Assembly: GCA_002327585.1 (NCBI GenBank)
Contig: DCWL01000006.1
Coordinates: 28,302-92,301 of the forward strand
From: Candidatus Phycocordibacter aenigmaticus
Lineage (GTDB): Bacteria; Patescibacteriota; Minisyncoccia; Phycocordibacterales; UBA2163
DNA length: 64,000 bases
Reading direction: 5' to 3'
Part shown: piece by piece, positions 1 through 64,000 of the stretch
How the letters are laid out: each line of letters opens with the position of its first letter
Position numbering within the stretch: the first letter of the stretch is position 1
The notes under the pieces: generated by a model
What the model was told of the DNA's origin: nothing
The model's input: the letters and a program-made list of their open reading frames with translations, nothing else
Databases searched by the model: none
Position numbers and translations under genes: made by a program

Positions 1-77
1 GAGGGATATGTATTTACTCCCTTCTCCCGCATCAGTACCTCCTAAGACAATACACTGGGTGTTGTATAAAGTGTGCA

Positions 78-2999
78 TTAAGTTTTCATTATTTTAAATT
101 TGAAGCTGTATGGTTCAATTTTAATTTCCTCCTCTTCTATCTCAGTAAAATTGATTTCTTTTGCAAGAGTTGCTCTTTTTATTGTCTCTGCAAACTTTTC
201 AATAAATTCTTTCCCTCTATCGTCAGTTTCAATGTCAATATTAATTGAATCCTGCGGAGTAAGTTTCATAACTTTCCTTGCGTTTTGAATTGCGCGTGTC
301 AGTTCGCGTACATCACCTTCATCTTTAAGCTCTTGCGTTAAGTCTGTATCAAGTTTAACTTCATTTTCTATATTTTCATCAAATATAATTTCTTTCACAT
401 TTATTTCATCTTTAATCAACTGCAGTAATTGTTCCTGATTTTTGATTCCTGATTCCTTATTCGCGATGCGAAGCATCGTCAGTGGCTGTCTTACTTTTAT
501 CCCTGCATTTGACCGTGCTTCAAGTCCAAGTGAAGCAATTTTTCTCACCTTTTCCATTTCTTCCAAAACTTTCAACTTTTCACTTTCAACTTTAATCTCA
601 AGTGGCCATATCTCAAGATGTACACTTTCTTTTCCGTCAGCGCCTTTTATTTTCTGATACACCTGCTCTGCAATAAATGGTGTAAACGGGGCCATGAGTT
701 TTGAGAGTTTAAGAAGAATATATCTTGTTGTAGCAAGAGCATTTTCTTTATCCTCCCCCTTAACCTTAAATCTGTCACGGGAGCGTCTGATATACCATTG
801 TGAAAAGTCCGCGATAAACTCTCTGATATCGCGCGCAGGCTCAAGTACATTAAACTCATCCATATTCTTCGTAGAGTCTGCAATAAGTTTGTTCAGTCGC
901 GCAAGAATCCACTGGTCTAAAACATTATCACTGGTTTGTGATTTAGAATTTATGGTTTGTGATTTTTCGTGAGCATATAACTCGTAGAATTTTACGATAT
1001 TATTAAGCAGATTAAATACTTTTTTTACAACTTCATCAACACTTTTCTCGTCAAAATTCTTTGATTCCCCCGGCTGATTGACCGTATACATCCAGAAACG
1101 CAGAGCATCTGAGCCGTATTTATCTATCATCTTCCAAGGGTCAACGGCATTTCCAACCGACTTGGACATTTTTTTACCTTTATTGTCCAGAATATGCCCG
1201 AGAGAAATTACATTTCGATATGCTTTGCCTTTTCCCGAGAGAATTCCTATGGCATGAAGTGTGTAAAACCACCCGCGAGTCTGGTCAATCGCTTCTGAAA
1301 TGAAGTCTGCAGGATAACCTTTACTCTCAACCCACTGTCTATTTTCAAACGGATAATGATCTTGCGCAAACGGCATTGCGCCAGAGTCAAACCATACATC
1401 TATAACTTCTTTCTCGCGTGTCAATTTTTTTCCACCTTCATCTATAAATTCTATTTCATCAATATATGGCTTGTGCAAATCAGGTTCACCATTTTCATTT
1501 TGCGGAAGTGATGCAGAATCTGGAATATATTTTTTTAATTCCTCAATTGAGCCAATAACAATATATTCTTCCGAATTCTCTTTTTTCCAGATTGGAAGTG
1601 GTGTCCCCCAATAACGCTCTCTTGAAATTGCCCAATCCTTGACATCAGAGAGCCATTCGCCAAATCTACCTTCTCTTATATGCTCTGGCACCCAGTTTAT
1701 ACCTTTATTTTCCTTAACCAATTCGTCACGAAGCTCGGACATCCGTATGTACCATGAGTCGCGTGCAAAATAGACTAAAGCGGTCTTGCATCTCCAACAA
1801 TGTGGGTATGTGTGTTTTATTTTTTCTTTTTTGTATAAAAGATTTCTTTTTTCCAAATCTGCAATAATTTCAGAGTCAACTTCACGCACTTTTTTCCCCG
1901 CAAGAAAATCTGTCTCTGAAATAAATTCTCCCGACTCGTTTACAAGATGGTGTTTAGGCAAATTAACTTGAGTCCCAAGTTCAAAGTCATCCGTTCCGTA
2001 CATAACGGCAGTATGCACGATTCCTGTGCCGTCGTCTGTATTAACAAAATCTGCTTTATAAATTTTATATGCATTTGGAAGCTTTTCTTTTTGGTTTTCT
2101 GGAAGTGTATCTTTTAGATATGAATAAAGCGGTTCATATTCAAGACCAATAAGATCTTTTCCTTTTAATTCTTTTTTTATGTTATGGGATATTCCCGATA
2201 TATGCTCCATGCGATTGTGAGCAACTATAAAATTATCTGCTTGTAGTACGTAATCAATATCTTTATGCACAGCAAGTGCAACATTGCCAGGAAGTGTCCA
2301 CGGAGTAGTGGTCCACGCAAGTATGTATGTATTCTTTGGCAAATCGTTCTTTTCAGGATTTTTGACTTTAAATTTTACATAAACTGATTCATCTGTAATT
2401 TCCTCATATCCAAGCGCAAGTTCATGGCTTGAAAGTCCCGTCTCGCATCGCGGACACCACAGCACAACTTTATAATCTTTGTACAAAAGTTTTTGTTCAT
2501 TGACTTTCTTTATAATACTCCATACTGACTCTATATATTCCGGCTCGTATGTAATATATGGATTTTCGTGGTCAAGCCAAAACGCAATTCTCTCTGTGAA
2601 CTTCTTCCACTCATTAATATGTTTCCAAGCACTTTCTTTGCATTTTTTATTAAACTTTTCAATTCCATATTCTTCAATTTCCTTTTTTGATTTAAATCCA
2701 AGCTCTTTTTCAACTTCAAGCTCAATAGGAAGCCCGTGTGTGTCCCAACCAGCTTTTCTGCGCACATGAAAACCTCTCATAGTTTTATATCTCGGAATCA
2801 CATCCTTAAATGCCCTTGATTCCATATGGTGAATCCCTGGCTTGCCGTTTGCCGTTGGCGGTCCTTCATAAAAAACAAATTCTCCCTCTGAGATTTTCTT
2901 TTCATATGATTTTTCAAAAATCTTATTCTCCTCCCAAAACTTTAGGATTTCTTCTTCTTTCTTTGCAATCTCGCTTTTTTGATTATTATCTTTATTCAT
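78..2999 (-). CDS. ileS: isoleucine--tRNA ligase (IleRS2 type)
   Basis: GPPTANGKPGIHH (HIGH-like), WTTTPWTLP, DWAISRERYWGTPLP and KMSKS motifs. Confidence 0.95.
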   Translation of the reverse strand: MNKDNNQKSEIAKKEEEILKFWEENKIFEKSYEKKISEGEFVFYEGPPTANGKPGIHHMESRAFKDVIPRYKTMRGFHVRRKAGWDTHGLPIELEVEKELGFKSKKEIEEYGIEKFNKKCKESAWKHINEWKKFTERIAFWLDHENPYITYEPEYIESVWSIIKKVNEQKLLYKDYKVVLWCPRCETGLSSHELALGYEEITDESVYVKFKVKNPEKNDLPKNTYILAWTTTPWTLPGNVALAVHKDIDYVLQADNFIVAHNRMEHISGISHNIKKELKGKDLIGLEYEPLYSYLKDTLPENQKEKLPNAYKIYKADFVNTDDGTGIVHTAVMYGTDDFELGTQVNLPKHHLVNESGEFISETDFLAGKKVREVDSEIIADLEKRNLLYKKEKIKHTYPHCWRCKTALVYFARDSWYIRMSELRDELVKENKGINWVPEHIREGRFGEWLSDVKDWAISRERYWGTPLPIWKKENSEEYIVIGSIEELKKYIPDSASLPQNENGEPDLHKPYIDEIEFIDEGGKKLTREKEVIDVWFDSGAMPFAQDHYPFENRQWVESKGYPADFISEAIDQTRGWFYTLHAIGILSGKGKAYRNVISLGHILDNKGKKMSKSVGNAVDPWKMIDKYGSDALRFWMYTVNQPGESKNFDEKSVDEVVKKVFNLLNNIVKFYELYAHEKSQTINSKSQTSDNVLDQWILARLNKLIADSTKNMDEFNVLEPARDIREFIADFSQWYIRRSRDRFKVKGEDKENALATTRYILLKLSKLMAPFTPFIAEQVYQKIKGADGKESVHLEIWPLEIKVESEKLKVLEEMEKVRKIASLGLEARSNAGIKVRQPLTMLRIANKESGIKNQEQLLQLIKDEINVKEIIFDENIENEVKLDTDLTQELKDEGDVRELTRAIQNARKVMKLTPQDSINIDIETDDRGKEFIEKFAETIKRATLAKEINFTEIEEEEIKIEPYSFKFKIMKT

Positions 3000-3002
3000 A
3001 AT

Positions 3003-4655
3003 TTACATTCTCTCTGGTGCTTTGATTCCCAAAAGCCAGAGACCATTTTTTATTGTGTATGCAAAAGCTTGTGTAAGCGCAACTTTGTATGGCGCAGAGT
3101 CGCTTTCCTCAACTATCCGCTCTTTTGCATAAAAACTATTAAACGCTCCCGCAAGTTCTGTCAGATAAGTTGTGATATAGTGAGGTTCAAACTCTTTCCC
3201 CGCGCGCTCCACAACTTCCGGAAATCTATATAAAAGTTTCTCTAAAATATCAAGATCCAACCTTGATATTTTTGTACTTAGTTTTATATTTTGTTCTTTC
3301 GCTTTTTCTAAAACTGAGTGAGCTCTCGTGTAAGAGTACTGCAAATATGGCCCAGAGTTTCCTTCAAATGAGAGTGATTTGTCAAAATTAAATATAATGT
3401 CTTTTCCTGCTGATTGCTTTAATATTGAGTATTTTACCGCTCCTACGGCAATTTCTTCTGCAATTTCGGGCTTATTTTTAACATCTGAATTCTTCATTTT
3501 TTCAAGCACCTTGACTTTCACTTCATCAATGAGCGATTCTGCTGTAACAATGTCTCCAGTACGCGATGACATTTTTCCACTCGGTAAACGCATCATTCCA
3601 TGAGTTATATGTTTTGTTTTCTCAGCAAGCGTAGGATATATTTGCTTCATAGCTTCTAATATGACTTTAAAATATTCTTTAACTTCATTTCCTGTGATAA
3701 CAACTGATTTATCATAATTAAATCTTTCGCTTTTAATTTTTGCCAAACCTAAATCTTTTGCTTCATATGTAGGTAAACCATCCGAGTTTATAAAAACTCT
3801 TGTATGAAGTCCATACTTTTCTCCTTTGAAGATTATTGCTCCATCGCTTTCTTCAAATATTTTTCCGATATTTTCTTTTACGAGCTTTTGTCCGATTGGC
3901 CCTGTCTCACTTTCAAAAAAATATTCATCAAACTTTGTTCCAAGTTTTCTATAAATCTCTTCAAAGTGTTCAAGTGATATTTTTCTCCCTTTTTCGTAAA
4001 GTGAATTTATTTCATTATCATCTTTTTCGTATATTTTTTTATTTATTTTATTAATTTCTTTTTTATTTTTTTCATAATTTTGCACTCCATATGTATATGC
4101 TTTTCCCCATGTCATTTCAGAATTTTTTTGTTTACCAAATATTGCTTTTGCAACATGAAGCCCTACATCTCCCTGATAGTTTGCTTTTTTAACTTCCGCG
4201 CCGGAGAGTTCAACAATTCGTGAGATTGACTCACCGACTGCATTGCTCATCAGATGCCCAATGTGAAATTCTTTGAAAGGATTGGGGTCTGTGTACTCAA
4301 CAATTGTCTTTTGATTTTTCAAGAGATTATTACTTCCCCATTTTTCTCTTTCTTTTAAGATTTCATTTATACTTTCAGTAAAGAAATCCTGTGATAAATA
4401 AAAATTAATAAAGCCTGCTCCTGCAACTTCTACTTTTTCAACATGGTCTGGCTTATTTTGTACGATATATCTTATGATTTCTTGCGCTAATTCTTTTGGG
4501 GTTTTTTGGGCTTTTTTCGCAAGCACCATAGCGACATTCGTAGAATAATCTCCGTATGCCAAATCCGCAGGATACTCCAAGTGAATTTCACCTGTTTCAA
4601 GAGACATGGCTGAAACTGCGTCTTTTATAGCTTTTTTTAATATCTCCGCAATCAT
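3003..4655 (-). CDS. argS: arginine--tRNA ligase
   Basis: GDYSTNVAM, PNPFKEFHIGH, KMSSRTG, GPYLQYSYTR motifs. Confidence 0.96.
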   Translation of the reverse strand: MIAEILKKAIKDAVSAMSLETGEIHLEYPADLAYGDYSTNVAMVLAKKAQKTPKELAQEIIRYIVQNKPDHVEKVEVAGAGFINFYLSQDFFTESINEILKEREKWGSNNLLKNQKTIVEYTDPNPFKEFHIGHLMSNAVGESISRIVELSGAEVKKANYQGDVGLHVAKAIFGKQKNSEMTWGKAYTYGVQNYEKNKKEINKINKKIYEKDDNEINSLYEKGRKISLEHFEEIYRKLGTKFDEYFFESETGPIGQKLVKENIGKIFEESDGAIIFKGEKYGLHTRVFINSDGLPTYEAKDLGLAKIKSERFNYDKSVVITGNEVKEYFKVILEAMKQIYPTLAEKTKHITHGMMRLPSGKMSSRTGDIVTAESLIDEVKVKVLEKMKNSDVKNKPEIAEEIAVGAVKYSILKQSAGKDIIFNFDKSLSFEGNSGPYLQYSYTRAHSVLEKAKEQNIKLSTKISRLDLDILEKLLYRFPEVVERAGKEFEPHYITTYLTELAGAFNSFYAKERIVEESDSAPYKVALTQAFAYTIKNGLWLLGIKAPERM

Positions 4656-5930
4656 TTATATTAGTATATCAGGAATAGGGAATTTCTTGGAGAGTTCTTG
4701 GACTTCGTTTATAATTTTCTGCTTTCTACTTTCATCATCTTTATTCTCAAGAGTATCAATCATCAAGTTTGTAATAATCTCACATTCTTTCTCTTTAAAT
4801 CCTCGTGTTGTGACAGCAGGAGAACCGAAGCGAATCCCAGACGGATCCTTCGCTGAACGTTTGTCGTCAGCAATAAGATTTTGATTTACAGTAAGGTCAA
4901 CACTTTCCAGTAATTCTTGCGCAACTTTGCCTGTTATACCGAGTGAGTCGTACACGTCTGCAAGAATCATATGGTTTGATGTTCCTCCTGCAATCATTCG
5001 AATATTTCTTTTCTTCAATACTTTCTCCATTACTTTAGCATTTTTAAGAACCTGTTTAGCATATTCAGCAAATGCAGGCTGAAGTGCTTCTTTAAAACAA
5101 ATTGCTTTTGCAGCAATCATATTCATATGTGGCCCGCCCTGAATGCCGGGAAATATCGCTCTGTCGATTTTCTCCGCCAATTCTTTGCTTTCATGAATTA
5201 AAATCAATCCTCCACGCGGACCGCGGAGAGATTTGTGCGTTGTTGCTGTGATTATGTCGAAGTTTGCATCAAAAGGGTTCGGGAATGCTTTACCTGCAAT
5301 AAGTCCTGCAATGTGTGCTATGTCCACCATTGTGTAAGCTTTGATCTCTTTCGCGATAGAAACAAACTTTTCATAATCAAGTTCTCTGGTATAGGCGGAA
5401 AAGCCAGCAACAATTATTTTTGGTTTATGTTCTAACGCTAGAGAGCGAAGTTCATTGTAATCAATCTCTCCCGTATCAATGTTCTTCATCTTGTAATGTA
5501 CAAATCTATAAATTTTTGAGAGAGAAAATCCAGGATGCCCGTGCGTCAAATGCCCGCCATGCGAGAGGTCCATTGCAAGAATTGTATCTCCTGGCTTAGC
5601 AAGTGCAAAATAGGCGGCAATGTTTGCTGGATCTCCAGAGAGTGCCTGTACATTTGCGTACTTGCAGCCAAAAAGCTTGGTAGCTCTTTCAATCGCAATT
5701 CTCTCAACAGAATCGGCAAATTCCTGCCCCGAATAATAACGCTTTCCTGGATATCCTTCAGAGTATTTGTTGGTAAGGACGGAACCACTTGCTTCCCTTA
5801 CAGCACGCGATACATAGTTCTCAGAGGGAATGAGATTAATAGTCTCCGTTTGCCTTTTCTCCTCGCTAAAAATTGCATCGTAAATTTCTCCATCCTCTTT
5901 TTTTATAAAATTTAAATCTACGTGTTCCAT
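4656..5930 (-). CDS. glyA: serine hydroxymethyltransferase
   Basis: LIPSENY, NKYSEGYPGKRYY, GGHLTHG, TTHKSLRGPRGG; start trimmed to ATG at 5930. Confidence 0.96.
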   Translation of the reverse strand: MEHVDLNFIKKEDGEIYDAIFSEEKRQTETINLIPSENYVSRAVREASGSVLTNKYSEGYPGKRYYSGQEFADSVERIAIERATKLFGCKYANVQALSGDPANIAAYFALAKPGDTILAMDLSHGGHLTHGHPGFSLSKIYRFVHYKMKNIDTGEIDYNELRSLALEHKPKIIVAGFSAYTRELDYEKFVSIAKEIKAYTMVDIAHIAGLIAGKAFPNPFDANFDIITATTHKSLRGPRGGLILIHESKELAEKIDRAIFPGIQGGPHMNMIAAKAICFKEALQPAFAEYAKQVLKNAKVMEKVLKKRNIRMIAGGTSNHMILADVYDSLGITGKVAQELLESVDLTVNQNLIADDKRSAKDPSGIRFGSPAVTTRGFKEKECEIITNLMIDTLENKDDESRKQKIINEVQELSKKFPIPDILI

Positions 5931-6008
5931 AATGTGCAAGTATAACACGATGGAACAATAAAAAAATCCTCCCAAACTGTACTGTGAGCTTGAGAGGAAA
6001 ATTAAAAT

Positions 6009-6569
6009 TCAAAATAAGTTTCTTGTATCTGCCGCTGTCGGTCCTTTCTGTTTCCGATAAAGTGATTTCTTTCTTTTGTCATATGGTGTTTCGGCAGGAG
6101 AAGATAAGTATTCACAAGCAATCTGACAAATATACATATTGGGATAAATTGCAATAGCTATATTGGATTGATTGCTAATCTCAAGTGTAATATTTCCTTC
6201 AAATCCAGGATCGATAAATCCTGCCGTATGAACTAATATGCCCATTCTAGCGAGTGAACTTTTTCCTTCAACTCTGACGACCATGTCATCAGGAACTTTA
6301 ATCCATTCAACCGTACTGGCAATGACAAAATTGTTCGGGTGTAGTACAAAATGTTCCTTTTTTCTCAACTTAATAGTCTTTGTAAAATCTTTTGGCAATT
6401 TTTCTCTGATGTCCAACAAGCTTTGCTTCTCAGTATTAAATACTTTAAAAACATCGCTTAATTTTAAGTCAATAGAGGCAGGTCCAATCTGGTCAGCCGT
6501 AAGATCGGGATTAAATACAAGCTCTTTTTTTCTTATAGACATCTTTATATCTCTGTCAGATAAAACCAT
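6009..6569 (-). CDS. dcd: dCTP deaminase
   Basis: LSDRDI, PASIDL, GKSSLARMG, AGFIDPGFEGNITLEI motifs; strong SD AAAAGGAGG upstream. Confidence 0.93.
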   Translation of the reverse strand: MVLSDRDIKMSIRKKELVFNPDLTADQIGPASIDLKLSDVFKVFNTEKQSLLDIREKLPKDFTKTIKLRKKEHFVLHPNNFVIASTVEWIKVPDDMVVRVEGKSSLARMGILVHTAGFIDPGFEGNITLEISNQSNIAIAIYPNMYICQIACEYLSSPAETPYDKRKKSLYRKQKGPTAADTRNLF

Positions 6570-6611
6570 TTAAATCCTCCTTTTTCTGAAATATTGAATT
6601 TTAAATAACGA

Positions 6612-6642
6612 AAAACTCCTCATACCTTACGGCATGAGGAGT
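6612..6642 (-). terminator. intrinsic terminator of orphan 6660-7157
   Basis: ACTCCTCAT/ATGAGGAGT hairpin followed by T-run on minus strand. Confidence 0.7.
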
Positions 6643-6659
6643 CAAAAGTCAAATATATC

Positions 6660-7157
6660 TTAATCTACATTAGATACCAATTCTTCTTCAATATACTTAC
6701 TTTTTTCTAATTCTTTGAATTGCTTTTGGGTTAAAATAACGGCAATCTCATAGACAGTGCTTTTGACTTCTAAACCAGGATAATCTGTTGAATCATATGT
6801 TTCTATCTTTGTGCCCTCATCCTCATAATGATTATGGTAGTTAAGAGAACTGTGAATATTAAGTTTTTCAGTAAATACTCTATGTAGAGCTATTTTCGGA
6901 TTTTCATGGTAATAGATTTTTTCAATCAAATAATTCTTTTTCTCTTGTCCATCAACAGAAATATGTACTGTAGAGTTGTTGTGAAAAACAAATATCCTAA
7001 CCATAGAAATTCCATAGTAAATGTTACTTCCTAAAATAATAAGCTCGCAATCTCCATTATTTATCTCATTAAAAAGATCTTCTATTCCTTTACCAAAACG
7101 ATCAACCGATATCTCAAAACTTGTAAGCAAGCTCCCTAGTACTGAAGTAGTAAACAT
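6660..7157 (-). CDS. orphan hypothetical protein (SD-led cassette)
   Basis: 165-aa ORF with AAGGTAGGTG SD, upstream TTGACT...TATAAGAT promoter and own terminator. Confidence 0.65.
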   Translation of the reverse strand: MFTTSVLGSLLTSFEISVDRFGKGIEDLFNEINNGDCELIILGSNIYYGISMVRIFVFHNNSTVHISVDGQEKKNYLIEKIYYHENPKIALHRVFTEKLNIHSSLNYHNHYEDEGTKIETYDSTDYPGLEVKSTVYEIAVILTQKQFKELEKSKYIEEELVSNVD

Positions 7158-7270
7158 TCAACACCTACCTTTCTTTCAATAAGTTTCAAAATTTTATTCT
7201 GAGCATATCTTATAACATTCAATACAAAAGTCAATAAAAAACCACGAGTCAAACCCGTGATTTTTATATT

Positions 7271-7696
7271 TTAGATATCCGTCTCAATTCCCATACTTCT
7301 CGCCGTGCCTGCAATGATTTTTGCGCCTTGTTCTGGATCATTTGTGTTCAGGTCGGGAAGTTTTTTTGTGGCAATGTCTATTAGTTGCTTTTTTGTAGCC
7401 TTTCCGACTTTACTTACCAAGTTCTTTCCTGACCCTTTGTCTTTACCCAAGGCTTTCAAAAGCAGGCGTGAAGCAGGAGAAGTTTTTAACACAAAATCAA
7501 AACTCCTGTCTTCATACACGGAAATCTCAACAGGAATTATGTCTTTTCCCATCTCTTTAGTCGCGTCGTTGAACCTAGTTACAAATTCTCCGATATTAAT
7601 CCCCGCTTGCCCGAGCGCGGGGCCTATAGGTGGTGCAGGATTTGCTTTTCCTGCCAGTATTTGAAGTTTTAATTTTTTTTCAATCTTTTTAGCCAT
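7271..7696 (-). CDS. rplK: 50S ribosomal protein L11
   Basis: [25 protein letters not shown]; downstream of nusG. Confidence 0.97.
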
Positions 7697-7719
7697 AATA
7701 CTTTACAATTTAAAAATTT

Positions 7720-8262
7720 TTAAATCTTTTTAACCTGGAGAAAGTCCAGCTCAACTGGTGTTTCTCTTCCAAACATTGATACGAGAACCTTTATCTTACC
7801 CCTATCCTCGTCAACTTCCCCGATCTTCCCTTCAAGCTCCTTGAACGGCCCGTCAATTATAGTGACAGCGTCTCCTGTGGACAGCTCAATCTTATGCTTT
7901 GCGGTATCGGACTGCATTCTCTGAAGAAGCGCATCAAGCTCTTTTTTGGAAAGTGGGACAGGATGAACTCCGGAACCGACAAATCCCGTAACGCGCGGAG
8001 TGTTTCTGACAACGTACCACGAGTCGTCGTCAACAACCATATCAACAAGTACATAGCCGGGATATATTTTATCATTTTCTTCAACACGCTTGCCTGCTTT
8101 TATTTTTATTTTCTTTTCCGTAGGAACAATAACATCAAATATCTTTTCTTCCATGCCAAGAGACTCAATACGCTGCTTTAGGTTGCGAGCAACCGCATTT
8201 TCATATCCGGAATATGTGTGGATTGCGTACCAGTTTCTTTTTTGAGCAGTATCTTGCTTCAT
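7720..8262 (-). CDS. nusG: transcription termination/antitermination factor NusG
   Basis: [32 protein letters not shown] domain, FGRETPVEL. Confidence 0.97.
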
Positions 8263-8264
8263 AA

Positions 8265-8444
8265 TTAAATTACAAAGTTCTCAAGTAAAAATGTAAATAT
8301 AAAATCAAAGAGCCCAAGAAAAGCTGCTGTGAAGAGTGAGATAGCTATAACAAGTATTGTGAATATAAAGGCCTGCCGCCTTGTCGGCCAGCTGACATGT
8401 TTGAGTTCTCCTTTTGTATCTTTAATATAATTTATTAGTCTCAT
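8265..8444 (-). CDS. secE: preprotein translocase subunit SecE (59 aa, not in ORF track)
   Basis: Manual translation [50 protein letters not shown]...; secE-nusG-rplK synteny. Confidence 0.93.
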
Positions 8445-8516
8445 GATTTTTTATTAAAAAACACCCTGCGGGTGTTATGTATATACTACTTATTTTAAAA
8501 ATATAGTCAAGAACGT

Positions 8517-8540
8517 GGCCAATGTCCGAGGACATTGGCC
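8517..8540. terminator. perfect hairpin downstream of orphan 8554-8775
   Basis: GGCCAATGTCC-GA-GGACATTGGCC inverted repeat. Confidence 0.6.
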
Positions 8541-8553
8541 TTAGATAGCTTAG

Positions 8554-8775
8554 TTAAACTGTGACTTCATATCTTAAAAGATGTTGTTTTACCCCCTCTT
8601 CTGTCAGAGGAAGACCATCATCAATCAGTTCTTTAATAAACTCATCTGTAAAGTCGGCAACTATATCGGTGCTACATCCATGCTTGATAGCCGTCTTTGT
8701 AAACTTTCTGAATGTATCTCTCTCAACCTCAATTGATTTAAATCCATCACCAATACGGCCAATCAAATTAGGCAT
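8554..8775 (-). CDS. small orphan protein (SD-led cassette)
   Basis: 73-aa ORF, AAGGAG SD, TTGTAT-17-TATACT promoter, downstream hairpin. Confidence 0.65.
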   Translation of the reverse strand: MPNLIGRIGDGFKSIEVERDTFRKFTKTAIKHGCSTDIVADFTDEFIKELIDDGLPLTEEGVKQHLLRYEVTV

Positions 8776-8823
8776 AATTCATCTCCTTAAAAAGGTTTCT
8801 TGAAATCTGTATCTAGTATACCA

Positions 8824-9642
8824 TTATCTGATTTCATATACAATACTTACATTAGATGTAATTTTATTCTCCCCAACTGGAATTTCAGGCGCTCCTCCGT
8901 CTACTGAATCAAGTGCAGCAATTTCTTTAAATGCAAATCTCGGAGAAAACGGCCTGCCTGATTCAGAAAAACTAACTATGCGCACCAATTTTACATCAAG
9001 ATCTTTTGCAAGTTGTTTTGCTTTTTTTTGTGCATCTTCAATTGCCTTTTTTCGTGCTTCGGCAAACAAATCCTCTTCATCGTCAATTGTAAACTCTAAG
9101 CCACTTACATTAGTCGCTCCGCGCTCACCGATGCCGGAGAGAACATTTCCTGCTTCCTGTGTATCGCGTACTTTAACAGATACACTCTGGTTTACTTCAA
9201 ATCCTTTAAGCACCCTCTCGCCCCCCGGAGGGCAGATACCGTCTGTACAATTTTTATTTATAAACTCGTATCTTGGATAAACATTATATCCTGTTGTTTT
9301 TATATCAGTTTTCTTAATATCGTTTTTTTCAAGAAATGCAAAGATGCTTTTGATTCTCTGCGTTGCAATCTTCTGCGCGTCAGCAACCGTCTTCTTTTCT
9401 TCTACAACAGAAAAAGAAAACTCCACAATGTCAGGAACTGCAAAAACTTCTCCTTCTCCAGAGACAGTAATTGTGTTTGTTGCCGATATTCCACCGCCAA
9501 TAAACTTGTATTCCTTTATTGTGTTGACTGTTTTTACAATAAGAAACACCGCAAGAATAAGCAGAACAATCCCGAGTATTCTCCCCGCTCGTCCGCTCCC
9601 AAGACCGCAGCAATGTCCGTGTGAGTTGTGATTATCATCCAT
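8824..9642 (-). CDS. SIMPL domain (DUF541/YggE) protein
   Basis: TITVSGEGEVFAVPD, ARKKAIEDA, IPVGENKITSNVSIVYEI; N-terminal TM helix. Confidence 0.9.
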   Translation of the reverse strand: MDDNHNSHGHCCGLGSGRAGRILGIVLLILAVFLIVKTVNTIKEYKFIGGGISATNTITVSGEGEVFAVPDIVEFSFSVVEEKKTVADAQKIATQRIKSIFAFLEKNDIKKTDIKTTGYNVYPRYEFINKNCTDGICPPGGERVLKGFEVNQSVSVKVRDTQEAGNVLSGIGERGATNVSGLEFTIDDEEDLFAEARKKAIEDAQKKAKQLAKDLDVKLVRIVSFSESGRPFSPRFAFKEIAALDSVDGGAPEIPVGENKITSNVSIVYEIR

Positions 9643-9677
9643 AATTTATTAATCTATTTTATGTTATTATCTATAAT

Positions 9678-10454
9678 ATGGCAAATATTACCATATACGC
9701 ATTTGGAAGTGTTATTATAGTGAGCCTGATATCTCTTATAGGGATATTTACACTTGGTTTAAACCAGAAATTTCTCAAAAAAAGTATCTTTCTGCTTGTA
9801 AGTCTCTCTGTTGGAGCACTCTTTGGAGACGCAATAATTCATCTTATCCCTCAAGCATTCAGCGAAATCGGAAATACTGCTACTGCGTCACTATTTATCC
9901 TTATAGGGATTATGCTCTTTTTTGTACTTGAAAAATTCATAAGGTGGCATCATTTACACGAGCATGATTGTGAAGATGATGAATGCCGTATGAAACAGAA
10001 TAATAAAACACATCCAATGGGCGCTCTCATTCTTGCTTCAGATGCCATACATAATATGATAGATGGGGTGATTATAGGTGTAAGTTATTTGATAAGTATT
10101 GAATTAGGCATAGCAACAACAATTGCCATAATCTTACATGAAATACCCCAGGAAATAGGCCACGTTGCAATCCTGCTGCATTCTGGATATACAAAAATTA
10201 AAGCTCTTTTGTTGAATTTCGTATCTTCGCTTTTTGCAATTGCCGGCACTGCCTTGGTATTTGTATTCGGCTCATTAATTGAATCTCTAGTGCCGATAGC
10301 TATTTCCTTTGCAGCCGGCGGATTTCTCTACATTGCAGGTTCTGACTTAGTACCAGAACTTCATAGGACATCTGATATTAAAAAATCTCTTCAGCAGTTT
10401 ATCGCTATCGTAATAGGTATTGCAATAATGTTTGCACTCTTGGTTTTCAATTAA
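9678..10454 (+). CDS. ZIP family metal transporter
   Basis: IHLIP, His-rich loop, DAIHNMIDG, LHEIPQE, GGFLYIA motifs. Confidence 0.92.
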   Translation: MANITIYAFGSVIIVSLISLIGIFTLGLNQKFLKKSIFLLVSLSVGALFGDAIIHLIPQAFSEIGNTATASLFILIGIMLFFVLEKFIRWHHLHEHDCEDDECRMKQNNKTHPMGALILASDAIHNMIDGVIIGVSYLISIELGIATTIAIILHEIPQEIGHVAILLHSGYTKIKALLLNFVSSLFAIAGTALVFVFGSLIESLVPIAISFAAGGFLYIAGSDLVPELHRTSDIKKSLQQFIAIVIGIAIMFALLVFN

Positions 10455-10480
10455 GCGATTGTGTAGAGATTATTCTGAAT

Positions 10481-10518
10481 CGGCGATGCGGCGCCACCAG
10501 AACCTATTTTGAGAATAT
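10481..10518. repeat. 38-bp direct repeat, copy 1
   Basis: 30/38 identical to 11278-11315. Confidence 0.75.
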
Positions 10519-10585
10519 ATTGGTTACCCTTTCTCTCTTGCTAGGAGATGTAAAATCTATTTTTATAGTTTAGCGATTTTTAAAG

Positions 10586-11137
10586 TTATTTTATCCTTCT
10601 TCTATAAAAATCTGCTAGAAATATATTTTTTGTGAACGTACCAGCTGGTAGACCTACTAAAACTATCCACATGATAAAAAATATTAACCCTAACAATATA
10701 CTTTTTAGTAAAACCATAATATAATCTCCCAAATTATTAAAAACATATTTCATTATTCTAAATTCAAAAAAGGAATTGACTGTCATTTTATTTATAAAAT
10801 TTATGGATAATATGGGGATTATAAAGAGCTCAAAAAAAATACGAGATGCTTCTAGCCAGGGATGTATTCTTGAAAGAATAATAATAAGCAGTATATACAT
10901 TAATATAAAAGGAATAGATTTTAAGAACATAAAAAATCCTAGTTTTAAATCATTTTTAAATTCAAGAATTGGTAATTTTTTAAATCTTCCTTTACTAAAT
11001 TCTTGAACAATTCTGATGCCATACCCACTTAAAGTAAACCAGCCAATGATTGGTAAGAATAACCATAAGATATTCCACATTCCCTTTGCTCTATTAAAAG
11101 GATATTTGAAAGCGGTTTTAAAATTTAATTCAGTCAT
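10586..11137 (-). CDS. DUF4013-like membrane protein
   Basis: AFKYPF...LPIIGWF.L.GY..RI....LP pattern, several TM segments. Confidence 0.7.
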   Translation of the reverse strand: MTELNFKTAFKYPFNRAKGMWNILWLFLPIIGWFTLSGYGIRIVQEFSKGRFKKLPILEFKNDLKLGFFMFLKSIPFILMYILLIIILSRIHPWLEASRIFFELFIIPILSINFINKMTVNSFFEFRIMKYVFNNLGDYIMVLLKSILLGLIFFIMWIVLVGLPAGTFTKNIFLADFYRRRIK

Positions 11138-11277
11138 AGTTTAAGATTATAGAAGAGTGACGCTTGTATGATTTTTTTATCTCTTCATTTGTAGCTTTAT
11201 TCTACCGCAAAAATTCCGACCTACCAACAGAGGTGGAAATAAAAGTATTGAGAAATATAGTTAAAAAACGATGGGGC

Positions 11278-11315
11278 CGGCGATGCAACGCCATTAGAAC
11301 CTGTTTTAGTAATAT
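11278..11315. repeat. 38-bp direct repeat, copy 2
   Basis: 30/38 identical to 10481-10518. Confidence 0.75.
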
Positions 11316-11353
11316 TGTGTCTTCTCCGTTTGAGGTTGTAAGAGGGTGGTAGA

Positions 11354-11821
11354 CTATATTTCAAATTCCTTTAAGAGCTTAAGATAATCCTTTTGGACTT
11401 TTCTATCTACCCAATTGTTGCCTAATGGTTGTATCTTGCCGTCTTTCTCAACAATTTTCCTGCACATATCAAAAAAGAATCCTTTTGGTGAAGCAACAAA
11501 TAACCAGCATGAACCCCATATCTTAGATAACTTCTCTGCTTTTTCCTTTATCTCTTCATTCTTGATGTTGCCTCTATACTTTACCTCTACAATAAAAATC
11601 TCACTTTTATCTTGAGAAATTAATACAAAGTCAGGTGTATTCCTTATATTTTGAGTAATAGTTTTGTATTTGGCTAAACGATGAAATTGAGCGAGTTGAG
11701 GGATGGTGTGCTCATATCCAAACGGAAAGATTGTAAATTTACCAGACTCTCTAAACATGTATTCAAAAACCGATGCTCCTATTTTTCCTTTAATAAGGTT
11801 TCTAGAGAATGAAATGTTCAT
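11354..11821 (-). CDS. PD-(D/E)XK nuclease-fold protein
   Basis: TPDFVL...IVEVKYR motif. Confidence 0.65.
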   Translation of the reverse strand: MNISFSRNLIKGKIGASVFEYMFRESGKFTIFPFGYEHTIPQLAQFHRLAKYKTITQNIRNTPDFVLISQDKSEIFIVEVKYRGNIKNEEIKEKAEKLSKIWGSCWLFVASPKGFFFDMCRKIVEKDGKIQPLGNNWVDRKVQKDYLKLLKEFEI

Positions 11822-11934
11822 AAGATTATTTTTATTTTTTTAATACTATACCTCTCTCCCAAAACCTCAAGAGGTTATTGAAAAATGGCTTAGATAAAAA
11901 GGATTAAGAACAAATCTATGCCCAGAATCCCATC

Positions 11935-12011
11935 TGGGGTGGTCGATGGGGATCGAACCCACGACAACCGGCTCCACAAGCCGGTGCTCTACCAGCTGAG
12001 CTACGACCACC
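11935..12011 (-). tRNA. tRNA-His(GTG)
   Basis: Cloverleaf with G-1, anticodon arm CCGGC-TTGTGGA-GCCGG, encoded CCA. Confidence 0.95.
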
Positions 12012-12014
12012 ATA

Positions 12015-12566
12015 TTATTTATAGTCCGGAGACTGCTCTTTTATACCAGATCTGTGGTTTGAAAGTCGAGCGAGAGCGTAAAGTACACTTGAGAGACGAT
12101 TTAGGTATTGAAGAGTGAATTTACTAACGCCAATTTCTTCTTCTTCCTGTACTGCAACAACTCTCCTCTCCGCTCTACGGGAAAGTGTCCTTGCATAGTC
12201 AAACATTGCGGAAAGTTCGCACCCGCCGGAGATGAAGAAACTTTCAACTTCAGGAATTTGCATATTTATATCATCAACAACTTTTTCAAGAGCTTTTACT
12301 TTTTTTTCAGAGATCGATTCCGTTGCACCTGCAAGTTCGGCTTGAATGATAAAAAGATTCTTCTGTATATTGTGAACGATTTTTTCAAATGAATCCTCCC
12401 CGACTGAAAATTCTGATTCTTTTGATTTAACTTTACAAAGACCTATATATGAGTTCGTTTCATCCATTGCGCCAAGTGCTCCAGCGGTTGCCGAGCTTTT
12501 TGAAATTCTTTGGTCACAAGCAAAAAGCTCTGTGTCACCTTTATCTCCTTTTCTTGTGTAGAGCAT
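12015..12566 (-). CDS. ATP:cob(I)alamin adenosyltransferase (PduO type)
   Basis: YTRKGDKGDT, GAMDETNS, RTLSRRAER, YLNRLS motifs. Confidence 0.9.
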   Translation of the reverse strand: MLYTRKGDKGDTELFACDQRISKSSATAGALGAMDETNSYIGLCKVKSKESEFSVGEDSFEKIVHNIQKNLFIIQAELAGATESISEKKVKALEKVVDDINMQIPEVESFFISGGCELSAMFDYARTLSRRAERRVVAVQEEEEIGVSKFTLQYLNRLSSVLYALARLSNHRSGIKEQSPDYK

Positions 12567-12635
12567 CTGTTTATTATACCAAATAAAAAGGCCTGCATGC
12601 CAGAATGGAAAATATGCAGGCTTTATATATACATA

Positions 12636-12842
12636 TTATTGTGCACGTACAACATTATCATGGCTTTTTCTTTCTGGTTTAATTTTTAACTCGATATTTT
12701 CCTTCGTCAGACGAGTAGTGAGTTCACTCTGTTTTTTTATAACCTTTTTTTGTTTTTCTATAATTTCATTTTTCTGCTCAACTTTTTCTTTTAATTTTGC
12801 TATTTCTGCCACCATTTGATAAGTATCTACAAATTCAGACAT
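12636..12842 (-). CDS. small coiled-coil orphan protein (SD-led cassette)
   Basis: 68 aa, AAAGGAG SD, terminator GCCTGCAT/ATGCAGGC at ~12585-12624. Confidence 0.6.
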   Translation of the reverse strand: MSEFVDTYQMVAEIAKLKEKVEQKNEIIEKQKKVIKKQSELTTRLTKENIELKIKPERKSHDNVVRAQ

Positions 12843-12910
12843 TTCTATCTCCTTTACAAAAATTATAATTGTCTAGAGCAAGACTACCACAAATTAAAAA
12901 GATTGCAATG

Positions 12911-12994
12911 TGTCCAGGAGTGGATTTGAACCACCACGGGATTGCTCCCACTACCCCCTCAAGGTAGCGCGTCTACCAATTTCGCCACCTGGAC
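12911..12994 (-). tRNA. tRNA-Leu(GAG)
   Basis: Cloverleaf with long variable arm; CTACC-TTGAGGG-GGTAG. Confidence 0.93.
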
Positions 12995-12995
12995 A

Positions 12996-13520
12996 TTAAG
13001 CTGACTTTTTTTCTTTCTCTTTTTTCTCAATTTTCTCTTCTGCCTTTTCCTCTTCTTTTTCCTCTTTAACTTCTTGCTCTTTGTTAGCTTCTTCTTTGTT
13101 AGCTTCTGCTTCTTTGTTCGCCTCTTCAGTATCACTCACCGTCTGCAAGTTGGCCTTGCTCATATGGCGCATCTGACGTTTGATTTCCTTGGCGGCCTTT
13201 TCGCGAATATGATAAAGCTTCGCACGGCGGACTTTTGAGCGCTTGATAATTTCAATCTTGTCAATCACAGGAGAGTACAGCGGAAAAATCTTCTCAACGC
13301 CAACACCGCTCGTCATTCTGCGCACTGTAAACGTTGCCCCTGCTTCATTTCCATGTTTTCTTGCAAGCACAAGGCCTTCAAACGCCTGAAGCCGTGTTTT
13401 TCCCTTCTCCTGAATTTTCTGCCACACACGAACAGTGTCTCCGGCTCCTAAGCCGAGTTTCTTTCTGCTCTCCATATTTACAGGAGATATTTTAATCGTG
13501 CTAGCTTGCGCTGTAACCAT
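12996..13520 (-). CDS. rplS: 50S ribosomal protein L19 with acidic C-terminal tail
   Basis: [37 protein letters not shown]; start trimmed. Confidence 0.95.
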
Positions 13521-13548
13521 AGTAAAGTGTACTTTAACACAAAGAACA

Positions 13549-14262
13549 TCAATTGACAATTATTGAGAGCGCTTTTTCAAAATCCTCCGGCAAGTCAGCT
13601 TCTGTTGTAATTGTCTCTCCATTGAGAAGTTGAAATGAAAGTGTTCGCGCATGAAGAGCAAGGCGTTTAAACCCAAGCACGCAGTCGCGCTTGGGAGAGT
13701 AGAGTTTGTCACATACTAAGGAGTGATTTATAGCTTTAAAATGAACGCGGATTTGATGTGTGCGACCTGTTTTTGGATTAACTTCAACATATGTGTAATC
13801 TTCGTTTTCTTTTAAAACCTTGTAATCCGTAATGGCGTCTCTCAATTCACCGCGCGTATTTTTTTCAGCTGACCACTGTCTAAAATCGCTCTTACTTCTT
13901 CCAATCGGCAAATCAATCGTCCCATTTTTCTCTTTGAGCTTGCCGTGCACAAAAGTATTGTATGTTTTTGAAATAGTTCTATTCTGAAACTGATTTTTAA
14001 GATTTAAATATGAGTCTCGTGTCTTTGCAATGATAATCACTCCTGATGTTTCTCTATCTAGCCTATGTACAATCCCGGCACGCGTAATTTTCTTCCCGTC
14101 ATATTCTGCCAGTTCCCCAACATTTTTTATTTCAGGATATTTTTCTAAAATCCAGTCCACCAAAGTCGGCTCATTTGTTTTTCCATCCGAATGTATCACA
14201 AGTCCTGCGGGTTTGTTTACTACAAGCACTTCTTCGTTTTCGTATATTATTGGAATTTCCAT
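13549..14262 (-). CDS. RluA family pseudouridine synthase
   Basis: [27 protein letters not shown] motifs. Confidence 0.95.
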
Positions 14263-14265
14263 TTT

Positions 14266-14541
14266 TCAGTAAATTATTTTAAAATCATCAGACTTTTCTT
14301 TTATTTCTCTCCATCCAACTTTCACATCTTCAACTTTAGCAAAATGTGGCCCTTCTTTCAGCAGTAAAATAAGTTGCTTTAATTTCTCTTCATCACCTTG
14401 CGCAATCACACGCACAGAGCCATCAGATAGATTCTCTACTGTACCATAGAGTTCCAGAGATCGGGCTTTTCCTTTCGCAAAATCACGAAACATGACCATC
14501 TGTACCCTGCCTTTTATAATTGCTTCAATTTCTTTTATCAT
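14266..14541 (-). CDS. acyP: acylphosphatase
   Basis: GRVQMVMFR, GTVENLSDGSV, GP motifs. Confidence 0.9.
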   Translation of the reverse strand: MIKEIEAIIKGRVQMVMFRDFAKGKARSLELYGTVENLSDGSVRVIAQGDEEKLKQLILLLKEGPHFAKVEDVKVGWREIKEKSDDFKIIY

Positions 14542-14609
14542 ATGTTAATTCTACAATATAAAATTACATATTGAAAAAAGGTCAATAATAAGTTAATGTT
14601 TGAGTATCA

Positions 14610-14686
14610 GGGCGATTAGCTCAGTTGGCCAGAGCGCTCGGTTTACACCCGAAAGGTCGCAGGTTCGAGCCCTGCATCGCCCACCA
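14610..14686 (+). tRNA. tRNA-Val(TAC)
   Basis: GGGCGAT...ATCGCCC-ACCA; anticodon loop TTTACAC. Confidence 0.94.
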
Positions 14687-14705
14687 ATTCCTTGATTTTT
14701 TATTA

Positions 14706-14777
14706 TGCCCCTGGCAGGAATCGAACCCGCAGCCGCTCCTTAGAAGGGAGCTGTTTTATCCATTAAACTACAAGGGC
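14706..14777 (-). tRNA. tRNA-Arg(TCT)
   Basis: GCTCC-CTTCTAA-GGAGC anticodon arm, GGTTCGATT T-loop. Confidence 0.93.
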
Positions 14778-14799
14778 AGTAAATATAAATGTAGCAGTA

Positions 14800-15135
14800 C
14801 TAAAGCGAAGGGTCAACGATACGGGATCTTCTTTCTCTGAGATCTTCAAGCTCTCTTTCCATTTCCTCAAAGGACGAGAGTGTCTCCCGCAGAAGCGTCC
14901 TGTCTATTGTTTCAACAGAAATCATTATATCCTGCTCAACGGTGAATATATCTCCATCATTTATTTGAAAAAACAGATAACTACTAAAAGCTATTATACC
15001 GATATTCAATACCATAAACACGAGGATGATAATTTTCCACGCATGTTTTGCATCTGAAATATAGTAGGCAATGCCTTCCCCAGGCTGTTTGCCTTTACCT
15101 TTAAAAAACCTTGCGATGTTTTTCTTGTCAATCAT
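14800..15135 (-). CDS. single-TM protein at end of pilMNO cluster
   Basis: One TM helix, C-terminal DPSL; operon position. Confidence 0.7.
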   Translation of the reverse strand: MIDKKNIARFFKGKGKQPGEGIAYYISDAKHAWKIIILVFMVLNIGIIAFSSYLFFQINDGDIFTVEQDIMISVETIDRTLLRETLSSFEEMERELEDLRERRSRIVDPSL

Positions 15136-15136
15136 T

Positions 15137-15703
15137 TTATTTAAGTTTTACTGCTTTTATGCTAAGAAACCCCTTCCATGGCTCGGTACTTCTGTTTTGT
15201 GCTCTGATATTATTTGAAACTTTCTCAAAATTTACACGATGTATGTCAATTTTAAAAGGAAGTTTTTCAATCATAGACAAAAAGTAAAATAATTCATCAA
15301 AACGTCCTTCTATATTAAAATCAAGGTTGAGCAGTTCACTTATTTTGTCTTTATTTAAGTTGCCTGACGTAGACTCATCAATACTTACAGATGTCACCTT
15401 AACCGAAACTCCTGAATAAGCACCAACTTCTTCTATATCTTCAATAAAATTGACTATCTTATCATCAGCGATAAAATATAAATTCAGCTTTTCTCTCTCC
15501 TTCTGAGTATCGTTTATAAGATTCTTTACCGAGCGGAGCTTGATTTCCCTCTGGAGAGTGCTGTCAACTTCATTTTGAAGAACCGAAATATTATTATTCT
15601 TTTCTTTTATATTAAGAAACAACATAATATAAGCAACAGAAACTACAATTACCAGAACTAAGGATGTTAGAAGAGTTTGTTTTGTTTTTGACGAATATTC
15701 CAT
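15137..15703 (-). CDS. PilO-like type IV pilus assembly protein
   Basis: N-terminal TM, coiled coil, EG.F...F..FL..IE.LP pattern; synteny. Confidence 0.7.
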   Translation of the reverse strand: MEYSSKTKQTLLTSLVLVIVVSVAYIMLFLNIKEKNNNISVLQNEVDSTLQREIKLRSVKNLINDTQKEREKLNLYFIADDKIVNFIEDIEEVGAYSGVSVKVTSVSIDESTSGNLNKDKISELLNLDFNIEGRFDELFYFLSMIEKLPFKIDIHRVNFEKVSNNIRAQNRSTEPWKGFLSIKAVKLK

Positions 15704-15704
15704 A

Positions 15705-16247
15705 CTAAAAATTGCCGGTTATTTTTATCGAGAACTTAATATCACGATCAGAGGCAAGATTGGATACCGGAAGTTCTACATCTCTAAACTGCTTCTCCCT
15801 CTCAAGAAGTTTTTTAAATTCAAGAAGTGACTCTCTAGAATCCGCTTCCCCCGTCACAAGCATTTCTGTTTCTTTTCCAAATTGGCTTTTTTTATAAAAT
15901 ATACCGTTTATTCCGACTCCACCGAGTTTATTGTCCAAAACTCTCTCAAAGAGATCCTTTAAAGAAATATTCTTTTCGTCAAATGAGAGAAGTTTCAATT
16001 TTTCTTTCGTTTCAAGCAAAACAGTGCTTGATACCTCCTGCTCTCTTTTTGCAACCGATTCTTTTATAATATCCGAGTGTTCTCTTGTCGCACTCTCTTT
16101 TGACTCTGATATAAAATATGATGGTATAAGCTGTGCTCCTGCGGCTAAAATCGTAAAAAATAAAAACATGAGCACCATTATCGCAATACGAAGCTTATAT
16201 TCGCTACACAGTATTTTTTTATCCTCCTGTGACAATAGATTTCGCAT
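15705..16247 (-). CDS. PilN-like type IV pilus assembly protein
   Basis: N-terminal NLL motif, TM, G.A.SRESL..F; follows pilM. Confidence 0.75.
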   Translation of the reverse strand: MRNLLSQEDKKILCSEYKLRIAIMVLMFLFFTILAAGAQLIPSYFISESKESATREHSDIIKESVAKREQEVSSTVLLETKEKLKLLSFDEKNISLKDLFERVLDNKLGGVGINGIFYKKSQFGKETEMLVTGEADSRESLLEFKKLLEREKQFRDVELPVSNLASDRDIKFSIKITGNF

Positions 16248-16249
16248 AT

Positions 16250-17347
16250 TTAATTAGTTTCTCTAAGCGCAAGGCCGATGGCTGCTGCATATGAAAGAGA
16301 CTGAAAGCGAGTCATCTCTGGTATAAAATCATCAAATGAGAAAGCATTGATCCAGACATTTGCTCGCTCTACTGGAATTTTAAGTGCTCCGGATAAATAT
16401 TCCGGGAGCCCTTTAAGATTTGAGTTTTCCCCGCAGAGAATTATCTTTTCAATCTGTTCAACCCTGTTTCCCTTTTCATCCACACGGGTCCGCCAGTATC
16501 TGTAATGCTTATCTATATTATCTTTCAGCGTCTCCACTACATCTAAAAGCGCGGTAAAGAGTGCCTTATTGCTTTTACTTCCGACAAGCCCTTCCTTGCT
16601 TTTTATGCGGGCGACATCGCTCTCCGGCACGGAAAGATGCTTCATAATCGCTTTTGAAAGACCTTCTTCTTCAACCTCGAGCGTTGAAGTAAAAGCAAGT
16701 ACGCCGTCGCTTATTATCGCAAGACCTGTTCTCATTTTTCCAAAGCTGACAATCATATATGTCCCGTCGTCTCCTTCCCTTATTACAGCTCTTGAGATTG
16801 CCTGCGCTTCAATTTCAAAAGACAAAGACAGCATTTCGGCTTTATTAAAAGCAGATGTGTATTTAGAAATGGTTTTCTTCGGATACACTGCAACACTGAC
16901 ATCAATATGTTCTTTTGAGTCTTGTCTATTAATAATCTCATAATCAAAAACTGCTTCCTTAAGAGATAAAGGTACATGCTCTTCAAGCCTGAACTCCAAA
17001 ATACTTCTTATTTGATCTTCTTTCGCATCTTCTGGAATATGAGTCTGGAATAAATAGACTTTTTCCTCTGGAAGCGAGGCGCGTATGGATTCTATATCGT
17101 TTTCTTCTTTTATCTTTTTGAGTTCTTCTGAAAGTTTTTCCACATCTTGTATTTCACCGTTTAAAACCAGCCCGGCTGGAATCTTATACTCGCCGAATCT
17201 GGAAAGTATCTTGCCCTCTTTTTTGTTTACAAGCTCAACAAACCTTATTGAATCGTCCGATATATCAATTCCAACGGCTGGCATCGCCAAAAACTTTGGA
17301 GTTGGGAAGACTCTTGTAAAAAAACTTTTCTCTTTTGCAGATTCCAT
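16250..17347 (-). CDS. pilM: type IV pilus assembly protein PilM
   Basis: VGIDISDDSIRFVEL actin-like fold, IILCG, AAAIGLALR. Confidence 0.88.
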   Translation of the reverse strand: MESAKEKSFFTRVFPTPKFLAMPAVGIDISDDSIRFVELVNKKEGKILSRFGEYKIPAGLVLNGEIQDVEKLSEELKKIKEENDIESIRASLPEEKVYLFQTHIPEDAKEDQIRSILEFRLEEHVPLSLKEAVFDYEIINRQDSKEHIDVSVAVYPKKTISKYTSAFNKAEMLSLSFEIEAQAISRAVIREGDDGTYMIVSFGKMRTGLAIISDGVLAFTSTLEVEEEGLSKAIMKHLSVPESDVARIKSKEGLVGSKSNKALFTALLDVVETLKDNIDKHYRYWRTRVDEKGNRVEQIEKIILCGENSNLKGLPEYLSGALKIPVERANVWINAFSFDDFIPEMTRFQSLSYAAAIGLALRETN

Positions 17348-17480
17348 TGTATTTATTATATCCTGCTGTCTATTTTATTAAAAGCAAATATTGTTTATTT
17401 GTATTTCTACAGCCTGACTCTTAAACATATTTCCTCTGCAGACAAATAGTATTTTCATTTGATATCAATATAATATAGAA

Positions 17481-17534
17481 AAAAACAACAAAAGGCGGAC
17501 GAAATTTTACCTTTTGTTGTAAAACTTCTCCGCC
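17481..17534 (-). terminator. intrinsic terminator of orphan 17543-17839
   Basis: GGCGGA...TCCGCC interrupted stem followed by T-rich run on minus strand. Confidence 0.6.
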
Positions 17535-17542
17535 CCCTTTTT

Positions 17543-17839
17543 TTACATCATTTCACAAGTGAAATGGTCGACTCTATCATCAACTCTACAGCATGTTAAC
17601 CCATTTGATACTGCAATTAGATCAGCTATTTGTGAACATAATTTCTTATTTTTTGTAATTGAATTACCTATAAAAAACTTATCGTCATCACTGGAAACAC
17701 AAAGAGAAATACTTAAAAAATCTGTTTGACGACAAATTAAAAAATCTGTTTGACGACAAAAACTAACTGTACCTTCTTTATGAAATACAATGCGGTCACC
17801 TGCTTTTAGAGTTGTTACCTTACCGTCTTTGGTTTTCAT
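17543..17839 (-). CDS. Cys-rich orphan protein (SD-led cassette) downstream of hammerhead ribozyme
   Basis: 98 aa, GAAAGGAG SD, internal 24-nt tandem duplication. Confidence 0.65.
   Translation of the reverse strand: MKTKDGKVTTLKAGDRIVFHKEGTVSFCRQTDFLICRQTDFLSISLCVSSDDDKFFIGNSITKNKKLCSQIADLIAVSNGLTCCRVDDRVDHFTCEMM
17713..17760. repeat. exact 24-nt tandem duplication
   Basis: TTAAAAAATCTGTTTGACGACAAA x2. Confidence 0.9.
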
Positions 17840-17900
17840 TTTAAATCTCCTTTCAAAAAAGTTAAAAGAAATGATAATTTTTATTTAATTCAAAGAACAT

Positions 17901-17951
17901 TCTGTTTCGCTCTTTTAAGCTCATCAGTCAAGATAGACATCTTGATACAGA
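17901..17951 (-). ncRNA. type III hammerhead ribozyme
   Basis: Minus strand UCUG-UA|UCAAGAU-gucu-AUCUUGA-CUGAUGA-GCUU-aaaa-GAGC-GAAA-CAGA: complete core, three stems, GUA cleavage triplet. Confidence 0.9.
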
Positions 17952-18122
17952 GAGGTTTTTAAAGAGACCTCAACTCTGCACTTCTGTTGCCGAGACGTTT
18001 GCGTGCCTCCGCCCAGTAGGACTTATTTATAATTTACGTCATTTTTTTTCTCCTAAAAAGTTAGATTTCTTTCTCTAGCTCTTTGGCTAGAAATAAAATT
18101 ATTTCCTTCTTTTTAAGATACT

Positions 18123-18159
18123 TATGTTGAAAACATAACATATCTACATTATTTGTCAA
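18123..18159 (-). promoter_or_regulatory. sigma70-type promoter of the hammerhead-containing unit
   Basis: TTGACA...TGT-TATGTT on minus strand. Confidence 0.6.
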
Positions 18160-18433
18160 TAGCTGTGTTCAGTAAGTCTGGATGACTTAATTTAGCTATT
18201 TTATATAAATAGTTTATTCTTTTTAACATAGTTGCATATATTATCCAAAATTTTTTCAAAATCTTTATATTTAATCCAATCGTTCTTGATTTTCACTTTT
18301 AATCCTCCGAAAAAATAAAATTTATTAAAGAACAAATCGGGAACTTTCCCTTTCAGAAACTTGAAATTATTCAAATCTCTGAAAGAGAGGCCGCACAAGA
18401 GAGTGGGTTTTAAGAGTTGCCCTTTAGCATTTA

Positions 18434-19024
18434 TTAAAAGATATTGAGTGTGATAATAAATATTATAATGCCTAGTGCGAAAATGAGTGTCAAGATATTG
18501 AAATATCTGAATGCAAACTTGCTCATGTCGTCCCCGAAAACTTTCATAATGTATCCGACCGCAAAGAAGCGCATAAAGCGGGAGATGGTTGACGCGATTA
18601 TAAATATAAGAAAATTGATGCCGAAGAAACCCGCGGAGATTGTGAAGATTTTATAAGGAATTGGAGTGAACCCTGAGATAAAAATCGCCCAAAAAGCATT
18701 TTGTGCAAACAATTCCTGAATGGTCGAAATATATTGTTCAAGATTATATGCGTTGATTAGAAACTGTCCGACACTGTCGAAAAGAAGGAACCCTATGACG
18801 TAGCCGAAAGCTCCACCAATCACAGACCATATTGAAGTCAAAAGTGAATAATAGAACCACTTGCGTTTTTGCTTTGCCCCAAGTATTGCTATAAGTAGAA
18901 AATCTGGTGGCACGGGGAAGAAAGATGCCTCTGTAAACGAAAAAAAGGATAGCCAGCTCTTTGCGTGCGTGCTTCCAGCATGTTTTATCATCCAATCGCG
19001 GATTTTGATTTTTAATTTAGTCAT
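18434..19024 (-). CDS. YqaA/DedA (VTT domain) membrane protein
   Basis: SFTEASFFPVPPD, GFTPIPYKIFTISAG, SRFMRF; start trimmed to MTKLK. Confidence 0.9.
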   Translation of the reverse strand: MTKLKIKIRDWMIKHAGSTHAKSWLSFFSFTEASFFPVPPDFLLIAILGAKQKRKWFYYSLLTSIWSVIGGAFGYVIGFLLFDSVGQFLINAYNLEQYISTIQELFAQNAFWAIFISGFTPIPYKIFTISAGFFGINFLIFIIASTISRFMRFFAVGYIMKVFGDDMSKFAFRYFNILTLIFALGIIIFIITLNIF

Positions 19025-19025
19025 A

Positions 19026-19451
19026 TTATTTAAACTCTCCCCGACATTTTTCCACGTTACGTTTATCCAAAAAACTCTGGAGTATGAGAGCCGCCGCTGA
19101 TGCATCTGTCATCTCTCCCTTCCCTTGAATATTCTTTGCCTGGTGTGTTGTAAGAAATTCTGGTTCGAAACTGATAGGCAGATTTAATTTCCCTTCAAGT
19201 TCTTTGGCAAATTCTTTAACATCTTTCATTATAGGATTTTCCTTTCCTTTATAGTCAGTTGATTCCCCTATTACTATCTCAATGACTTTATCTTTCTTAA
19301 TAATTTCCCCAATGTTTTCCAACAAACTCTTGTCATTATTCAAAACAAGTTTTGGTAAGGCAAAGTTGCCATTTTCGTCTGAAATGGCTATTCCAACTCT
19401 TTTTGCGCCAAAATCAACACCTAAAATTTTCTTTGAATTTATATTCGTCAT
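19026..19451 (-). CDS. ruvX: YqgF/RuvX pre-16S rRNA nuclease
   Basis: ILGVDFGAKRVGIAISD, EFLTT, DASAAALILQSFLD. Confidence 0.93.
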   Translation of the reverse strand: MTNINSKKILGVDFGAKRVGIAISDENGNFALPKLVLNNDKSLLENIGEIIKKDKVIEIVIGESTDYKGKENPIMKDVKEFAKELEGKLNLPISFEPEFLTTHQAKNIQGKGEMTDASAAALILQSFLDKRNVEKCRGEFK

Positions 19452-19577
19452 ATAAACATCGTGAACAAAGTAAATGCAAAAGTCAGCGCAGAAAAAACCA
19501 TTAAAGAGATTTTCATAAATTCACCCATTGCCATAGCATAGCAAAAACTTGTTCAGATTAGAAATCTGTTTTAGTAT

Positions 19578-19811
19578 ATGAATATGATAGATATATTTTC
19601 AAATACAAATATGCTTTTGATTCTGGCTTTGGTATGGGTATTGCCGTGGAAGGGATATTCACTTTGGCTTTCTGCACGCAAGGGTCAGAAGTGGTGGTTC
19701 ATTATTCTTCTTGTGGTAAATACGCTTGCAATTCTTGAAATAGTATATATATTTCTTATTGCAAAGAGAGGGAAAAATTCTTTTAAAGAAGAAGCTGATC
19801 CTCAATCATAA
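19578..19811 (+). CDS. DUF5652 family membrane protein
   Basis: WKGYSLW.SAR.GQK.WF..LL.VNTL.ILEI.Y pattern typical of CPR. Confidence 0.85.
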   Translation: MNMIDIFSNTNMLLILALVWVLPWKGYSLWLSARKGQKWWFIILLVVNTLAILEIVYIFLIAKRGKNSFKEEADPQS

Positions 19812-19816
19812 ATATT

Positions 19817-19907
19817 GGAGAGGTGGCTCGAGTGGTTGAAGGCGGCTGTCTTGAAAACAGCTAAGGGGGAAACTCCTTCGTGGGTTCGAATCCCACCCTC
19901 TCCGCCA
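19817..19907 (+). tRNA. tRNA-Ser(TGA)
   Basis: GGAGAGG...CCTCTCC-GCCA, long variable arm, loop CTTGAAA. Confidence 0.95.
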
Positions 19908-19972
19908 ATTTAAAAATTTCAGAGTTTTGAGGAGAGTCAGATACACATAAATGTTAGATTAAATAAAAATTT

Positions 19973-20959
19973 ATGCTTATATTTTGGATAATCGTTTTTA
20001 TTATTTCTATAACTGTGCTTGTAAAAGGTGCAGATTGGTTATTGGGAAGCGCTGAGAAAATAGGTCTTGCCGTCGGGCTTTCACCATTTATTGTAGGTGT
20101 CGTTATCGTCGGACTTGGCACTTCCTTTCCAGAACTTATTTCATCTCTTGTCGCCACATTTAGAGGTGTTACTGAGATAGTAACAGCAAATGCAATAGGT
20201 TCAAATATTGCTAATATTCTTTTGATTGTAGGAATTTCCGCGGTAGTTGGCGGTCGCCTTACGGTTACTAAAAATCTTATTGATGTCGATTTACCCTTGT
20301 TGGCTGTTTCCACAGCGCTTTTTCTTGGTATTGTATGGGACCGCCAAATAGTGCTTGGTGAATCAATTCTTTTGCTGGTTCTTTTTGTTATTTACCTTTT
20401 ATATACAATTTTACATAAAGACGATGAAGAAGAAGTTGAAGTTTTATCAACACGGTCTGATAGAAGAAAACACATAACTGGTCCAAAAAAGGAAGCCATC
20501 CAAAGACCAAAAGTTACTGGCAAAGATATTTTGTTCCTCATAATTGGTGTTCTTGGTTTAGCCATTGGCGCTAAATATCTCATAGATTCTGTCATAAAAT
20601 TGTCTGAAATTTTGGCCATTGGTGCTGGTGTTATCTCGCTTGTCGCTGTTTCACTTGGAACATCTTTGCCGGAACTTCTTGTTTCTATTAAGGCTGCTTG
20701 GCAGAAGAAACCCGAGGTCGCGCTTGGAAATATTTTTGGCTCTAACGTCTTTAATATACTTCTTGTAATCGGTATCCCTGGACTCTTCAAGACTTTAATT
20801 TTAGATGAGCAAACTTTTACACTTGGCATACCAGTTTTAATTGTTGCCACTTTTCTTTTTATCATCTCTGGTATTTCAAGAAAGATTCATGTTTACGAGG
20901 GAGCGATGTATATCGTCATCTATATATTCTTTATCGGTAAACTTTTCGGCTTTTTATAA
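19973..20959 (+). CDS. calcium/sodium antiporter (YrbG/CaCA family)
   Basis: Two alpha repeats GTSFPEL/GSNIANI and GTSLPEL/GSNVFN. Confidence 0.93.
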   Translation: MLIFWIIVFIISITVLVKGADWLLGSAEKIGLAVGLSPFIVGVVIVGLGTSFPELISSLVATFRGVTEIVTANAIGSNIANILLIVGISAVVGGRLTVTKNLIDVDLPLLAVSTALFLGIVWDRQIVLGESILLLVLFVIYLLYTILHKDDEEEVEVLSTRSDRRKHITGPKKEAIQRPKVTGKDILFLIIGVLGLAIGAKYLIDSVIKLSEILAIGAGVISLVAVSLGTSLPELLVSIKAAWQKKPEVALGNIFGSNVFNILLVIGIPGLFKTLILDEQTFTLGIPVLIVATFLFIISGISRKIHVYEGAMYIVIYIFFIGKLFGFL

Positions 20960-21039
20960 AATCTATAGAATACACCGCCAATATTTCTAAGTCACACAGC
21001 CTGATTGCCATCAATCCCCAAATACCATACAATAAGGGC

Positions 21040-21408
21040 ATGTCTAAAATATTGATAGTGGAAGACGATAACTTTCTTCTAGAAATGCTTATAAAAGAAA
21101 GCAAGAAAGAAGGTTTTGATATTGAGATATCAACCGACGGAGAAGATGCGTTGAAGAAAATAAAAAGCGATAGCTTTGATGTTGTTTTGCTTGACCTTAT
21201 TCTGCCGAAACTGCACGGCCTTGATCTTTTAGAAAAAACAAAAGACATCACAAATGCTCCGCCGATAATTGTTGTTTCAAATCTTTACGATAAAGAAAGC
21301 ATAGACAAAGCGACATCTCTCGGAGCTAAAGATTATATAATAAAAGTGCAGAGTACCCCTGAAAATATTATTAAAAAGGTCAAGACCTTTTTAGCAGAAA
21401 AGGATTAG
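21040..21408 (+). CDS. single-domain response regulator
   Basis: ILIVEDD, LLDLILP, GAKDYIIK. Confidence 0.92.
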   Translation: MSKILIVEDDNFLLEMLIKESKKEGFDIEISTDGEDALKKIKSDSFDVVLLDLILPKLHGLDLLEKTKDITNAPPIIVVSNLYDKESIDKATSLGAKDYIIKVQSTPENIIKKVKTFLAEKD

Positions 21409-21415
21409 ATGATTT

Positions 21416-22657
21416 CTATTTCCTATCTCTAGGTAGTATAAAGAAAAATGTTGAACCTCCTGTATCCTCACTTATAAATCCAACTTTGCCTCTATGTTCT
21501 TCAATTATATTTTTGGCAATGAAAAGCCCGAGTCCTGACCCTTCAGTATGCATTTCTATAGCTCTCTTGTCTCTAACAAATTTTGAAAATATATCTGATT
21601 GTACTTTCTTTGATATGCCAATACCATTATCTTTAATGCTGAATTTTATATCTTTACCACTCTTTTCCAATTGAATGTTTATTTTACCTCCATCTGGAGT
21701 ATATTTTATTGCATTGTCTATAAAATTATCAATAACAATTTTTATTCTATCTTTGTCTGCTGGGACATTTGGGAATGTGGTGCTTGGTTTATGAAATACT
21801 ATTGATATCTTTTTTTTCTTAATGTCATCTTTTCTATCCTGGATTATATTCTCAACAATCGTCTGCATATTAACAGACTCTAGTTTATATATAAAGCTTC
21901 CTTCCTCCATTTCAGTAACACGTAGAAGAAGTGATGTAAGTTCTACTAATCTATCGGTGCTGTTTATTATGTTTTTGGCAAGTCTCTCTTTATTGTTATT
22001 TTTAATATTGTCATCCAAAAAGTTTGAGGCTGTCCATTTTATTTCATTCAAAGGTGTCAAGAATTTATGTGATATTATCGTCAAATATTCCGATTTCATT
22101 TTGTCTAGATGTTTCTCTCTTGAAATGTCTCGTATTATTTTTAGTATTTCACCTCTTTTTTCACTTAATTTCACACTTATTATTTTAAATACATATTCTT
22201 TTCCATATTTATCTTTAAACAAATGCTCTGCTTCATTCTCAAAATAAGGTTTCTCAAATATGGCCTTGAATAAAGAGGATTTTTTTAATAACTCAGCGGA
22301 AGTCTTGTATAGAATTTCGGAGCTAGATACTCCCAAAAATTTCTCTGCCATGCCATTAACTGCAAGAATCTTCCCTGATTTGTCATGCACTACAAGCCCC
22401 TCTACCATATTCTCAACTATTTCTTTTTGACGCTCGCGAAGTAGTTTTTTTTCATCTTCCTGTTCTGAAATCCGCGAGGTAAATAAAAAAGAGAATTTTA
22501 TGAACACAATTATAATCGCAACAACAAGCGGTATTATTAGAAAACTTACATAAGCAATCGTTGAAAAATTGCCAGGATATAAATAAAACATCGCTGCATT
22601 TATAATCCCAAATGCAAATATTCCGGCTATTATCAAATAAATATTATTTTTTATCAT
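21416..22657 (-). CDS. PAS-domain sensor histidine kinase
   Basis: 2 TM, PAS, SHKFLTPL H-box, DNAIKY, DNGIG, GSGLGL; start trimmed. Confidence 0.92.
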   Translation of the reverse strand: MIKNNIYLIIAGIFAFGIINAAMFYLYPGNFSTIAYVSFLIIPLVVAIIIVFIKFSFLFTSRISEQEDEKKLLRERQKEIVENMVEGLVVHDKSGKILAVNGMAEKFLGVSSSEILYKTSAELLKKSSLFKAIFEKPYFENEAEHLFKDKYGKEYVFKIISVKLSEKRGEILKIIRDISREKHLDKMKSEYLTIISHKFLTPLNEIKWTASNFLDDNIKNNNKERLAKNIINSTDRLVELTSLLLRVTEMEEGSFIYKLESVNMQTIVENIIQDRKDDIKKKKISIVFHKPSTTFPNVPADKDRIKIVIDNFIDNAIKYTPDGGKINIQLEKSGKDIKFSIKDNGIGISKKVQSDIFSKFVRDKRAIEMHTEGSGLGLFIAKNIIEEHRGKVGFISEDTGGSTFFFILPRDRK

Positions 22658-22760
22658 ACTTAATGATACATTAAATCTATCATAAAAAGATACTCTTCTG
22701 AAACAAAATACACACAACGATATGTTGTGTGTATTTAAAGCATGTGAAATTAGGAATAAA

Positions 22761-23216
22761 TTATACCGTTCTCGCTCCTATTTTACCGCGAGCTTTTGCA
22801 AGCTTATACAATCCCAAAATTACAAGAATAAATCCAAGTCCTACACCAAGCGCGTGTGCAATCGATGATCCTGCTGGTCCTAAAAATGAAGGGAATGCCT
22901 CTACTCCTGTATACATCCATACAAGAATATGGGTATCTCCAACACCGTAGAGTAGTACACCCCATGCTATAAAGTAAAATGCTGACTGAAATACAGTTCC
23001 TTTAAATATACGCGCTACCAAATATGCCACTAATGCTGTCATAACAAGAAGAGTAATCTCTACTAAAAGAGTCACGAATACTTCAGGTATCCCATTTGGG
23101 CTTACATTAAAAAATGTACCAACTTTCTCATAAGAAAGCATTACCGGAAATACTAAGATCAAGTCAATAACAATAACAGTGATAATAATTGATTTTAATT
23201 TTGAAATACCATTCAT
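22761..23216 (-). CDS. 4-TM membrane protein
   Basis: Hydrophobic segments, two membrane-embedded His. Confidence 0.7.
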   Translation of the reverse strand: MNGISKLKSIIITVIVIDLILVFPVMLSYEKVGTFFNVSPNGIPEVFVTLLVEITLLVMTALVAYLVARIFKGTVFQSAFYFIAWGVLLYGVGDTHILVWMYTGVEAFPSFLGPAGSSIAHALGVGLGFILVILGLYKLAKARGKIGARTV

Positions 23217-23374
23217 AAATATAAAACTTTAAATATTATCTAACAATCATTTTCGACCATTAGACTTCTTATAAGAAGCCTGTGCCTTTAAAGAAATTAT
23301 CTCATATTGAGGTTTAGAATAGCAATAAAGTTATCCTACTGCGACATATTAATATCCATATTCATTTTATTGTC

Positions 23375-24487
23375 CTATTCTAAGGTTTTTATAAGGTCGG
23401 GCCGATCTTCTTTTGAAACTATAAGTTCACCTATTGCACCTCTATCAATTGCCTTTGCAAGGGTATGGCTAACTAAATGTAATACCCCTGGAACCTCCGT
23501 TGTTTTTTCAACCACAACAGCACCCCCTGCAGGGATGAGGGTTGTTTGCACATTTTTAAGAGGAGGTGATGTTAGATCTCCTTGTGTATATACAGAATCA
23601 AATATTTCGCCAATTATGTGAAAACTTGAAATTTTTTGCCCGCTGTTGCCAAAAAATATTCTTACGGTTTCTCCAGTATTTGAAGTAAGTGCCCTGTCTC
23701 CTTTAAGTGCTCCTATACGGCCGTTAAATATGTAGTATTCAGGTTGTTCTCTTAATAGTTTTTTCTTGCTTAATTCTTGAAATCCTTTATCTTCAAAATC
23801 ACCTTTAGTATAAAGTTCACCCTGCATTACATAATATTCTTTATCTACCTTAGGCAGCCCACCTTCAGGCTCAACAAGTATCATTCCATACATTCCGCGT
23901 GCAAGATGTGTTGGAACATGGGAACTTCCACAATGATAAATGTAAATACCTGGACGTGTTGTTTTAAACTCAAAAGATTTTGTCTCCCCTGGTGCAACTT
24001 TTATTAATTCTGCACCACCCATAAAGCCAAGCGCCGCATGGAAGTCAACCGAATGTTCTCCTTGGCCAGCTTTTATGTGAACATCTTGTGGATTTGATCT
24101 GACGCGAGAAAGATCATGCGAATGACCTTTCATAGGCGAATCTTTGGGAATATGCGTCAGTTGAACTTCAACTATATCTCCCTGCCTCACACGGACAAAT
24201 GGTCCTGGAACCCTTCTGTTGTATGTCCAATATTCAAATGTCTTTCCGTTGTCAAATTCTGCTATTTCCGAAATAACTTCAAGTTCTATTTTAACGCGCT
24301 CTGAATAGTCTCTTTCAATCGGCGGAGGGAGATCATCTGCCCGTCTTGCTATTTCATCTATGCCAACGACTCTTGCTTTTTTAAACGCTTCGATAAAAGA
24401 AAAATACCCCATTAAAATACTAAAAATAATAATTAGGAAAAATGGGATAGTAAGAAGTATTTCTTTCCTCCTCTCGATTTTGTTCAT
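23375..24487 (-). CDS. nirK: copper-containing nitrite reductase
   Basis: HSVDFHAA, YHCG...H...GMYG, SSFHIIGE, VSH: type 1 and type 2 Cu ligands and catalytic Asp/His present; N-terminal TM anchor. Confidence 0.85.
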   Translation of the reverse strand: MNKIERRKEILLTIPFFLIIIFSILMGYFSFIEAFKKARVVGIDEIARRADDLPPPIERDYSERVKIELEVISEIAEFDNGKTFEYWTYNRRVPGPFVRVRQGDIVEVQLTHIPKDSPMKGHSHDLSRVRSNPQDVHIKAGQGEHSVDFHAALGFMGGAELIKVAPGETKSFEFKTTRPGIYIYHCGSSHVPTHLARGMYGMILVEPEGGLPKVDKEYYVMQGELYTKGDFEDKGFQELSKKKLLREQPEYYIFNGRIGALKGDRALTSNTGETVRIFFGNSGQKISSFHIIGEIFDSVYTQGDLTSPPLKNVQTTLIPAGGAVVVEKTTEVPGVLHLVSHTLAKAIDRGAIGELIVSKEDRPDLIKTLE

Positions 24488-24670
24488 ATCTATACTTTAT
24501 ATCACTTATACAACAATTCAACAAAAGAAATTTGTTTTCAAAACATTGCATGATAATATATATATACGTGCAGAGCAATTCTTACACAATATCTTTCTGC
24601 CTTCAGATAGATAATATATAATTATTCTAAAGGGTGTATAAATACAATCAAATCTTAATTTAAAAACACT

Positions 24671-25135
24671 ATGGCAATACAACTTCAGTGGAGTGCGTTT
24701 GAGCATGAGCATATACATAAAAATTCCGACTGGTTCTGGGCTCTAGGAATTGTTGCTATTGCCGGAGCAGTAATGGCAATTATTTTCAACAATATATTGT
24801 TTGCAATCGTAATTTTACTCGGCGCTTTTGTGCTTGGAATACATGCATCAAAAAGACCAAACCGTGTAGACTTTAAAATAATTCAGCGTGGCATCGTCAT
24901 CGGCAATGTCCTGCATCCATATTCATCATTGGAATCATTCTGGGTTGAAGATGTAGATGAAAATACAGCTCCAAAGCTTTTAATAAAATCAAAAAAACTT
25001 CTTGCTCCTCATATTATTATCCCAATAGAGGATGTATCTCCAAATGATGTGCGCAATTATCTTTTAGAATATTTAGTTGAAGAAGAAGATAGTGAATCTC
25101 TCGTGCAGAAAATCATGGAATTCTTCGGCTTTTAA
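24671..25135 (+). CDS. conserved CPR membrane protein
   Basis: W.A.E.....K..DW.W, 2 TM, Y..L.SFW pattern. Confidence 0.75.
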   Translation: MAIQLQWSAFEHEHIHKNSDWFWALGIVAIAGAVMAIIFNNILFAIVILLGAFVLGIHASKRPNRVDFKIIQRGIVIGNVLHPYSSLESFWVEDVDENTAPKLLIKSKKLLAPHIIIPIEDVSPNDVRNYLLEYLVEEEDSESLVQKIMEFFGF

Positions 25136-25140
25136 TGCTA

Positions 25141-25212
25141 TCCTCCTGACAGGAATTGAACCTGTATTACGGGCTCCGCAAGCCCGCGTTCTATCCATTA
25201 AACTACAGGAGG
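25141..25212 (-). tRNA. tRNA-Arg(GCG)
   Basis: CGGGC-TTGCGGA-GCCCG anticodon arm. Confidence 0.92.
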
Positions 25213-25217
25213 GCACT

Positions 25218-25475
25218 TTAATTATTTATAAATTTTATCAGGCGGGATTTTTTGCGTGCAGCAGTATTTTTCTTTATAACTCCCCTTTTTGCCGCTTTGT
25301 CAATCGCTTTGTACGCTTTCCCAAGAAGAGCTGTTGCTTCTTCTTTCTTTTTATCTCCAGCAAGCTTTCTTATTTCTTTTACCGTATCCCTTAGGGTATT
25401 CATCCGACGCAGATTAAAAACGCGCTTCCGCGCTGAGCTTCTTATTGCCTTTTTTGCCGATTTTGTTATTGCCAT
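25218..25475 (-). CDS. rpsT: 30S ribosomal protein S20
   Basis: KSAKKAIR, IDKAAKRGVIKKNTAARKKSRL. Confidence 0.97.
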   Translation of the reverse strand: MAITKSAKKAIRSSARKRVFNLRRMNTLRDTVKEIRKLAGDKKKEEATALLGKAYKAIDKAAKRGVIKKNTAARKKSRLIKFINN

Positions 25476-25602
25476 ATTCTAGCTTATAGCTTTTAGCTTC
25501 ATTAACTAATTAGCTTTTCAGTACTTTATCAGCAATAATCTTAAAATGCAAGGTTTAGGTAGTATACTTGATACTTAATACCTAATACTTCATACTTAAC
25601 CC

Positions 25603-26187
25603 ATGATTGCCCAGCTTAAAGGAGAAATAGCTGAAATAACAGGTAATTCCATTGTGCTTCTTGTAGGTGGCGTAGGATATAAAGTCAATATGACGATTGA
25701 GACAATAAAGAAGATCCGCGATTCTGGAAGTCCTGTGATTTCACTAAAAACACACTTAGCTGTCCGTGAGACATCGCTTGATCTTTATGGATTTCTGGAA
25801 AATGAAGAGCTTAAGTTTTTTGAGATGCTTATATCAATATCAGGAATAGGCCCAAAGTCGGGGCTTGCAATTCTCTCTGTCGCGGATGTTTCAACTCTTA
25901 AAACCGCTGTATCCTCAGGCGAAAGTACATATTTAACAAAGGTCTCAGGTATTGGCCGAAAGAGCGCGGAGAAAATTATAATTGAGCTTAGAGATAAACT
26001 CGACTCAACAGAGAGCAGGGGCGACAGCTCAATGATTAAAGATGAAATAGAAACGCTTGAAGCTCTTCAGGCTCTTGGATACTCAACAAGAGAAGCACGT
26101 GAGGCAATGAAGAAAATCGGTAAAGGAACTGTTGGGGCAAGCGACCGACTAAAAGAGGTACTTAAAATACTCGGCAATCAAACATGA
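25603..26187 (+). CDS. ruvA: Holliday junction branch migration protein RuvA
   Basis: GGVGY, LYGF, ISGIGPK, GIGRKSAEKIIIEL, AL.ALGY. Confidence 0.96.
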   Translation: MIAQLKGEIAEITGNSIVLLVGGVGYKVNMTIETIKKIRDSGSPVISLKTHLAVRETSLDLYGFLENEELKFFEMLISISGIGPKSGLAILSVADVSTLKTAVSSGESTYLTKVSGIGRKSAEKIIIELRDKLDSTESRGDSSMIKDEIETLEALQALGYSTREAREAMKKIGKGTVGASDRLKEVLKILGNQT

Positions 26188-27452
26188 TAGAAAATATTTT
26201 AAGTTTGGGGAAGAAAATCATTCCGACAAAGATTTTCCATACAGTTCAGCCTGTATATCACTTTTTAATGGCATTTTTTGGAGCCTTATATTATAGATTT
26301 CCCTCGCGAAAAATTTTTATCATAGGTGTAACGGGAACAAAAGGAAAAACAACGATAACAGAATTGATAAACGCCATCCTGGAAAACGCTGGAGAAAAAG
26401 TCGCACTTCTAAACACAATTCGCTTCAAAATCAGAAATAAAGAAGAAAAAAATCTTTTTAAAATGACAATGCCAGGGCGATTTTTTATACAAAGATTTCT
26501 CTACAGTGCGGTAAATGCACATTGCAAATATGCAGTAATAGAAATGACATCAGAAGGTGCCAAGCAGTTCAGGCATAAATTCATCGCGCTTGACTCACTT
26601 ATATTTACTAACATCGCGCCCGAGCATATTGAATCGCATGGCTCGTTTGAAAACTATCTGAATGCAAAATTAAAAATAGCGCACTCTCTTGAGAACTCTC
26701 CAAAGAAAAATAAGATAGTGATAGTAAACAGTGACGACAAATACGGCGAGAAGTTTTTGAAAGTCTTGGTTAAAAATAAAATACCGTTTTCTCTTAAAAA
26801 CGCTGAGCCGTATATTCTTTCTGAAAAATTTACAGAAATAACATTTGACGGACTGAAAATTCACTTAAAACTCGTCGGAACATTCAGTATATACAACGTA
26901 CTTGCCGCAATAAACTTTGCAAAAAGCCAAAATATAAGTTTTAATATTATAAAAAACACGCTTGAAAAATTTGAGGGAGTTAAAGGCAGAGTTGAGAGAA
27001 TAGACGAGGGGCAGGATTTTACCGTGATAGTGGACTACGCACATACAAAAGAATCTTTAGAAGAACTCTGCAAAGCATTCGGCAAATCAGAGAAAATTTG
27101 TGTCCTTGGAAGCACCGGTGGAGGAAGAGATAAATGGAAAAGGCCTGAGATGGGTAAGATTGCTGATAATTATTGCAAGCATATAATTCTTACAAACGAA
27201 GACCCTTATGACGAGGACCCTGTGCGAATTATAGAAAATGTGGCGGAAGGGATAATTAAAAATAACCCTGAGATAATAATTGACAGAAGAGAGGCAATAA
27301 AAAAAGCATTAACATCTGCAGAAAAAACCGATATAGTATTGATAACAGGAAAAGGAACCGACCCTTATATAATGGAGTCAAATGGTAAAAAAACACCGTG
27401 GAGCGACGCTGAGGTCGCAAGAGAAGAACTCCGTCTATTAATTAATAAATAA
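26184..27452 (+). CDS. murE: MurE-like Mur ligase (lacking N-terminal domain)
   Basis: GVTGTKGKTT, DYAHT, GGGRD, EDP, GKG motifs. Confidence 0.85.
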   Translation: MIENILSLGKKIIPTKIFHTVQPVYHFLMAFFGALYYRFPSRKIFIIGVTGTKGKTTITELINAILENAGEKVALLNTIRFKIRNKEEKNLFKMTMPGRFFIQRFLYSAVNAHCKYAVIEMTSEGAKQFRHKFIALDSLIFTNIAPEHIESHGSFENYLNAKLKIAHSLENSPKKNKIVIVNSDDKYGEKFLKVLVKNKIPFSLKNAEPYILSEKFTEITFDGLKIHLKLVGTFSIYNVLAAINFAKSQNISFNIIKNTLEKFEGVKGRVERIDEGQDFTVIVDYAHTKESLEELCKAFGKSEKICVLGSTGGGRDKWKRPEMGKIADNYCKHIILTNEDPYDEDPVRIIENVAEGIIKNNPEIIIDRREAIKKALTSAEKTDIVLITGKGTDPYIMESNGKKTPWSDAEVAREELRLLINK

Positions 27453-27459
27453 AAATATC

Positions 27460-28374
27460 GTGGGAGCAAAAGGAGACCTTATATTGGTAATACTTATAAT
27501 AACGGGACTTGGTATTGTCTGGCTTTTTACAGGTGGGCCAGAGCGAGAGCGCCTTGATACAGGAATATTCTTGAAGCCTCCTCCTCCGCTTGGATCAGGC
27601 GAGAAATACGGAAAGTTTGGAGTTTCTATTGAAAAAGTAAGGAACAATTTAGATGAAGTGTCAGAGGAACTGGAAGATATACAGGCGCGGGGGGAATTTT
27701 CAAAATACGAAGATAAAATAACAATTGGAAAAAAAGCTTCAGGACCAAAAAAGGATTCCGCTCAGGAAGAGTATGTAATTCTGTCAGCTTCACGGAGAAA
27801 TGCAGAAAATATTTCCATTACGGGATGGAAACTTGAAAGTATGATTTCAAAAAAGAAGATGGTTATAGGCGGAGCGGTTGAGGTGTTCAGGTCGGGTGTT
27901 ATAAATGCCGAGCCACCGATATCTCTTAAAGCAGGGGAGGAAGTAATCATTTCAACCGGCCGTTCTCCAATAGGCGCATCATTTAAGATGAATAAATGTG
28001 TAGGATATTTTGAGCAATTTCAAGATTTCTCGCCGAGCTTGAGAAAGAACTGCCCAAGTCCGTTGGATGAATTTGATAAATTCGCAAACATGCCACCAAG
28101 TGATTTTACTTGCAAGGACATTGTAAAAAGTCTTAGCTGGTGCGAGATGCCCATTGATGCGCTTCCCTTAGGGACGACGAATAGTTGCAGTGAGTTCATA
28201 TCGAAAAATATAAACTACACGGGGTGCGTAAAAAACCATAGAAATGATCTAGATTTTATAGGAGATGAGTGGAGAGTTTTCCTTGGAAGAAGCGGGGAAA
28301 TATGGAGGGAAAAGCGCGAAATCATACGGCTTCTGGATAATGAAGGGAAGATTGTAGATATATACACTTATTAA
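27460..28374 (+). CDS. membrane-anchored lamin-tail-like domain protein
   Basis: N-terminal TM, EEYVIL...ISITGWKL, IW......I.LLD.EGK.VD; Cys-rich insert. Confidence 0.65.
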   Translation: MGAKGDLILVILIITGLGIVWLFTGGPERERLDTGIFLKPPPPLGSGEKYGKFGVSIEKVRNNLDEVSEELEDIQARGEFSKYEDKITIGKKASGPKKDSAQEEYVILSASRRNAENISITGWKLESMISKKKMVIGGAVEVFRSGVINAEPPISLKAGEEVIISTGRSPIGASFKMNKCVGYFEQFQDFSPSLRKNCPSPLDEFDKFANMPPSDFTCKDIVKSLSWCEMPIDALPLGTTNSCSEFISKNINYTGCVKNHRNDLDFIGDEWRVFLGRSGEIWREKREIIRLLDNEGKIVDIYTY

Positions 28375-28841
28375 ATATTAAGAACTCTGAAAATAAAAAC
28401 TCCTACTGCAACAGAAACATTGAGTGATTCTTTTCTGCCAAGCATTTTAATTTGCACAATTTGATCACACTTTTTTAAAATTAATTTTGAGAGTCCTTTT
28501 ACTTCATTTCCGAAAATAAATGCTGTAGGAAATTTTATTTTAAGTTTCTTGTAATCAATTGCATTTTCTCTCTGTTCAACTGCGATTATTTTAAATTCAT
28601 CTTTTTTGATTTTTTTTATAAGAGAATCTATTGATTTAATATGTTCCCACTCTATAGATTTTTCCGCGCCAAGCGCAGTCTTTGCTAAATCCTTCCTTGC
28701 TCTCCCAAAACGGTCCACGGGCGTAGGTGTATAGCCAGTTAGATAAATTTTTGAAATACCTGCAGCATCTGCAGTTCTAAAAATAGCGCCGATATTATGA
28801 ACGCTTCTAATGTTATGAAGTATTAAACAAGCTTTAGCCAT
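28371..28841 (-). CDS. TrmH/SpoU family RNA methyltransferase
   Basis: HNIGAIFRTADA, FGNEVKG, ESLNVSVA. Confidence 0.92.
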   Translation of the reverse strand: MAKACLILHNIRSVHNIGAIFRTADAAGISKIYLTGYTPTPVDRFGRARKDLAKTALGAEKSIEWEHIKSIDSLIKKIKKDEFKIIAVEQRENAIDYKKLKIKFPTAFIFGNEVKGLSKLILKKCDQIVQIKMLGRKESLNVSVAVGVFIFRVLNI

Positions 28842-28876
28842 AGAAAATATTATATACAAATGCTACAATATTACTA

Positions 28877-29290
28877 ATGTTAAATACATTTCCAAATCTA
28901 TTGTTTTTAGGGCTTCTCTCGCCATTTTTAATCCGCATCACAGTCGGCCTAATGTTTCTTTGGATAGGATATTCTTATTTATTCAAAGATAGAGTTACGG
29001 CTACAAATCAAGTTGCAAACAGATGGCCTAAATTGGCAATATCCATTGTATGGTTCGGCGGAATACTTGAAATTATCACTGGTTTTTTTCTTATAGCAGG
29101 ATTTCTGACGCAGATTGCCGCAATCGCAGGAGTCTTGATTGCAATTGACGCACTGTTTGTAAAGTGGCTGTACAAAGATCTGAATAAGGTGGCAAAATAC
29201 AGTAAAATGTTTTACATTCTTATGCTTGTTGCATCTTTATCTCTTATTTTCTCTGGAGCAGGCGCATTCGCGTTTGATTTACCTCTATAA
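28877..29290 (+). CDS. DoxX family membrane protein
   Basis: RI..G..F, EI..G..LIAGFLTQ, GAGAFAFD. Confidence 0.85.
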   Translation: MLNTFPNLLFLGLLSPFLIRITVGLMFLWIGYSYLFKDRVTATNQVANRWPKLAISIVWFGGILEIITGFFLIAGFLTQIAAIAGVLIAIDALFVKWLYKDLNKVAKYSKMFYILMLVASLSLIFSGAGAFAFDLPL

Positions 29291-29321
29291 TAGTGGTATT
29301 ATTTTTCTTGTCTTAATTTAA

Positions 29322-29395
29322 CCGCCCATAGCTCAGTTTGGTAGAGCACCTGCCTTTTAAGCAGAGGGTCGTAGGTTCGAGTCCTACTGGGCGGA
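29322..29395 (+). tRNA. tRNA-Lys(TTT)
   Basis: CCGCCCA...TGGGCGG acceptor, loop CTTTTAA. Confidence 0.92.
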
Positions 29396-29398
29396 CAA

Positions 29399-30115
29399 TT
29401 ATATTCCTAAAATAAATCTCTCTAGTGCCGTGTCCATTTCATGTATTCCTTTTCTGGTATCGTGATACAAAGATACAAGTGAGTTGGAAAACTTTTTAAG
29501 TTCACTTTCAGAATAGTTTTTCAGAAATCCAAAGGATTTTCTGAATACAAATGGGTTAAGCCCTGATTCCATAGCACTTTGTGCATTCAAAGAGAGTATT
29601 ATACTCTTAATCTGCCAGAATAAAATTCCATGAATTTCTTCATCTGAAACATTATTTAGTTTTGCTTTCTGATACAAAACCCAAAGTCCTTTCTTGTCTC
29701 TTCTGCCAAAAGCATTAGTTAGTGAGAATATATCAAACTTCTTTTTTTCAACTATACTTTTTTTACTGAACTTTTGTATCTTCTCTGCGTATTTTTTAAA
29801 CCTGTTAAGTTCCGTCTTGTTTAATTTCTCTTCAAGGAAAATAAAAATATTTTGTGACTGTGAAATCTCTTTTAATTTTTTCAAAATCGCATCTTTCATC
29901 TGTTTTTCCTCAAATAAATTGTCAAAAACAATTACATATTTATTTTTAAAAAGTCCTTGTCCTCCTATAAACTCAGTAATTCTTTCTTCATCAAAATTCT
30001 CCGTATCAACGCGTATAAAAGATGCGTCCGGTTTTTTTACAAACATACTATTCAAAAGCGTATGCAATTTTTTTCGCGATTCTATTGTATCTGTACCATA
30101 TAAAAGATATATCAT
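29399..30115 (-). CDS. holA: DNA polymerase III delta subunit-like protein (short CPR form)
   Basis: MIYLLYGTD, GLF, IFSLTNAF, LERFIL. Confidence 0.7.
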   Translation of the reverse strand: MIYLLYGTDTIESRKKLHTLLNSMFVKKPDASFIRVDTENFDEERITEFIGGQGLFKNKYVIVFDNLFEEKQMKDAILKKLKEISQSQNIFIFLEEKLNKTELNRFKKYAEKIQKFSKKSIVEKKKFDIFSLTNAFGRRDKKGLWVLYQKAKLNNVSDEEIHGILFWQIKSIILSLNAQSAMESGLNPFVFRKSFGFLKNYSESELKKFSNSLVSLYHDTRKGIHEMDTALERFILGI

Positions 30116-32502
30116 AATTTTTTCATTTCTCCCCAATTGAAGCCCATGGATACATCCACTTTAAGTTTAATTCCGTAAATTTCTTTAGGGTCAATTATTG
30201 ATTCCATAATTTTTTTTATCTCATTTGAGATCTCTTTTACCTTTTCTTCTTTTATCTCATATACAAGTTCGTCATGAACTTGTAAAAGAAGAGTAACTTC
30301 TTTTGAAAGATTATTCTCCATAATATATCTGTCAGCACGCGACATTGCAATCTTGATAATGTCTGCCTGTGTGCCCTGAATCGGAGCATTTATCGCCATA
30401 CGCTCAGCGGCAGCCTTAATATAAGGGATTCTGGAATTGATCCCCTCAAAGTGTCTCCTCCTTCCAAAATAGGTTTCTGTAAAGCCATCTCTTGCGGCGT
30501 CTAGCTTTGTTTCATGAATATAGTGAGCGAGTCCGGAGAAAATTTTGAAATATTCATTAAGATATTTCTGTGCTTCAGCACGCGTCGTCCCGAGACTTTC
30601 CCGAAGTGCACTGACTCCCATCCCATACTGAATACCAAAATTAATCACCTTTGCCTCCCTCCTCATTTCTTCGTCAACCCTATCTATTGGTACATTAAAG
30701 ACTTCTGACGCAACTTCAGTGTGAATATCTCCACCCTCTTTGAAATTTTTAATCAACTTTTCATCATGCGAGAGAAAAGCTGCTACTTTAAGTTCAATCT
30801 GGGAGTAATCAAAAGCGACAAGTTTATATCCATCTCTTGCAACAAATGCATTTCTTATATTCCTCCCAAGCTCCGTCCGTATAGGAATGTTCTGTAGATT
30901 CGGATTTTGTGATGACATCCTTCCTGTTGTTGTCCCTGTTTGCAGAAATGTTGTGTGCAAATGATTTTCATCGTCTAGAAGATGCGGAATGTTGTCTATA
31001 TAAGTTGAAAGAAGTTTCTGTAATTGCCGATATGAAAGTATTTCACCTACAATAGGATGCAGATTGGACATTTTCTCAAGTTCGGATTCTCGAGTTGAGC
31101 GCGCGCCTGTTCCAGTTCTTCTTTGATTCTTAGGAGTTAGGCTTAACTTATCAAACAAAACTTCGCCGAGCTGTTTTGGCGAGTTGATGTTAAATTCACC
31201 ACCAGAGTGTTTATATATCTTATTCTTTATTGCAGAGAGTTTCTTATGGTAATCTTCTGAAAGACTTTTTAAATATGCAATGTCGATTGTGATTCCTCTT
31301 TTCTCCATTTTTTCAATTATGGAAATGAGTGGAAGTTCAATTTCTTTGTAAACTTTTTCAAGTTTCTGCTTTTTTATTTCAGCTAATATTTTTTCCTCCG
31401 CATCCTCAAATGAATCAGTGTTTGCAAACTGCAGAATATCTTCAATTGTCGGATTTGTGATGTCTGATTTCAAGAGCCAAAGTGCAATTGTAATTTTTTT
31501 AATTTCTAATTCTGAAATTTCCTCTTTTTTCGACTCAAGTCCAAGGTCGGGCTTTGGATTAGTTTTATTCTCATTGCTAGAAGAAATACCGAAAGCATCT
31601 CGGGCTCTTTGCGATAGTGTTCTGAAGCCAAGTTCTTTGAAAAGTTTAAGAATCTTGTTCACTTCAAGTGCTTGATTCCAGTTTCTTTTAGGTATTTCAA
31701 ATTTTATAGGCACATCAAGGCGGATTGTTGCAAGCATTTTTGAGAACTGAGCCTCTTCTTCATTTTCCTCTAAAATACCTACAATGCGAGGTTTTATACC
31801 AGCTTTTTCAAACTTTTTCTTATCTTTCTTGAGTATTTTGTAAATATCTTCAATGGTGCCGAATTTCTGTATCAACTCCGTTGCGGTCTTTTCTCCAATT
31901 CCGACAACTCCAGGAATATTGTCAGAAGGATCTCCGCGAAGACCTTTATAGTCAATTAAAAACTCAGGTTTAAAGCCAAATCTCTCTTCAACGCCCTTTT
32001 CGTCATAGACAATTGTTTCTTTAATTCCTTTTTTGAGCGTATAGACGCACACTTTTTTATTATTCACCAACTGAAGCGTATCCATGTCGCCAGAGGCGAT
32101 TATAGTATTAATATCTTTCTTGTCTTTAACCTGCTCTACTATAGTTCCCAGTACATCATCTGCTTCAAAGCCCACCTTCTCGTAAATAGGAATACCAAAT
32201 GATTCAAAAATATCTCTTGAGCGATCCATTTGTGCTATGAGTTCATCATCTGTTTTGGGGCGTCCTGCTTTATAGTCTTCGTAAACTTCATGTCTATATG
32301 TAGGTTCCTGTAAATCATAACATGCAGCCAAGTAGTCAGGCTTCAGGTCGGCAATAATTTTCATAAGCATTGAAGACAAGCCATAAAGTGCGCCAGTTGG
32401 TTCGCCTTTGTCTGACGTAAAATCAGGTAGTGCGTGGTATGCCCTATGGAGAATTGCATGGGCATCCAAAAGCACTAATCTTTTTTTCTTTTTCTCGTTC
32501 AT
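30112..32502 (-). CDS. polA: DNA polymerase I
   Basis: 5'-3' exonuclease (EADD, SGDMD, GDPSDNIPGV) plus polymerase motifs DYSQIEL, AKVINFG, QVHDEL. Confidence 0.96.
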   Translation of the reverse strand: MNEKKKKRLVLLDAHAILHRAYHALPDFTSDKGEPTGALYGLSSMLMKIIADLKPDYLAACYDLQEPTYRHEVYEDYKAGRPKTDDELIAQMDRSRDIFESFGIPIYEKVGFEADDVLGTIVEQVKDKKDINTIIASGDMDTLQLVNNKKVCVYTLKKGIKETIVYDEKGVEERFGFKPEFLIDYKGLRGDPSDNIPGVVGIGEKTATELIQKFGTIEDIYKILKKDKKKFEKAGIKPRIVGILEENEEEAQFSKMLATIRLDVPIKFEIPKRNWNQALEVNKILKLFKELGFRTLSQRARDAFGISSSNENKTNPKPDLGLESKKEEISELEIKKITIALWLLKSDITNPTIEDILQFANTDSFEDAEEKILAEIKKQKLEKVYKEIELPLISIIEKMEKRGITIDIAYLKSLSEDYHKKLSAIKNKIYKHSGGEFNINSPKQLGEVLFDKLSLTPKNQRRTGTGARSTRESELEKMSNLHPIVGEILSYRQLQKLLSTYIDNIPHLLDDENHLHTTFLQTGTTTGRMSSQNPNLQNIPIRTELGRNIRNAFVARDGYKLVAFDYSQIELKVAAFLSHDEKLIKNFKEGGDIHTEVASEVFNVPIDRVDEEMRREAKVINFGIQYGMGVSALRESLGTTRAEAQKYLNEYFKIFSGLAHYIHETKLDAARDGFTETYFGRRRHFEGINSRIPYIKAAAERMAINAPIQGTQADIIKIAMSRADRYIMENNLSKEVTLLLQVHDELVYEIKEEKVKEISNEIKKIMESIIDPKEIYGIKLKVDVSMGFNWGEMKKL

Positions 32503-32603
32503 ATGATGATTTTACCATAAAATCTAAATTAGAATTTGCAATAAAAAAAGGACCTTCACATACATAGATAGCATGTTCCGGCCCTTAATTAAAATATACT
32601 TAT

Positions 32604-32984
32604 TTACGATTTTTTTTCTTCTGACTTAGATATAGCTTCATTTCTCATTTCAAATACATCGTCAGAAGCTTCTTGGAGAACTTTGATAAGTTTGTCTACA
32701 AAATATTTGAACTTATCAGCATCGTTGGCTGTAATAAATCCAACCCTTTCGTAAAGGTTAATCGTCTCAACAAGAATATAACCTTCTATTACTTTTGATT
32801 CGAAAAACATCCAAGCTGCAGTCAAATTTCCTGGAACTTCCTCTGGGGTAAAATGTAACTCCTTAGATGAAGACACTATAGATTCAATAGCTTTGACCCT
32901 GTCAGATTTTCCCTCTGCAAACGAATTAGCAGAGAAAAAAGAAGTAACTGCGACCAACATAACAACCAACAAAATATTTTTCAT
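32604..32984 (-). CDS. secreted orphan protein (SD-led cassette)
   Basis: Signal peptide ending SFA; TTGACA-17-TATGCT promoter, GTTCTTT box, GAAAGGAG SD, terminator. Confidence 0.75.
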   Translation of the reverse strand: MKNILLVVMLVAVTSFFSANSFAEGKSDRVKAIESIVSSSKELHFTPEEVPGNLTAAWMFFESKVIEGYILVETINLYERVGFITANDADKFKYFVDKLIKVLQEASDDVFEMRNEAISKSEEKKS

Positions 32985-33072
32985 TTTTGATCTCCTTTCA
33001 AGAGATTAAATGTGAAAAAGATAAAAAGAACTTAATTAACTATGAATAGCATAGCATATTTAGATATATTTG

Positions 33073-33498
33073 TCAAGTACTAATTTCCCTGGTATTTTCG
33101 TCTATGAATTTAAAGTGTATTTCCTGTTTGTTTTCAGGTAATATATCTTTCACATTTTCCGGCCATTCTATGAAAATTAGATTCTTTGGATTCTCTAAGA
33201 TTTCTTTCCAACCTAATTGCTTTAACTCTTCTCCTTCCTTTAAGCGATATGCATCTATATGAATAAGGTAATCAAAATTTTTATCTTCTATTTTATATAT
33301 CTTTTCAATAACAAAAGTCGGACTTGTAACGGTTTTCTCAAGTCCGAATGTTTTGGCAATATATTTCACAAATGTTGTTTTCCCTGAACCAAGCTCCCCA
33401 TAAAGAGTAATGACTAAAGCAGTATCTTTGTTAGGCACAAGATTTTTAATAAATTCTTTTGCAATTTTTTCAGTTTCCTTTAAACTTTTTGCTGTCAT
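33073..33498 (-). CDS. tsaE: tRNA threonylcarbamoyladenosine biosynthesis ATPase TsaE
   Basis: GELGSGKTTF, SPTF, HIDAYRL, IEWPE. Confidence 0.95.
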   Translation of the reverse strand: MTAKSLKETEKIAKEFIKNLVPNKDTALVITLYGELGSGKTTFVKYIAKTFGLEKTVTSPTFVIEKIYKIEDKNFDYLIHIDAYRLKEGEELKQLGWKEILENPKNLIFIEWPENVKDILPENKQEIHFKFIDENTREIST

Positions 33499-33515
33499 AA
33501 ATATAATTTTAACAT

Positions 33516-33550
33516 AAAAAAGGGGAGATCTTTTTAGACTCTCCCCTTTT
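33516..33550. terminator. bidirectional terminator
   Basis: AAAAGGGGAGA...TCTCCCCTTTT. Confidence 0.75.
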
Positions 33551-33555
33551 GTACA

Positions 33556-33966
33556 TCATCCTCTTTTCCTTATTCTTCCATAATCTCTTACTTCAAAAGA
33601 GATTACGTCATTGTCGCGCCTAGATACTCGGACTCTCTCCGTGTATGACTTTGGCGCTTTTCCTTTTCTTTTGATTGTAATAATTACAGAATACTCAACT
33701 CTACGAGTTGTGCTCCCTGGAAAAACAAAAGTATGATAATCCCCCGGGCCTAAATTTGACTTTTTGCTTACACTGGAGTTGATGTCCACATAAGCATCTT
33801 CCATATTGTTGCTCACAGTAACTTCTGTGTATGGATAAATAAAAGACCTTACGGGCCAGGAATAACTTACTGTGCTTGTCTTTCCTGTATTATATACACA
33901 CCCCCCACTCATCCCGAACACAACTACTAAAAGTATTGACAAAGCCAAAAATTTAACTTTCATCAC
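33556..33966 (-). CDS. orphan putative lipoprotein (SD-led cassette)
   Basis: Signal peptide with SGG-C lipobox-like site; TTGACA-16-TATAAT; AAAGGAGG SD. Confidence 0.7.
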   Translation of the reverse strand: MMKVKFLALSILLVVVFGMSGGCVYNTGKTSTVSYSWPVRSFIYPYTEVTVSNNMEDAYVDINSSVSKKSNLGPGDYHTFVFPGSTTRRVEYSVIITIKRKGKAPKSYTERVRVSRRDNDVISFEVRDYGRIRKRG

Positions 33967-34153
33967 TTCCTCCTTTAAAGAAAAATAGATTATAAATATA
34001 AATAAGATTTCAAGTCTGTATTCATTATATCATATCTACCAATTTTGTCAATATATACCGTATTATTGACTTCTTGACCGAATCAGCATATTCTAATTAT
34101 GGAGTGCTCTTTTAAAATTTTCAGAATGTTTTATAAAAAAGGAGGCAAATGTT

Positions 34154-34474
34154 ATGTTCAAAAAAATCCTATTTATAGTAATACTGACAGTATTTATAGC
34201 TGGTTTTACAAGTATGCAGCAGAAAGCATCTGCGGACCCAAAAGATAATTTAGCAAAATCGTCAGTTGGCATAGTCGCTGGTTGGACGGAAACGGCAATT
34301 TACCCTATGCAACAAGCAGCAAAACCTGGATGGGCCGGCAAAGTGTTGTTTCCGGTTAATGTTGGTGTTGGAGCGGCAAAAGCGGCCGTACGTACAGGTA
34401 TAGGTGCTATTGATTTAGTAACATTTTTCAAAGAGAAGAACATTGTGGACAGCTGGCCGGGAGAAGATTTATAG
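34154..34474 (+). CDS. secreted/membrane protein resembling TIGR04073 family
   Basis: Signal peptide, GWTE motif, G..K...R...G..DLVTF; TTGACT-17-TATTCT promoter, boxA-like, AAAGGAGG SD. Confidence 0.7.
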   Translation: MFKKILFIVILTVFIAGFTSMQQKASADPKDNLAKSSVGIVAGWTETAIYPMQQAAKPGWAGKVLFPVNVGVGAAKAAVRTGIGAIDLVTFFKEKNIVDSWPGEDL

Positions 34475-34610
34475 TAAAAATTGTTTTAAAACAATCAGTC
34501 TGAGCACTCATAGGCCTAATCTTTATGGATTGGGCTTTTTTTATATTTTAAAAAAATGATATTATTTAAATTAAGACAAAGAGATCTTTTTAAAATCTAG
34601 AAGGAGGGAG

Positions 34611-35027
34611 GTGGGAATAATGAAACGAGCTTTGTATTACATATTTATTATTTTCATTTTTACAGTATTTTCATACACAACTCAAGCTTCAAATAAAATA
34701 AATATTAATATTCAGAAACAAGAAAAGAGTTCTATTGAAAATAGAATTGAAGGTGTTGTGGATGTGTTGTTCGGTTGGACAGAAATAGTTACAACTCCAG
34801 CAAAGGGGGCAAAAAAATATGGTTTATTTGGTTTTTTCGGTGGAGTTGTAATCTCTCCACTTAAAATGACAATAAAAATAGTAGATGGTTTTGGTAAAAT
34901 CGCCAGTGGCAGTAATAGAAAAGAGAAGAGTATTGAGAAGATTCAAATTGATATTGAGAAGGAGTTGGAAGAGTTTCTCAAAGAAGATGAGGATTTAGTT
35001 GAAAATAAAATACTTTCTTTAGAGTAA
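34611..35027 (+). CDS. second GWTE-motif paralog (TIGR04073-like)
   Basis: Signal peptide, GVVDVLFGWTEIVTTP, Gly-rich segment; AAGGAGGGAGG SD; terminator 35046-35073. Confidence 0.65.
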   Translation: MGIMKRALYYIFIIFIFTVFSYTTQASNKININIQKQEKSSIENRIEGVVDVLFGWTEIVTTPAKGAKKYGLFGFFGGVVISPLKMTIKIVDGFGKIASGSNRKEKSIEKIQIDIEKELEEFLKEDEDLVENKILSLE

Positions 35028-35157
35028 AATAATTAATGTGCCATGAGGTCTAGCTATAAAAATAGCTAGGCCTATTGTTTTGTTTGTAAGGATAACCACA
35101 CAATTTATGCATAAAGCAACATTGTCAGTTCATAAAAAAGACGCTATATTGAAAGAA

Positions 35158-36834
35158 ATGGTCACTTTTGACGAAACAAAATCTAATAAAAAGATAGAGG
35201 AACTCCATAAAAAAGAGGAGGAGGAGTTGGCAAAAATTCTCTCAAGTAAGTATAAATTGCAGTATATTGACCTTTCCCGCGTACCTATAAATACCGACGC
35301 TCTCGGACTTATAAATGAGGATGTCGCCAAAAGTGCTGAAATGGCAATCTTTAATAAAATCGGCAAAAAACTTTCCATTGCTATACGCTCCCCAAATAAA
35401 GAAGAAGCTGTAACCGCAATAAAAAAGCTTGAGGATAGAGGATATAAACCAACGATTTTTATGGCATCATCAGGTAGTATAAAACGCGCAATCAAGCGTT
35501 ACGCTGACATATCTTTTGCAACGAAAACAAAAGCTGGTGTTCTTGATATATCAGGAGATGAAATAAGTAATATTTTAAATGAATTAAAAAATATAGATGA
35601 TATAAAAAAACTCATAGAAGAAACTCTTCAAATGAAGAAAGCTCGTAAGATTTCCAGGATACTTGAAGTAATTCTTGCTGGAGGGCTCTCATCCAGAGCA
35701 TCAGATGTTCATATTGAGCCAGCAGAACTTTCTGTACGCCTGAGGTATCGTCTTGACGGTGTTTTAATTGATATTACAGAGCTTGACACTCAAACTTTCA
35801 ATCTTCTTCTCTCCAGAATAAAACTCACCTCAGGACTTAAAATAAATATTAAAGACAAAGCGCAGGATGGCAGATTTTCCGTTCACATTGACCAAAATAA
35901 TATTGAGATAAGAACATCAGTGCTTCCCGGCGCATACGGCGAATCAGTTGTTTTAAGAATTCTAAATCCGGAAACAATAGCTCTTTCCATGGAAGAACTT
36001 GGGATAGAAAAAAAGCTCTTTGATTTCCTTGAAAAAGAAATTAAAAAGCCCAACGGAATGATCTTAACCACAGGCCCTACTGGCTCAGGAAAAACAACGA
36101 CACTTTATGGTTTTTTGAGAAAAATCCAAACACCTGAGAAAAAAGTGATTACGATTGAGGACCCGATTGAATATCATCTTGCTGGGATAGTACAAACGCA
36201 AGTCGACGAAAAAAAATATACTTTCGGAAATGGATTGCGCTCGGCACTCCGTCAGGACCCGGACATAATAATGGTTGGTGAAATAAGAGATGAGGATGTT
36301 GCGGGAACTGCGATAAATGCTGCGCTGACGGGGCATTTGGTTTTCTCAACACTTCATACAAACAATGCGGCAGGCTCATTTCCCCGTCTTGTTGATCTGG
36401 GAGTGAATCCTAAAGTTATAAGTTCCGCGGTAAATATCGTCATCGCGCAACGTCTTGTAAGAAAACTCTGTGATGCATGTAAAAAAGAAGTTCTACTTAA
36501 TGAAGATAAAAAAGGAATAATTAAAAATATTTTAAATTCTATTGTTGAGAAGAAAAGTGTTCCGGAGGAGATTTCAAAAATCTGGGAAGCGGAAGGATGT
36601 GATGAGTGCAACAATACAGGTTACAAAGGAAGAATTGGAATATTTGAAGCTATAATAATGGATTCAGATATTGAAGTTCTTGTTAAGAAAAGCGCGAGCG
36701 AACGTGAAATAAGTGACGCATCAAAAAAGCAGAAGCTTTTTACAATTCAGCAAGACGGTGTTTTGAAAGTTTTAAAAGGTGTAACGTCGCTTGATGAACT
36801 TCAGAGAGTTGTGGAGCTTGAAGGTCCTTTATAA
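35158..36834 (+). CDS. pilB: GspE/PilB type IV pilus assembly ATPase
   Basis: ASDVHIEP, QDGRF, GPTGSGKTTT, LRQDPD, TGHLVFSTLHTN, tetra-Cys; start trimmed. Confidence 0.92.
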   Translation: MVTFDETKSNKKIEELHKKEEEELAKILSSKYKLQYIDLSRVPINTDALGLINEDVAKSAEMAIFNKIGKKLSIAIRSPNKEEAVTAIKKLEDRGYKPTIFMASSGSIKRAIKRYADISFATKTKAGVLDISGDEISNILNELKNIDDIKKLIEETLQMKKARKISRILEVILAGGLSSRASDVHIEPAELSVRLRYRLDGVLIDITELDTQTFNLLLSRIKLTSGLKINIKDKAQDGRFSVHIDQNNIEIRTSVLPGAYGESVVLRILNPETIALSMEELGIEKKLFDFLEKEIKKPNGMILTTGPTGSGKTTTLYGFLRKIQTPEKKVITIEDPIEYHLAGIVQTQVDEKKYTFGNGLRSALRQDPDIIMVGEIRDEDVAGTAINAALTGHLVFSTLHTNNAAGSFPRLVDLGVNPKVISSAVNIVIAQRLVRKLCDACKKEVLLNEDKKGIIKNILNSIVEKKSVPEEISKIWEAEGCDECNNTGYKGRIGIFEAIIMDSDIEVLVKKSASEREISDASKKQKLFTIQQDGVLKVLKGVTSLDELQRVVELEGPL

Positions 36835-36871
36835 AAGATTTGCCTCCGCAAGCTTCGCTTGCTATAGCGAG

Positions 36872-37029
36872 ACAAGTCCAGATCATGAATCTCTAAGCAA
36901 TGCTTTTAATAGTGATACTAAAAGTGAGCACCTCATTTGAGGATAGCTCGAGCGAACCTAACCAAAGTCAGAACCAAAACGTCCTTAACAAGGGCATCGA
37001 TTTGCTTAGAGATTCATGCTCTTGATTGT
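36872..37029 (-). ncRNA. candidate structured sRNA (possibly 6S-like)
   Basis: Perfect 17-bp terminal stem 36884-36900/37002-37018 extendable to ~28 bp, internal hairpins, TTGACA-17-TACATT promoter at 37062-37034. Confidence 0.55.
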
Positions 37030-37055
37030 ATGTAATGTAGCATAAAAAATAGCTT

Positions 37056-38081
37056 ATGTCAAGTCAAAAAAAGAAGCCGTCCCTTTCTGAAAACAACTCC
37101 AAACCTTCTCTGGACAATACCTTACGTCCGAAGAGCTGGGATGAGTATGTCGGGCAGGTGAATATAAAAAAGAATTTGAGAATTCTCTTAACCGCGGCTA
37201 AAGAGCGTAGTCATCCACCGGAACATATTTTGTTTTACGGTCCGCCAGGGCTTGGAAAGACAACACTCGCTCATTTGATTTCAAAAGAACTCGGGGTGCA
37301 AGTGCGTGTAACCTCTGGTCCTGCAATTGAAAAGATTGGAGATCTGGCTGCGGTTTTGACAAACCTTGGTGATGGAGACATTTTATTCATTGATGAAGTT
37401 CATCGCCTTAATAAAACAATTGAAGAAGTTCTCTACCCTGCAATGGAGTCCGGAGCAATAGATATAATAATAGGTAAAGGTCCATCTGCGCGAACAATCC
37501 AGCTTGAGCTTTCTGCCTTTACATTAATTGCTGCAACCACGCGTATTGCGCTTCTCTCCGCTCCACTCCGCTCCCGATTCTCTGGTGGAATATTTCGTCT
37601 GAATTTCTACAGTCAGGACGAGATAGAGGATATTCTCAACCGCTCTTCTAAAATTTTAGGAGTTGAAGTTGGTGATGTGGCAATTTCCGAGATTTCAAAA
37701 CGCAGCCGTTTCACACCAAGAGTCGCTAATTATCTTCTGAAGCGCTGCCGAGACTTTGCGCAAGTAAACAGAAAAACTCTCTCAAAAGAACAAGTTGGTA
37801 AGGCTCTTTCACTTTTGGAGATTGATGAGTTAGGACTGAATTCAGTAGACAGAAAAATTCTTGAAATTATAATAACCAAATTTAGCGGAGGACCTGTCGG
37901 GTTAAACACTCTTTCGGCCGCCATTTCAGAAGAGCAGGCGACTATTGAGGAGGTGCATGAACCCTACCTTATACAGCTCGGGCTTCTACAGAGAACTCCA
38001 CGCGGACGCATTGCGACAGAGCATGCATACAAACATTTAGGATATAAAGTTCCAAAAAATATGCAGGAAAAATTACTATAA
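37056..38081 (+). CDS. ruvB: Holliday junction branch migration helicase RuvB
   Basis: LRP, GPPGLGKTTLA, FIDEVHRL, GATT-like AATTR, EPYL, RTPRGR. Confidence 0.97.
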   Translation: MSSQKKKPSLSENNSKPSLDNTLRPKSWDEYVGQVNIKKNLRILLTAAKERSHPPEHILFYGPPGLGKTTLAHLISKELGVQVRVTSGPAIEKIGDLAAVLTNLGDGDILFIDEVHRLNKTIEEVLYPAMESGAIDIIIGKGPSARTIQLELSAFTLIAATTRIALLSAPLRSRFSGGIFRLNFYSQDEIEDILNRSSKILGVEVGDVAISEISKRSRFTPRVANYLLKRCRDFAQVNRKTLSKEQVGKALSLLEIDELGLNSVDRKILEIIITKFSGGPVGLNTLSAAISEEQATIEEVHEPYLIQLGLLQRTPRGRIATEHAYKHLGYKVPKNMQEKLL

Positions 38082-38084
38082 ACT

Positions 38085-38612
38085 ATGTCTGGTCACAGCA
38101 AATGGTCAAAAATAAAACACAAGAAAGCACTTACTGATGCCAAAAAAAGCAAAGTATTTTCAAAACTTGTTCGGTTTATTGAAGTTGAGTCAAAAAAAGC
38201 GGGGGGTGATGTAGAATCCCCTGGAGTGCGCCTTGCGATTGAGAGGGCGCGCGCCGCAAATATGCCCTCGAACAACATCAATCGCGCGATAGCCAAAGGA
38301 AAAGAGGGAGGGGGTGCGAATATGGAGAATGTTCTTTACGAGGCCTACGGGCCAGGAGGTTCTGCAATAATAATTGAAGGCCTCACCGACAGTAGAAACA
38401 GAACTGCCGCGGAGATAAAATATTTACTTAACAAGCATGGAACCCAACTCGCTGCGCAAGGCGCGGCAGCTTGGGCATTTGAAAAAGTTGACGAGAAGTG
38501 GAGTCCCAAAACAGTCGTTTCAATTTCAGAGGAAGATGGTGAAAAACTTATGAAACTCATCGAAGAACTTGAAGACCACGACGACGTGCAGGGGGTGTAT
38601 ATAAACGTGTAG
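38085..38612 (+). CDS. yebC: YebC/PmpR family protein (short form)
   Basis: MSGHSKWSKIKHKK, YEAYGPGG, TDSRNRT, LEDHDDVQ. Confidence 0.93.
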   Translation: MSGHSKWSKIKHKKALTDAKKSKVFSKLVRFIEVESKKAGGDVESPGVRLAIERARAANMPSNNINRAIAKGKEGGGANMENVLYEAYGPGGSAIIIEGLTDSRNRTAAEIKYLLNKHGTQLAAQGAAAWAFEKVDEKWSPKTVVSISEEDGEKLMKLIEELEDHDDVQGVYINV

Positions 38613-38671
38613 ATAAGTTATAAGATTAACTCTAACTTTATATTCCTCAGCACAATATTTATTACCATTAA

Positions 38672-39118
38672 AATAAAAAAGATCACCATATTTTTGGTGA
38701 TCCTATCTCTTTTACTCTTATTATAATGACACTCCCAAGAGGAAACAAAACTTCTTGCTCCTCTTGGGGCGTCAGACAGTTGCAACTCGACCCTAGTTGC
38801 CGGCGTGCCCCATTACGTACAAGCTCCGATGTGTAAGACTGTCACTACACTGGCTTGATTCCGACGTGCCTCGGTACAGCAATTCCTTGTTTATGCTCCA
38901 TGGATGAGTGACCGAGAAATCATCCCATGCGCCCAAGTCAACCTGACTTGGAATTCGACACATTACTATGTCTCCTATTGTATAGTTATGTATTCCTATA
39001 CAACCCTAATGAGTGCTCACCCATAACCGGAGGGCTTCTTTCTGTGGTTTCCTGCAAGTATCCCATCAGCGACACTTGCAACTAATATAATATTAGCCAC
39101 TTAAAGTACTAACTGTGG
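38672..39118 (-). ncRNA. candidate large structured RNA (~440 nt), may include a 56-aa ORF at 38793-38963
   Basis: TTGACA-17-TAAACT promoter, series of hairpins with G-U pairs favouring minus strand, terminator GATCACCA/TGGTGATC plus T-run. Confidence 0.55.
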
Positions 39119-39185
39119 ATAGTTTAGCATGCTTTATTTTATTTGTCAAGGAGTAAAACCTCTTCCTAAAATGTACTATGTACAT

Positions 39186-39665
39186 ATGACTATATTATCT
39201 ATAGATCCAGGATATGAGAGAGTTGGAATTTCTATATTAGAAAAAACTAATAATAAAGAAAAGCTTATTTATTCTGATTGTTTTAAAACATCTGCAGAGC
39301 TTCCTTTTTTGGAACGACTTAAAAAGATAAGTGACGAAGTTGAAAGGATTATAAAAAAATATAAGCCAGGTGTGCTTGCGATTGAAAAACTTTTTTTCAA
39401 TACGAATCAAAAAACCGCGACGCGGGTTAGCGAGGTTCGTGGGGCACTTTTATACATTGCAAAAGTAAACAAAATGGATGTATATGAATACACGCCACTT
39501 CAGATAAAAGTCGCGACAACCGGAAACGGCCACGGTGATAAAAAACAAGTCATCGCAATGGTTAAAAATCTTATTCCAATAGATAAAGAGATTGAGCACG
39601 ACGACGAATTTGATGCAATTGCTGTAGGACTTACCTGTATTGCCTCCGAAAGAAATCTTATTTAA
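39186..39665 (+). CDS. ruvC: crossover junction endodeoxyribonuclease RuvC
   Basis: ILSIDPG, AIEKLFF, EYTPLQIK, DDEFDAIAVGL; start trimmed. Confidence 0.95.
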   Translation: MTILSIDPGYERVGISILEKTNNKEKLIYSDCFKTSAELPFLERLKKISDEVERIIKKYKPGVLAIEKLFFNTNQKTATRVSEVRGALLYIAKVNKMDVYEYTPLQIKVATTGNGHGDKKQVIAMVKNLIPIDKEIEHDDEFDAIAVGLTCIASERNLI

Positions 39666-40878
39666 CTTTTACCTTCAAAAATCTTTTCTTTCCTATTTTT
39701 ATCGTCGTATTTTTTTCTATTTTAAAATTAATGTCATTTATTATACTTCCTCCAATTTCTGTCACGGCACCTGCTTCCACCAATCTCCTTAAATCTGTTT
39801 TTGATTCAACAAGTTTTGAAACCGCATCGTAAAGTGGTATACCTTTTTCGACTTCTATTTCTTCAGCGTCTTCAGATACTCCTCCGTCGCTGAAAGTTTT
39901 TATAAAATTATTTTTTGCTTTCTCTGCAGAATCTTTTCCGTGATATATAGAAACAATCTCTCCCGCTAGTTTCATTTTAATATCTTTTGGTTTTATATTA
40001 CTTTCTAAGTCTGATTTTACTTTTTCAATTTCGTCAATAGAAATATCTGTAGCAAGTTCAAATCCAGGAGTTATCGTCTCGTCAGTCCAGCTCATAACTT
40101 TCCCAAACATTTCATTCTCACTATCGGTAAATTTAATCATATTACCTTCAGTTTTACCCATTTTTGCTCCTACTGTATCTTCAATAAGTTTTGTTGTCAT
40201 TACAAATTTCTCTTTTCTAAGCATTTGTTTCATAAGTGTTCTTCCGATAAGCATATTGAATGTCTGGTCATTCCCCCCTATCTCTCCATCAACCTCCATC
40301 GCAACAGAGTCATACCCCTGCATCAGGGGATACAGAAATTCGTGGATATAAATTGGCTTATCTGCTTTTCTTCTCTCCTCAAACATATCACGCTTGAGCA
40401 TCTGTTCCACTGTCATGTTTGAGGCAAGATCAAGCACTTTTTCAAAACACATTTTAGAGAGCCACTCAGAATTATATTTTATCTCAGCATAATTTTCCCC
40501 ACTGAAATTTAAGAATACGGATGCCTGTTCCTTATAAAGTTTGGCATTATCCAAAACTTCTTCTCTTGTAAGTTTTTTTCTAACTGAAGTTTTGTCCGTA
40601 GGGTCCCCTATTACTCCTGTAAAATCACCAATCAAAAGAATCGCTTTATGCCCAAGTCCTTGAAACTCTCCAAGCTTTTTAAGTACGGTTGCATGGCCAA
40701 GATGAAGTGAGGGTCCAGTGGGGTCAATACCAAGATACATAGTTAGTTTCTCCCCTTTCTTTAATTTCTCCTCCAAAAATTGCTTGTTTGGATATATATT
40801 CTCGACACCTCTTGAGAGAAAATTTTCTATTTTCTCAATATTAGAAACTTCTATACCCCTTTTTGAATTCCAAAACAT
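39658..40878 (-). CDS. tyrS: tyrosine--tRNA ligase
   Basis: YLGIDPTGPSLHLGH, YPLMQGYD, GGNDQTFN, KMGKT. Confidence 0.96.
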   Translation of the reverse strand: MFWNSKRGIEVSNIEKIENFLSRGVENIYPNKQFLEEKLKKGEKLTMYLGIDPTGPSLHLGHATVLKKLGEFQGLGHKAILLIGDFTGVIGDPTDKTSVRKKLTREEVLDNAKLYKEQASVFLNFSGENYAEIKYNSEWLSKMCFEKVLDLASNMTVEQMLKRDMFEERRKADKPIYIHEFLYPLMQGYDSVAMEVDGEIGGNDQTFNMLIGRTLMKQMLRKEKFVMTTKLIEDTVGAKMGKTEGNMIKFTDSENEMFGKVMSWTDETITPGFELATDISIDEIEKVKSDLESNIKPKDIKMKLAGEIVSIYHGKDSAEKAKNNFIKTFSDGGVSEDAEEIEVEKGIPLYDAVSKLVESKTDLRRLVEAGAVTEIGGSIINDINFKIEKNTTIKIGKKRFLKVKVK

Positions 40879-40918
40879 AATGTTAATAATAACACAGCTA
40901 TTATGTTAATATAAGAAA

Positions 40919-43429
40919 ATGTCTAGAAAAAGAAACCGTAAAGTCCGCGGCAAATTCGGTGCATTTGTAAAACTCATTGTCATAGCAGGACTTTTTGGTG
41001 TGGGTGCTATGATACTCTGGGCGTCATCTCTTTCAATTCCTGAGCTTGATTCGTTTGAGAAGAGAATAGTCCGCCAGTCAACAAAAATCTATGACAGAAC
41101 GGGGGAAGTGCTTCTTTACGATGTGCATGAAAATGTTCAGAGGACTGTTATCCCGCTCTCTGATGTATCGCGGCACATTAAAAATGCAACTGTCGCAATA
41201 GAGGATGCAGAATTTTATGATCATAAAGGAATAAAGCTACAAGCAATTTTACGCGCAATACTTGTTAATTTAGGAGCTCTTGAATTCAGCCAAGGAGGCT
41301 CAACGATTACTCAACAGGTTGTAAAAAACTCCATCCTTACATCAGAGAAAAAAATCTCACGAAAGCTCAAAGAGTGGATTCTCTCTCTCAGACTTGAGCA
41401 AGAGCTTTCTAAGGAAGAAATTTTAGAGCTTTATCTTAATGAATCGCCTTACGGCGGAAACATATACGGAATAGAGGAGGCAAGTGAAATGTTTTTCAAC
41501 AAGAGTGCATCATATCTTACACTTTCAGAGTCAGCGTATCTGGCTGCACTTCCGCAAGCTCCCACTTTCTACTCCCCATATGGGAACAACAAAAACAGAC
41601 TTGAAGAGAGAAAAAGTCTTGTACTTGACCGAATGTTCCAAAACGGTTTTATAACGCAGGAGGAGTACCTTTTGGCTTCACAAGAAACTACGAAGTTCAA
41701 GCCTCAGCGCGACATCGGCATAAATGCGCCACATTTTGTATTTTTTATAAGAGAGTATTTAGAGAATAAATATGGCAAACGCGCTGTTGAAGAGAAAGGA
41801 TTTAAAGTTATTACAACTCTTGATTTTGATCTGCAGAAAAAGGCTGAGGAGACAATATTTAAATTTGCCCACGAGAATGAAGAAAAATTCAACGCTGAGA
41901 ATGCTGGACTTGTTGCAATAGACCCAAAGACAGGCCAGATTCTTGTAATGGTCGGCTCAAGGGATTATTTTGACGAAGAAATAGACGGAAACTTTAATGT
42001 CGTGATTGACCCGAACCGCCAGCCAGGCTCGGCGTTCAAGCCGTTCGTTTATGCAACAGCATTTAACAAGGGATATACGCCCGAGACAGTTGTTTTTGAT
42101 TTAAAGACGCAATTTCAGACCACTTGTGAACCCGATGATTTGACGAGCGAAGAAGACTGCTATTCTCCCGTAAACTACGATGAAGTATTCAGAGGGCCTG
42201 TAACGCTCAGAAATGCTCTCTCACAGTCCATAAATGTGCCTTCTGTTAAGGTGCTCTACCTTGCGGGGCTTCGCGACTCACTTCGCACGGCAAAAGATAT
42301 GGGAATTAAAGGACTCTCTGATATAAATCGCTACGGCCTTACGCTTGTACTTGGAGGTGGGGAAGTTTCTCTTCTTAATATGGTCAGTGCTTACGGAGTA
42401 TTTGGAAATAAAGGAGTCAGGAATAAGCCAGTTGGAATACTTAAAATTGAGGACGGAAGTGGAAATGTTATTGAAGAATTTTCCCAGAAAAATGAGCGTG
42501 TGCTTCCCGAAAACACTGCTCTTTTGATATCAGATATTTTAAATGATGAGAATGCAAGAGCCCCCGCATTCGGACGACACTCGTATCTTTACTTTGATGG
42601 AAGAGATGTTGCGGTAAAGACAGGTACAACAAACGATTACCGTGACGCATGGATTATAGGGTACACTCCAAATATCTCTGTCGGCACATGGGCGGGAAAC
42701 AACGATAATTCTCCTATGGAGAAAAAAATTGCCGGTTTTATAGTTGCTCCAATGTGGAATGCATTTATGCGCGAGGTACTTTTGGCAACAGATGATGAAA
42801 AATTTAAAAAACCTGATGAAATTGATGAATTAAAATTAAAACCTGTGCTCAAAAGTGTTTGGCAAGGAGGAATAGAGTATTCTATTGACGGCATTTCCGG
42901 AAAGCTTGCAAGTGAGTTTACTCCGGAAGAGACAAAGGAGGAAAAAGTACTCACCAACATACACTCAATTCTCTACTGGGTTGACAAAGAAAATCCAAAT
43001 GGAAAAATCCCTGATAAACCGGAGAACAACCCGCAGTTTAGGTTCTGGGAATACTCAGTTGACAAATGGAAGACGGAGCAGGGTTTTGTGACAGAAAATA
43101 TTGACGAGATACCGAGAGAAATTGACGATGTCCATAAACCTGAGTTTGTGCCTAAGATTATAATAAAGAGTCCCACACCGAATACACAGTATGGTAAAAA
43201 CAGCAAAATTACAGTTAATATAGACATAAGTGGCAAATTCCCCATCACTAAAGTTGATGTGTTTGTAAATGACATATTCATAGGATCATCAAAAAGATCT
43301 CCATTCTCACTTTCATTTACTCCAAATAATTTGGACGTATTGGAAGTAGAGAACAGATTGAAAATTATCGGCTATGATGTTGTGAGGAATCGTGGCGAGG
43401 CGGAAACGGTATTCAATGTAAGTATTTAA
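40919..43429 (+). CDS. class A penicillin-binding protein (PBP1A family)
   Basis: EDAEFY, QGGSTITQQ, RKLKE; SAFK, SIN, KTGT; C-terminal Ig-like domain. Confidence 0.95.
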   Translation: MSRKRNRKVRGKFGAFVKLIVIAGLFGVGAMILWASSLSIPELDSFEKRIVRQSTKIYDRTGEVLLYDVHENVQRTVIPLSDVSRHIKNATVAIEDAEFYDHKGIKLQAILRAILVNLGALEFSQGGSTITQQVVKNSILTSEKKISRKLKEWILSLRLEQELSKEEILELYLNESPYGGNIYGIEEASEMFFNKSASYLTLSESAYLAALPQAPTFYSPYGNNKNRLEERKSLVLDRMFQNGFITQEEYLLASQETTKFKPQRDIGINAPHFVFFIREYLENKYGKRAVEEKGFKVITTLDFDLQKKAEETIFKFAHENEEKFNAENAGLVAIDPKTGQILVMVGSRDYFDEEIDGNFNVVIDPNRQPGSAFKPFVYATAFNKGYTPETVVFDLKTQFQTTCEPDDLTSEEDCYSPVNYDEVFRGPVTLRNALSQSINVPSVKVLYLAGLRDSLRTAKDMGIKGLSDINRYGLTLVLGGGEVSLLNMVSAYGVFGNKGVRNKPVGILKIEDGSGNVIEEFSQKNERVLPENTALLISDILNDENARAPAFGRHSYLYFDGRDVAVKTGTTNDYRDAWIIGYTPNISVGTWAGNNDNSPMEKKIAGFIVAPMWNAFMREVLLATDDEKFKKPDEIDELKLKPVLKSVWQGGIEYSIDGISGKLASEFTPEETKEEKVLTNIHSILYWVDKENPNGKIPDKPENNPQFRFWEYSVDKWKTEQGFVTENIDEIPREIDDVHKPEFVPKIIIKSPTPNTQYGKNSKITVNIDISGKFPITKVDVFVNDIFIGSSKRSPFSLSFTPNNLDVLEVENRLKIIGYDVVRNRGEAETVFNVSI

Positions 43430-43686
43430 CGGATATCTTTTATTATTTTCTTGGATGAGAGTTTTTGTGTGAGATTTTTTATAATCTCGTTTTTTTTAAG
43501 GAAAATTTCGCTTTTTATAATAGAATCTGCTGATATAAAAATAATGCCATTTCTCACATCTATATTGTCTTTTTCAATATCAATGCCAACAATCTTTTTT
43601 ACCGTGTCAATGCACACTTCCTTGACGAGCTTGTCGGGGGGAGTGATTTTTTTAAATTTTTCCAAAAAATTCCCAATATTGAACAT
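43426..43686 (-). CDS. small conserved protein, possibly DciA/DUF721-like
   Basis: 86 aa, KSEIFLKKNEII...IKDIR pattern; near dnaN. Confidence 0.55.
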   Translation of the reverse strand: MFNIGNFLEKFKKITPPDKLVKEVCIDTVKKIVGIDIEKDNIDVRNGIIFISADSIIKSEIFLKKNEIIKNLTQKLSSKKIIKDIR

Positions 43687-43766
43687 ATCTAAAGGATACT
43701 ATGATTTTAAAAATAAATCCTGTTAGGAATCGCGAGGTCGTGCAGCGCCTCTATTTCTAATGGAAT

Positions 43767-43800
43767 AAAAAACTCCCGAAGCGTAAGCACTTCGGGATTT
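43767..43800 (-). terminator. intrinsic terminator of the Zn-finger mini-operon
   Basis: TCCCGAAG/CTTCGGGA hairpin then T-run on minus strand. Confidence 0.7.
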
Positions 43801-43804
43801 ATTA

Positions 43805-43942
43805 TTATTCTGGATATACATCTCGTTCTTTTACAAATTCTTTACAGGTACAACACCAATTGTTGTCCCGTATTCTCTCTCCACAGCTTATACAGCGTTT
43901 AACAACTTTGGCAAGTTTAATTACCTTCTTTTTTTCATCCAT
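43805..43942 (-). CDS. 45-aa zinc-finger-like protein (not in ORF track)
   Basis: MDEKKKVIKLAKVVKRCISCGERIRDNNWCCTCKEFVKERDVYPE; G-rich SD. Confidence 0.6.
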   Translation of the reverse strand: MDEKKKVIKLAKVVKRCISCGERIRDNNWCCTCKEFVKERDVYPE

Positions 43943-43997
43943 AGCCTGTCCCCCCACAAACACCTTTCTTTTTAATACAAAAATTAAGTAATGTTTT

Positions 43998-44162
43998 TTA
44001 CAGCTCTATGTGTGCTGTTTTTTCTTTACATTTTATACACCATAAATGCTTAATATGACCTTTTCCTCTGTTTCTATTTTTAAGCCTTTGGATACTTTGC
44101 ACTTCTCCACATTTTGTACACTCAAGGTCTTTTTTTATAAGATTATGTATACCTCTTGACAT
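43998..44162 (-). CDS. 54-aa L33-like zinc-ribbon protein (not in ORF track)
   Basis: MSRGIHNLIKKDLECTKCGEVQSIQRLKNRNRGKGHIKHLWCIKCKEKTAHIEL; GAGGAG SD; TTGACA-16-TATACT promoter. Confidence 0.8.
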   Translation of the reverse strand: MSRGIHNLIKKDLECTKCGEVQSIQRLKNRNRGKGHIKHLWCIKCKEKTAHIEL

Positions 44163-44353
44163 TTATTCTTTCTCCTCTTCAAAATAAGATTAAATGAGGT
44201 AAAATTAATTATGGTTTTTACCGTACTTCTGTTGGAAAGTATATCATGCCTATACCATTTGTCAAACACACCTAAAAACCATCTTGCTCACAGTGGAAAA
44301 CATGAAACAATTATTCAGTTGCCAATAATTGGATTCTTCCTTATAATTAAACT

Positions 44354-44500
44354 AATGGGTAGTAAACTGCACGAGTTGAGGAAACCTCTTTTTTGAAATG
44401 TGTAACCTCCTTTCCCGAGAGGCGCCATCTAAGAATGGCTACGTCAACCCAACTCGTGCCAACTTATTTTTACCGCCAAAGAATTTTTTTGGCGGTTTTT
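44354..44500. ncRNA. candidate structured sRNA with anti-SD tract
   Basis: GCACGAGTTG/CAACTCGTGC closing stem, internal hairpins, plus-strand TTGCCA-17-TATAAT promoter, shared terminator with dnaN. Confidence 0.45.
44468..44500. terminator. terminator hairpin downstream of dnaN
   Basis: ACCGCCAAA...TTTGGCGGT followed by T-run on plus strand. Confidence 0.7.
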
Positions 44501-45602
44501 ATTTATTCATAGGCATCACTAGATAAAAAAAGGATGCATCTCCCACTCCACTCACAATCATAGGTTTGCTCAAGCCCGCAAACTTAAGAGAAATACTGTC
44601 TGAATATATAGACTGAAAGCAGTCGGAGATATATTTGTGGTTAAAATTGATATTAAGAGACTCGCCTGAGATAGCTGAATCAACTTTGTTGGTTATCTCC
44701 CCCACATTCTCATTTTTTGAGCTTATAGTAAACGATTTTCTTTTAGGATCAATAGAAAGACTAACTTGATTAAACTGATCAGAGAAAACATTTGTGTTTT
44801 TAAGAGTATTTACAATGTCTTGTTTTAGAACAACCACTTCTGTGGTCTGTTTCTTTGGAATTATCTGCTTGTAGTCAGGAAAAGTTCCATTTATAAGTCG
44901 GGATGTTAAATAAATTTTGTCTGAGACGAAAGATATTTGATTGTTGTTTATATTTACATCAATACTACCACCAACATACTCCAAAACTCTTATAATCTCT
45001 GAAATGTTTGGGAGTGGTATTAAAATAGGTTCAAAATCCTTCACTTTATCATCAATAGAAATTGTTTTCTCAGCTAGTCTGAATGAGTCGGTTGAAACAA
45101 AGACAAATTTTCCGTCGTCGTTGTAGATATAAACACTTGATAATTCCTGTTTTATTGCAGATATTGAAGCGCTGTACCACACCGATTTTAAGCCGTTTAT
45201 TAACTCTCCCACTTTTATGTTTATTAATTTCCCCCCTTTAGCAACTGTTGGAAGTGTTGGAAAATCGTCATGTGGAACCGCTTTTATAATAGCTTTATTT
45301 GATTTTGTGGAAATGTTTAAATTACCGGATATAACTTCAAGTGTTATTTTGTCTTGATAGATGGTGGATATAAGGCTGTAGAGCACCGAGCCAGAAACTG
45401 CCACAACACCCTCTGAGACAACCTTTGAAGGGATTTCAATCTCAATACCTAAATCCAAGTTTGTAGAGCGGATATAGAACTTTCTGTTTTTTGCAAACAG
45501 GAGTAAATTATTCAAAACAGGAAGGGTTAAATTTCGACCGCTGATCTTCTCGGCGATTGATATACTGTCGGTTAAATTATCTTTTGTACATTCTATTTTC
45601 AT
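44499..45602 (-). CDS. dnaN: DNA polymerase III beta clamp
   Basis: STNLDLGI, STDSFRLAE, SRLINGTFPDY, YLVMPM. Confidence 0.96.
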   Translation of the reverse strand: MKIECTKDNLTDSISIAEKISGRNLTLPVLNNLLLFAKNRKFYIRSTNLDLGIEIEIPSKVVSEGVVAVSGSVLYSLISTIYQDKITLEVISGNLNISTKSNKAIIKAVPHDDFPTLPTVAKGGKLINIKVGELINGLKSVWYSASISAIKQELSSVYIYNDDGKFVFVSTDSFRLAEKTISIDDKVKDFEPILIPLPNISEIIRVLEYVGGSIDVNINNNQISFVSDKIYLTSRLINGTFPDYKQIIPKKQTTEVVVLKQDIVNTLKNTNVFSDQFNQVSLSIDPKRKSFTISSKNENVGEITNKVDSAISGESLNINFNHKYISDCFQSIYSDSISLKFAGLSKPMIVSGVGDASFFYLVMPMNK

Positions 45603-45802
45603 AATAACTTTAATTAGTTTTTATATATAAATTTATTATTACTATTACTATATATGTTTATAACTTAATAACTTTTTTTATATATATTTCTAAACATATT
45701 AATCTAACTTTATTTTCAATAGCTTGTTAATAAGTAATGTAAAATATGATTATAAATACACACACAACAATCTTTTACTTTATAAGTAAAAGTTATACAC
45801 AA
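45603..45802. other. probable oriC segment (dnaA-dnaN intergenic)
   Basis: Very AT-rich; DnaA box TTATACACA 45793-45801; variants at 45655 and 45725. Confidence 0.65.
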
Positions 45803-47185
45803 TTAATTCAACATTGCCCGTATCTGATCAACCTCTTTTGACAAAAGACTGTCAATTTTTAAATCCCTCTTAATTTTATCGCACGAGTGAATCACTGTGG
45901 TATGATCTCTACCTCCTAACTTCTGACCTATAGTCGGATAAGAAACATGAAAGTCTTCTCTAAGGATGTACATAATAAGCTGCCGAGGCTTAACAACTTC
46001 TTTAACTCTTGTTTTTTTATAAATAACACTTTCATCTAAGTTGTAAAAACCAGCAACTTGTTTTATAACATCCTTCACTGAAACAGATTTCCTCGACTTT
46101 ATATTATTTTTTATAAGTGCCTTAACATCATTTAATGACAAAACCTTTCCTTTTAATTGTGACTGACAGATGATTGAGTTTAGTGTTCCCTCAAGTTCCC
46201 GAATATTTCCCTGAACAGTAAGGGCAAGATAATTAACAATTTCATTTTCTATAATAAATTTATTCTGCAAAGATTTTGCCTTAAGGATTGCTATTCTTGA
46301 TTCATGGTCGGGAGAAGGAATGTCTGCTATCATACCAGCAGAAAACCTAGATTTTAAGCGGCCTTCTAGGTTTGGTATCATGTTTGGGTGAGTGTCAGAT
46401 GAGAATACAATTTGTTTATTATTATCGTATAGCGCATTAAAAAGATGGAAAAGCTCTTCACGCGTCTTCTCCATATTTGAGAGAAATTGTATATCGTCAA
46501 TAATAAGAACATCATACTTTCTATATTTCTCTTTAAAGAGTGTGTTTACTTTATTACTTCTTACTGCATTTATATAATCTTGCGCAAACTTCTCCGAAGT
46601 TGTGTAATAAACTTTTGTATCAGGGTTTCTTTTCTTTAATTGATTTCCTACTGATTGAATAAGATGAGTTTTGCCATGCCCTGTTCCTCCATAGATAAAA
46701 AGTGGATTATAGGTAATCCCCGGTTTCTCGACAATAGCTTGCGCCGCGACGTGAGCAAGCTCGTTAAATGGCCCGACTACAAAACTCTCAAATGTATATC
46801 TTGGGTTTAAATTATCTTCCTTGTTTGGGTAATAATCATTTAAAGGAAGTTCTTTATTTATACTCATACTCTGCCTTCGCCCTATTTCGAGCTCTTTTTT
46901 ACCCTCTTTTTTAATTAAATATTCAATACCTCGAATATTACCCACAAAACTTCTTAAAATCTTCAATATAAGCTTATGGTATTTGTTGAAAAGCCAGTCT
47001 TTTACGAATTCATTCTGCACACTCAAACACACAACACCTCCTTCTATTTTTATAATATGTGTATCTTTAAACCAAGTACTAAAATTTGCTTTTGAAATGT
47101 TTAGTTCGATATCAACAAGCGCATTTTCCCACAGTTCTTTAACGTTAACTTCTTCAATTACATTGTCGTTTATAGTCTCGTTCAT
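45803..47185 (-). CDS. dnaA: chromosomal replication initiator DnaA
   Basis: YNPLFIYGGTGHGKTHL, IDDIQF, NIRELEG, GGRDHTTVIH. Confidence 0.98.
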   Translation of the reverse strand: MNETINDNVIEEVNVKELWENALVDIELNISKANFSTWFKDTHIIKIEGGVVCLSVQNEFVKDWLFNKYHKLILKILRSFVGNIRGIEYLIKKEGKKELEIGRRQSMSINKELPLNDYYPNKEDNLNPRYTFESFVVGPFNELAHVAAQAIVEKPGITYNPLFIYGGTGHGKTHLIQSVGNQLKKRNPDTKVYYTTSEKFAQDYINAVRSNKVNTLFKEKYRKYDVLIIDDIQFLSNMEKTREELFHLFNALYDNNKQIVFSSDTHPNMIPNLEGRLKSRFSAGMIADIPSPDHESRIAILKAKSLQNKFIIENEIVNYLALTVQGNIRELEGTLNSIICQSQLKGKVLSLNDVKALIKNNIKSRKSVSVKDVIKQVAGFYNLDESVIYKKTRVKEVVKPRQLIMYILREDFHVSYPTIGQKLGGRDHTTVIHSCDKIKRDLKIDSLLSKEVDQIRAMLN

Positions 47186-47292
47186 TTTGTTGATAGATTA
47201 ATTTAGATACATTATATAGTTATAAGAATAAAATGAAACTTGCGTAAAAAGATATTATATGTTAATAAAATGTTAATAAGATGTTAATAATT

Positions 47293-47427
47293 ATGTCTAA
47301 GACATACCAACCAAAAAGAAGAAAAAGAAAAAAAACACACGGTTTTTTGGTGAGGAAAAGAACCGCCGGCGGGAGAAAAGTCGTAAAAAGAAGGAGGGCT
47401 AGGAGAAGAACCAAACTCGCCGTATAG
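47293..47427 (+). CDS. rpmH: 50S ribosomal protein L34 (not in ORF track)
   Basis: [44 protein letters not shown]; divergent from dnaA. Confidence 0.95.
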
Positions 47428-47429
47428 AT

Positions 47430-47759
47430 ATGCCTAAAATCAAGACCAAACAGCTGTTCAGCGATACTCTAAAGAGGGGTAGGACTTACCACCGCTCCCA
47501 CACATCTCTTAAAGCACTCTTTAGCAAAGACGTTAAAAAGAGCAGTTTTTACTTTGTCGTTTCAGGAAAAATTATTAAAAAAGCTACCAAAAGAAACCTT
47601 TTCAGAAGGAGAGGACGCCACATCACCAGATCGGTCAATGTAAAAAATGGATATATAGGAATCTTTTTTGCTAAAAAAGGAGCCGGAGTACTTGAGTTTA
47701 AGGAGATGAAGGAGGAAGTGCTTGGTTTACTTCAAAAGGCAAAGCTGCTTGCAAAATAA
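47430..47759 (+). CDS. rnpA: ribonuclease P protein component
   Basis: FVVSGKIIKKATKRNLFRRR (RNR-like motif); follows rpmH. Confidence 0.85.
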   Translation: MPKIKTKQLFSDTLKRGRTYHRSHTSLKALFSKDVKKSSFYFVVSGKIIKKATKRNLFRRRGRHITRSVNVKNGYIGIFFAKKGAGVLEFKEMKEEVLGLLQKAKLLAK

Positions 47760-47792
47760 AACAATCTATGTTATTATAACCCAACATATATT

Positions 47793-48374
47793 ATGTTAAT
47801 ACCGACAGTTATAGAAAAATCACAATTTGGCGAGCGGGCCTTTGATATATATTCCCGCCTTCTTAAGGAGAGGATAATTTTCCTTGGTGGACCCATTGAA
47901 GACCATATGGCCAACATTGTCATTGCCCAACTCCTATTTCTTGAATCTGAAGACCCTAAAAAAGACATATCTCTATATATTAACTCCCCCGGCGGATCAG
48001 TGACGGCAACACTTGCAATGCTTGACACTATAAATCACATCAAACCAGACGTAGCAACTGTCTGCGTAGGCGTTGCCGCTTCTGGGGGTGCAATACTGCT
48101 TTCAGCTGGCACAAAAGGAAAAAGGTTTGCACTTCCAAATGCTGAGGTAATGATACATCAGCCGTGGGGCGGCGCGCAGGGCCAGGCAACAGATATTGAG
48201 ATTACCGCAAAGCACATTTTGGGCTTGAGAGACAAGCTCAACAAAATACTTGCAAAAAACACAGGACAATTAATAAAGCAGATTGAGAAAGATGCCGACA
48301 GGGACTTTTTTATGAGTGCGGAGGATGCCAAAAAATATGGCCTTATTGATGAGATATATAAGAGTAAGGCGTAG
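47793..48374 (+). CDS. clpP: ATP-dependent Clp protease proteolytic subunit
   Basis: [35 protein letters not shown]. Confidence 0.97.
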
Positions 48375-48436
48375 TTTGTTGCACATTTATGTATTCTATG
48401 GTAGTGTATTAATACGCATTATTTAAATTTAATTTT

Positions 48437-48564
48437 GAAATTCCGCTTTCCAACTTTTATGTCAGATTTTGAAAATTTATTGTTAGAAAAATCTAAATAT
48501 ACAAATATCTTAAGCTTCAAAACAGCCCAAGATTTTTAATTGTTGAAAAGCGGAATTTCCGCTT
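48437..48564 (+). promoter_or_regulatory. structured leader or ncRNA upstream of rny
   Basis: 17/18-bp inverted repeat 48437-48454/48542-48559 plus alternative hairpin 48548-48564. Confidence 0.5.
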
Positions 48565-48566
48565 AT

Positions 48567-50096
48567 ATGTCACTAAAAATAGTATTTGCACTTCTTGCAG
48601 TTGCGGGAGTGACTGGAATTGCATTCGGGTATTTCCTGCGATGGGTTGTTTCTCTTGGAAGGCGCGGATCCATGGAACTTGAGATTAAGCAGAAAATGCT
48701 TGAAGCCAAAGAAGACGCCAAGCGCATCACAACAAGCGCTGAGGTGAAAGCAAAGGAGACCGTGCAAGAGATCGGGATAGAACTTAAGGAAAAGGAAAGT
48801 CAAATAAAAAAGAGTGAGGATAGACTTATTAAGAAAGAGGAATTTTTAGACAAGAGACAGCTTGATGTTGACAAAGAAGCCGAGGACATCAAGAAGAAGA
48901 TAGAGGAAGTAAAGATTGTAAAGGAGAAAGTGGACGAGCTTGATGTACAAAAGCAGAAAGAGCTTGAGAAGATTTCAAAATTTACAAACGAAGAGGCAAA
49001 AAAAGAGATATTAAAAACAGCTGAGAAACAATATGAAGAGGATATTTTGGCGAGAATCCAGAAGCTTGAATCTCTTGGTAAAGAAAAGATTGAACAACAA
49101 GCAAGTAAGATGCTCGCATCTGCGATTCAACGTCTCGGTAGCGCCGTCCCCTCTGACGTGATGTCAACAAATATAAATCTGCCGTCAGATGAAATAAAAG
49201 GTAAGATTATTGGTAAGGAAGGAAGAAATATAAAAGCATTTGAAAAAGCAACAGGTGTTGATGTTATTATTGATGATACACCAGGAGCCATTACACTCTC
49301 TTCTTTTGATCCTGTCAGACGACAAATTGCGCGCGTTGCGCTTGAGATGTTGATAATAGACGGAAGAATACAGCCGGCAAAGATTGAGGAGGTTGTGGAG
49401 AAGGCGAAAGAGGAAGTTAATAGGGTTATAAAAGAGAAAGGCGAGCAGGCTGTTTATGAATGTGGTGTATTTAACCTAGATCCCCGAGTAGTTTCTATAT
49501 TAGGGAGGCTCTTTTTCAGAACAAGCTATGGACAGAATGTTCTTCAACATTCGATTGAGATGTCGCATATTGCAGGAATGCTTGCACAAGAACTTAAAGT
49601 TGATGTTGCCGTTGCAAAAGCCGGCGCGCTCTTACATGACATTGGGAAAGCCGTTGACCACGAGGTGCAGGGCACACATGTTGAGATAGGAAGAAGAATT
49701 TTACAAAAGCTTGGCGTAAGTGAGGATATTATAAAAGCGATGCAGTCGCATCATGAAGAATATCCTTATGAAACAGTTGAATCAATTATTGTACAGGTTG
49801 CCGATAGTATTTCAGGGAGCAGGCCGGGCGCGAGAAGGGATTCTGTAGAGAATTATCTCAAGCGTCTTGAAGAGCTTGAAGCAATAGCAAATGCACATAA
49901 AGGAGTTGAAAAATCATACGCAATTGCTGCAGGGAGAGAAATACGAGTATTTGTAACACCTGAGAAGATAACAGATTTAGAGGCGAAAAATATGGCAAGA
50001 GATATTGCACTTCAGATAGAAAGAGAGCTTAAGTATCCAGGAGAGATCAAAGTGAATGTGATTAGAGAAATGAGATCAACGGAATACGCACGATAA
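48567..50096 (+). CDS. rny: ribonuclease Y
   Basis: N-terminal TM, coiled coil, KH (KGKIIGKEGRNI), HD (LLHDIGK), SRPGARR. Confidence 0.96.
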   Translation: MSLKIVFALLAVAGVTGIAFGYFLRWVVSLGRRGSMELEIKQKMLEAKEDAKRITTSAEVKAKETVQEIGIELKEKESQIKKSEDRLIKKEEFLDKRQLDVDKEAEDIKKKIEEVKIVKEKVDELDVQKQKELEKISKFTNEEAKKEILKTAEKQYEEDILARIQKLESLGKEKIEQQASKMLASAIQRLGSAVPSDVMSTNINLPSDEIKGKIIGKEGRNIKAFEKATGVDVIIDDTPGAITLSSFDPVRRQIARVALEMLIIDGRIQPAKIEEVVEKAKEEVNRVIKEKGEQAVYECGVFNLDPRVVSILGRLFFRTSYGQNVLQHSIEMSHIAGMLAQELKVDVAVAKAGALLHDIGKAVDHEVQGTHVEIGRRILQKLGVSEDIIKAMQSHHEEYPYETVESIIVQVADSISGSRPGARRDSVENYLKRLEELEAIANAHKGVEKSYAIAAGREIRVFVTPEKITDLEAKNMARDIALQIERELKYPGEIKVNVIREMRSTEYAR

Positions 50097-50258
50097 ATCA
50101 GTTATACACAGGTTTTTTTCAGGGTATTGCGTAAATAGTGGCTTAATATATAATGTTGAGAGCTTCCAAAACTGCGGTTTAGGGCTTGTTAGCCGAATCG
50201 CTGTAGGAACGGACGTATATACGGTCGACTTTTAACAAGTATTTAACAAAAAATCAAA

Positions 50259-50531
50259 ATGAACAAAGCATCTATAGCTGATAAAGTTCATGAAATGCTT
50301 GGAGGAACAAAAGCTCAAGCAGAGAGAGCGGTTGATTTGGTTGTCGATTCTATTATTGAAGGGCTTAAAAACGGTCAGGAAGTGTCAATTGCAGGACTTG
50401 GAATTTTTTCAACAAAAATGCGCGCAGCGCGCCAGGGCCGAAACCCTCGCACAGGAGAAAGCATCCAAATTCAGGCAATGAGGATTCCTAAGTTCCGGGC
50501 AGCAAAAGCTCTTAAGGACGCAGTTAAATAA
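50259..50531 (+). CDS. hup: DNA-binding protein HU
   Basis: MNKA, GLGIF, RAARQGRNPRTGE, PKFRAAKALKDAV. Confidence 0.96.
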   Translation: MNKASIADKVHEMLGGTKAQAERAVDLVVDSIIEGLKNGQEVSIAGLGIFSTKMRAARQGRNPRTGESIQIQAMRIPKFRAAKALKDAVK

Positions 50532-50552
50532 ATAACAGGTTTTTCTCTAGAG

Positions 50553-50586
50553 AAAACAACCCCAACGTGACGTTGGGGTTGTTTTT
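50553..50586. terminator. terminator after hup
   Basis: AAAACAACCCCAACG-TGA-CGTTGGGGTTGTTTT. Confidence 0.8.
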
Positions 50587-50606
50587 TGTTACTATTCAAA
50601 AACAAT

Positions 50607-50677
50607 GCGGGATTAGTTAAATGGTATAATATCAGTTTTCCAAACTGAGGTTGGGAGTTCGATTCTCCCATCCCGCA
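50607..50677 (+). tRNA. tRNA-Gly(TCC)
   Basis: GCGGGAT...ATCCCGC; TCAGT-TTTCCAA-ACTGA. Confidence 0.93.
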
Positions 50678-50683
50678 CACAAG

Positions 50684-50718
50684 AACAAACCCCTCCGCCT
50701 GTGGCGGAGGGGTTTGTT
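50684..50718. terminator. bidirectional terminator
   Basis: AACAAACCCCTCCGCC-TGT-GGCGGAGGGGTTTGTT perfect 16-bp stem. Confidence 0.8.
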
Positions 50719-50723
50719 GCTAA

Positions 50724-50843
50724 TTACTCAGTTGCTTCTGTAGCATCCCCCTCTGTCCCCTCTGTTTCTGGAGCAGCTGTAGGGTTTACTGAGGGAGTTT
50801 CTCCCTCAGTTCCTTCAGGAGCATTTGGATTCATTTCATCCAT
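50724..50843 (-). CDS. 39-aa acidic low-complexity peptide (not in ORF track)
   Basis: MDEMNPNAPEGTEGETPSVNPTAAPETEGTEGDATEATE; own TTGACA-16-TATACT promoter and terminator. Confidence 0.6.
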   Translation of the reverse strand: MDEMNPNAPEGTEGETPSVNPTAAPETEGTEGDATEATE

Positions 50844-51029
50844 AATGTTTTTATTTAAAGCTTCAAGTCATTTTTAAGGTGAATTCAAGCTTACTTGTAA
50901 TTAAACAAAAACTTGGAATTAACCAAGTTTCTATTAAATGTAGTATACATGAATAGAAACATTTGTCAATACTAAGCAATAATTATCTATTATTGTCAAT
51001 TTAGGGCTATATAATGTTATAATACGAGA

Positions 51030-52187
51030 ATGAAAGCCTTTATTTTATTAATACTTATAGGTATTGTTGTTTTCTTTGGGACATCAAAGTCTTCTGTGCG
51101 TGATGTTGCAGAATTTAAGCAAGAGCCGGAGTTTGTATTTGATGAAGAAAATGAACTTGAATTGTTAGAGAGTTCTTCAAAATCTGAAATAGAAATAAAA
51201 GAAGAAGAAATTATTGTAGTTGAAGAAGTGCAAGAGATAATTGTAGAAATTCCAGAAGTTATTTCTCTACCTGACAGCACTCAGGAGAATGTTGTAAAGC
51301 TTGTTGTTCCAAAGAAGGAGGAGAAACCAAAGATACTATTTAAGGATATCAATATAAGTACAAGAGAAGCACTTGTAAATATTTTCTGTACGACAAAATT
51401 TGGAGGATTATTCAAGCCGATTACTGGAAGCGGGATTGTAATAGATGAAAAAGGTATAATTCTTACAAATGCACATATTGCACAGTACTTTTTACTGAAA
51501 GATTATCTGACAGAAGATTTTGTTGACTGTGTTGTACGTAAAGGAAGTCCAGCAAAGCCACAATATAAAGCGGTTCCAATTTTCATATCGCCGTCGTGGA
51601 TAGAAAATAATGCCAAAAACATCAGAGAACAATCTCCCACAGGAACTGGAGAAGATGATTACGCGCTGATTCTTATAAATAAACATGTAAATCCGGAAAA
51701 AAATATTCCAGAATCTTTTTCTTTTATTTCTCCTGAATACGACAGTGAAAAAATAAAAATTAACGATACAGTTTTACTTGCAGCTTATCCCGCTGGGTTT
51801 TTAGGAGGCATATCAATACAAAAAGATTTATATTTAAGCTCGACTGTCACAAAAATTATGGAGTTGTTCACTTTTAAAGAAAGTACGTTGGACGTTTTTT
51901 CAATTGGAGGAAGCATTGTGGCTCAGCAGGGATCATCTGGAGGTGCTGTGGTTAATGGAGAGAATAAATTACTTGGCATTATTGTAACGAGTTCTACCGC
52001 TGAAACAACGCAGGATCGCGATCTGCGCGCTATCACAATTTCGCACATAAACAGGAGTTTTATTAAAGATGTGGGGTTTGACCTACAGACGATATTTAGT
52101 GGAGATGTTGCCGCAGAAGCCGAAGCATTCAACAAAAACATAGCACCAATACTTACGCAGTTTTTAGAGAATGAGTTAGATAAATAG
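51030..52187 (+). CDS. membrane-anchored trypsin-like serine protease
   Basis: GSGIVI, LTNAHI, DYALI, QGSSGG catalytic triad. Confidence 0.88.
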   Translation: MKAFILLILIGIVVFFGTSKSSVRDVAEFKQEPEFVFDEENELELLESSSKSEIEIKEEEIIVVEEVQEIIVEIPEVISLPDSTQENVVKLVVPKKEEKPKILFKDINISTREALVNIFCTTKFGGLFKPITGSGIVIDEKGIILTNAHIAQYFLLKDYLTEDFVDCVVRKGSPAKPQYKAVPIFISPSWIENNAKNIREQSPTGTGEDDYALILINKHVNPEKNIPESFSFISPEYDSEKIKINDTVLLAAYPAGFLGGISIQKDLYLSSTVTKIMELFTFKESTLDVFSIGGSIVAQQGSSGGAVVNGENKLLGIIVTSSTAETTQDRDLRAITISHINRSFIKDVGFDLQTIFSGDVAAEAEAFNKNIAPILTQFLENELDK

Positions 52188-52189
52188 TT

Positions 52190-53254
52190 TTATTTTGCTA
52201 TAAAAATTTTCTGTGTAGGATAAGCAAACTCAATCCCCTCTTTTTCAAAAGCTTCCATAAGGAAGAGATTGAATTTCTCTCTCGTGTCCATATATGTATT
52301 GTAGTCCCCCGTCGTTATATGATAAACAATTTCAAAATTTAAAGAGAAATCACCAAACTCTTTAAAATGAATTCTGTCCAACTCTACATTTTGTAGAGAT
52401 TTAAAAATATTTTTTATAATCTCTTTTACTTTTTTAATTTTCTCTACAGGGGTTTCATAAAGAATTCCAAAAGATGAAACAATTCTTCTCTTTTTCATTT
52501 TCTTGAAATTCTGGATCTGCGCGCCGGTAAGTTCATTATTAGAAATTATAATTTCTTCTCCTTGAAGTGCTCTTATGCGGGTTGTCTTAATGCCTATTTT
52601 CTCAACAGTCCCCATATACTCGCCGGCGACTATAAAATCCCCAACTGAAAAAGGCTTGTCAAAATAAATTGCAAACGAACTGAAAAGATCAGATAAAATA
52701 TTCTGCATCGCAAATGCAACTGCAATACCTCCGATGCCGAGCCCTGCAATAAGTGATGTGACGTCAATACCTAAGTTTGAAAATATTAAAAGAAGACCTA
52801 TTATCCAGAGCAGAAACTTCGCAATCATGTTTATATAACCAATAGCCGCCTTTGCACTTTTGTTTTCTTCTTTAGCAAATTTTTTGCTTAGTATGTAGTT
52901 AATAAGAATCTGAATTCCAGCGATGACTTGATACACAATCCATACGACTAAAATACCGTTTATAATTTTTACCGTAAGTATGCCCAAAGCTAGAAACTTA
53001 ACTGCAAAGTAAAATGCCACAAACCAATAAAATGGAGGCTTTAAGCTTTTTACAATTGAAATTAAAGTGTCGTCAATGTCGGTCTTGGTTTTCTGAGCAA
53101 GTTTCTCTAATCGCCTTAATATGACATATTGGATAATCTTGAAGACAATTAAAAGGACTATAAATAAAGCTATTGCTTTTGCATATTCAAGCACAGAATT
53201 ACCAAAATATTCAGCCCCGAAATTGATATTTTCTATAAAATTAGTCATTGACAT
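52190..53254 (-). CDS. small-conductance mechanosensitive channel (MscS family)
   Basis: AGLGIGGIAVAFA, DKPFSVGD, GTVEKIGIKTT, GIEFAYPT. Confidence 0.94.
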   Translation of the reverse strand: MSMTNFIENINFGAEYFGNSVLEYAKAIALFIVLLIVFKIIQYVILRRLEKLAQKTKTDIDDTLISIVKSLKPPFYWFVAFYFAVKFLALGILTVKIINGILVVWIVYQVIAGIQILINYILSKKFAKEENKSAKAAIGYINMIAKFLLWIIGLLLIFSNLGIDVTSLIAGLGIGGIAVAFAMQNILSDLFSSFAIYFDKPFSVGDFIVAGEYMGTVEKIGIKTTRIRALQGEEIIISNNELTGAQIQNFKKMKKRRIVSSFGILYETPVEKIKKVKEIIKNIFKSLQNVELDRIHFKEFGDFSLNFEIVYHITTGDYNTYMDTREKFNLFLMEAFEKEGIEFAYPTQKIFIAK

Positions 53255-53272
53255 AGTTTACATTATATTGCT

Positions 53273-53536
53273 TTATTTTGCAAGGATCTTTTTCTCATAC
53301 TCTGGGAAATATGTGGATATTTGTTTTAAGTTGAATTTCTTAAGTATTGCTTCTTTTGGTTCTTTATCAAGAAGAAATTCAAATGACTTTCGGACTAGTT
53401 CACTGGGTTTGACCTCGCGGCTAGTAAGTTTCTCCCAATATTCCCTATCAACCGTCACTTCGTAGCACATACCTTCAATCTCTACACTAAATACCCATTT
53501 CTCTTCAGATTCACTTTTTATTTCTACATTTGTCAT
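53273..53536 (-). CDS. conserved hypothetical protein
   Basis: LVRKSFEFLLDKEPKEAIL..F.L..I..YFPEYE pattern; start trimmed to ATG 53536. Confidence 0.7.
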   Translation of the reverse strand: MTNVEIKSESEEKWVFSVEIEGMCYEVTVDREYWEKLTSREVKPSELVRKSFEFLLDKEPKEAILKKFNLKQISTYFPEYEKKILAK

Positions 53537-53682
53537 ACCTCTAATTCTCTCATAGGTGTGGATAAATGGGAAATTTGACAATATATTATAGAATATGTTA
53601 CGATACAGCCTCGTTGTTCTTTATAGCTACATACGGCTAGCCACAGCCACATTTAACTTTTTTACAATGAAAGGGGTTTTGA

Positions 53683-54204
53683 ATGACTTCACGAACAGAT
53701 AAAAAAAAGATTTTAACTGTCGGTTTTTCCGACAATGAAAAGCAAATATTAGACGCTTCCAATGCCGGTAGGTTTGATATTACTCACGAGAGTAATACAA
53801 AAGACGGCCTGGAGAGCATCTCAAACGCGACCGTGTTTGATGCTTTATTTGTAAAGGACGGAGCATGGCCTGCCATAGAAGGCAGAAGTGCTATAGATGG
53901 TAGAGATCTGCTTAAACAAATGTCAGAGATACCTAAACTTCTTACAATAGCTATCGAAGACAGTATGTTTATAGGTATTGCCCATCCGGAATGTGGCAAA
54001 AAACCTGTTGTTCAAAACCTGAAAGATCTAGAAAGTATCAGGAATGTGGAGAGGATTACCGCATTAGATATTAGTACAAACAAAGATTTAAAAGCTTTAT
54101 TTAGTACGGTGGTTGAGAATATTATCAATGAAGAGTCATTAGTAAAAGAAGATTCGGCCGGGAAAACAGAAGATGTAAAAAACGCAGCATTTCTGACTTC
54201 CTAA
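53683..54204 (+). CDS. orphan protein with degenerate receiver-like fold (SD-led cassette)
   Basis: KILTVG...DGLESI...FDALFVKD...P...DGRDLL; promoter, boxA-like, AAAGGGG SD, terminator 54277-54308. Confidence 0.7.
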   Translation: MTSRTDKKKILTVGFSDNEKQILDASNAGRFDITHESNTKDGLESISNATVFDALFVKDGAWPAIEGRSAIDGRDLLKQMSEIPKLLTIAIEDSMFIGIAHPECGKKPVVQNLKDLESIRNVERITALDISTNKDLKALFSTVVENIINEESLVKEDSAGKTEDVKNAAFLTS

Positions 54205-54325
54205 TCCTAATTTAGATGTAGTAGAAGTAAAAACTAATTAATTTAAAGGCTTGTGGCTAAGCTATGTAGTTGGTATACCCCCAAAACCTTTGGTTTCGGG
54301 GGTTTTTATTGTATAGTAAATCAAT

Positions 54326-54396
54326 CGGGGTGTAGCATAGTGGTAGTGTACTCGGTTTGGGACCGAGCGGTCCGGGTTCGATTCCCGGCTCCCCGA
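54326..54396 (+). tRNA. tRNA-Pro(TGG)
   Basis: CGGGGTG...CTCCCCG-A; CTCGG-TTTGGGA-CCGAG. Confidence 0.92.
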
Positions 54397-54412
54397 ATTT
54401 TCTAAAGGACAT

Positions 54413-54835
54413 TTATATAACTATATCTTCTAAAAATCCCACTCTCACCTTTTTATTCTTTATATCAAGATAAATTATAATCACATCAAACCACCACTAT
54501 ATGCCATCACCTGCCTTTTCAAGTAAGTATGTCCGTATAGTTCTTAATAATAGCTTTAATTTCTATTAATGTGCTTTATCTTCCGGTCTACAGCTATCTG
54601 TTTCATGAATAACATTATCTAATTTTCCACATAACATAGTTTTTACTTCAATAAAGTGTAAAAGCTTATCTTTTTAGTAATTATACCAATTTCTCCCTAT
54701 TTTTTTCAATAATTTCATTCAATAATCTTAAACCTTTGTTTCACGAGAAACCTATATGCTATATTTTCATTAATTTCTCTAATTTACTGCTTTTTTTATT
54801 TCAATTCCTATTGATATATGTTATTTATGAAACAT
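54413..54835 (-). pseudogene. yraN: yraN (UPF0102) pseudogene
   Basis: Manual translation gives IAYRFLVKQ..KII, GEIGII, LHFIEVKT, RPED, FDVI with several in-frame stops and frameshifts. Confidence 0.75.
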
Positions 54836-54861
54836 AATATAATAAAGTTTCATGTGAAACT
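54599..54861. promoter_or_regulatory. cluster of parS-like palindromes
   Basis: TGTTTCACGAGAAACC 54737, AGTTTCATGTGAAACT 54846, weaker copies at 54599 and 54819 versus consensus TGTTTCACGTGAAACA. Confidence 0.7.
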
Positions 54862-55092
54862 ATTTTAAGTGTTATGAACAGGATGTATTACTTAACCTTT
54901 GAGTAACAAATATCCTTATTTTAAGTCATATTTTTAGAAAAGGACGTTATAATTAACTATTTATTAAAAATGTCTTTTATACACATATTCACAGTTTTAT
55001 CCACAATTTTACATGAAAATATCCTTATTTTTCGTAATTTTTAAAAAATCTTAAAGACAAAACTACAAAAATTATTAACGTTATTGATAGTG

Positions 55093-55163
55093 TGCGGATA
55101 GAGGGAATTGAACCCTCGTCTCATCCTTGGCAAGGACGTATTCTACCACTAAACTATACCCGC
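55093..55163 (-). tRNA. tRNA-Gly(GCC)
   Basis: CGTCC-TTGCCAA-GGATG anticodon arm. Confidence 0.92.
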
Positions 55164-55166
55164 ATA

Positions 55167-55238
55167 CGCGCCCGCCAGGACTCGAACCCAGAACGGCTGG
55201 TCCGAAGCCAGCTGTGATATCCATTTCACCACGAGCGC
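55167..55238 (-). tRNA. tRNA-Arg(TCG)
   Basis: GCTGG-CTTCGGA-CCAGC anticodon arm. Confidence 0.92.
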
Positions 55239-55302
55239 AATAAAGATATTATACAATTTTATTGGCATAAATACAAAACATGAAGTAGAATAAATATAAA
55301 TA

Positions 55303-56778
55303 ATGAACAAGATTAAATTAAACATTCCAAAAGAGGTTTCACAGGTAACAAAATCGCTAGAAAACGCAGGTTTTGAGTCATATATTGTGGGAGGATGTGT
55401 GAGAGACCTCTTGAGAGGCAAAATTCCAAAAGATTGGGATATTACAACAAATGCGACACCCGAGAGAATAAAAAAACTATTTGACAACACATTTTACAAT
55501 AATGATTACGGAACAGTAGGTGTTGTGAATGAGGGTACAGAGGATGAAACTCTTAAAGTGATTGAAGTAACACCATATCGTCTTGAATCAGAATATTCAG
55601 ACGCCAGAAGACCAGATTCTGTGGAATTCAGCCATTCTTTAGAACATGACCTGCATAGGCGTGACTTTACAATAAATGCGATCGCATACAGTCTTTCTAA
55701 AGAACATATCGTTGATCTTTATAAAGGACAAGGAGATATAGAGAAGGGAATTGTGCGCGCAGTTGGAGATCCAGATATAAGATTTAATGAAGATGCTTTG
55801 AGAATATTACGTGCTATAAGGATTTCAGCGGAGTTAGGTTTTAAAATAGAGGAGAAAACTAAAAAAGCAATTAAAAATGATGCTAGAATGATAGTTAAAA
55901 TTGCCAAAGAGCGAATTAGAGATGAGTTTATAAGGATTATTATGTCAGATAAGCCTATGGAAGGCCTTGAATTAGCCCATGAATTGGGGGTTTTAAGCTT
56001 TATAATACCTGAACTTGAAGAAGGGTTTGACGTGAAACAAAATCAGGCTCATTCCTACACAGTTTGGGAGCATTCTCTTAGATCAGTTCAGCATTCATCT
56101 GAAAAGGGATGGCCTCTTGAGATACGTTTGGCGGCTTTGTTTCATGATATAGGAAAACCAGCAACAAGTAGGTGGTCTGACGAAAAGCAGGATTGGACGT
56201 TTCATGGGCATGATGTTGTCGGCGGCAGGATGACTAAGAAAATACTGACTGATTTGAAGTTTCCCAACAAACAAGTGGATAAAATAACAAAATTGGTCCG
56301 CTGGCACTTGTTTTTCTCTGATACTGAGAAAATAACACTCTCTGCCGTCCGCAGGATGATACGAAACGTGGGGGAAGATAATATATGGGATCTAATGGAT
56401 TTGCGTGTCAGCGACAGAATAGGAACAGGAAGGCCAAAAGCTCATCCATATCGCCTACGCAAATATAAATCTATGGTTGAGGAGGCACTACGAGACCCAA
56501 TATCTGTAATGATGCTTAAAATTAATGGCAGAAGAGTTATGGAAATTACAGAAGAGAAACCGGGACCTAAAATAGGATATATTCTACACGCTCTTTTGGA
56601 GGAAGTTTTGGATAATCCGAAGCTCAATACTGCCGAATATTTAGAGGAAAAGACTAGAAAACTTATTAAATTAAGTGAGAGTGAGCTCAAAAAAATTGGA
56701 GAAAAAGGAAAATTAAAAAAAGGCGAAATAGAAGGAAAAGAAGTTGAAAAAGTAAGAGATAGGCATTATGTGAAATAA
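55303..56778 (+). CDS. cca: CCA tRNA nucleotidyltransferase with HD domain
   Basis: VGGCVRD, DWDITT, RRDFTINA, EDALRILR, ERI, FHDIGK. Confidence 0.92.
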   Translation: MNKIKLNIPKEVSQVTKSLENAGFESYIVGGCVRDLLRGKIPKDWDITTNATPERIKKLFDNTFYNNDYGTVGVVNEGTEDETLKVIEVTPYRLESEYSDARRPDSVEFSHSLEHDLHRRDFTINAIAYSLSKEHIVDLYKGQGDIEKGIVRAVGDPDIRFNEDALRILRAIRISAELGFKIEEKTKKAIKNDARMIVKIAKERIRDEFIRIIMSDKPMEGLELAHELGVLSFIIPELEEGFDVKQNQAHSYTVWEHSLRSVQHSSEKGWPLEIRLAALFHDIGKPATSRWSDEKQDWTFHGHDVVGGRMTKKILTDLKFPNKQVDKITKLVRWHLFFSDTEKITLSAVRRMIRNVGEDNIWDLMDLRVSDRIGTGRPKAHPYRLRKYKSMVEEALRDPISVMMLKINGRRVMEITEEKPGPKIGYILHALLEEVLDNPKLNTAEYLEEKTRKLIKLSESELKKIGEKGKLKKGEIEGKEVEKVRDRHYVK

Positions 56779-57005
56779 AAAAATCCACCATAGAGCTTAA
56801 AGTGGAGTTATGTAAGCATAATAGTGGATTTCTAGGAGAAACCGAGAGAGATGAGAGAAGGCCGTAAAATGAGTTTGATATAAGTTATATGCGTGTATTA
56901 AATATCTCTTTATACAAAAATTTAATAAGATTGCAGATAAAAATACTTAACAGTCATACCACTAAATTCAAACTACCTGATTGTGTAAAGAACCACTAAT
57001 CCACT
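56777..57005 (-). ncRNA. candidate sRNA with boxA-like element and CU-rich anti-SD tract
   Basis: TATAAT at 57012-57007, GGTTCTTTACAC, 5'/3' complementary AGTGGATT/AATCCACT, terminator-like hairpin; no ORF longer than 11 aa seen. Confidence 0.4.
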
Positions 57006-57095
57006 TATTATAATACTTCCTATAAAGGACATTTGTAAAGGACATTTATGTGGATAACTTTTCAACAAGCTTAGAGTAAGTTTTAAAAATATCTT

Positions 57096-57863
57096 TTAAG
57101 ATAATTCAATACCAACTGGCGCATGGTCGGAACCAAATATATCGCTTAAAATAAAAGCCTTTTTAAGATTATTCTGTAAATTTGAACTTATGAAAAAATA
57201 ATCCAACCTCCAGCCGATATTGCGGTCGCGGGCTCTTGTCTTAATATCCCAATAGCTATATGAATCTTTTTTATCAGGATTTAGATGCCGGAATGTGTCA
57301 ATATAGCCGTGGCGGATTACTTCATCAATCCATGCTCTCTCTTCGGGAAGAAAACCTGTGCTTTCTTTATTTTCCCTCGGGCGGGCAAGATCAATTTCCT
57401 CATGAGCTGTGTTTATATCTCCACAGAAAATTATTTTTTTTTCGCCCTTTTTTAATTTTTCAATATAATTAAGAAATGCATCATAAAAATCAAGTTTGTA
57501 TTTTAATCTCTCTGGCCCCATGCCGCCGTTGGGGAAGTAAACATTTAAAAGTATAAAGTTTTTGAAATATAAAGTTAATAAACGTCCTTCTTGGTCAAAT
57601 CTCTTTATCCCCATGCCATACTCAACCTTTTTCGGCTTGGTCTTGGTGTAGACGGCTACTCCGCTGTATCCTTTTTTAATTTCTGCTGAGGCGAAAAATG
57701 AGAAATGGCCTCGTATCTCGCGCAGTTGCTCAGGAAGTTGCTGAGGTTGAGCTTTTGTCTCCTGAATGCAGAAAATATCGGCATTTTGTGTAAAAAAATC
57801 ATTCCAAGAGTCTTTTTTATGAATGGCTCGCAGACCATTTACATTCCAAGATAGTATTTTCAT
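57096..57863 (-). CDS. xth: exodeoxyribonuclease III
   Basis: SWNVNGLRA, IQETK, GYSGVA, CGDINTAH, GWRLDYF, GSDHAP. Confidence 0.96.
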   Translation of the reverse strand: MKILSWNVNGLRAIHKKDSWNDFFTQNADIFCIQETKAQPQQLPEQLREIRGHFSFFASAEIKKGYSGVAVYTKTKPKKVEYGMGIKRFDQEGRLLTLYFKNFILLNVYFPNGGMGPERLKYKLDFYDAFLNYIEKLKKGEKKIIFCGDINTAHEEIDLARPRENKESTGFLPEERAWIDEVIRHGYIDTFRHLNPDKKDSYSYWDIKTRARDRNIGWRLDYFFISSNLQNNLKKAFILSDIFGSDHAPVGIELS

Positions 57864-57881
57864 GTATTTATATTAATATTT

Positions 57882-58808
57882 TTATTTCCTTTTCTTTCCA
57901 TGAAACGTTTTATGTATTTCACGGAGATGTTTATCTGTGACATGCGTGTAGACTTGTGTTGTCGCAATGTTTGCATGCCCTAAAAGCGCCTGCACCGAGC
58001 GTAAGTCAGCACCACTTTCTAGAAGATCGGTTGCAAAGGAATGGCGCACTACATGAGGAGTCACTTTTTTAGAAATACCAGCTTTCACTGCATAGAATTT
58101 TACAATCCGCTCAACAGAACGCGGTGTAAGGCGAAGTGAATCCGCGCGTGAAGCATTTTTGCCGAATTGAATAAACAATGCTTCATCCATATCTTCTCTT
58201 TTGTCTAGATAGTTTCTTACAGCCTTTTTTGCAGAGTTTGAAAGAAAGACAACGCGGATTTTATCTCCCTTACCGCGCACAGAAAGCTCATCTTTTGAAA
58301 GGTCAATGTCATTGTTTAAAGCGCAAAGCTCTGATACGCGCAAGCCTGTGGAGAATAAGAGCTCTAATATCGCTTTGTCGCGGAGACTTTTAACATCTGT
58401 TTCATCTGGTGATGAAAGAAGTCTCCCAAGATCGTCTGAAGATATAAGGTCTAGGCTACGCTCGGAAGTTTTTGCAAGCTCAATGCGCTCAGGGGAGAGA
58501 GAATCTATCTCACGTTTGCGTAGAAATTTAAGAAATGCGCGAAGAGCTATTAAATAATAGTTTTGAGTTTTTTTCTTAAGAGTATCTTTCACCCCTTCTG
58601 TTGTTGCACCACTTTCTTGCCTATTGAGCCATAGGCGGAACTTACGGACGTTCTCATCGGTAATATCTCCCACTTTCTTTATTTTCGTGAAATCAATAAA
58701 ACGAGAAAGATATCGGTCATAGTTTTGTACAGTTTTCAGACTCCTACCTTTCTCAATCTCTAAGTATTCAAGAAACTCTTGTTTTAATTTCTCAATATTT
58801 TGCGACAT
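57882..58808 (-). CDS. XerC/D-family tyrosine recombinase
   Basis: STGLRVSEL, GKGDK.R, TPHVVRHSFAT, LLGHA...TTQVYTH. Confidence 0.93.
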   Translation of the reverse strand: MSQNIEKLKQEFLEYLEIEKGRSLKTVQNYDRYLSRFIDFTKIKKVGDITDENVRKFRLWLNRQESGATTEGVKDTLKKKTQNYYLIALRAFLKFLRKREIDSLSPERIELAKTSERSLDLISSDDLGRLLSSPDETDVKSLRDKAILELLFSTGLRVSELCALNNDIDLSKDELSVRGKGDKIRVVFLSNSAKKAVRNYLDKREDMDEALFIQFGKNASRADSLRLTPRSVERIVKFYAVKAGISKKVTPHVVRHSFATDLLESGADLRSVQALLGHANIATTQVYTHVTDKHLREIHKTFHGKKRK

Positions 58809-58943
58809 TAAATATATTGTAGCAGGAGTTTTTCTTTTTCAAAACTTTATTTTGAATTCGCAGGAATATCTTATTGTGGGATGTGCTACATTATATTTTT
58901 CACGGTTGCAAAATCTGCTGTTTTTTGGTACTATATTCATATA

Positions 58944-59210
58944 ATGCTTACATTAAAAAAGAAGCAGAAGTCAATAAAAGAAACGCGGATTCACGATAAA
59001 GACACTGGTTCTCCTGAGGTGCAGGTTTCAATATTAACAAAAAGAATCACTGAACTTACAAAACACCTTAAGAAAAACATCAAAGACAAACATCCGCGCC
59101 GGGGGCTTTTAAGTATGGTTGCGGCCCGCCGTAGGCATTTGAAATATTTGGAGAAAAAAAACAAGAAGAGGTATAGCACTCTTATAAAAAAACTTGGCTT
59201 GAAAAAATAG
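58944..59210 (+). CDS. rpsO: 30S ribosomal protein S15
   Basis: [12 protein letters not shown]...KD...RRGLL; start trimmed. Confidence 0.96.
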
Positions 59211-59219
59211 TCATGAATT

Positions 59220-59735
59220 ATGATAATAAAACACAAAAATCAGCGCGTTGGAATTTTTATAGATACGCAAAATCTCTACCACAGCGCTAAGAATTTATAT
59301 AAGTCAAAGGTAAACTTCGGACATGTTATAAAAGACGCACTTTCAGGGCGCAACCTTATTCGTGCCGTAGCGTATGTTGTAACGACAGAATCCGGCGAGG
59401 AAGGCGGGTTTTTTGAGGCGCTTGAAAAACTTGGAATAGAAACGAAGACGAAAGATCTTCAGGTATTTTTCGGTGGAGCAAAGAAAGCCGACTGGGATGT
59501 AGGAATTGCAATTGATGCGGTTAAAATGGCACCAAAACTCGACACCATCATTCTTGCGACGGGAGACGGCGATTTTGTGCCTTTAGTTGAATATTTGAAA
59601 ATGAAAGAGGGATGCCAGGTGGAAGTGATTTCATTTGGGCGCTCTTCTTCAAGTAAGCTTCGTGAAGTAACAGATGACTTTATTGACATGTGCGAGAATC
59701 CACGAAGGTATTTGATAGGATATAGGGGACGATAA
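59220..59735 (+). CDS. NYN domain (LabA/DUF88) protein
   Basis: FIDTQN, KADWDVGIAID, GDGDFVPL. Confidence 0.92.
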   Translation: MIIKHKNQRVGIFIDTQNLYHSAKNLYKSKVNFGHVIKDALSGRNLIRAVAYVVTTESGEEGGFFEALEKLGIETKTKDLQVFFGGAKKADWDVGIAIDAVKMAPKLDTIILATGDGDFVPLVEYLKMKEGCQVEVISFGRSSSSKLREVTDDFIDMCENPRRYLIGYRGR

Positions 59736-59737
59736 AA

Positions 59738-61873
59738 ATGCAAAAGAAAGAATATTCAATAGAAATAGGAGGAAAAACACTTACTGTTCAATTTACAGAC
59801 TTGGCAGACCAGACAAATGGCTCTGTTATTGTACGTTTAGGCAACACCTCTGTTCTGGCGACAGTCGTTATGTCAACGCATAAGCGCGAAGGGATTGACT
59901 ATTTTCCGCTCACCGTTGATTATGAAGAAAAATTCTACGCAGTGGGGCAGATTTTGGGAAGCCGTTTTCTGCGAAGAGAGGGAAGGCCGTCAGAGGAGGC
60001 AATTCTCTCCGGTAGAGTTGTTGATAGAACAATTCGCCCTTTATTTGACCAGTATATAAGAAATGAAGTGCAGGTTGTCACAACGGTACTTTCAGTTGAT
60101 AAGGATGATCCTGATATTTTGGCGATAAATGCCGCCTCAATTGCCCTTGCCGTCTCTGACATTCCATGGAACGGGCCGGTAAGTGCTGTAAGAATAGGCA
60201 AGCATAAAGGAGAAAATAAATTTGAAATAAATCCTCACTATCTTTTTAGAGAAAATAAAGATGCAGAGCTTGATATGATAATCTGCGGCAGAGATGGTGA
60301 TATAAACATGATAGAAACCGGCGCAGAGGAGTTAAGCGAGGACATATTGACAGATGCATTCATTATCGCTCTGAAAGAGATTGAGAAACTTCAGGAGTTC
60401 CAAAAGAAGATTGTAAAAGAGATTGGAAAAGAGAAACAAAAGATTGAAAAAATTCAAATGCCAAAAGAAGTCATTGAACTTTTCGAAAGTAGTGGTATCA
60501 AATCTAAATTACCGGAGGAAATATTCTCAAGTGCTGGAAAGGGAAAAGTTCATGCTCTACAGAGTGATTGGAGTGAACTTGTAAAAGAAAAATTATCAGA
60601 AGAACAGTATTTTTTAGCACACAATCTCTACGAAGAGGAAATAGACAAACTTCTCCACAGAGAAGCAATTGAAAACAATAGGCGTGCTGATGGAAGAAAA
60701 ATGGACGAAGTACGGAAACTTTTCGCGCAGGCCGGAGATATCTCAGAGATTATTCACGGCTCCGGAATATTTTACAGAGGAGGAACTCATGTATTCTCGG
60801 CGCTGACTTTAGGCGGACCAGATGATTCTCTTATTATAGACAGCATTGAAGCTCAGCAGGAGAAAAAACATTTTATACACCATTACAATTTTCCCCCGTT
60901 CTCATCTGGTGAAACTGGGAGAATGGGAGGCACGAACAGAAGAATGATAGGGCATGGTGCGCTCGCAGAGAAAGCACTTACTCCTGTAATTCCTCCCAAA
61001 GAAAAATTTCCGTATACGATACGAGTAGTATCAGAAAGCTTGGCTTCAAACGGCTCTACATCAATGGCGTCTGTGTGTGCAAGTACAATTGCTCTTATGG
61101 ACGGCGGTGTTCCTATAAAAGCGCCTGTTGCGGGAATTGCAATGGGACTTGTTATGGACGAAAAAGAAACAGGTAAATACAAAATTTTAACTGACATACA
61201 AGGACCCGAAGATCACCATGGTGATATGGATTTCAAAGTTGCTGGGACAAGGCAAGGGGTTACTGCAGTGCAGATGGACGTGAAAGTTGGAGGCATACCA
61301 ACATCAATACTTAAAGAAGCACTTGGAGAAGCAAAAAAAGCACGACTCCAGATTCTTGACATAATAGAAAAAGAAATACCGACTCCCCGCGCAAAAATAT
61401 CACAGCGTGCTCCAAAGATTGTCACAATGAAAATCAAAAAAGAGCAAATAGGAGATGTTATTGGCTCTGGTGGAAAAATTATAAACGAAATAAAAGATGA
61501 GATGAAAGTCGATGACATCAATATTGAAGATGACGGAACAATATTTATTACAGGCAAAGGTGAAAGTACAGAGCAGGCCTGGAAAGCAATTGAAGAGATT
61601 GTACACGAATATAAAGCAGGTGAACGCTACACTGGCGAAGTCATGAAAATCACTGACTTTGGGGCATTTGTAAAGATAGGAAGAAAAACAGAAGGGCTTG
61701 TTCACATTTCAGAAATTGCGCCGTTTCGGGTTAACAACGTTTCTGATATTCTTAAAGAAGGAGATAAGGTGCCTGTCGCTGTCAAAGGAGTGGATGAAAA
61801 AGACAGAATTTCTTTATCCATCAAAGCAGCTGATCCAAATTTCGCAAAAAGTAAGACAGTAGTTAAAAAGTGA
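59738..61873 (+). CDS. pnp: polyribonucleotide nucleotidyltransferase
   Basis: FPLTVDY, RREGRP, SNGSTSMASVC, GDMDFKVAGT, KH and S1 domains. Confidence 0.97.
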   Translation: MQKKEYSIEIGGKTLTVQFTDLADQTNGSVIVRLGNTSVLATVVMSTHKREGIDYFPLTVDYEEKFYAVGQILGSRFLRREGRPSEEAILSGRVVDRTIRPLFDQYIRNEVQVVTTVLSVDKDDPDILAINAASIALAVSDIPWNGPVSAVRIGKHKGENKFEINPHYLFRENKDAELDMIICGRDGDINMIETGAEELSEDILTDAFIIALKEIEKLQEFQKKIVKEIGKEKQKIEKIQMPKEVIELFESSGIKSKLPEEIFSSAGKGKVHALQSDWSELVKEKLSEEQYFLAHNLYEEEIDKLLHREAIENNRRADGRKMDEVRKLFAQAGDISEIIHGSGIFYRGGTHVFSALTLGGPDDSLIIDSIEAQQEKKHFIHHYNFPPFSSGETGRMGGTNRRMIGHGALAEKALTPVIPPKEKFPYTIRVVSESLASNGSTSMASVCASTIALMDGGVPIKAPVAGIAMGLVMDEKETGKYKILTDIQGPEDHHGDMDFKVAGTRQGVTAVQMDVKVGGIPTSILKEALGEAKKARLQILDIIEKEIPTPRAKISQRAPKIVTMKIKKEQIGDVIGSGGKIINEIKDEMKVDDINIEDDGTIFITGKGESTEQAWKAIEEIVHEYKAGERYTGEVMKITDFGAFVKIGRKTEGLVHISEIAPFRVNNVSDILKEGDKVPVAVKGVDEKDRISLSIKAADPNFAKSKTVVKK

Positions 61874-62934
61874 AATCTACTATGGAAGAAGAATCAAAAA
61901 ATGAGCTGGAAAATGAGAAGCAAGAAAATCTAAAAGTTGATTTAGAGAGTACAATCGAGCTTAAAGACCAGCCTTTCAAAGATGAATCTGAAAAAAAATC
62001 AGCCCCGATGCTCTCTGAGGTCGGAGAGAAAACATCTTTGAGGACAATGCGCACGTACAAAGATGACATTACACAAGTAATGGAGAAGAAAAAAGAGTCG
62101 CTTGTCAGTATTGCAACAGCAGAGAATAAACGTCGTATTAAAAGCAAAGGATTCGAACCCGATGACGGTGAATTGAAGAGAAAGAATCTCAAGAAAGTAG
62201 GTATTGTTATTTTAAGCACAATACTCTTTGTATTTGGTGCCAGTTCTGCTTTTTATTTTTACGAAAAGAGTGGCACTAAAGCTGTTGAACCGGAGTCAAA
62301 AATTCCGTCAATAATATTCTCGGACGAAGAGGAGGAATTTGAAATTACGAATTTGTCAAGAAGACAGATTTTAAGCGAACTCACGGCTTTAAAAGAGAGC
62401 ACGCGGCTTTCCATTGGGAGAATAAATAATATATTCATTACGGAATCTTTTATTGGCGAAGATGGAGTTGAAACAAAAGGACTTGTAAATGCAAGTAATT
62501 TTCTGAATGCTATAGATGCACATCTGCCGGCATCTTTTTTGCGTTCCCTTGAACGAGACTTTATGTTTGGTATACATATATTTAATAACAATCACCCATT
62601 TCTAATTTTGAGAACGAGTTTCTACGAGAACGCCTTTGCAGGAATGCTTGTGTGGGAAGAGAATATAAAAGAAGATCTTGCTCCTTTGTTTGGCTCCGCA
62701 GATTTTGAAGTAATCTCAGACGAGAGTGCCGAAACAAACATCTCTCCTCTTGTAATTCCGATTTTCAGTGACTTTGTCGTTAAGAATAAGGATACAAGGA
62801 TTTTAAAAGATGGTGAAGGAAAGACAGTTATCATGTATTCATTTATAGACAAAAACACAATTGTTATAACTACAAACGAAAACACTTTCAGCGAAATTTT
62901 CACGCGCCTGTCTTCATCAAGAACATTGCAGTAG
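61870..62934 (+). CDS. conserved CPR single-TM protein
   Basis: LRTMRTYKDD motif, TM, FAGML.WE, D.VVKNKDTRIL. Confidence 0.7.
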   Translation: MKSTMEEESKNELENEKQENLKVDLESTIELKDQPFKDESEKKSAPMLSEVGEKTSLRTMRTYKDDITQVMEKKKESLVSIATAENKRRIKSKGFEPDDGELKRKNLKKVGIVILSTILFVFGASSAFYFYEKSGTKAVEPESKIPSIIFSDEEEEFEITNLSRRQILSELTALKESTRLSIGRINNIFITESFIGEDGVETKGLVNASNFLNAIDAHLPASFLRSLERDFMFGIHIFNNNHPFLILRTSFYENAFAGMLVWEENIKEDLAPLFGSADFEVISDESAETNISPLVIPIFSDFVVKNKDTRILKDGEGKTVIMYSFIDKNTIVITTNENTFSEIFTRLSSSRTLQ

Positions 62935-62960
62935 TAAAATTTTCTGCTATTATATTAGTA

Positions 62961-63332
62961 ATGGAGAAAATAGATACACAATATTTTAAGGAAAAGCTTG
63001 AAACAGAACTTAATGTGCTTACTGAAGAGCTTCAAAAAATTGCAAGAATTAATCCATCAAATCCCAATGACTGGGAGCCGATCCCAGCGAAAATGGATAC
63101 ACTTGAAACGGATAAAAATGAGGTGGCGGACAGGATTGAAGCGTTTGAAAAAAACACCGCTTTAGCTAAAGAGCTTGAAATTCGGTTCAATAATATAAAA
63201 CGTGCACTTAAAAAAATTGAAGATGGCAAATACGGAATTTGTGAAGATACAGAAGAACAGATTCCCCTCGCGCGTCTTGAAGCAAATCCAGCAGCGCGTA
63301 CATGTGCTGACGTAGGAAAAAAAGAATCCTAG
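62961..63332 (+). CDS. DksA/TraR family protein
   Basis: Coiled coil, ALKKIEDGKYGIC, RLEANPAARTC (two Cys only). Confidence 0.88.
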   Translation: MEKIDTQYFKEKLETELNVLTEELQKIARINPSNPNDWEPIPAKMDTLETDKNEVADRIEAFEKNTALAKELEIRFNNIKRALKKIEDGKYGICEDTEEQIPLARLEANPAARTCADVGKKES

Positions 63333-63459
63333 TTTAAATATAGTGATAATTTTGTTACTAATGAATATTTATAACATTTTTGTGTTAAATTTTCTTAAAA
63401 CAAAAACCTGCAAATCTTAAAAACTTGCAGGTATATTATTTGGTCATTATGCGATGCTC

Positions 63460-63900
63460 TTATTGTTGGAAATAATTAATTATTTCTAGACATCTTTGCC
63501 CCTCCTGTTTAATTAAATTTACAATTTCCTGAAAAGCATCAGGAACAGATTTTGCTTCTGTTCTGTCATTAGGATAATAAGTAATTTCTACCTCATCATC
63601 ACCACATTCAATTCTATCTTCTTTGTTTTTAAATGAGAAGCTGATTAATCTTGAATCAAGATCATTATGATTACTTGCAACTTTGTATACAATACCTGCG
63701 CTAATTTCATCTTCCTTTAGTTTTTTGCAAAACACAACATCACTGTCCATAGATACTTTTCTAGCAATACTCATAATTGTTTCTTCTGCGGTATTTTTAA
63801 AATATTTTCTACCATTATCTCTAAAAGCCAAAAGTGTTTTTTCAGTTAGTTCATTTAACTCTTTGAAAAAATTCTTAACATTTTCGTCATCCATTCCCAT
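63460..63900 (-). CDS. orphan hypothetical protein (SD-led cassette)
   Basis: 146 aa; TTGACA-16-TATAAT, TAAGGAG SD, ACCTGCAA/TTGCAGGT terminator at ~63402-63432. Confidence 0.7.
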   Translation of the reverse strand: MGMDDENVKNFFKELNELTEKTLLAFRDNGRKYFKNTAEETIMSIARKVSMDSDVVFCKKLKEDEISAGIVYKVASNHNDLDSRLISFSFKNKEDRIECGDDEVEITYYPNDRTEAKSVPDAFQEIVNLIKQEGQRCLEIINYFQQ

Positions 63901-64000
63901 CTTCTTTCTCCTTATAAAAAGATTATTTAATAGGTATAAGATACATCTCTAATTTTATTATACATGTATAACACAGCTTGTCAAGATTACTAATTTTAAC

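Follow-up and report, generated by a model that had tools for sequence, protein, structure and literature searches.

How genes with strong Shine–Dalgarno (SD) sequences are read in a bacterium whose core genes start without them is the question raised by the 64,000-nucleotide stretch of DNA analyzed here (the window). An earlier note, made from the letters alone, had listed 13 interspersed starts with strong SDs and had considered captured cassettes, a phage source, or messages built for the ribosomes of a host. All 13 SDs are purine-rich and pair with the canonical anti-SD at −7.8 to −11.7 kcal/mol, those of 43942 and 53683 being atypical G-runs, and the housekeeping starts described as SD-free are so: 16 of 16 checked, including every one named, score 1.0 to −4.1. 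The picture of self-contained units held in part. A promoter of the form TTGAC-16/18-TAnnnT is present for 7 of the 13 starts (7157, 32984, 33966, 34154, 44162, 53683, and 63900), but that at 6569, a doubtful match, falls in the hairpin of the terminator upstream, 17839 relies on an array promoter near 18125, and no −35 box was found at 8775, 12842, 34611, or 43942. A strong hairpin plus U-run closes 10 of the 13 (folds read by eye), but the hairpin of 8775 has no U-run, 44162 continues into 43942, and no strong hairpin was seen after 53683. Calling nearly all of these genes orphans was too sweeping: Pfam, NCBIfam, and PHROG scans left most of them without a name, but 6569 is a dCTP deaminase, 44162 matches phrog_1257, and 34154 is weakly TIGR04073-like. 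The cassettes indeed have no adjacent integrase, the sole integrase-family gene of the window (57882–58808) being a core gene that is 81 to 86% identical in three sisters. For an integron array, which would comprise IntI and attI/attC-bounded cassettes that are usually promoterless, the comparison covered promoters and integrase: the cassettes bring promoters of their own, and the one integrase of the window is the core gene just named.

SD use is far commoner in variable than in core genes. With gene starts picked blind to the SD in four genomes, AGGAG occupies positions −17 to −4 in 85 of 836 variable (lineage-specific) genes versus 3 of 1055 core genes (p = 1e-27), and moving the search interval by 30 nt leaves 15 of 836 variable genes. 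The gap between SD and start peaks at 6 to 7 nt (26 + 28 occurrences). GGAAA, the best partner of the cell's own 16S tail, occurs 16 times versus 10 in the shifted interval, no excess comparable to that of AGGAG (85 versus 15). In G019, which has a different tail, AGGAG was counted in 11 of 183 genes versus 0 of 197 core genes, and GGAAG, the best partner of that tail, in 2 of 183. The SD motif fits the canonical anti-SD rather than the cell's own tail; the partner-word counts gave no support to an SD tuned to the latter. The leaders of SD genes are 77% A+U, their SD region is unpaired only 45% on average, and the codon use of these genes is near that of the genome (GC3 of 0.28 versus 0.31). 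Pfam families were assigned to 30 of 141 SD proteins, several of them ordinary acquired-operon genes, which counts against a host reading of the class. The word GYTCTTT, a putative boxA, occurs in 18 of 125 SD leaders versus 19 of 1055 core genes; it differs from the conserved rRNA-leader word, and with Rho in 0 of 5 genomes (NusB in 5 of 5), boxA antitermination is kept as a lead only.

The 16S 3′ end, to which the earlier note had pointed, proved informative. CCUCC is absent from the genome's own tail, as read from the gene sequence, and in the order it occurs in 2 of 201 genomes with helix 45, both times in a second 16S copy. The second expression grammar proposed in the note is supported by this absence and by the SD statistics, and the missing CCUCC makes the case for it stronger than could be seen from the letters alone. 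The tail departs from the canonical sequence chiefly by C-to-U changes that still allow G-U pairs, and it wobble-pairs with the SDs at a mean of −5.5 kcal/mol, against −10.4 kcal/mol for the canonical anti-SD. Core genes are leaderless or A/U-led. The nearest rplK records (81–89% identity) include Paceibacteria, Parcubacteria, and Campbellbacteria, and the genome is one of marine Parcubacteria (Paceibacteria). S1 is present. The cell's own RpoD retains region 4.2, so the −35 boxes of the cassettes imply no host polymerase.

A Parcubacteria subgroup without anti-SD, in which SD helices are thought not to form, was described by Tsurumaki et al. 2022 (PMC9297842); by tail and by lineage our genome belongs with it, and the passages of that paper available to us are silent on SD-bearing genes. 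The non-anti-SD genomes in the consulted parts of Lim et al. 2012 (PMC3457768) are insect symbionts, Flavobacteria, and hemoplasmas. As here, their anti-SD decayed via C-to-T/A changes and the core has no SD, but anti-SD loss there means zero SD signal, whereas a conserved minority class retains it here: "no SD before genes" holds for our core genes and fails for the variable ones. Bacteroidetes with a sequestered anti-SD, in the excerpts of PMC7797042, similarly have mostly SD-free genomes and ribosomes that ignore SDs, but they mostly retain the canonical anti-SD that is here lost from the sequence itself. In print, we found only the anti-SD loss; the SD-led class was not found in the literature searched.

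The SDs outlast sequence divergence. In an orthologue test blind to the SD in the second genome, where reciprocal comparisons count a pair twice, an SD was found in 26 of 42 diverged orthologues versus 29 of 564 controls and 53 of 2076. The word often switches between orthologues with pairing retained (AAGGAG, GGAGG, GAGGTG, and G-run words), and the SD persists even where synonymous sites are saturated. The SD sites of accessory genes are apparently held by selection. The SD-led ORFs are under purifying selection in most G000–G002 pairs (dN/dS 0.04–0.53); one short near-identical pair gave 2.5. In the other 16 of the 42 comparisons, NeuB included, no SD was found; together with a codon use near that of the genome, these cases speak against translation in a host, as does the transfer that it entails, a step that we infer. 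Recent exchange between sister species is evident; among genes whose synonymous divergence between G000 and G002 is low, 18 of 38 are SD-led or have an SD gene no more than 1.5 kb away, versus 55 of 332. Where the earlier note had proposed looking for empty sites in sisters, the same interval holds an unrelated SD-led ORF in G005 (12842) or G004 (63900), or none (12842 in G004). With gap size matched, cassette site sharing was not significant for G000–G004 (p = 0.73) or G002–G004 (p = 0.17).

The cassettes of the window differ widely in content. On the minus strand, 6009–6569 encodes the 186-aa dCTP deaminase (dcd; PF22769, E = 6e-44), with the SD AAGGAGG and a terminator after it. At E ≤ 1e-40, 2 of 151 genomes of the order have a match, and its named relatives are mostly Patescibacteria (66–70%), a family useful to the cell itself, which speaks against a host reading of this gene. 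The adjacent cassette (6660–7200, minus) comprises promoter, leader, a 165-aa ORF (6660–7157), and terminator. Its orthologues in G005 and G008 (∼31% identity) retain the SD. The protein is predicted to adopt a degenerate NUDIX fold, as the AF2 model (pLDDT 71, one of five models) has MutT/RppH as top Foldseek matches with probability up to 1.0 and a best E of only 4e-3; a PDB sequence search using the alignment gave 0 matches. A 73-aa orphan (8554–8775, minus) lies upstream of a secE-like ORF and nusG, and a homologue from a Campbellbacteria record (L038; 32% identity) has a different, equally strong SD. Following tRNA-Leu is a 68-aa orphan with terminator (12636–12842, minus), at whose site G005 has an unrelated SD-led ORF and G004 none. 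Between polA and tsaE, a cassette (32604–33075, minus; ORF 32604–32984) joins promoter, leader, and signal peptide to a swappable mature domain: promoter, SD, and signal peptide are constant in G000, G002, G004, and G005, and the mature parts are unrelated or ≤35% identical. A predicted lipoprotein with a lipobox Cys and its own promoter and terminator follows (33556–34050, minus); the gene, listed at 33966, probably starts at ATG 33963, and its Atlas match (0.92) is a cluster without a name. On the plus strand, 34101–34530 holds the TIGR04073-like secreted protein (34154–34474) with its own promoter and terminator, and 34611–35027 holds its SD-led paralogue (29% identical; start at GTG 34611 or ATG 34620). 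A two-gene unit with one promoter and one terminator (43805–44260, minus) encodes a 54-aa zinc finger (43998–44162) and a 45-aa Cys-rich ORF (43805–43942). The zinc finger matches phrog_1257, "ribosome associated inhibitor A; zinc finger" (E = 2e-15), and shares ∼50% identity with proteins from large phages of Staphylococcus and Bacillus. A 173-aa orphan with its own promoter (53611–54204, plus; ORF 53683–54204), whose single-sequence fold was uninformative (pLDDT 31), has a 90% identical orthologue in G002 with the leader kept. The last cassette, a 146-aa orphan with promoter and terminator (63410–63985, minus; ORF 63460–63900), has an unrelated SD-led secreted ORF in its interval in G004.

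The most elaborate unit is an array on the minus strand that ends with a 98-aa orphan (17543–17839) and its terminator (17488–17839), which also closes SD arrays in sisters. Its promoter lies near 18130–18160. At 18201–18400, a long-hairpin RNA motif (∼18339–18400) is followed by GTTCTTT, an SD, and a 32-aa ORF (GTG near 18298), and at 17960–18060, an SD-led two-codon minigene (ATG 18043) precedes a conserved structured stretch, a layout shared with G004 and G005. The long-hairpin motif is represented by seven aligned copies from four genus genomes and 23 distinct copies in 40 metagenome loci, with two-sided change in just 2 of 16 pairs. The leader of the 98-aa gene contains a type III hammerhead ribozyme (17899–17953, minus) with a cut predicted after 17946. 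The CUGAnGA...GAAA core, the NUH site, and stems I to III are all present, and among 10 distinct copies, 8 of 16 pairs show two-sided changes, with a covariation score matched by 0 of 500 shuffles. In its complete core and three covarying stems, the element resembles the type III hammerhead (RF00008), but its Rfam score (E = 1e-5, 35.9 bits) does not reach the gathering score of 48.5, all 10 distinct copies lie within SD-gene arrays, and cleavage is predicted. For the other two RNA motifs, HDV/theta, twister, and pistol readings found no Rfam support, and an att-site label was withheld because the 16 nt that one motif shares with the 3′ end of tRNA-Lys are not retained in sisters. At least one cassette is transcribed: a metatranscriptome contig (34101–34494) starts at the predicted start site 34101, and further RNA contigs cover 17486–17634 and 17836–17893 in the array and 33649–33802 in the lipoprotein gene. 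These are contigs of one study, from runs picked by matching that stretch; core genes are uncovered in the runs, and an expression ranking is not derivable from the coverage.

For several SD-led proteins, the usual partner machinery was not found. By our own lipobox pattern, lipobox proteins are SD-led in 8 of 8 cases, versus 206 of 2697, and form about five independent families; the Cys is retained at 43% identity in the G004/G005 pair. The eight have the signal peptide and lipobox Cys of bacterial lipoproteins, and in the same cell, Lgt (0 of 5 genus and 0 of 201 order genomes) and LspA (0 of 5 genomes) were not found. No twin-arginine signals were seen. Sigma-54 activators with AAA+ core, GAFTGA loop, and Walker motifs occur in sister genomes only, with none in G000; those with an intact GAFTGA-type loop are SD-led in G005, G048, G231, G270, and G043, weakly so in G193, and not in G059. 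RpoN was found in 0 of 5 and 0 of 5 genomes (G059 is outside the set). In a FastTree phylogeny that left out P0059 (motif absent), Ca. Scalindua-named proteins belong to the clade that is sister (support 0.91) to the G005 activator together with a second Paceibacteria copy, 58% identical to it. Mu-Gam genes, which sit among core genes, are SD-led in 13 of 14 cases across the order and share 26 to 75% identity with the G000 copy; Gam and activator starts were chosen by eye.

Host-ribosome translation, a passing thought in the earlier note, is now the best-supported reading in view of the SD statistics, the lipoboxes, the activators, and Gam; the entry of RNA or DNA into the host is what we infer. 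Canonical SDs are likely kept on accessory genes because the ribosomes of a host bacterium translate them, and we give an even chance to SD-led messages being built for these ribosomes, with products acting in the host. The cassettes would be transcribed as short self-contained units, some transcripts would be trimmed by the ribozyme into stable 5′-OH monocistrons, and the messages would cross into the attached host, whose ribosomes, Lgt/LspA, sigma-54, and nucleases they and their products would really work with. We favor RNA delivery somewhat over delivery of DNA cassettes. A relaxase-free type IV secretion system (T4SS) is a possible route. In the parts consulted of two sources (bioRxiv 10.1101/2025.01.22.634366; PMC11665869), CPR T4SSs mostly have no relaxase and a role described as unknown, with effector delivery speculated for Patescibacteria; such a system is a candidate conduit found across the order, and an RNA cargo would be our addition. 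A VirB4-like ATPase is over the cut-off in 27 of 31 relatives; T4SS genes are missing from the G000 and G002 assemblies, in both of which the neighboring gene is at a contig end. Judging from one gene tree, the host of this marine genus may be an anammox planctomycete (Ca. Scalindua). More tentatively, and at rather less than an even chance, the genetic grammar of the order may be split into a leaderless or A/U-led part for its own ribosome and SD-led, ribozyme-trimmed effector mRNAs injected for host expression. This would be mRNA effector delivery from bacterium to bacterium, in which the SD would mark effector genes in the genome and point to the host, here Ca. Scalindua. Host translation as such would mean that one bacterium, a cellular parasite, uses nucleic acid to program another, as phages do, and SDs would list the effector genes of any genome of the order and hint at its host. 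Should that reading prove wrong, an SD class conserved in a cell lacking the anti-SD still requires an unknown reader.

That reader could be nearer at hand. Since its tail wobble-pairs, S1 is present, and the leaders are A+U-rich, the cell's own ribosome may translate SD-led RNAs, by wobble or through a protein, with products exported as effectors, perhaps by a T4SS able to move proteins, or used in the cell, as dcd and the NUDIX-like protein could be. We regard this as unlikely, though deserving of weight: the SD motif does not track the varying tail across families, core and ribosomal-protein genes shun the SD, lipoprotein precursors would enter the Sec pathway of a cell in which neither Lgt nor LspA was found, and 108 non-coding sites yielded no candidate for a trans-acting anti-SD RNA. 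A parasite that imports host ribosomes or shares host cytoplasm, so that messages are read inside or at its own cell, would explain canonical SDs and self-useful genes such as dcd equally well, but by itself neither the lipoboxes, which need membrane-bound Lgt/LspA, nor the sigma-54 activators, which need host polymerase and DNA; with no support in the literature searched, it is very unlikely. Least probable is a reading in which the GAAAGGAG-like word has nothing to do with ribosome docking and serves the RNA as a structural element or protein target, such as a leader hairpin, a regulator site, or a tag for export. Several leaders can form a short hairpin over the SD (by eye; mean unpaired 0.45) and some contain ribozymes and repeated structures, but the 6 to 7 nt spacing and the interchange of SD words fit CCUCC pairing, and CsrA was over the cut-off in 0 of 5 genomes.

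The captured cassettes of the earlier note would make the SD genes horizontally acquired relics, whose SDs arrived neutrally with donor DNA via competence. Foreign-type genes naturally bear SDs, ordinary acquired operons are among the SD genes (NeuB, pyrC/pyrD, and CBS/TrkA), a NeuB homologue has no SD, and sister species exchange DNA; relics account for a minority. As a general account, it is distinctly unlikely: the SD survives saturated synonymous sites while changing its word, which neutrality leaves unexplained, the closest full-length homologues among those tested are other Parcubacteria, different mature domains follow one and the same leader and signal peptide, codon use is ameliorated, and SD positions are suggested to be more constrained than the flanking leader in long-resident genes. 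Capture from phage, also raised in the note, is unsupported because only 5 of 74 SD proteins match PHROGs, the long-hairpin array motif has 0 matches in viral contigs, and Gam genes lie among core genes; the same counts and the core-gene flanks indicate that the cassettes are not prophage remnants. Phage host-takeover and early regions, such as the SPO1 module and the T7 early region, combine small orphan genes with RNA processing sites, terminators, and strong promoters and SDs. Unlike them, the cassettes are scattered along the chromosome of a cell, flanked by core genes, and no genes for virions, replication, or integration accompany them; like them, they consist of small SD-led orphans, and the cargo types Gam and phrog_1257 are common to both.

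Pairing with CCUCC, the canonical anti-Shine-Dalgarno (anti-SD) motif, separates two kinds of gene start. All 13 cassette starts in the window carry a purine-rich site at -7.8 to -11.7 kcal/mol, whereas 16 housekeeping starts score only 1.0 to -4.1 kcal/mol; the earlier note had described this division from the sequence alone. Its statement that most cassettes have their own promoter and terminator stands in part: a -35/-10 pair was found at 7/13, and a hairpin plus U-run, read by eye, at 10/13. The window spans 28302–92301 of contig C8 in the source genome G000. A purpose-written caller was applied to G000 (476 kb, 16 contigs) and to the portions fetched from three genomes of the same genus (G002, 415 kb; G004, 619 of ~700 kb; G005, 519 of ~600 kb). 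Because the sister genomes are partial, some core genes are filed as variable, which dilutes the core/variable contrasts. With SD-blind starts in the four genomes, AGGAG precedes 85/836 variable genes and 3/1055 core genes, bearing out across these genomes the contrast in SD use between poorly conserved and core genes, and its spacing to the start peaks at 6–7 nt. SD-aware calls in G000 place an SD before 20/102 genes that lack any sister homologue; where one, two, or three sisters have a homologue, the figures are 19/57, 2/103, and 8/265. In the 400 kb fetched from G019, a member of another family, AGGAG stands ahead of 11/183 variable genes and of 0/197 core genes.

In core genes, -10 boxes peak sharply 6–7 nt upstream of the start codon, at 137 and 85 of 1055 genes against a background of ~15 at each position, and this points to leaderless starts. 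The leaderless core promoters follow the extended -10 pattern, with TG in 130/221 and a -35 box in 6/221. No SD gene (0/137) has a -10 box at 5–9 nt before the start, and the -35/-10 pair occurs in 37/139 SD genes versus 27/346 core genes with long gaps. Codon use of the SD genes matches the genome; their Cys content (1.9% versus 0.4%) and use of TGA stops (34/139 versus 80/1051) differ.

The 16S rRNA 3' end, where the earlier note proposed to look for CCUCC, lacks it in G000 (contig C13); it is likewise missing from the tails examined in sister and order genomes. Helix 45 is present in 201/301 order genomes, with CCTCC downstream in only two; both are second 16S copies near a contig start and probably contaminants. 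(One unpublished genome, G256, is counted among the 301, and no claim is based on it alone.) L284 and L285, two loci in order-level bins, are 16S ends with the canonical anti-SD, probably on contaminant contigs. Anti-SD loss in these bacteria is already published (PMC9297842), and SD signals disappear in other anti-SD-less bacteria (PMC3457768). We met no report of an SD-led class in such bacteria: full-text literature, with subscription papers mostly outside its coverage, gave no SD-led class or host translation, no lipoproteins without Lgt, and no hammerheads in them.

How, then, are the SD sites read? The cell's own ribosome might use another route, since its tail still wobble-pairs with the sites (mean -5.5 versus -10.4 kcal/mol for the canonical tail) and ribosomal protein S1 is present. 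We consider this rather unlikely: the best partner word of the own tail is not enriched in the genus genomes or G019, and a trans-acting anti-SD RNA was sought and not found. Import of host ribosomes into the cell would also supply the canonical tail, and appears improbable. That the SD-like word is a non-ribosomal RNA signal is very doubtful; some SD leaders do hold structured RNAs, the sites sit at ribosome spacing, and CsrA is over cut-off in 0/5 genomes. Given this spacing, the absent matching tail, and the apparent absence of the usual protein partners, a host ribosome would be the simplest reader, which we hold to be about an even chance. Of the second expression grammar for another ribosome pool suggested previously, the SD class is upheld and is strengthened by the mismatched tail; delivery to the host is a proposal.

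The SD genes might instead be neutral relics. Synonymous divergence among the genus genomes is near saturation (core pS 0.61–0.75). With orthologue starts set from alignment only and pairing of -7 kcal/mol or stronger scored as retention, 26/42 SD-gene comparisons keep the site (30–84% identity; reciprocals included, so that some pairs count twice); the corresponding counts are 29/564 among non-SD variable genes and 53/2076 among core genes. In our judgement, housekeeping-like genes falsely called as SD genes, or wrongly placed starts, account for many of the 16 comparisons without a site; its absence at NeuB is genuine, and the SD word frequently differs between orthologues. Sharing of SD-bearing sites between genomes is significant in 4/6 gap-matched comparisons (p 0.005–0.022) and not in 2/6. 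Four genomes share one promoter, SD, and signal peptide between polA and tsaE, with a mature domain that differs. We regard relics as distinctly unlikely.

Genes whose G000 and G002 copies show low synonymous divergence, and which were likely exchanged recently, concentrate at SD cassettes (18/38 versus 55/332). Window patches 6009–7157, 28371–29290, and 33073–35027 have 92–99% protein identity to G002 (background ~80%), which suggests recent recombination between the two species. A GC-rich, self-complementary insert of ~570 bp (38620–39160), with no Rfam match, lies between a yebC-like gene and ruvC. The two genes adjoin in G002 and G005 (an empty site), and in G004 the interval holds a secreted ORF led by an SD.

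In the host-ribosome reading, a type IV secretion system is a candidate delivery route. Of the relatives, 27/31 score above cut-off for a VirB4-like ATPase. The G000 and G002 assemblies lack it, and in each the gene adjoining it falls at the end of a contig. CPR type IV secretion systems are published as mostly lacking relaxase, with their role unknown. Delivery as RNA would be consistent with ribozyme-trimmed units, and delivery as DNA with the -35 promoters, terminators, and Gam.

The cassettes had been called nearly all unrecognisable orphans. This is true of many (at 1e-4, 111/141 SD proteins match no Pfam family, and 5/74 match PHROGs), and in the window dcd, a zinc finger, and TIGR04073-like genes can now be named. 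Window gene 44162 is similar to a zinc finger that phages carry under the label "ribosome associated inhibitor", 34154 and 34611 encode TIGR04073-like secreted proteins, and 7157 may be NUDIX-like, a weak assignment. The dcd gene belongs to a Patescibacteria family, and some SD genes resemble ordinary acquired operons; both speak against a purely host-directed class.

In three tests, genes were chosen by function and SD was scored afterwards. A lipobox scan of five genomes found eight proteins of ~5 independent families, including window gene 33963, and 8/8 are SD-led versus 206/2697 other proteins. Neither Lgt (0/5 genus and 0/201 order genomes) nor LspA (0/5) turned up; controls were positive in 10/14. 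The sole close full-length homologue found for the glycine-zipper lipoprotein is in another Parcubacteria. Sigma-54 activators occur in 7/301 order genomes, not in G000, with a clear SD in five, a weak one in one, and none in the seventh; none of 10 genomes tested yielded RpoN. The SD-less activator (locus L240, G059 C8), which is NtrC-type, near a contig start, and next to another response regulator, may be contamination, and the contig with it is a probable contaminant in an order-level bin. The G005 activator keeps GAFTGA, lacks the regulatory domain, groups with proteins named Ca. Scalindua, and shares 58% identity with a relative from another Paceibacteria. Mu-Gam is over cut-off in 14/301 genomes, including G000, and is SD-led in 13/14 (starts picked by eye), among ordinary genes. 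In relatives, SD-led stand-alone ClpN domain and receiver-like ORFs (L203:3654–4097, L118:14741–15217, L292; receiver label by eye) are candidate host-directed adaptors or phosphate sinks.

A type III hammerhead lies in the leader of window gene 17839, the sole descriptor match in G000 (0 in five shuffles). Ten distinct covarying copies come from this genus and metagenome loci; in those for which downstream sequence was given, U-rich sequence follows and then, in the visible cases, an SD. Hammerhead arrays also hold repeats of a long-hairpin motif, a two-codon minigene led by an SD, and a common terminator; these elements, like the hammerhead, occur in a minority of SD leaders only. In G005 C22, a 4-kb array (L125:1250–5660) interleaves tiny SD-led ORFs with repeated structured RNAs, and includes a duplicated stretch of ~210 nt that we take to resemble a twister-type motif. 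A ~95-nt long hairpin (44365–44460, minus strand) between dnaN and the zinc-finger cassette has no Rfam match at gathering level and is a possible small RNA.

Contigs from three marine metatranscriptome runs of one study cover gene 34154, one of them (34101–34494) having its 5' end at the predicted transcription start, and one run also yields pieces of 17839, 32984, and 33963. As the runs were found with the 34154 stretch, these contigs indicate presence only, not the cell of origin. Runs with G000 DNA have marine or seawater metagenomes as their named labels, and among the records closest by rplK are Paceibacteria, Parcubacteria, and Campbellbacteria. A non-SD ORF at 11354–11821, absent from three sisters, has a weak TnsA-like endonuclease match, and the G000 tRNA set includes a tRNA-Ile with a TAT anticodon.

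Follow-up and report, generated by a model that had tools for sequence, protein, structure and literature searches.

Why a self-cleaving RNA motif should stand before a small gene of unassigned function on a bacterial chromosome is the question raised by one locus of Candidatus Phycocordibacter aenigmaticus (Patescibacteriota). The window analyzed here is a stretch of 64,000 nucleotides of this genome (contig DCWL01000006.1, positions 28,302 to 92,301), and a preliminary description had noticed on its minus strand a type III hammerhead ribozyme about 60 nt upstream of an ORF; the ATG of the ORF indeed stands 61 nt past the motif. With a probability of roughly 0.6, the comparative evidence points to the motif being one of the spacer modules of Patescibacteria small-gene arrays; it likely acts on its own transcript, cutting it between 17946 and 17945 and releasing a single-gene mRNA.

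The hammerhead motif and its cassette

When the minus strand was reread, the sequence, coordinates, geometry, and core of the hammerhead were all found as first described. UCUGUA (17951-17946) is followed by stem I (17945-17928), CUGAUGA (17927-17921), stem II (17920-17909), GAAA, and CAGA (17904-17901). The hammerhead core of CUGANGA, GAAA, and an NUH triplet is represented by CUGAUGA, GAAA, and GUA, and the three-stem topology is present with stem III open and stems I and II closed (5, 6 to 7, and 4 bp), with covariation in every helix. Cleavage is predicted between 17946 and 17945. Stem I had been described as 7 bp long; the helix stands, but its seventh pair more likely belongs to a 6-nt loop, UGUCUA, because loop 1 begins with UG in 179 of the 207 cellular copies of the subfamily treated below, where UGUGUA is commonest. 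An Infernal search with Rfam RF00008 (Hammerhead_3), the model named in the preliminary description, matched the motif over all 54 model positions with 35.9 bits (E value, 9.1e-6). The motif resembles this family in its full-length match, topology, and core; its score, however, does not reach the gathering threshold of 48.5, and a default Rfam scan of the window for that reason misses it and shows tRNAs alone. A structure descriptor applied at four stringencies found a single type III motif across the 476 kb of the genome, and in 30 simulated genomes it gave no match at 6/4/4 bp and 0.17 matches per genome at its loosest setting. The isolated 51 nt fold no better than shuffled sequences (z, -1.6). 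Contigs from independent public DNA runs are identical to the window over 17112-17884 and 17855-18392, with no variant letters, which indicates that the block is not an assembly artifact. Judged from its sequence, the type III hammerhead motif is genuine.

The features around the motif are collected in Table 1. The block that contains them is flanked by yqaA/ruvX and by pilM, in a genome that has a type IV pilus cluster. A TTGACA promoter had been assigned to the cassette; its -35 hexamer is present at 18159, whereas the -10 hexamer is weak, and no TGTCA half-site precedes the -35 hexamer, unlike in many array promoters, so the window promoter looks weakened. Both boxA-like sequences said to flank the ribozyme were recovered, one on either side, and the downstream one combines a consensus match after a hairpin with the presence of NusB in the genome. 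The ORF had been called an orphan, which does not hold strictly, since one homolog (30% identity over 90 amino acids) occupies the last slot of an array in a congener (G005:C22), with the same terminator behind it; Pfam, PHROGs, and Atlas gave no assignment for the ORF. A word-based protein search with the ORF returned one candidate, a near-identical protein of 87 amino acids, and missed the G005 homolog. The ORF contains a perfect in-frame 24-nt tandem duplication (17713-17760), which is seen in independent runs and is missing from the G005 homolog. The terminator is common to array ends in the genus. A weak hint of transcription comes from one metatranscriptome contig that is identical to 17486-17634 and breaks off within the U tract, its loose end being A rich; the RNA run yielded no contig across the ribozyme.

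Table 1. Features of the cassette on the minus strand, in the order of transcription
Feature	Positions	Strand	Remarks
Whole lineage-specific block	17374..18440	-	Between yqaA/VTT-domain gene and pilM
Truncated module X	18324..18425	-	19-bp hairpin 18388-18347, then boxA-like GTTCTTTAAT; z -5.6
Shine-Dalgarno (GGAGG) and 31-codon ORF	18201..18308	-	GTG start at 18296
Sigma-70-type promoter, TTGACA-16-TATGTT	18132..18159	-	10/12
Shine-Dalgarno AGGAG and start-codon-stop mini-ORF	18034..18054	-	Met-Thr-stop; Met/Val-Lys-stop in relatives
Genus-specific conserved leader motif Y	17986..18023	-	
Competing hairpin (predicted)	17946..17980	-	UGCAGA 17980-17975 pairs with UCUGUA 17951-17946; inner GAGGU/ACCUC stem
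First boxA-like sequence	17957..17968	-	In loop of predicted competing hairpin
Type III hammerhead ribozyme motif	17901..17951	-	GUA triplet, loop 1 UGUCUA, loop 2 AAAA
boxA-like motif at stem III foot	17888..17899	-	Function putative
Shine-Dalgarno AAAGGAG	17847..17853	-	After AU-rich tract
98-aa ORF	17543..17839	-	Function unassigned; ATG at 17839
Terminator-like hairpin and U tract	17479..17540	-	z -4.7; missed by simple terminator scan

Upstream of the promoter, the block contains what is probably a remnant cassette gene of 31 codons and a truncated copy of module X. This module is genus specific, has two hairpins before a boxA-like motif with compensatory changes in the first helix, and takes the ribozyme's slot in other cassettes (L016:1945-2065, 2969-3089, 3575-3735, and 4985-5105; also L018, L005, and L006). 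In a search of 401 genomes, 14 matches were tallied, which were strong in four genomes of the genus and in G312 and weak in the other nine. No Rfam match was found for module X, and its candidacy as a new or HDV-like ribozyme was rejected because it folds as two simple hairpins. A role in RNase III processing or in stability appears more likely, RNase III being present in the genome. The first 16 nt of motif Y (18023-18008, minus strand) are a perfect match to 29380-29395 on the plus strand, where tRNA-Lys(UUU) has its 3' end. A primer site or co-varying sensor was rejected as an explanation, since the match is perfect here only and both motif and tRNA differ in G005 and G008; the copy is possibly the core of an old attachment site. 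In metagenomes, the motif Y pattern, which is loose, gave 1 true copy among 118 matches. A Shine-Dalgarno (SD) sequence, a start codon, one further codon, and a stop codon are also kept upstream of motif Y in L017, L022, L024, and L032.

A ribozyme subfamily in arrays of small genes

An alignment of 18 copies of the motif has an invariant core, with 97% of the cells in helices paired and two-sided changes at 13 of the 15 pairs, a level reached by none of 500 shuffles and not approached by a slid control. The covariance model built from these copies (R1) matched 36 of the 150 other genomes sampled from the order (or 28 of 142 once the 8 genomes that supplied training copies are set aside), 17 of 150 genomes sampled across the phylum, and 4 of 9 congeners, with up to 8 subfamily copies per genome in the order sample. 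The exact 23-nt pattern of the window ribozyme occurs at at least 129 genome loci; among the 80 matches listed with titles, 67 belong to Patescibacteria groups and 7 to other groups, and 6 name no group. The same subfamily is found ahead of ORFs in viral contigs (28 loci), where 16 of 19 distinct copies are type III. None of 10 relative copies listed under RF00008 reaches the gathering score (best, 44.4), which indicates that routine annotation misses the subfamily. A contact between loops 1 and 2 is typical of fast natural hammerheads. For loop 2, a length of 4 nt with a final A is seen in 188 of the 212 cellular copies, and the conserved loops fit the pattern expected for such a contact. In L002, L003, L016, L038, and L059, stem II has a U-U at its base in place of the usual G-C, and a similar GC-rich hairpin of about 35 nt is inserted into loop 2 in L011/L027 (G003), L024 (G008), and L354.

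In the relatives, the copies share one strand and separate small variable ORFs, 3' of a TTGACA promoter and flanked by housekeeping-type genes, and 14 of 46 clusters contain 2 to 5 same-strand copies. The slot that recurs across the order consists of a ribozyme, a boxA-like motif, an AU-rich stretch, an SD, and a small ORF. A TrmB-like gene lies no more than 4 kb upstream in 23 of the 46 clusters (17 divergent) and downstream in 4, compared with 0.57 expected from density; this count covers 75 of 78 ribozyme places, the three weakest having been dropped, and the related genomes are not independent. A loose palindrome extends over the -35 hexamer in 17 of the 54 promoters listed, a figure without a control. 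The boxA-like motif, with the family consensus (A/U)GUUCUUURAAA, follows 104 of 212 cellular copies, mostly 4 to 9 nt past the core, compared with 4.8% in a random control and none of 23 viral copies. Similar motifs occur in the rRNA leaders of all four relatives inspected.

An ORF begins within 350 nt of 129 of 170 copies, 47 of these ORFs having a strong SD, and housekeeping genes follow some ribozymes; the missing ORFs and the housekeeping neighbors indicate that one ribozyme per mRNA is not a universal arrangement. From a list of 125 downstream ORFs, 92 were scanned; 72 of these had no Pfam match, and those with a match include housekeeping genes, NUDIX, and three RNA polymerase alpha-CTD domains. 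Other array cargo consists of Mu Gam-like, TROVE/Ro60, and STIV B116-like proteins, and PHROGs matches were obtained for 2 of 30 cargo proteins. TROVE/Ro60 genes stand right behind a hammerhead in two arrays (L243:3836-5455 and L034:3402-5246). In a second context, a conserved NUDIX gene of about 190 amino acids follows the hammerhead at a distance of about 15 nt (L091, L095, L118, L139, L151, L158, and L163).

At the site of the window cassette, yqaA directly abuts pilM in six congeners (G002, G004, G005, G007, G008, and G009), and two further congeners carry different inserts. The 1-kb block was compared with 60 relatives, of which 15 matched it piecewise; leader motif Y, module X, boxA, the SD tract, an ORF homolog, and the terminator are common to the window and the arrays of G004, G005, and G008. 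No TrmB match was found in the window's genome at an E value of 1e-6 or less, and the window copy thus lacks a TrmB head. The shared modules, the G005 homolog, and this missing TrmB let the cassette be read as the displaced end of an array, that is, a displaced piece of a kind of array found across the phylum. Recombination between shared modules may have taken it from an array headed by TrmB, in which case it would now be unrepressed. An 11-bp direct repeat, CTTTTAATAAA, bounds the block (18440-18430 and 17384-17374), but it matches the ancestral sequence on both sides, so that a deletion in G002/G008 explains it equally well. In the G005 array, a near-identical repeat of more than 200 nt (L016:1845-2060 and 2867-3085) suggests duplication of modules by recombination.

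Probable transcript cutting or a possible gated switch

Hammerhead cleavage leaves a 5'-OH and a 2',3'-cyclic-phosphate end. In the reading favored here, the ribozyme would cut during or soon after transcription and leave a 5'-OH mRNA opening with the stem I hairpin, with the boxA-like site and the SD behind it and the terminator at its end. The release of a downstream mRNA headed by this hairpin had already been proposed in the preliminary description and is supported as the would-be outcome. The 5' hairpin and a loaded ribosome may stabilize the mRNA, and NusB-S10 loaded on boxA may carry RNA polymerase through the long structured spacers. In the genus, a predicted upstream helix competes with stem III, and cutting may be slow or conditional there. 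Since RNase J is present, the 5'-OH end could also start decay. No match to Rho was found in the window's genome (16 contigs, which may be incomplete) or in five relatives, which argues against the favored reading, as boxA would have no evident thing to protect from. The weakened look of the window promoter counts against it too.

Both the ribozyme class and the cutting of a polycistron into single genes are already known. For clustered prophage hammerheads, Perreault et al. (2011, PMC3088659) proposed that long transcripts are cut into gene-length mRNAs, and according to the cited passages tandem copies cleave polycistronic RNA in vitro, as three sets did. The Patescibacteria arrays resemble that system, as far as those passages describe it, in ribozyme class, in tandem copies around variable genes, and in the proposed cutting of transcripts. 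However, they are chromosomal, flanked by housekeeping-type genes, headed by a TrmB-like gene, and not near integrases, and about half of their copies are followed by a boxA-like motif; the window copy likewise does not share the prophage location near an integrase. In the boxA of rrn and CRISPR leaders, as presented in the cited part of PMC13753749, a hairpin is also followed by boxA near the Bacillus subtilis consensus AUGAUCUUUGAAA, which was shown to bind NusB, and NusB is present here; the array boxA differs from these in being repeated for each small gene, fused to a ribozyme, and located in genomes in which Rho was not found. Processing at synthetic insulators of the RiboJ type and at the RNase III sites of the T7 early region gives a uniform 5' end whatever the upstream sequence. 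The arrays are like these in design only, being natural, chromosomal, and provided with an added boxA. No description of hammerheads or TrmB arrays in Patescibacteria was found in the literature searched, which consisted of papers open without subscription. What appears new relative to that literature is the scale and setting, with subthreshold hammerheads in about a quarter of the sampled genomes of the order, chromosomal arrays headed by a regulator, and a fusion to a boxA-like motif that is absent from viral copies. The arrays offer many natural test cases for what bacterial hammerheads do.

The main alternative, though rather unlikely, is a gated ribozyme or decay switch, in which the helix from 17980 to 17946 would keep the ribozyme off until it is opened by NusB-S10 bound to the boxA-like loop or by a ribosome occupying the mini-ORF; cleavage would then leave the mRNA open to attack by RNase J, in the manner of glmS. 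Within the leader of 246 nt, the active fold lies 5.8 kcal/mol above the optimum and the probability of stem III is near 0, so folding alone does not favor the ribozyme fold, which also speaks against the favored reading; the same folding model, however, recovers stem III for just 19 of the 211 cellular copies and hence under-predicts the ribozyme fold. The 5' strand of stem III is predicted to be sequestered with a probability of 1.0 in the window copy and 0.96 in G005:C20 but only 0.11 in G004. In four to five congener copies, conservation extends to the inner stem, the boxA-like loop, and the SD-start-stop element, and RNase J and NusB are both encoded in the window's genome. However, the leader module that would act as the gate is restricted to the genus (3 of 301 genomes). 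Across the family, the end of the 5' product is paired in 70 of 211 copies, which is no enrichment over shuffles (49%); a general rule that the 3' end of the upstream product is capped by pairing was rejected on this comparison. The glmS ribozyme of B. subtilis, in the cited passages of PMC10810187, is likewise a self-cleaving RNA located in a 5' leader; its host cell has RNase J, and this enzyme degrades its 3' product. The window ribozyme is of another class and has no known ligand, and its 3' product would start with a hairpin and carry a strong SD; a base-paired start and a strong SD slow RNase J in B. subtilis according to the same passages.

Shine-Dalgarno signals and the remaining alternatives

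The strong SDs of the arrays contrast with the rest of these genomes. In the window's genome, SDs precede 26 of 380 long ORFs, which at 7% in random sequence is background, and a TATAAT-like hexamer lies close to the start in 104 of the 380. The canonical anti-SD is gone from the 16S tail in all eight relatives inspected, three of them congeners; the tail was read from relatives, the 16S 3' end of the window's genome lying outside the assembly. uL1 was not found in the window's genome (16 contigs, which may be incomplete). A subset of Parcubacteria has lost the anti-SD motif and lacks uL1 (Tsurumaki et al., 2022, cited passages of PMC9297842), and the present group resembles that subset in having no CCUCC tail in eight of eight relatives, no uL1 found, and core genes without an SD. 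SD-led accessory arrays and ribozymes are absent from the account in those passages, and the tail of the genus differs in being a C-to-U eroded form that can still pair. Of 46 array ORFs, 29 have an SD, which in 28 cases keeps the canonical spacing of 9 to 13 nt from the start, compared with 9 of 380, 15 of 290, 4 of 169, and 6 of 122 long ORFs genome-wide (2 to 5%; four genomes, three sampled partly); the start rules of the two counts differ, and a closer control gave 7 of 236. The genus tail AUUUCC pairs over 6 bp in register with GGAGAU of the window (-6.1 kcal/mol), and 71 of 380 background leaders reach -4 kcal/mol with the same tail. The tail of G014 pairs with the SDs of its own arrays at -1.4 to -4.8 kcal/mol, compared with -7.1 to -10 for CCUCCU. 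The simplest reading of these pairings is that the genus's own ribosome still reads strong SDs. The puzzle is sharpened that accessory genes keep SD and boxA in cells without a canonical anti-SD and Rho. Pyrimidine-eroded forms of the anti-SD were seen in the 16S tails L286-L290, L422, L423, and L427, and some relatives have a 16S tail with apparent complementarity to the boxA-like part of the rRNA leader.

We consider it improbable that the arrays are addressed to a host, with ribozymes cutting a regulated transcript into compact, end-protected mRNAs (or with DNA being passed on) for translation by host ribosomes. The loss of the anti-SD and the failure to find uL1, which fit the subgroup described in the cited part of PMC9297842, the enrichment of SDs at array ORFs, and the poor pairing of the G014 tail would suit this idea, as would cargo such as a Mu Gam-like nuclease inhibitor, TROVE/Ro60, a STIV B116-like protein, and alpha-CTD domains. 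If true, it would mean bacterium-to-bacterium mRNA delivery with ribozymes as a packaging step, and host ribosomes would make anti-defense and takeover proteins from epibiont cassettes. However, the eroded genus tail still pairs with the window SD, which may thus be read by the cell's own ribosome; boxA does its work while RNA is being transcribed, and the relatives' own rRNA leaders keep boxA-like motifs; the TrmB-like gene and the palindromes point to control within the CPR cell; and there is no evidence of transfer of any kind.

A similarly low probability is given to a decaying relic of a phage or mobile element, that is, a captured spacer and gene of a phage early region that drift without function. 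The viral copies ahead of ORFs and the look-alike of a tRNA-Lys 3' end, as at attachment sites, are consistent with such an origin, and signs of decay are found in the missing TrmB match, the weak -10 hexamer, the truncated module X, the 31-codon remnant, and the 24-nt duplication in the ORF. On the other side, ribozyme, boxA, SD, and terminator are intact, and the block is identical in runs of separate studies. In addition, housekeeping-type genes flank the arrays, few cargo proteins match PHROGs, the link to boxA is missing from the viral copies, and the nearest tyrosine recombinase, which is also the only one, lies 40 kb from the cassette.

A unit mobile through RNA, in the manner of retrozymes or viroids, with RtcB-ligated circles copied back into the genome, is highly improbable: the block is lineage specific and has the 11-bp direct repeat on either side, and the tandem ribozymes of relatives would release fragments with 5'-OH and cyclic-phosphate ends, but that repeat has the alternative explanation by deletion given above, the block holds a single ribozyme and includes its own promoter, no reverse transcriptase (RVT_1) was found in the 16 possibly incomplete contigs of the window's genome, and no circular or spliced products were detected for prophage hammerheads in the cited passages of PMC3088659. 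The link to RtcB drawn in the preliminary description falls as well, since no RtcB was found in these contigs and only 1 of 38 ribozyme-bearing relatives has one.

Elsewhere in the window's genome (G000), about 15 more stand-alone SD-led accessory genes were observed, including a Mu Gam-like gene; such genes lie at C1:~3700-4550, C7:63283-63828, C13:1611-2096, C8:60908-63325, and C12:18923-19372. The C1 cassette shares its terminator with the window cassette.

Follow-up and report, generated by a model that had tools for sequence, protein, structure and literature searches.

Bacterial RNAs of several hundred nucleotides that have a multibranch predicted fold and so far no function include ROOL, GOLLD, OLE and raiA. 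In the available parts of the reports on them (PMC5737381, PMC12286853, PMC12968392) these RNAs have their own promoter and terminator and are visible in RNA data, they show covariation across many species and they are present in Rfam. The element described here, which lies between the yebC and ruvC genes, shares their size, their predicted fold, their transcription signals and their visibility in RNA data, and it too is without a function so far. Unlike them it is known from one copy, has no Rfam match and has no supported pseudoknot. Ms1 and 6S RNA are stand-alone RNAs closed by pairing of the 5' part with the 3' part, and Ms1 is about 300 nt long and binds protein (PMC9130861, in the part of the source available). 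The element is likewise predicted to be closed by 5'-3' pairing; it differs in lacking the rod of about 180 nt with a central bubble, in having no match to the 6S family (RF00013, which finds nothing in the whole genome) and in not being conserved in its genus.

Comparable transcription units are also found within the genus itself. These are Shine-Dalgarno-led cassettes (in the relatives G004 and G007 and at G000:C13:1611, G000 being the studied genome), which resemble the element in the type and position of the promoter, in an AGGAG-type site, in a 3' hairpin followed by a terminator and, in some cases, in strong folding. They differ from the element in their short AT-rich leads, in their normal codon use and in their products, proteins of 118-162 residues with an N-terminal hydrophobic segment. 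Genomes under 0.5 Mb are not known to retain much more than housekeeping RNAs. If an expressed, folded RNA of 440 nt does replace a secreted-protein gene behind the same promoter, accessory cargo in these bacteria can be RNA; the single-copy orphan status of the element limits such claims until homologs appear.

The window is the whole stretch of 64,000 nucleotides analysed. It comes from a 476-kb genome in 16 contigs, rated 99.65% complete; judging by its size and the arrangement of its genes, it is probably that of a CPR (Patescibacteria) bacterium. G001, G002, G004, G005 and G007 are relatives of the same genus. The features of the locus are collected in Table 1; ruvB lies upstream of the two flanking genes.

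Table 1. Position of the element, its predicted parts and its neighbours in the window.
Feature	Position	Strand	Remarks
yebC	38085..38612	+	left flank of the gap, convergent to the element
ruvC	39183..39665	+	right flank of the gap, divergent from the element
sigma-70-type promoter, TTGACA-17-TAAACT, TG before the -10	39121..39149	-	start predicted near 39114-39116
predicted transcript, ~440 nt	38672..39114	-	38759-39100 lies under identical RNA-library contigs; ends and strand inferred
5' three-way-junction domain, two hairpins on a short helix	39038..39106	-	predicted; z -2.97 for 38974-39116
irregular long-range helix, 39035-39005 with 38817-38790	38790..39035	-	predicted; encloses the central hairpins; pair probabilities 0.91-0.97
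central multibranch, five to six hairpins	38820..39004	-	39004-38977, 38972-38957, 38951-38933, 38929-38899, weaker ones to 38820
AGGAG (38976-38972) and 56-codon ORF (38963-38793)	38793..38976	-	AGGAG 8 nt upstream; probably not translated
CTCGGT (38916-38911) / ACCGAG (38875-38870)	38870..38916	-	pseudoknot or alternative nested helix; at chance level
long 3' hairpin, 21 pairs	38727..38774	-	three of the four RNA contigs end at its apex, 38759-38761
intrinsic-terminator-like hairpin with T run	38670..38704 (hairpin 38704-38679)	-	scores on the plus strand too, after yebC
conserved RNA, about 170 nt	36865-37032	-	full-consensus promoter 37062-37034; divergent from ruvB; 2 kb from the element

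The preliminary description of this DNA had placed a minus-strand promoter and a terminator in the gap. Both were found, the promoter with a TG that extends its -10 box. The genome has 16 full-consensus promoter sites, this one included; promoter-like sites over the whole region are at chance level (7 against 6.8 expected). The element had also been called GC-rich, which holds against the flanking spacer (46% G+C versus 22-30%) and fails against the neighbouring yebC gene (46%). A direct repeat of marginal significance (38775-38787 and 39071-39083, 12 of 13 bases) flanks the core of the element, and there is a weaker third copy at 38728-38738. The YebC protein here has 175 residues, as in relatives, fewer than the usual form.

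The sequence of the element is present in public RNA data. Four marine metatranscriptome runs, from three samples of one study, contain 23-30% of the sampled words of 38400-39400. Each of the four yielded one mismatch-free contig (38761-39058, 38806-39100, 38761-39047 and 38759-39011), with word depths in the four runs of 34, 10, 14 and 220; the runs were picked with a query that contained the element, and the contigs carry no strand, end or level information. In the flanks, within 36900-40900 (4001 bases), the sole other near-identical contig was 147 nt of tyrS at a depth of 2.8 in one run. Carry-over of DNA would be expected to cover the neighbours too, and we therefore read the element as a discrete transcript in marine RNA libraries. 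The 3' 87 nt (38672-38758) are without RNA contigs, as is the 6S-shaped conserved RNA over 36900-37033, and neither gap need mean silence. The contig stops at 38759-38761, the apex of the long hairpin, would fit loop priming of a minus-strand RNA or a cut at that place.

The genes yebC and ruvC had been said to be usually adjacent and to be split here, and wider sampling agrees. We examined 98 ruvC loci, some of them redundant; 17 were without a located upstream gene and 81 had yebC or ruvB upstream. The gap is 150 nt or less in 66 of the 81, and the other 15 have inserts unlike the element. Within the genus, G002 and G005 have a gap of 3 nt, G001 one of about 230 nt and G004 one of 594 nt. 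In G004 and G007 the same divergent promoter stands at the same distance from the ruvC start as in the studied genome. Behind it lies a gene of 118 or 133 codons, led by AAAGGAG or AAAGGGG, with an N-terminal hydrophobic segment and, at its 3' end, a hairpin and then a terminator. The preliminary description overlooked this variable cargo slot, whose promoter the congeners share for a secreted-protein gene. In these two loci (L017 in G004, L014 in G007) the secreted-type ORFs differ, the hairpin and terminator are 80% alike over 75 nt, and the hairpin shows paired changes.

The cargo of the slot is plainly swappable, and the sequence of events cannot be fixed. The nearest relative, both by ruvB (84/85 support) and by tmRNA, is G002, in which the site is empty. 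The best reading is that the element was recently acquired. In trees of yebC and of ruvC the branch of the studied genome is long. Compared with G002, its tmRNA is 98% identical and its RuvB 87%, YebC and RuvC only 71-74%; replacement or fast evolution of the yebC-ruvC block is possible. A TACTAT hexamer 6 nt 5' of the ruvC ATG (within 39171-39185 here) is common to the studied genome, G004 and G007, which suggests that the ruvC message may be leaderless once an insert parts ruvC from ruvB-yebC.

A search of CPR genomes for homologs, proposed in the preliminary description, covered several hundred genomes and found none. BLAST gave three matches in 100 relatives, all within the promoter part, and matches of 21-32 nt in 4 of 400 genomes of the order (E 0.002-0.009), none of which extends; at E 0.003 there were none in 400 genomes of the class or 400 of the phylum, and as these samples overlap the counts are not additive. 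Two single-sequence covariance models, in which the element was aligned with its own copy, each matched 0 of 149 relatives, and one of them also 0 of 149 order genomes. The phage and plasmid collections had no match to the element. In viral contigs, eight pattern scans yielded 0, 77, 70, 12, 8, 19, 5 and 24 hits, and in GTDB contigs one such scan yielded 2; none extended. The best viral-contig hit (L333, E 0.12) runs antisense to a long open frame and was rejected. A metagenome collection was searched by way of RuvC, and none of its 80 loci has a homolog of the element at the slot. The tmRNA was detected in 5 of 5 congeners (73-98% identity), and 55 of 60 relatives have the conserved RNA that lies upstream of ruvB, which was detected with a model of 13 sequences that is more sensitive than the single-sequence models of the element. 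Conserved RNAs would thus have been seen in the relatives. Since no homolog was found, no covariation analysis of the element is possible.

The element belongs to none of the RNA families searched. An Rfam scan, likewise proposed at the outset, was run against Rfam 15 up to E 10 and found no family at its gathering score; the best match had an E of 0.48 and 19.5 bits against a cut-off of 80. There was no covariance-model match in the element to ROOL, GOLLD, OLE, raiA or other Rfam motifs. The element has no match to tmRNA (RF00023, ARAGORN), no tRNA-like ends with a tag ORF, and neither a match to RNase P RNA (RF00010) nor a P4 signature, as had been claimed for both, and the copies of the genome lie on other contigs (tmRNA at G000:C13:19569-19943, 106 bits; RNase P RNA at G000:C15:5432-5820, 103.6 bits). 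The small SRP RNA model (RF00169) finds nothing in the genome. The genome has no full Ffh protein; with the SRP54 model the sole match is to a P-loop, over 41 positions of a 941-aa frame. As to an antisense target, the genome offers no perfect match longer than 17 nt, and that one falls in the 3' hairpin. No gene for a partner protein neighbours the element. In the literature searched, with supplements and most subscription journals outside its scope, nothing was found on the RNA of the element or on 6S RNA in Patescibacteria.

Several further candidates were rejected. One was a CsrB-like GGA sponge, with 11 GGA counted against 7.4 expected (P 0.06). The four copies of ATGGG are no motif, as one 5-mer or another occurs four times in roughly every second shuffle. 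A hammerhead or HDV-like ribozyme is absent from Rfam matches, and by eye the core and stems misfit the consensus motifs. The AGGAG-ATG region is no more like a gene on C7 than chance would make it.

The element had been described as a hairpin-dense RNA. All of the stems named are present, and the region folds beyond chance, at -158.8 kcal/mol with a z of -5.38 on the minus strand and -4.64 on the plus strand. For the core without the 3' hairpin the values are -4.02 and -1.35. This difference supports the minus strand and agrees with the earlier argument from G-U pairs, which are confined to one strand; several stems are perfect over 8-10 bp. For scale, in the same genome the tmRNA has a z of -3.9 and the RNase P RNA one of -7.9. 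In 115 random genome windows (10 shuffles each) the mean was -0.7, against -4.2 for the core; 4 windows were lower, and 2 of these were still below -4 on repeat. It is the 5' domain (z -3.0), the 3' hairpin (z -5.4 to -5.8) and the long-range helix that account for the excess. Taken by itself, the ORF part has none (z +0.2).

A duplex as stable as the long-range one (-27.6 kcal/mol) occurs in 5 of 6000 windows of the genome, in 2 of 354 that match it in GC and in 42 of 3000 shuffles; these figures flatter it because the segment was chosen after folding. The first three central hairpins have pair probabilities of 0.84-0.99 and the rest 0.5-0.75. The fold of a single sequence is in itself no evidence of functional structure (PMC8250186, in the part available). 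The loop CTCGGT had been proposed to pair with the downstream ACCGAG as a pseudoknot. We find no support for this pairing. A 6-bp match of this kind arises in 7.7% of local shuffles, and in 89% when any loop anywhere is allowed; a nested fold with the same six pairs reaches -17.1 kcal/mol, better than the -10.6 of the hairpin pair that the pseudoknot needs.

We hypothesise that the element is a non-coding RNA gene in its own right, about 440 nt long, restricted to one species and placed in a swappable slot, whose product would be a folded protein-binding RNA serving as decoy or scaffold; we put the probability of this at about one half. Transcription of the minus strand would start at about 39114 from the strong promoter. 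The 5' and 3' parts are predicted to pair and so to close off the multibranch core, and the 21-pair hairpin may protect the 3' end, allowing the RNA to accumulate. The RNA would then act through its shape by binding a protein. This role is reached by elimination: the element has no long antisense match, its ORF is not credible, it bears no signature of a ribozyme or a guide, and no partner gene lies next to it. The preliminary description had offered a novel ncRNA, a dual-function RNA or a structured mRNA. The novel ncRNA is the best reading of these, given the discrete unit in RNA libraries, the lack of an Rfam family and an ORF that looks non-coding; the structured mRNA stays alive, since a real mRNA of this genome folds strongly. 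The order of promoter, AGGAG, ORF, hairpin and terminator is that of the protein cargo in G004 and G007 and counts against the non-coding reading.

That layout is the starting point of a rather unlikely alternative, a structured mRNA or dual-function RNA of the accessory-gene class, with an orphan peptide of 56 residues, a stabilising hairpin and a long-range helix that would gate translation. The mRNAs of type I toxins fold back by 5'-3' pairing, and the element resembles them in having a long-range helix around a small ORF; it differs in that its peptide is not hydrophobic, its helix does not lie over the AGGAG and no antisense antitoxin unit was seen. The ORF led by AGGAG had been reported before and is present. 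An ORF of 56 codons with AGGAG or GGAGG is found in only 2.2% of shuffles, which favours an mRNA; without the AGGAG such a length is found in 29%, which does not. The promoter class, too, offers points for either reading. Thirteen of the 15 other full-consensus promoters head Shine-Dalgarno-led ORFs, as does the one at the same slot in G004 and G007. The remaining two precede the conserved RNA upstream of ruvB and a gene that we take, from its sequence alone, to be cold-shock-protein-like, and so the class serves RNA genes too. Against the 13 Shine-Dalgarno-led genes the ORF here is the shortest and its lead the longest and most GC-rich (157 nt and 39% GC versus 41-118 nt and 22-34% GC). Strong folding does occur in accessory mRNAs: a lysozyme-like mRNA of the same genome (G000:C13:1611-2099; L313:612-1097) has a z of -6.4 to -7.2 over its coding region, and values below -3 are found in 3 of 22 Shine-Dalgarno-led ORFs versus 2 of 122 others. 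The stop codon lies 19 nt before the 3' hairpin, compared with about 10 in the cargo of congeners, a further likeness. The ORF itself argues the other way. Its codon score is -0.36. When 362 real genes are cut into 55-codon segments, only 1.4% of the segments are as low; the average for stop-free shadow frames is -0.32, and the values for eight other small accessory ORFs run from -0.16 to +0.25. The peptide has no signal peptide or hydrophobic stretch, unlike other cargo of the slot. It was never called as a gene, has no homolog in protein searches and is absent from a collection of 15 billion proteins in which the neighbouring YebC is on 19 contigs, although codon, homolog and gene-call tests are weak for an orphan of 56 residues. 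Four protein hits to the ORF were rejected as summed weak matches to repeat proteins. Finally, the 16S tail (GGATTATTTCC) is without CCTCC, and long genes are hardly more often preceded by AGGAG than expected (7 versus 4 of 362). Loss of the anti-Shine-Dalgarno sequence is described for about half of Parcubacteria in the part of PMC9297842 available. The ORF is probably not translated.

An element that does nothing is also unlikely in our view. It would be a remnant of foreign DNA or of a decayed accessory gene, transcribed from an inherited strong promoter, with hairpins that slow its decay. This would account for an element found in no relative, as against the tmRNA in all five congeners and the ruvB-upstream RNA in nearly all relatives, and it suits both the unrelated cargo at 15 of the 81 loci and the lack of excess folding in the ORF region. 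It accords poorly with the perfect 8-10 bp stems and the one-strand G-U pairs, with four RNA contigs from three samples identical to the genome, and with searches of Rfam, phages, plasmids and proteins that revealed no trace of a parent gene or mobile element. A stretch of 570 nt of junk in a 476-kb genome would be possible and less expected. In its size, its multibranch fold and a hairpin loop that is complementary to sequence further downstream, the element resembles omega RNAs. TIGR stem arrays occur in CPR bacteria (PMC12045711, in the part available), and the 12/13 direct repeat brackets the core. It is nevertheless very unlikely that the element, as an omega-like RNA, TIGR array, retron or DGR RNA, intron or self-cleaving RNA, is a ribozyme or the RNA component of a mobile or RNA-guided system that lost its protein or works apart from it. 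The genome has no match to HEARO or omega RNA (RF02033), none to group I introns (RF00028), with no interrupted host gene seen, and the element has no Rfam ribozyme at E up to 10. No reverse transcriptase family matches in the genome and no template-variable repeat pair was found, so that neither a retron nor a DGR RNA is indicated. The genome has no TnpB family match, and neither IscB, IsrB nor TnpB is adjacent to the element; in the search of the genome for IscB the controls were silent. There is no tandem box C-spacer-box D unit in the element and no Nop family protein in the genome, with boxes as defined in the available part of PMC12045711, a definition that divergent boxes or a divergent Tas protein would escape. 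We thus prefer the non-coding RNA gene in a swappable slot. Its extension to an unrecognised, lineage-specific class of accessory RNAs is improbable and is put forward as speculation; such RNAs would share the cargo slots of CPR episymbionts with secreted-protein genes and would meet the host as decoys that bind its RNA-binding or defence proteins.

Small accessory genes of this genome have strong Shine-Dalgarno sites and full-consensus promoters despite the CCTCC-less 16S tail; this is seen genome-wide and in the window at 33556-35027 and 43805-44162. The second of these places, on the minus strand, holds two tandem ORFs of 54 and 52 codons with CxxC pairs behind a promoter, with no Pfam match. 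The lysozyme-like gene has its own full promoter, an AAGGAGG and an N-terminal hydrophobic segment, and gives weak SLT and Destabilase hits below the cut-off.

The conserved RNA divergent from ruvB is the better-supported RNA family of this region. Its model finds nothing in the element, and the conserved RNA itself has no match to RF00013 or to any other Rfam family. It is present order-wide. Two-sided changes are found at 23 of 44 predicted pairs among 13 sequences. A long stem closes the RNA, its centre is open, and a terminal stem and a 3' hairpin complete a layout that we take to be of the 6S type. By its shape this RNA is a candidate 6S RNA of the order, and it may fill the apparent 6S gap there.

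Follow-up and report, generated by a model that had tools for sequence, protein, structure and literature searches.

A conserved end-to-end RNA helix predicted to enclose a Shine-Dalgarno-led mRNA in a Parcubacteria-type genome

Introduction

Demonstrated end-to-end helices are few among bacterial mRNAs. The available text on the B. subtilis hbs mRNA (Braun, Durand and Condon 2017; PMC5737220) describes a leader that pairs over 14 bp (-19 kcal/mol) with a complement shortly upstream of the terminator; hbs is a core gene, and the effect of the pairing was shown by mutation. The mRNA duplexes that B. subtilis RNase III cuts, in the accessible part of another report, are intramolecular, 10-36 bp long and span hundreds of nucleotides (PMC11780869). 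Ends of one message can also pair over the Shine-Dalgarno sequence (SD): according to excerpts of the respective papers, the 3'UTR of S. aureus icaR pairs with the SD and represses translation (PMC3868564), and in type I toxin mRNAs, e.g. H. pylori aapA, 5'-3' pairing buries the SD (PMC6733600). For E. coli rRNA, the partial sources at hand report that the Nus complex tethers the 5' end and boosts RNase III processing. The literature that we searched, which comprised few subscription papers and no supplements, described no end-to-end mRNA helix in CPR bacteria and contained no paper on mRNA transfer from them.

The locus and its parts

The stretch of DNA analysed here (the window, 64,000 nucleotides) belongs to a genome of the CPR/Parcubacteria type (G000; 476 kb, 16 contigs). 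It contains a transcription unit flanked by an upstream neighbour which, naming it by eye, we take to be an mscS-like gene, and by tRNA-Pro (54325-54397). The parts of the unit are:

53575..53604, + strand: sigma-70-type promoter (TTGACA, 18 nt, extended -10 (TGn)TACGAT)
53615..53624, + strand: boxA-like motif TGTTCTTTAT with the core GT[AT]C[AT]TT, from the sequence
53624..53648, + strand: 5' arm of the end-to-end helix, from the predicted fold and anchored duplexes
53669..53676, + strand: canonical SD GAAAGGGG, after a U-rich tract and in the loop
53683..54204, + strand: 173-aa ORF with a predicted receiver (REC/CheY-like) fold, from a structure model
54248..54272, + strand: 3' arm, 44 nt past the stop codon and 5 nt ahead of the terminator
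54277..54307, + strand: predicted intrinsic terminator hairpin and U-tract

A sequence-only reading of the same DNA had placed the promoter, TGTTCTTTAT, ORF and terminator at these places and the arms at 53625-53648 and 54248-54271, and the sequence and the fold confirm them. The promoter matches 10/12 consensus positions, with the TG present, and predicts a transcription start at ~53611-53613. Its layout is identical in all 6 genomes that keep the stalk, and the terminator site has a hairpin with a U-tract in 7/7 orthologues. The surroundings vary: the tRNA-Pro 3' of the unit is flipped in G004 and G007 (L014, L016) relative to the other five genomes, and an ORF of 86-102 aa between mscS and the promoter (window 53273-53581, - strand) is present in G000 and absent from that place in G002 and G008. 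A Pfam search with this ORF gave no significant match.

The unit resembles hbs in that the leader finds its complement shortly ahead of the terminator, the pairing does not involve the SD and the decay enzymes are of the Firmicute type. It differs from hbs, as the available text describes it, in having a helix of 23-25 bp (-31 to -38 kcal/mol) that is predicted from sequence and folding and starts ~12 nt past the predicted transcription start. It also differs in that its ORF is hypervariable and confined to the genus, and its organism lacks an anti-SD. Set against the B. subtilis RNase III duplexes in the accessible part of that report, the focal duplex spans ~650 nt and joins both UTRs. The order of promoter, boxA-like motif, 5' arm, long RNA and 3' arm is that of a pre-rRNA stalk, in the portions of PMC10250234 and bioRxiv 10.64898/2026.03.17.712431 available, and the helix is of similar length (roughly two turns or longer), with NusB and RNase III both present. 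Unlike the stalk in these sources, it is bulged, encloses an mRNA and follows a motif that is not the organism's own boxA and has no boxB, and SuhB was not found in the 5 genomes searched; in this genome 16S and 23S-5S are each transcribed from their own promoter, with uninterrupted stalks of 27 bp. With icaR and aapA it shares the pairing of 5' and 3' regions of a single mRNA, but, by comparison with the excerpts of those papers, its 3' arm leaves the SD free and its ORF is not a small toxin. By analogy, we consider that the unit works like the known 5'/3'-UTR interactions and has borrowed the layout of a pre-rRNA while lying outside the definition of one.

Fold of the focal transcript

Folding of the 698-nt transcript pairs 53624-53648 with 54248-54272, giving 23 long-range pairs at p>0.5, most of them at 0.9-1.0, and a predicted helix that encloses the SD and the whole ORF. 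The fold of the whole RNA has z = -6.4 (20 shuffles). The long-range arms proposed earlier were recovered in this fold; the single internal loop proposed between two helices was not, and the helix is interrupted instead by three small bulges of 2, 1 and 1 nt.

The duplex between the 5' and 3' flanks of the focal gene is the strongest of 480 genes (-31.9 kcal/mol, the next being -26.5; 506 genes were called and 26 left out for short flanks or N), and none of 1200 non-cognate flank pairs was as strong. A Gumbel fit expects ~1.1 such duplexes per 480 genes. Because this amounts to about one case per genome, the statistic from a single genome is only suggestive: it is borderline against chance, and it is conservation in relatives that decides the matter. 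An Rfam search of the unit returned nothing at or near the gathering threshold. By eye, the 5' arm looked similar to 16S helix 44; this idea was dropped, there being no such match among the 60 short-BLAST matches listed for the G000 flanks.

Conservation in related genomes

We compared G000 with nine congeners. Protein searches detected orthologues in 2/9 congeners only; mscS was found in 6/9, and in 6/6 of these an ORF of 169-183 aa lies at the matching place, giving an orthologous locus in 7 genomes including G000. No orthologue was found in G001, G003 and G006, two of which are incomplete genomes.

The end-to-end helix is predicted in 6/7 copies, with energies of -31 to -38 kcal/mol and 20-32 long-range pairs at p>0.5. 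The exception is G005, where a deletion took the promoter, the motif and the 5' arm and left the SD, an intact ORF and the 3' arm, either by recent silencing or as an assembly error; the best partner of this orphan 3' arm is the 5' arm of G009. The deletion (L012, G005:C14) lies between short ATATT repeats.

In the anchored duplexes, the conserved parts of the helix are a GCCAC/GUGGC core, an outer UACAU/AUGUA helix and a central bulge of 1-2 nt. Changes on both sides keep the pairing: U-A becomes C-G beside the GCCAC core (G000/G008 vs G004/G009), GGUCC/GGACC occurs in G007, and C-G becomes U-A in the outer helix. On the sense strand these duplexes contain 139 Watson-Crick pairs, 16 G-U pairs and 1 A-C mismatch, a count in which sense-strand folding itself favours G-U; in G004 and G007 (2/6) the duplex formed by the antisense strand at least equals the sense one in strength. 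Cognate arms pair more strongly than cross-species ones (mean -33.2 vs -27.6 kcal/mol), and the cognate matching ranks 4 of 720 permutations, or 2 of 120 without G002. RNAalifold on a MAFFT alignment did not recover the helix because MAFFT had set the 3' arms out of register.

Among units with a promoter and SD, the orthologue has the top flank duplex in four genomes, by 10-17 kcal/mol (21 units in G000, and in the fetched parts of G004, G007 and G008 20, 12 and 10 units in 391, 204 and 253 kb, respectively). Together, these comparisons over 7 genomes, which are related and not independent, argue that the helix is a real, selected RNA structure. That the pairing itself matters, as in an hbs-type interaction, is indicated by compensatory changes only, in six related genomes. 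The earlier proposal of an RNA-level helix that closes a discrete transcription unit is supported. The arm sequence (UACAU...GCCAC / GUGGC...AUGUA), however, is conserved beyond what pairing alone requires, which hints at a protein that reads the arms.

The boxA-like motif and Nus factors

The rRNA boxA of the genus is GAACTTTGACAA. G000 has it in both its 16S and its 23S leader, and G002, G004, G005 and G007 have it in the 16S leader; in 16S leaders a boxB-like hairpin precedes it. The focal motif matches this boxA at 5/12 positions and has no boxB hairpin ahead of it. It matches the consensus GYTCTTTAANA given in the available text of PMC5725501 at 8/10 fixed positions, this consensus being gamma-proteobacterial and different from the organism's own boxA. 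At the same place G004 and G007 read GTACATT.

In G000, G[CT]TCTTT occurs in 8/46 SD-led leaders vs 5/140 control leaders; as a genus-wide motif this strict form was rejected, being found in 0/19 leaders in G004. The broader GT[AT]C[AT]TT occurs in 15/56 leaders over four genomes (0.84 upon shuffling, 0 on the reverse strand), a pattern chosen after the orthologues had been seen, and the 15 include 4 focal and 4 look-alike leaders. Counted by eye, ~8 independent other leaders carry it. These counts argue that a real 5'-proximal motif exists in SD-led leaders. Of the earlier description as boxA-like, the kept position and the enrichment bear out one part, and identity with the own rRNA boxA is not borne out.

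NusB is encoded in 10/10 genomes of the genus, in long ORFs upstream of rnc, and RNase III, also in 10/10, follows directly after nusB. The G000 copy is a NusB-Nudix fusion (G000:C2:10285-11918), the Nudix Pfam match having been shown on the G002 copy. Searches of 5 genomes did not find the SuhB family or RtcB, and a search of G000 only did not find Rho. Because Rho, SuhB and RtcB were not found, antitermination against Rho is an unlikely purpose of the motif. A plausible one, by analogy with E. coli rRNA, would be tethering of the 5' end.

Translation context

The 16S 3' tail of G000 (GGAUUAUUUCCAAC; G000:C13:598-650) has no anti-SD, and CCUCC is present in the tail in 0/26 genomes with a recovered 16S end, of 41 searched. 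Loss of the anti-SD has been published for part of the Parcubacteria, in the accessible text of PMC9297842. The focal SD forms a duplex of -7.8 kcal/mol with the canonical anti-SD and -2.8 with the organism's own tail, and over 7/7 orthologues the values are -7.8 to -11.1 vs -2.8 to -5.5. Among core genes, 32/361 have an SD, and 67/140 genes look leaderless. Canonical SDs precede 46 candidate ORFs, mostly short orphans and including a few false starts. An alternative SD fitting the own 16S tail was considered and rejected, as it is not enriched ahead of 346 core genes.

In the focal leader the 5' arm ends 20 nt ahead of the SD, at -35 from the start codon, with the SD at -14 to -7 and unpaired to the 3' arm. 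Closing the helix produces no consistent change in predicted SD accessibility. Since the SD lies outside the helix, the message would stay translatable. In 5/7 orthologues (L011-L016) the SD is followed, immediately ahead of the start codon, by GUUG(G). This is the complement of the final bases in the 16S tail of the organism and shows no enrichment in core genes.

The enclosed protein and exchange of alleles

Protein identity to G000 over the six orthologues is 92, 21, 16, 21, 17 and 22%. The model of the ORF product has a pLDDT of 70 and a predicted (beta-alpha)5 receiver fold (an earlier fold from 3 sequences, with a pLDDT of 39, was set aside). Structure searches (Foldseek, VIA and also Atlas) returned REC-domain matches with Z 12-14, and the product is like REC domains (PF00072) and, by structure match, the KaiA N-terminal pseudo-receiver. 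Unlike canonical REC domains it has Lys58 aligned with the phospho-accepting Asp position at the end of beta-3, which over the 7 orthologues is K in 2, N in 3 and D in 2, and no Pfam REC match was obtained for any of the 7 members. The ORF thus encodes a predicted, fast-evolving pseudo-receiver. Homologues outside the genus were found neither in 401 genomes of the order nor among 1.8 billion representatives or 5.8 billion proteins (near lengths only). A metagenome scan via mscS gave new copies that were all G002-like (3/80 loci). Three viral pattern matches were rejected, as they had no 5' partner.

The ORF has dN/dS of 0.24-0.32 in three closer pairs and 0.5-0.65 in two saturated pairs, and mscS has 0.05-0.08; the values point to purifying selection on the ORF. 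Conservation of the RNA frame far exceeds that of the protein inside it: G000 and G008 are 74-75% identical in the UTR regions, whereas their ORFs are at 50%, the level of shuffled sequences. Between G000 and G002 a tract at ~53601-54400 is 90-100% identical (with dips to 72 and 82), the sequence outside it being mostly at 60-85%, and dS is 0.14 in the ORF vs 1.6 in mscS. This near-identical tract extends past the 3' arm and through tRNA-Pro. We infer that homologous recombination in the conserved flanks has carried alleles from one species to another.

Metatranscriptome evidence

Of 24 listed runs, 6 were RNA runs that contained a portion of the stretch; three of these RNA runs and one DNA run were aligned to 48500-60500. 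RNA contigs cover 53623-54282 (X15), 53623-54237 (X16, the same study) and 53630-54274 (X17, a second study with a G002-like strain). They have depths of 16-59 and show no loose ends and no joints at the unit; one ends at its 3' side inside the terminator. In the DNA run 30/30 bins had depth, and among the pieces listed one crosses the 5' end of the unit and none the 3' end. We did not take missing RNA cover over the neighbouring genes as evidence. Because contigs leave RNA ends unfixed and the runs were selected for holding the stretch, the contigs hint only weakly at a separate RNA that has the stalk as its limits and both arms whole.

Function of the helix

Among relatives the pairing persists while the enclosed protein becomes nearly unrecognisable, so the helix likely controls survival of the message. 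In our preferred reading, to which we give a probability of about 0.5, the unit is a stand-alone mRNA with an hbs-type end-to-end helix of 23-25 bp that stabilises it against decay. The helix would close after transcription of the 3' arm. At ~53624 it would then block RNase J, which a search found to be present, on its way in from the 5' end; at the 3' end it would reinforce the terminator against PNPase, and in the leader it would hide RNase Y cut sites, as in B. subtilis hbs. By eye, we take the window ORFs 48540 and 59738 to be RNase Y and PNPase, respectively. With its SD free, the mRNA could still be translated. More speculatively, NusB(-Nudix)/NusE on the boxA-like motif, within the first ~10 nt, might hold the 5' end at the polymerase until the arms meet. 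Alleles of the ORF appear to be exchanged between species within the conserved UTR frame.

The main alternative, a less likely one, is that the helix acts as an RNase III site, as in pre-rRNA, with both arms cut in the complete transcript; this would either release a mature mRNA held closed by its inner GCCAC/GUGGC helix or remove the 5' end and terminator and so destroy the message on a timer. Such a role is compatible with stabilisation, as the two are not mutually exclusive. The enzyme occurs in all ten genomes of the genus, B. subtilis offers a precedent (mRNA duplexes of 10-36 bp with sites up to 505 nt apart, in the accessible part of that report), the focal 23-bp helix is RNase III-sized next to the 27-bp stalks of the own 16S and 23S, the conserved arm sequence could contain enzyme determinants, and the motif ahead of the arm recalls the Nus complex that boosts RNase III in E. 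coli. However, RNA contigs cross both arms uncut, one of them into the terminator, as precursors could also do; all six stalks are bulged (1-2 nt) mid-helix and share no evident sequence with the uninterrupted rRNA stalks, there is no boxB, and searches of 5 genomes yielded no SuhB. Circularisation, also proposed in the sequence-only reading, would have the arms join the ends for ligation. Archaeal pre-rRNA stems, which are cut and ligated, have a similar geometry, but three RNA runs at depths of 16-59 contained no back-joint (contigs drop rare forms), RtcB was not found in 5 genomes, and the stalks are not 3-4-3 bulge-helix-bulge motifs, all of which makes a circular mRNA highly improbable.

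Readings in which the arms serve something other than the cell's own RNA turnover appear unlikely to varying degrees. The stalk might be gripped, like a handle, by a protein that packs the mRNA for delivery to a host cell, whose ribosomes would read the SD and whose two-component signalling the pseudo-receiver would hit; if true, host ribosomes would make a swappable pseudo-receiver that disturbs host signalling. We regard this as unlikely. It would account for an SD in cells without an anti-SD (CCUCC in 0/26) that in 7/7 orthologues pairs better with the canonical anti-SD than with the own tail, in a genome whose core genes are SD-poor and many of them leaderless; for a motif that fits the gamma-proteobacterial boxA, as available, at 8/10 positions; and for a hypervariable protein apparently swapped between species. 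But most SD-led units have no stalk, so the stalk cannot be a general export signal, the SD could have another reader inside the cell, and the genome's own kinases and receivers are possible targets of the protein. An improbable extension is that an mRNA made like a pre-rRNA, with a boxA-guided stalk, would be a durable particle and an injected effector between bacteria. It is very unlikely that the arms act on DNA, whether by forming the ends of a mobile or invertible cassette or by serving as sites for a recombinase or repressor. Their sequence is conserved, alleles do move (the G000/G002 tract; G008 shares the UTRs and not the ORF), and there is an ORF at 57882 that we take, by eye, to be tyrosine-recombinase-like. 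Yet orientation and site are identical in 7/7 genomes, the longest perfect inverted run is 6-12 nt and bulged, G000 has no second copy, a 20-mer of the G004/G005/G009 arm is limited to those three records of the genome collection, one DNA run has no joint at the unit, and the shared tract passes the arm through tRNA-Pro, as homologous recombination would. These features do not favour the transposon terminal inverted repeats considered previously, and target duplications, which would mark a mobile element, are not consistently present at the unit.

The focal mRNA can be assembled from seawater metatranscriptomes owing to its abundance, and this abundance together with the conserved RNA frame makes it a good test case for the reader of SD-led genes in Parcubacteria without an anti-SD. 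It is also a first candidate mRNA target for the NusB-Nudix fusion and RNase III of Parcubacteria.

Other loci

The sequence-only reading had treated end complementarity as a general pattern of orphans. Without the focal gene, cognate ends of 21 units with a promoter, SD and terminator in G000 pair about as well as shuffled ones (permutation p=0.28), and parts of three other genomes likewise have no class-wide end pairing; the general pattern is therefore not supported. The example at 63460 is at chance level (-6.1 kcal/mol, equalled by 7 and 9 of 20 non-cognate partners). A further example held up:

34099..34511, + strand: second, weaker stalk (arms 34099-34109 and 34502-34511, 8-11 bp)

It encloses an SD-led 106-aa ORF (34154-34474), and its 5' arm overlaps GCTCTTT. 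The duplex (-15.3 kcal/mol) is the best of 21 partners in both directions and is kept in G002; G009 has an 11-bp form of it that includes a G-U pair.

The remaining proposed stalked mRNA, at 56777-57005 (- strand), has no ORF, its predicted fold is without end pairing, and the complement is not kept in homologues. It is instead an ORF-less RNA with its own promoter, a long hairpin and a terminator (fold z -4.9), covered by an RNA contig (56779-57002), with syntenic homologues in G002, G004, G005, G007, G008 and G009 and no Rfam match. A boxA-like motif is kept near its 5' end, and it carries a C/U-rich anti-SD-like tract, CUCUCUCGGUUUCUCCU. We consider this RNA a candidate partner for SD-led mRNAs.

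Genome-wide, ~40 short orphans (e.g. window 33556-35027 and 63460-63900) have a consensus promoter, an SD and a terminator, and their leaders are AU-rich and 40-90 nt long. One SD-led, lipoprotein-like orphan (G000:C13:801-1308) ends head-to-head with the 16S trailer around a single hairpin, at a point that directly follows the 16S stalk's 3' arm.
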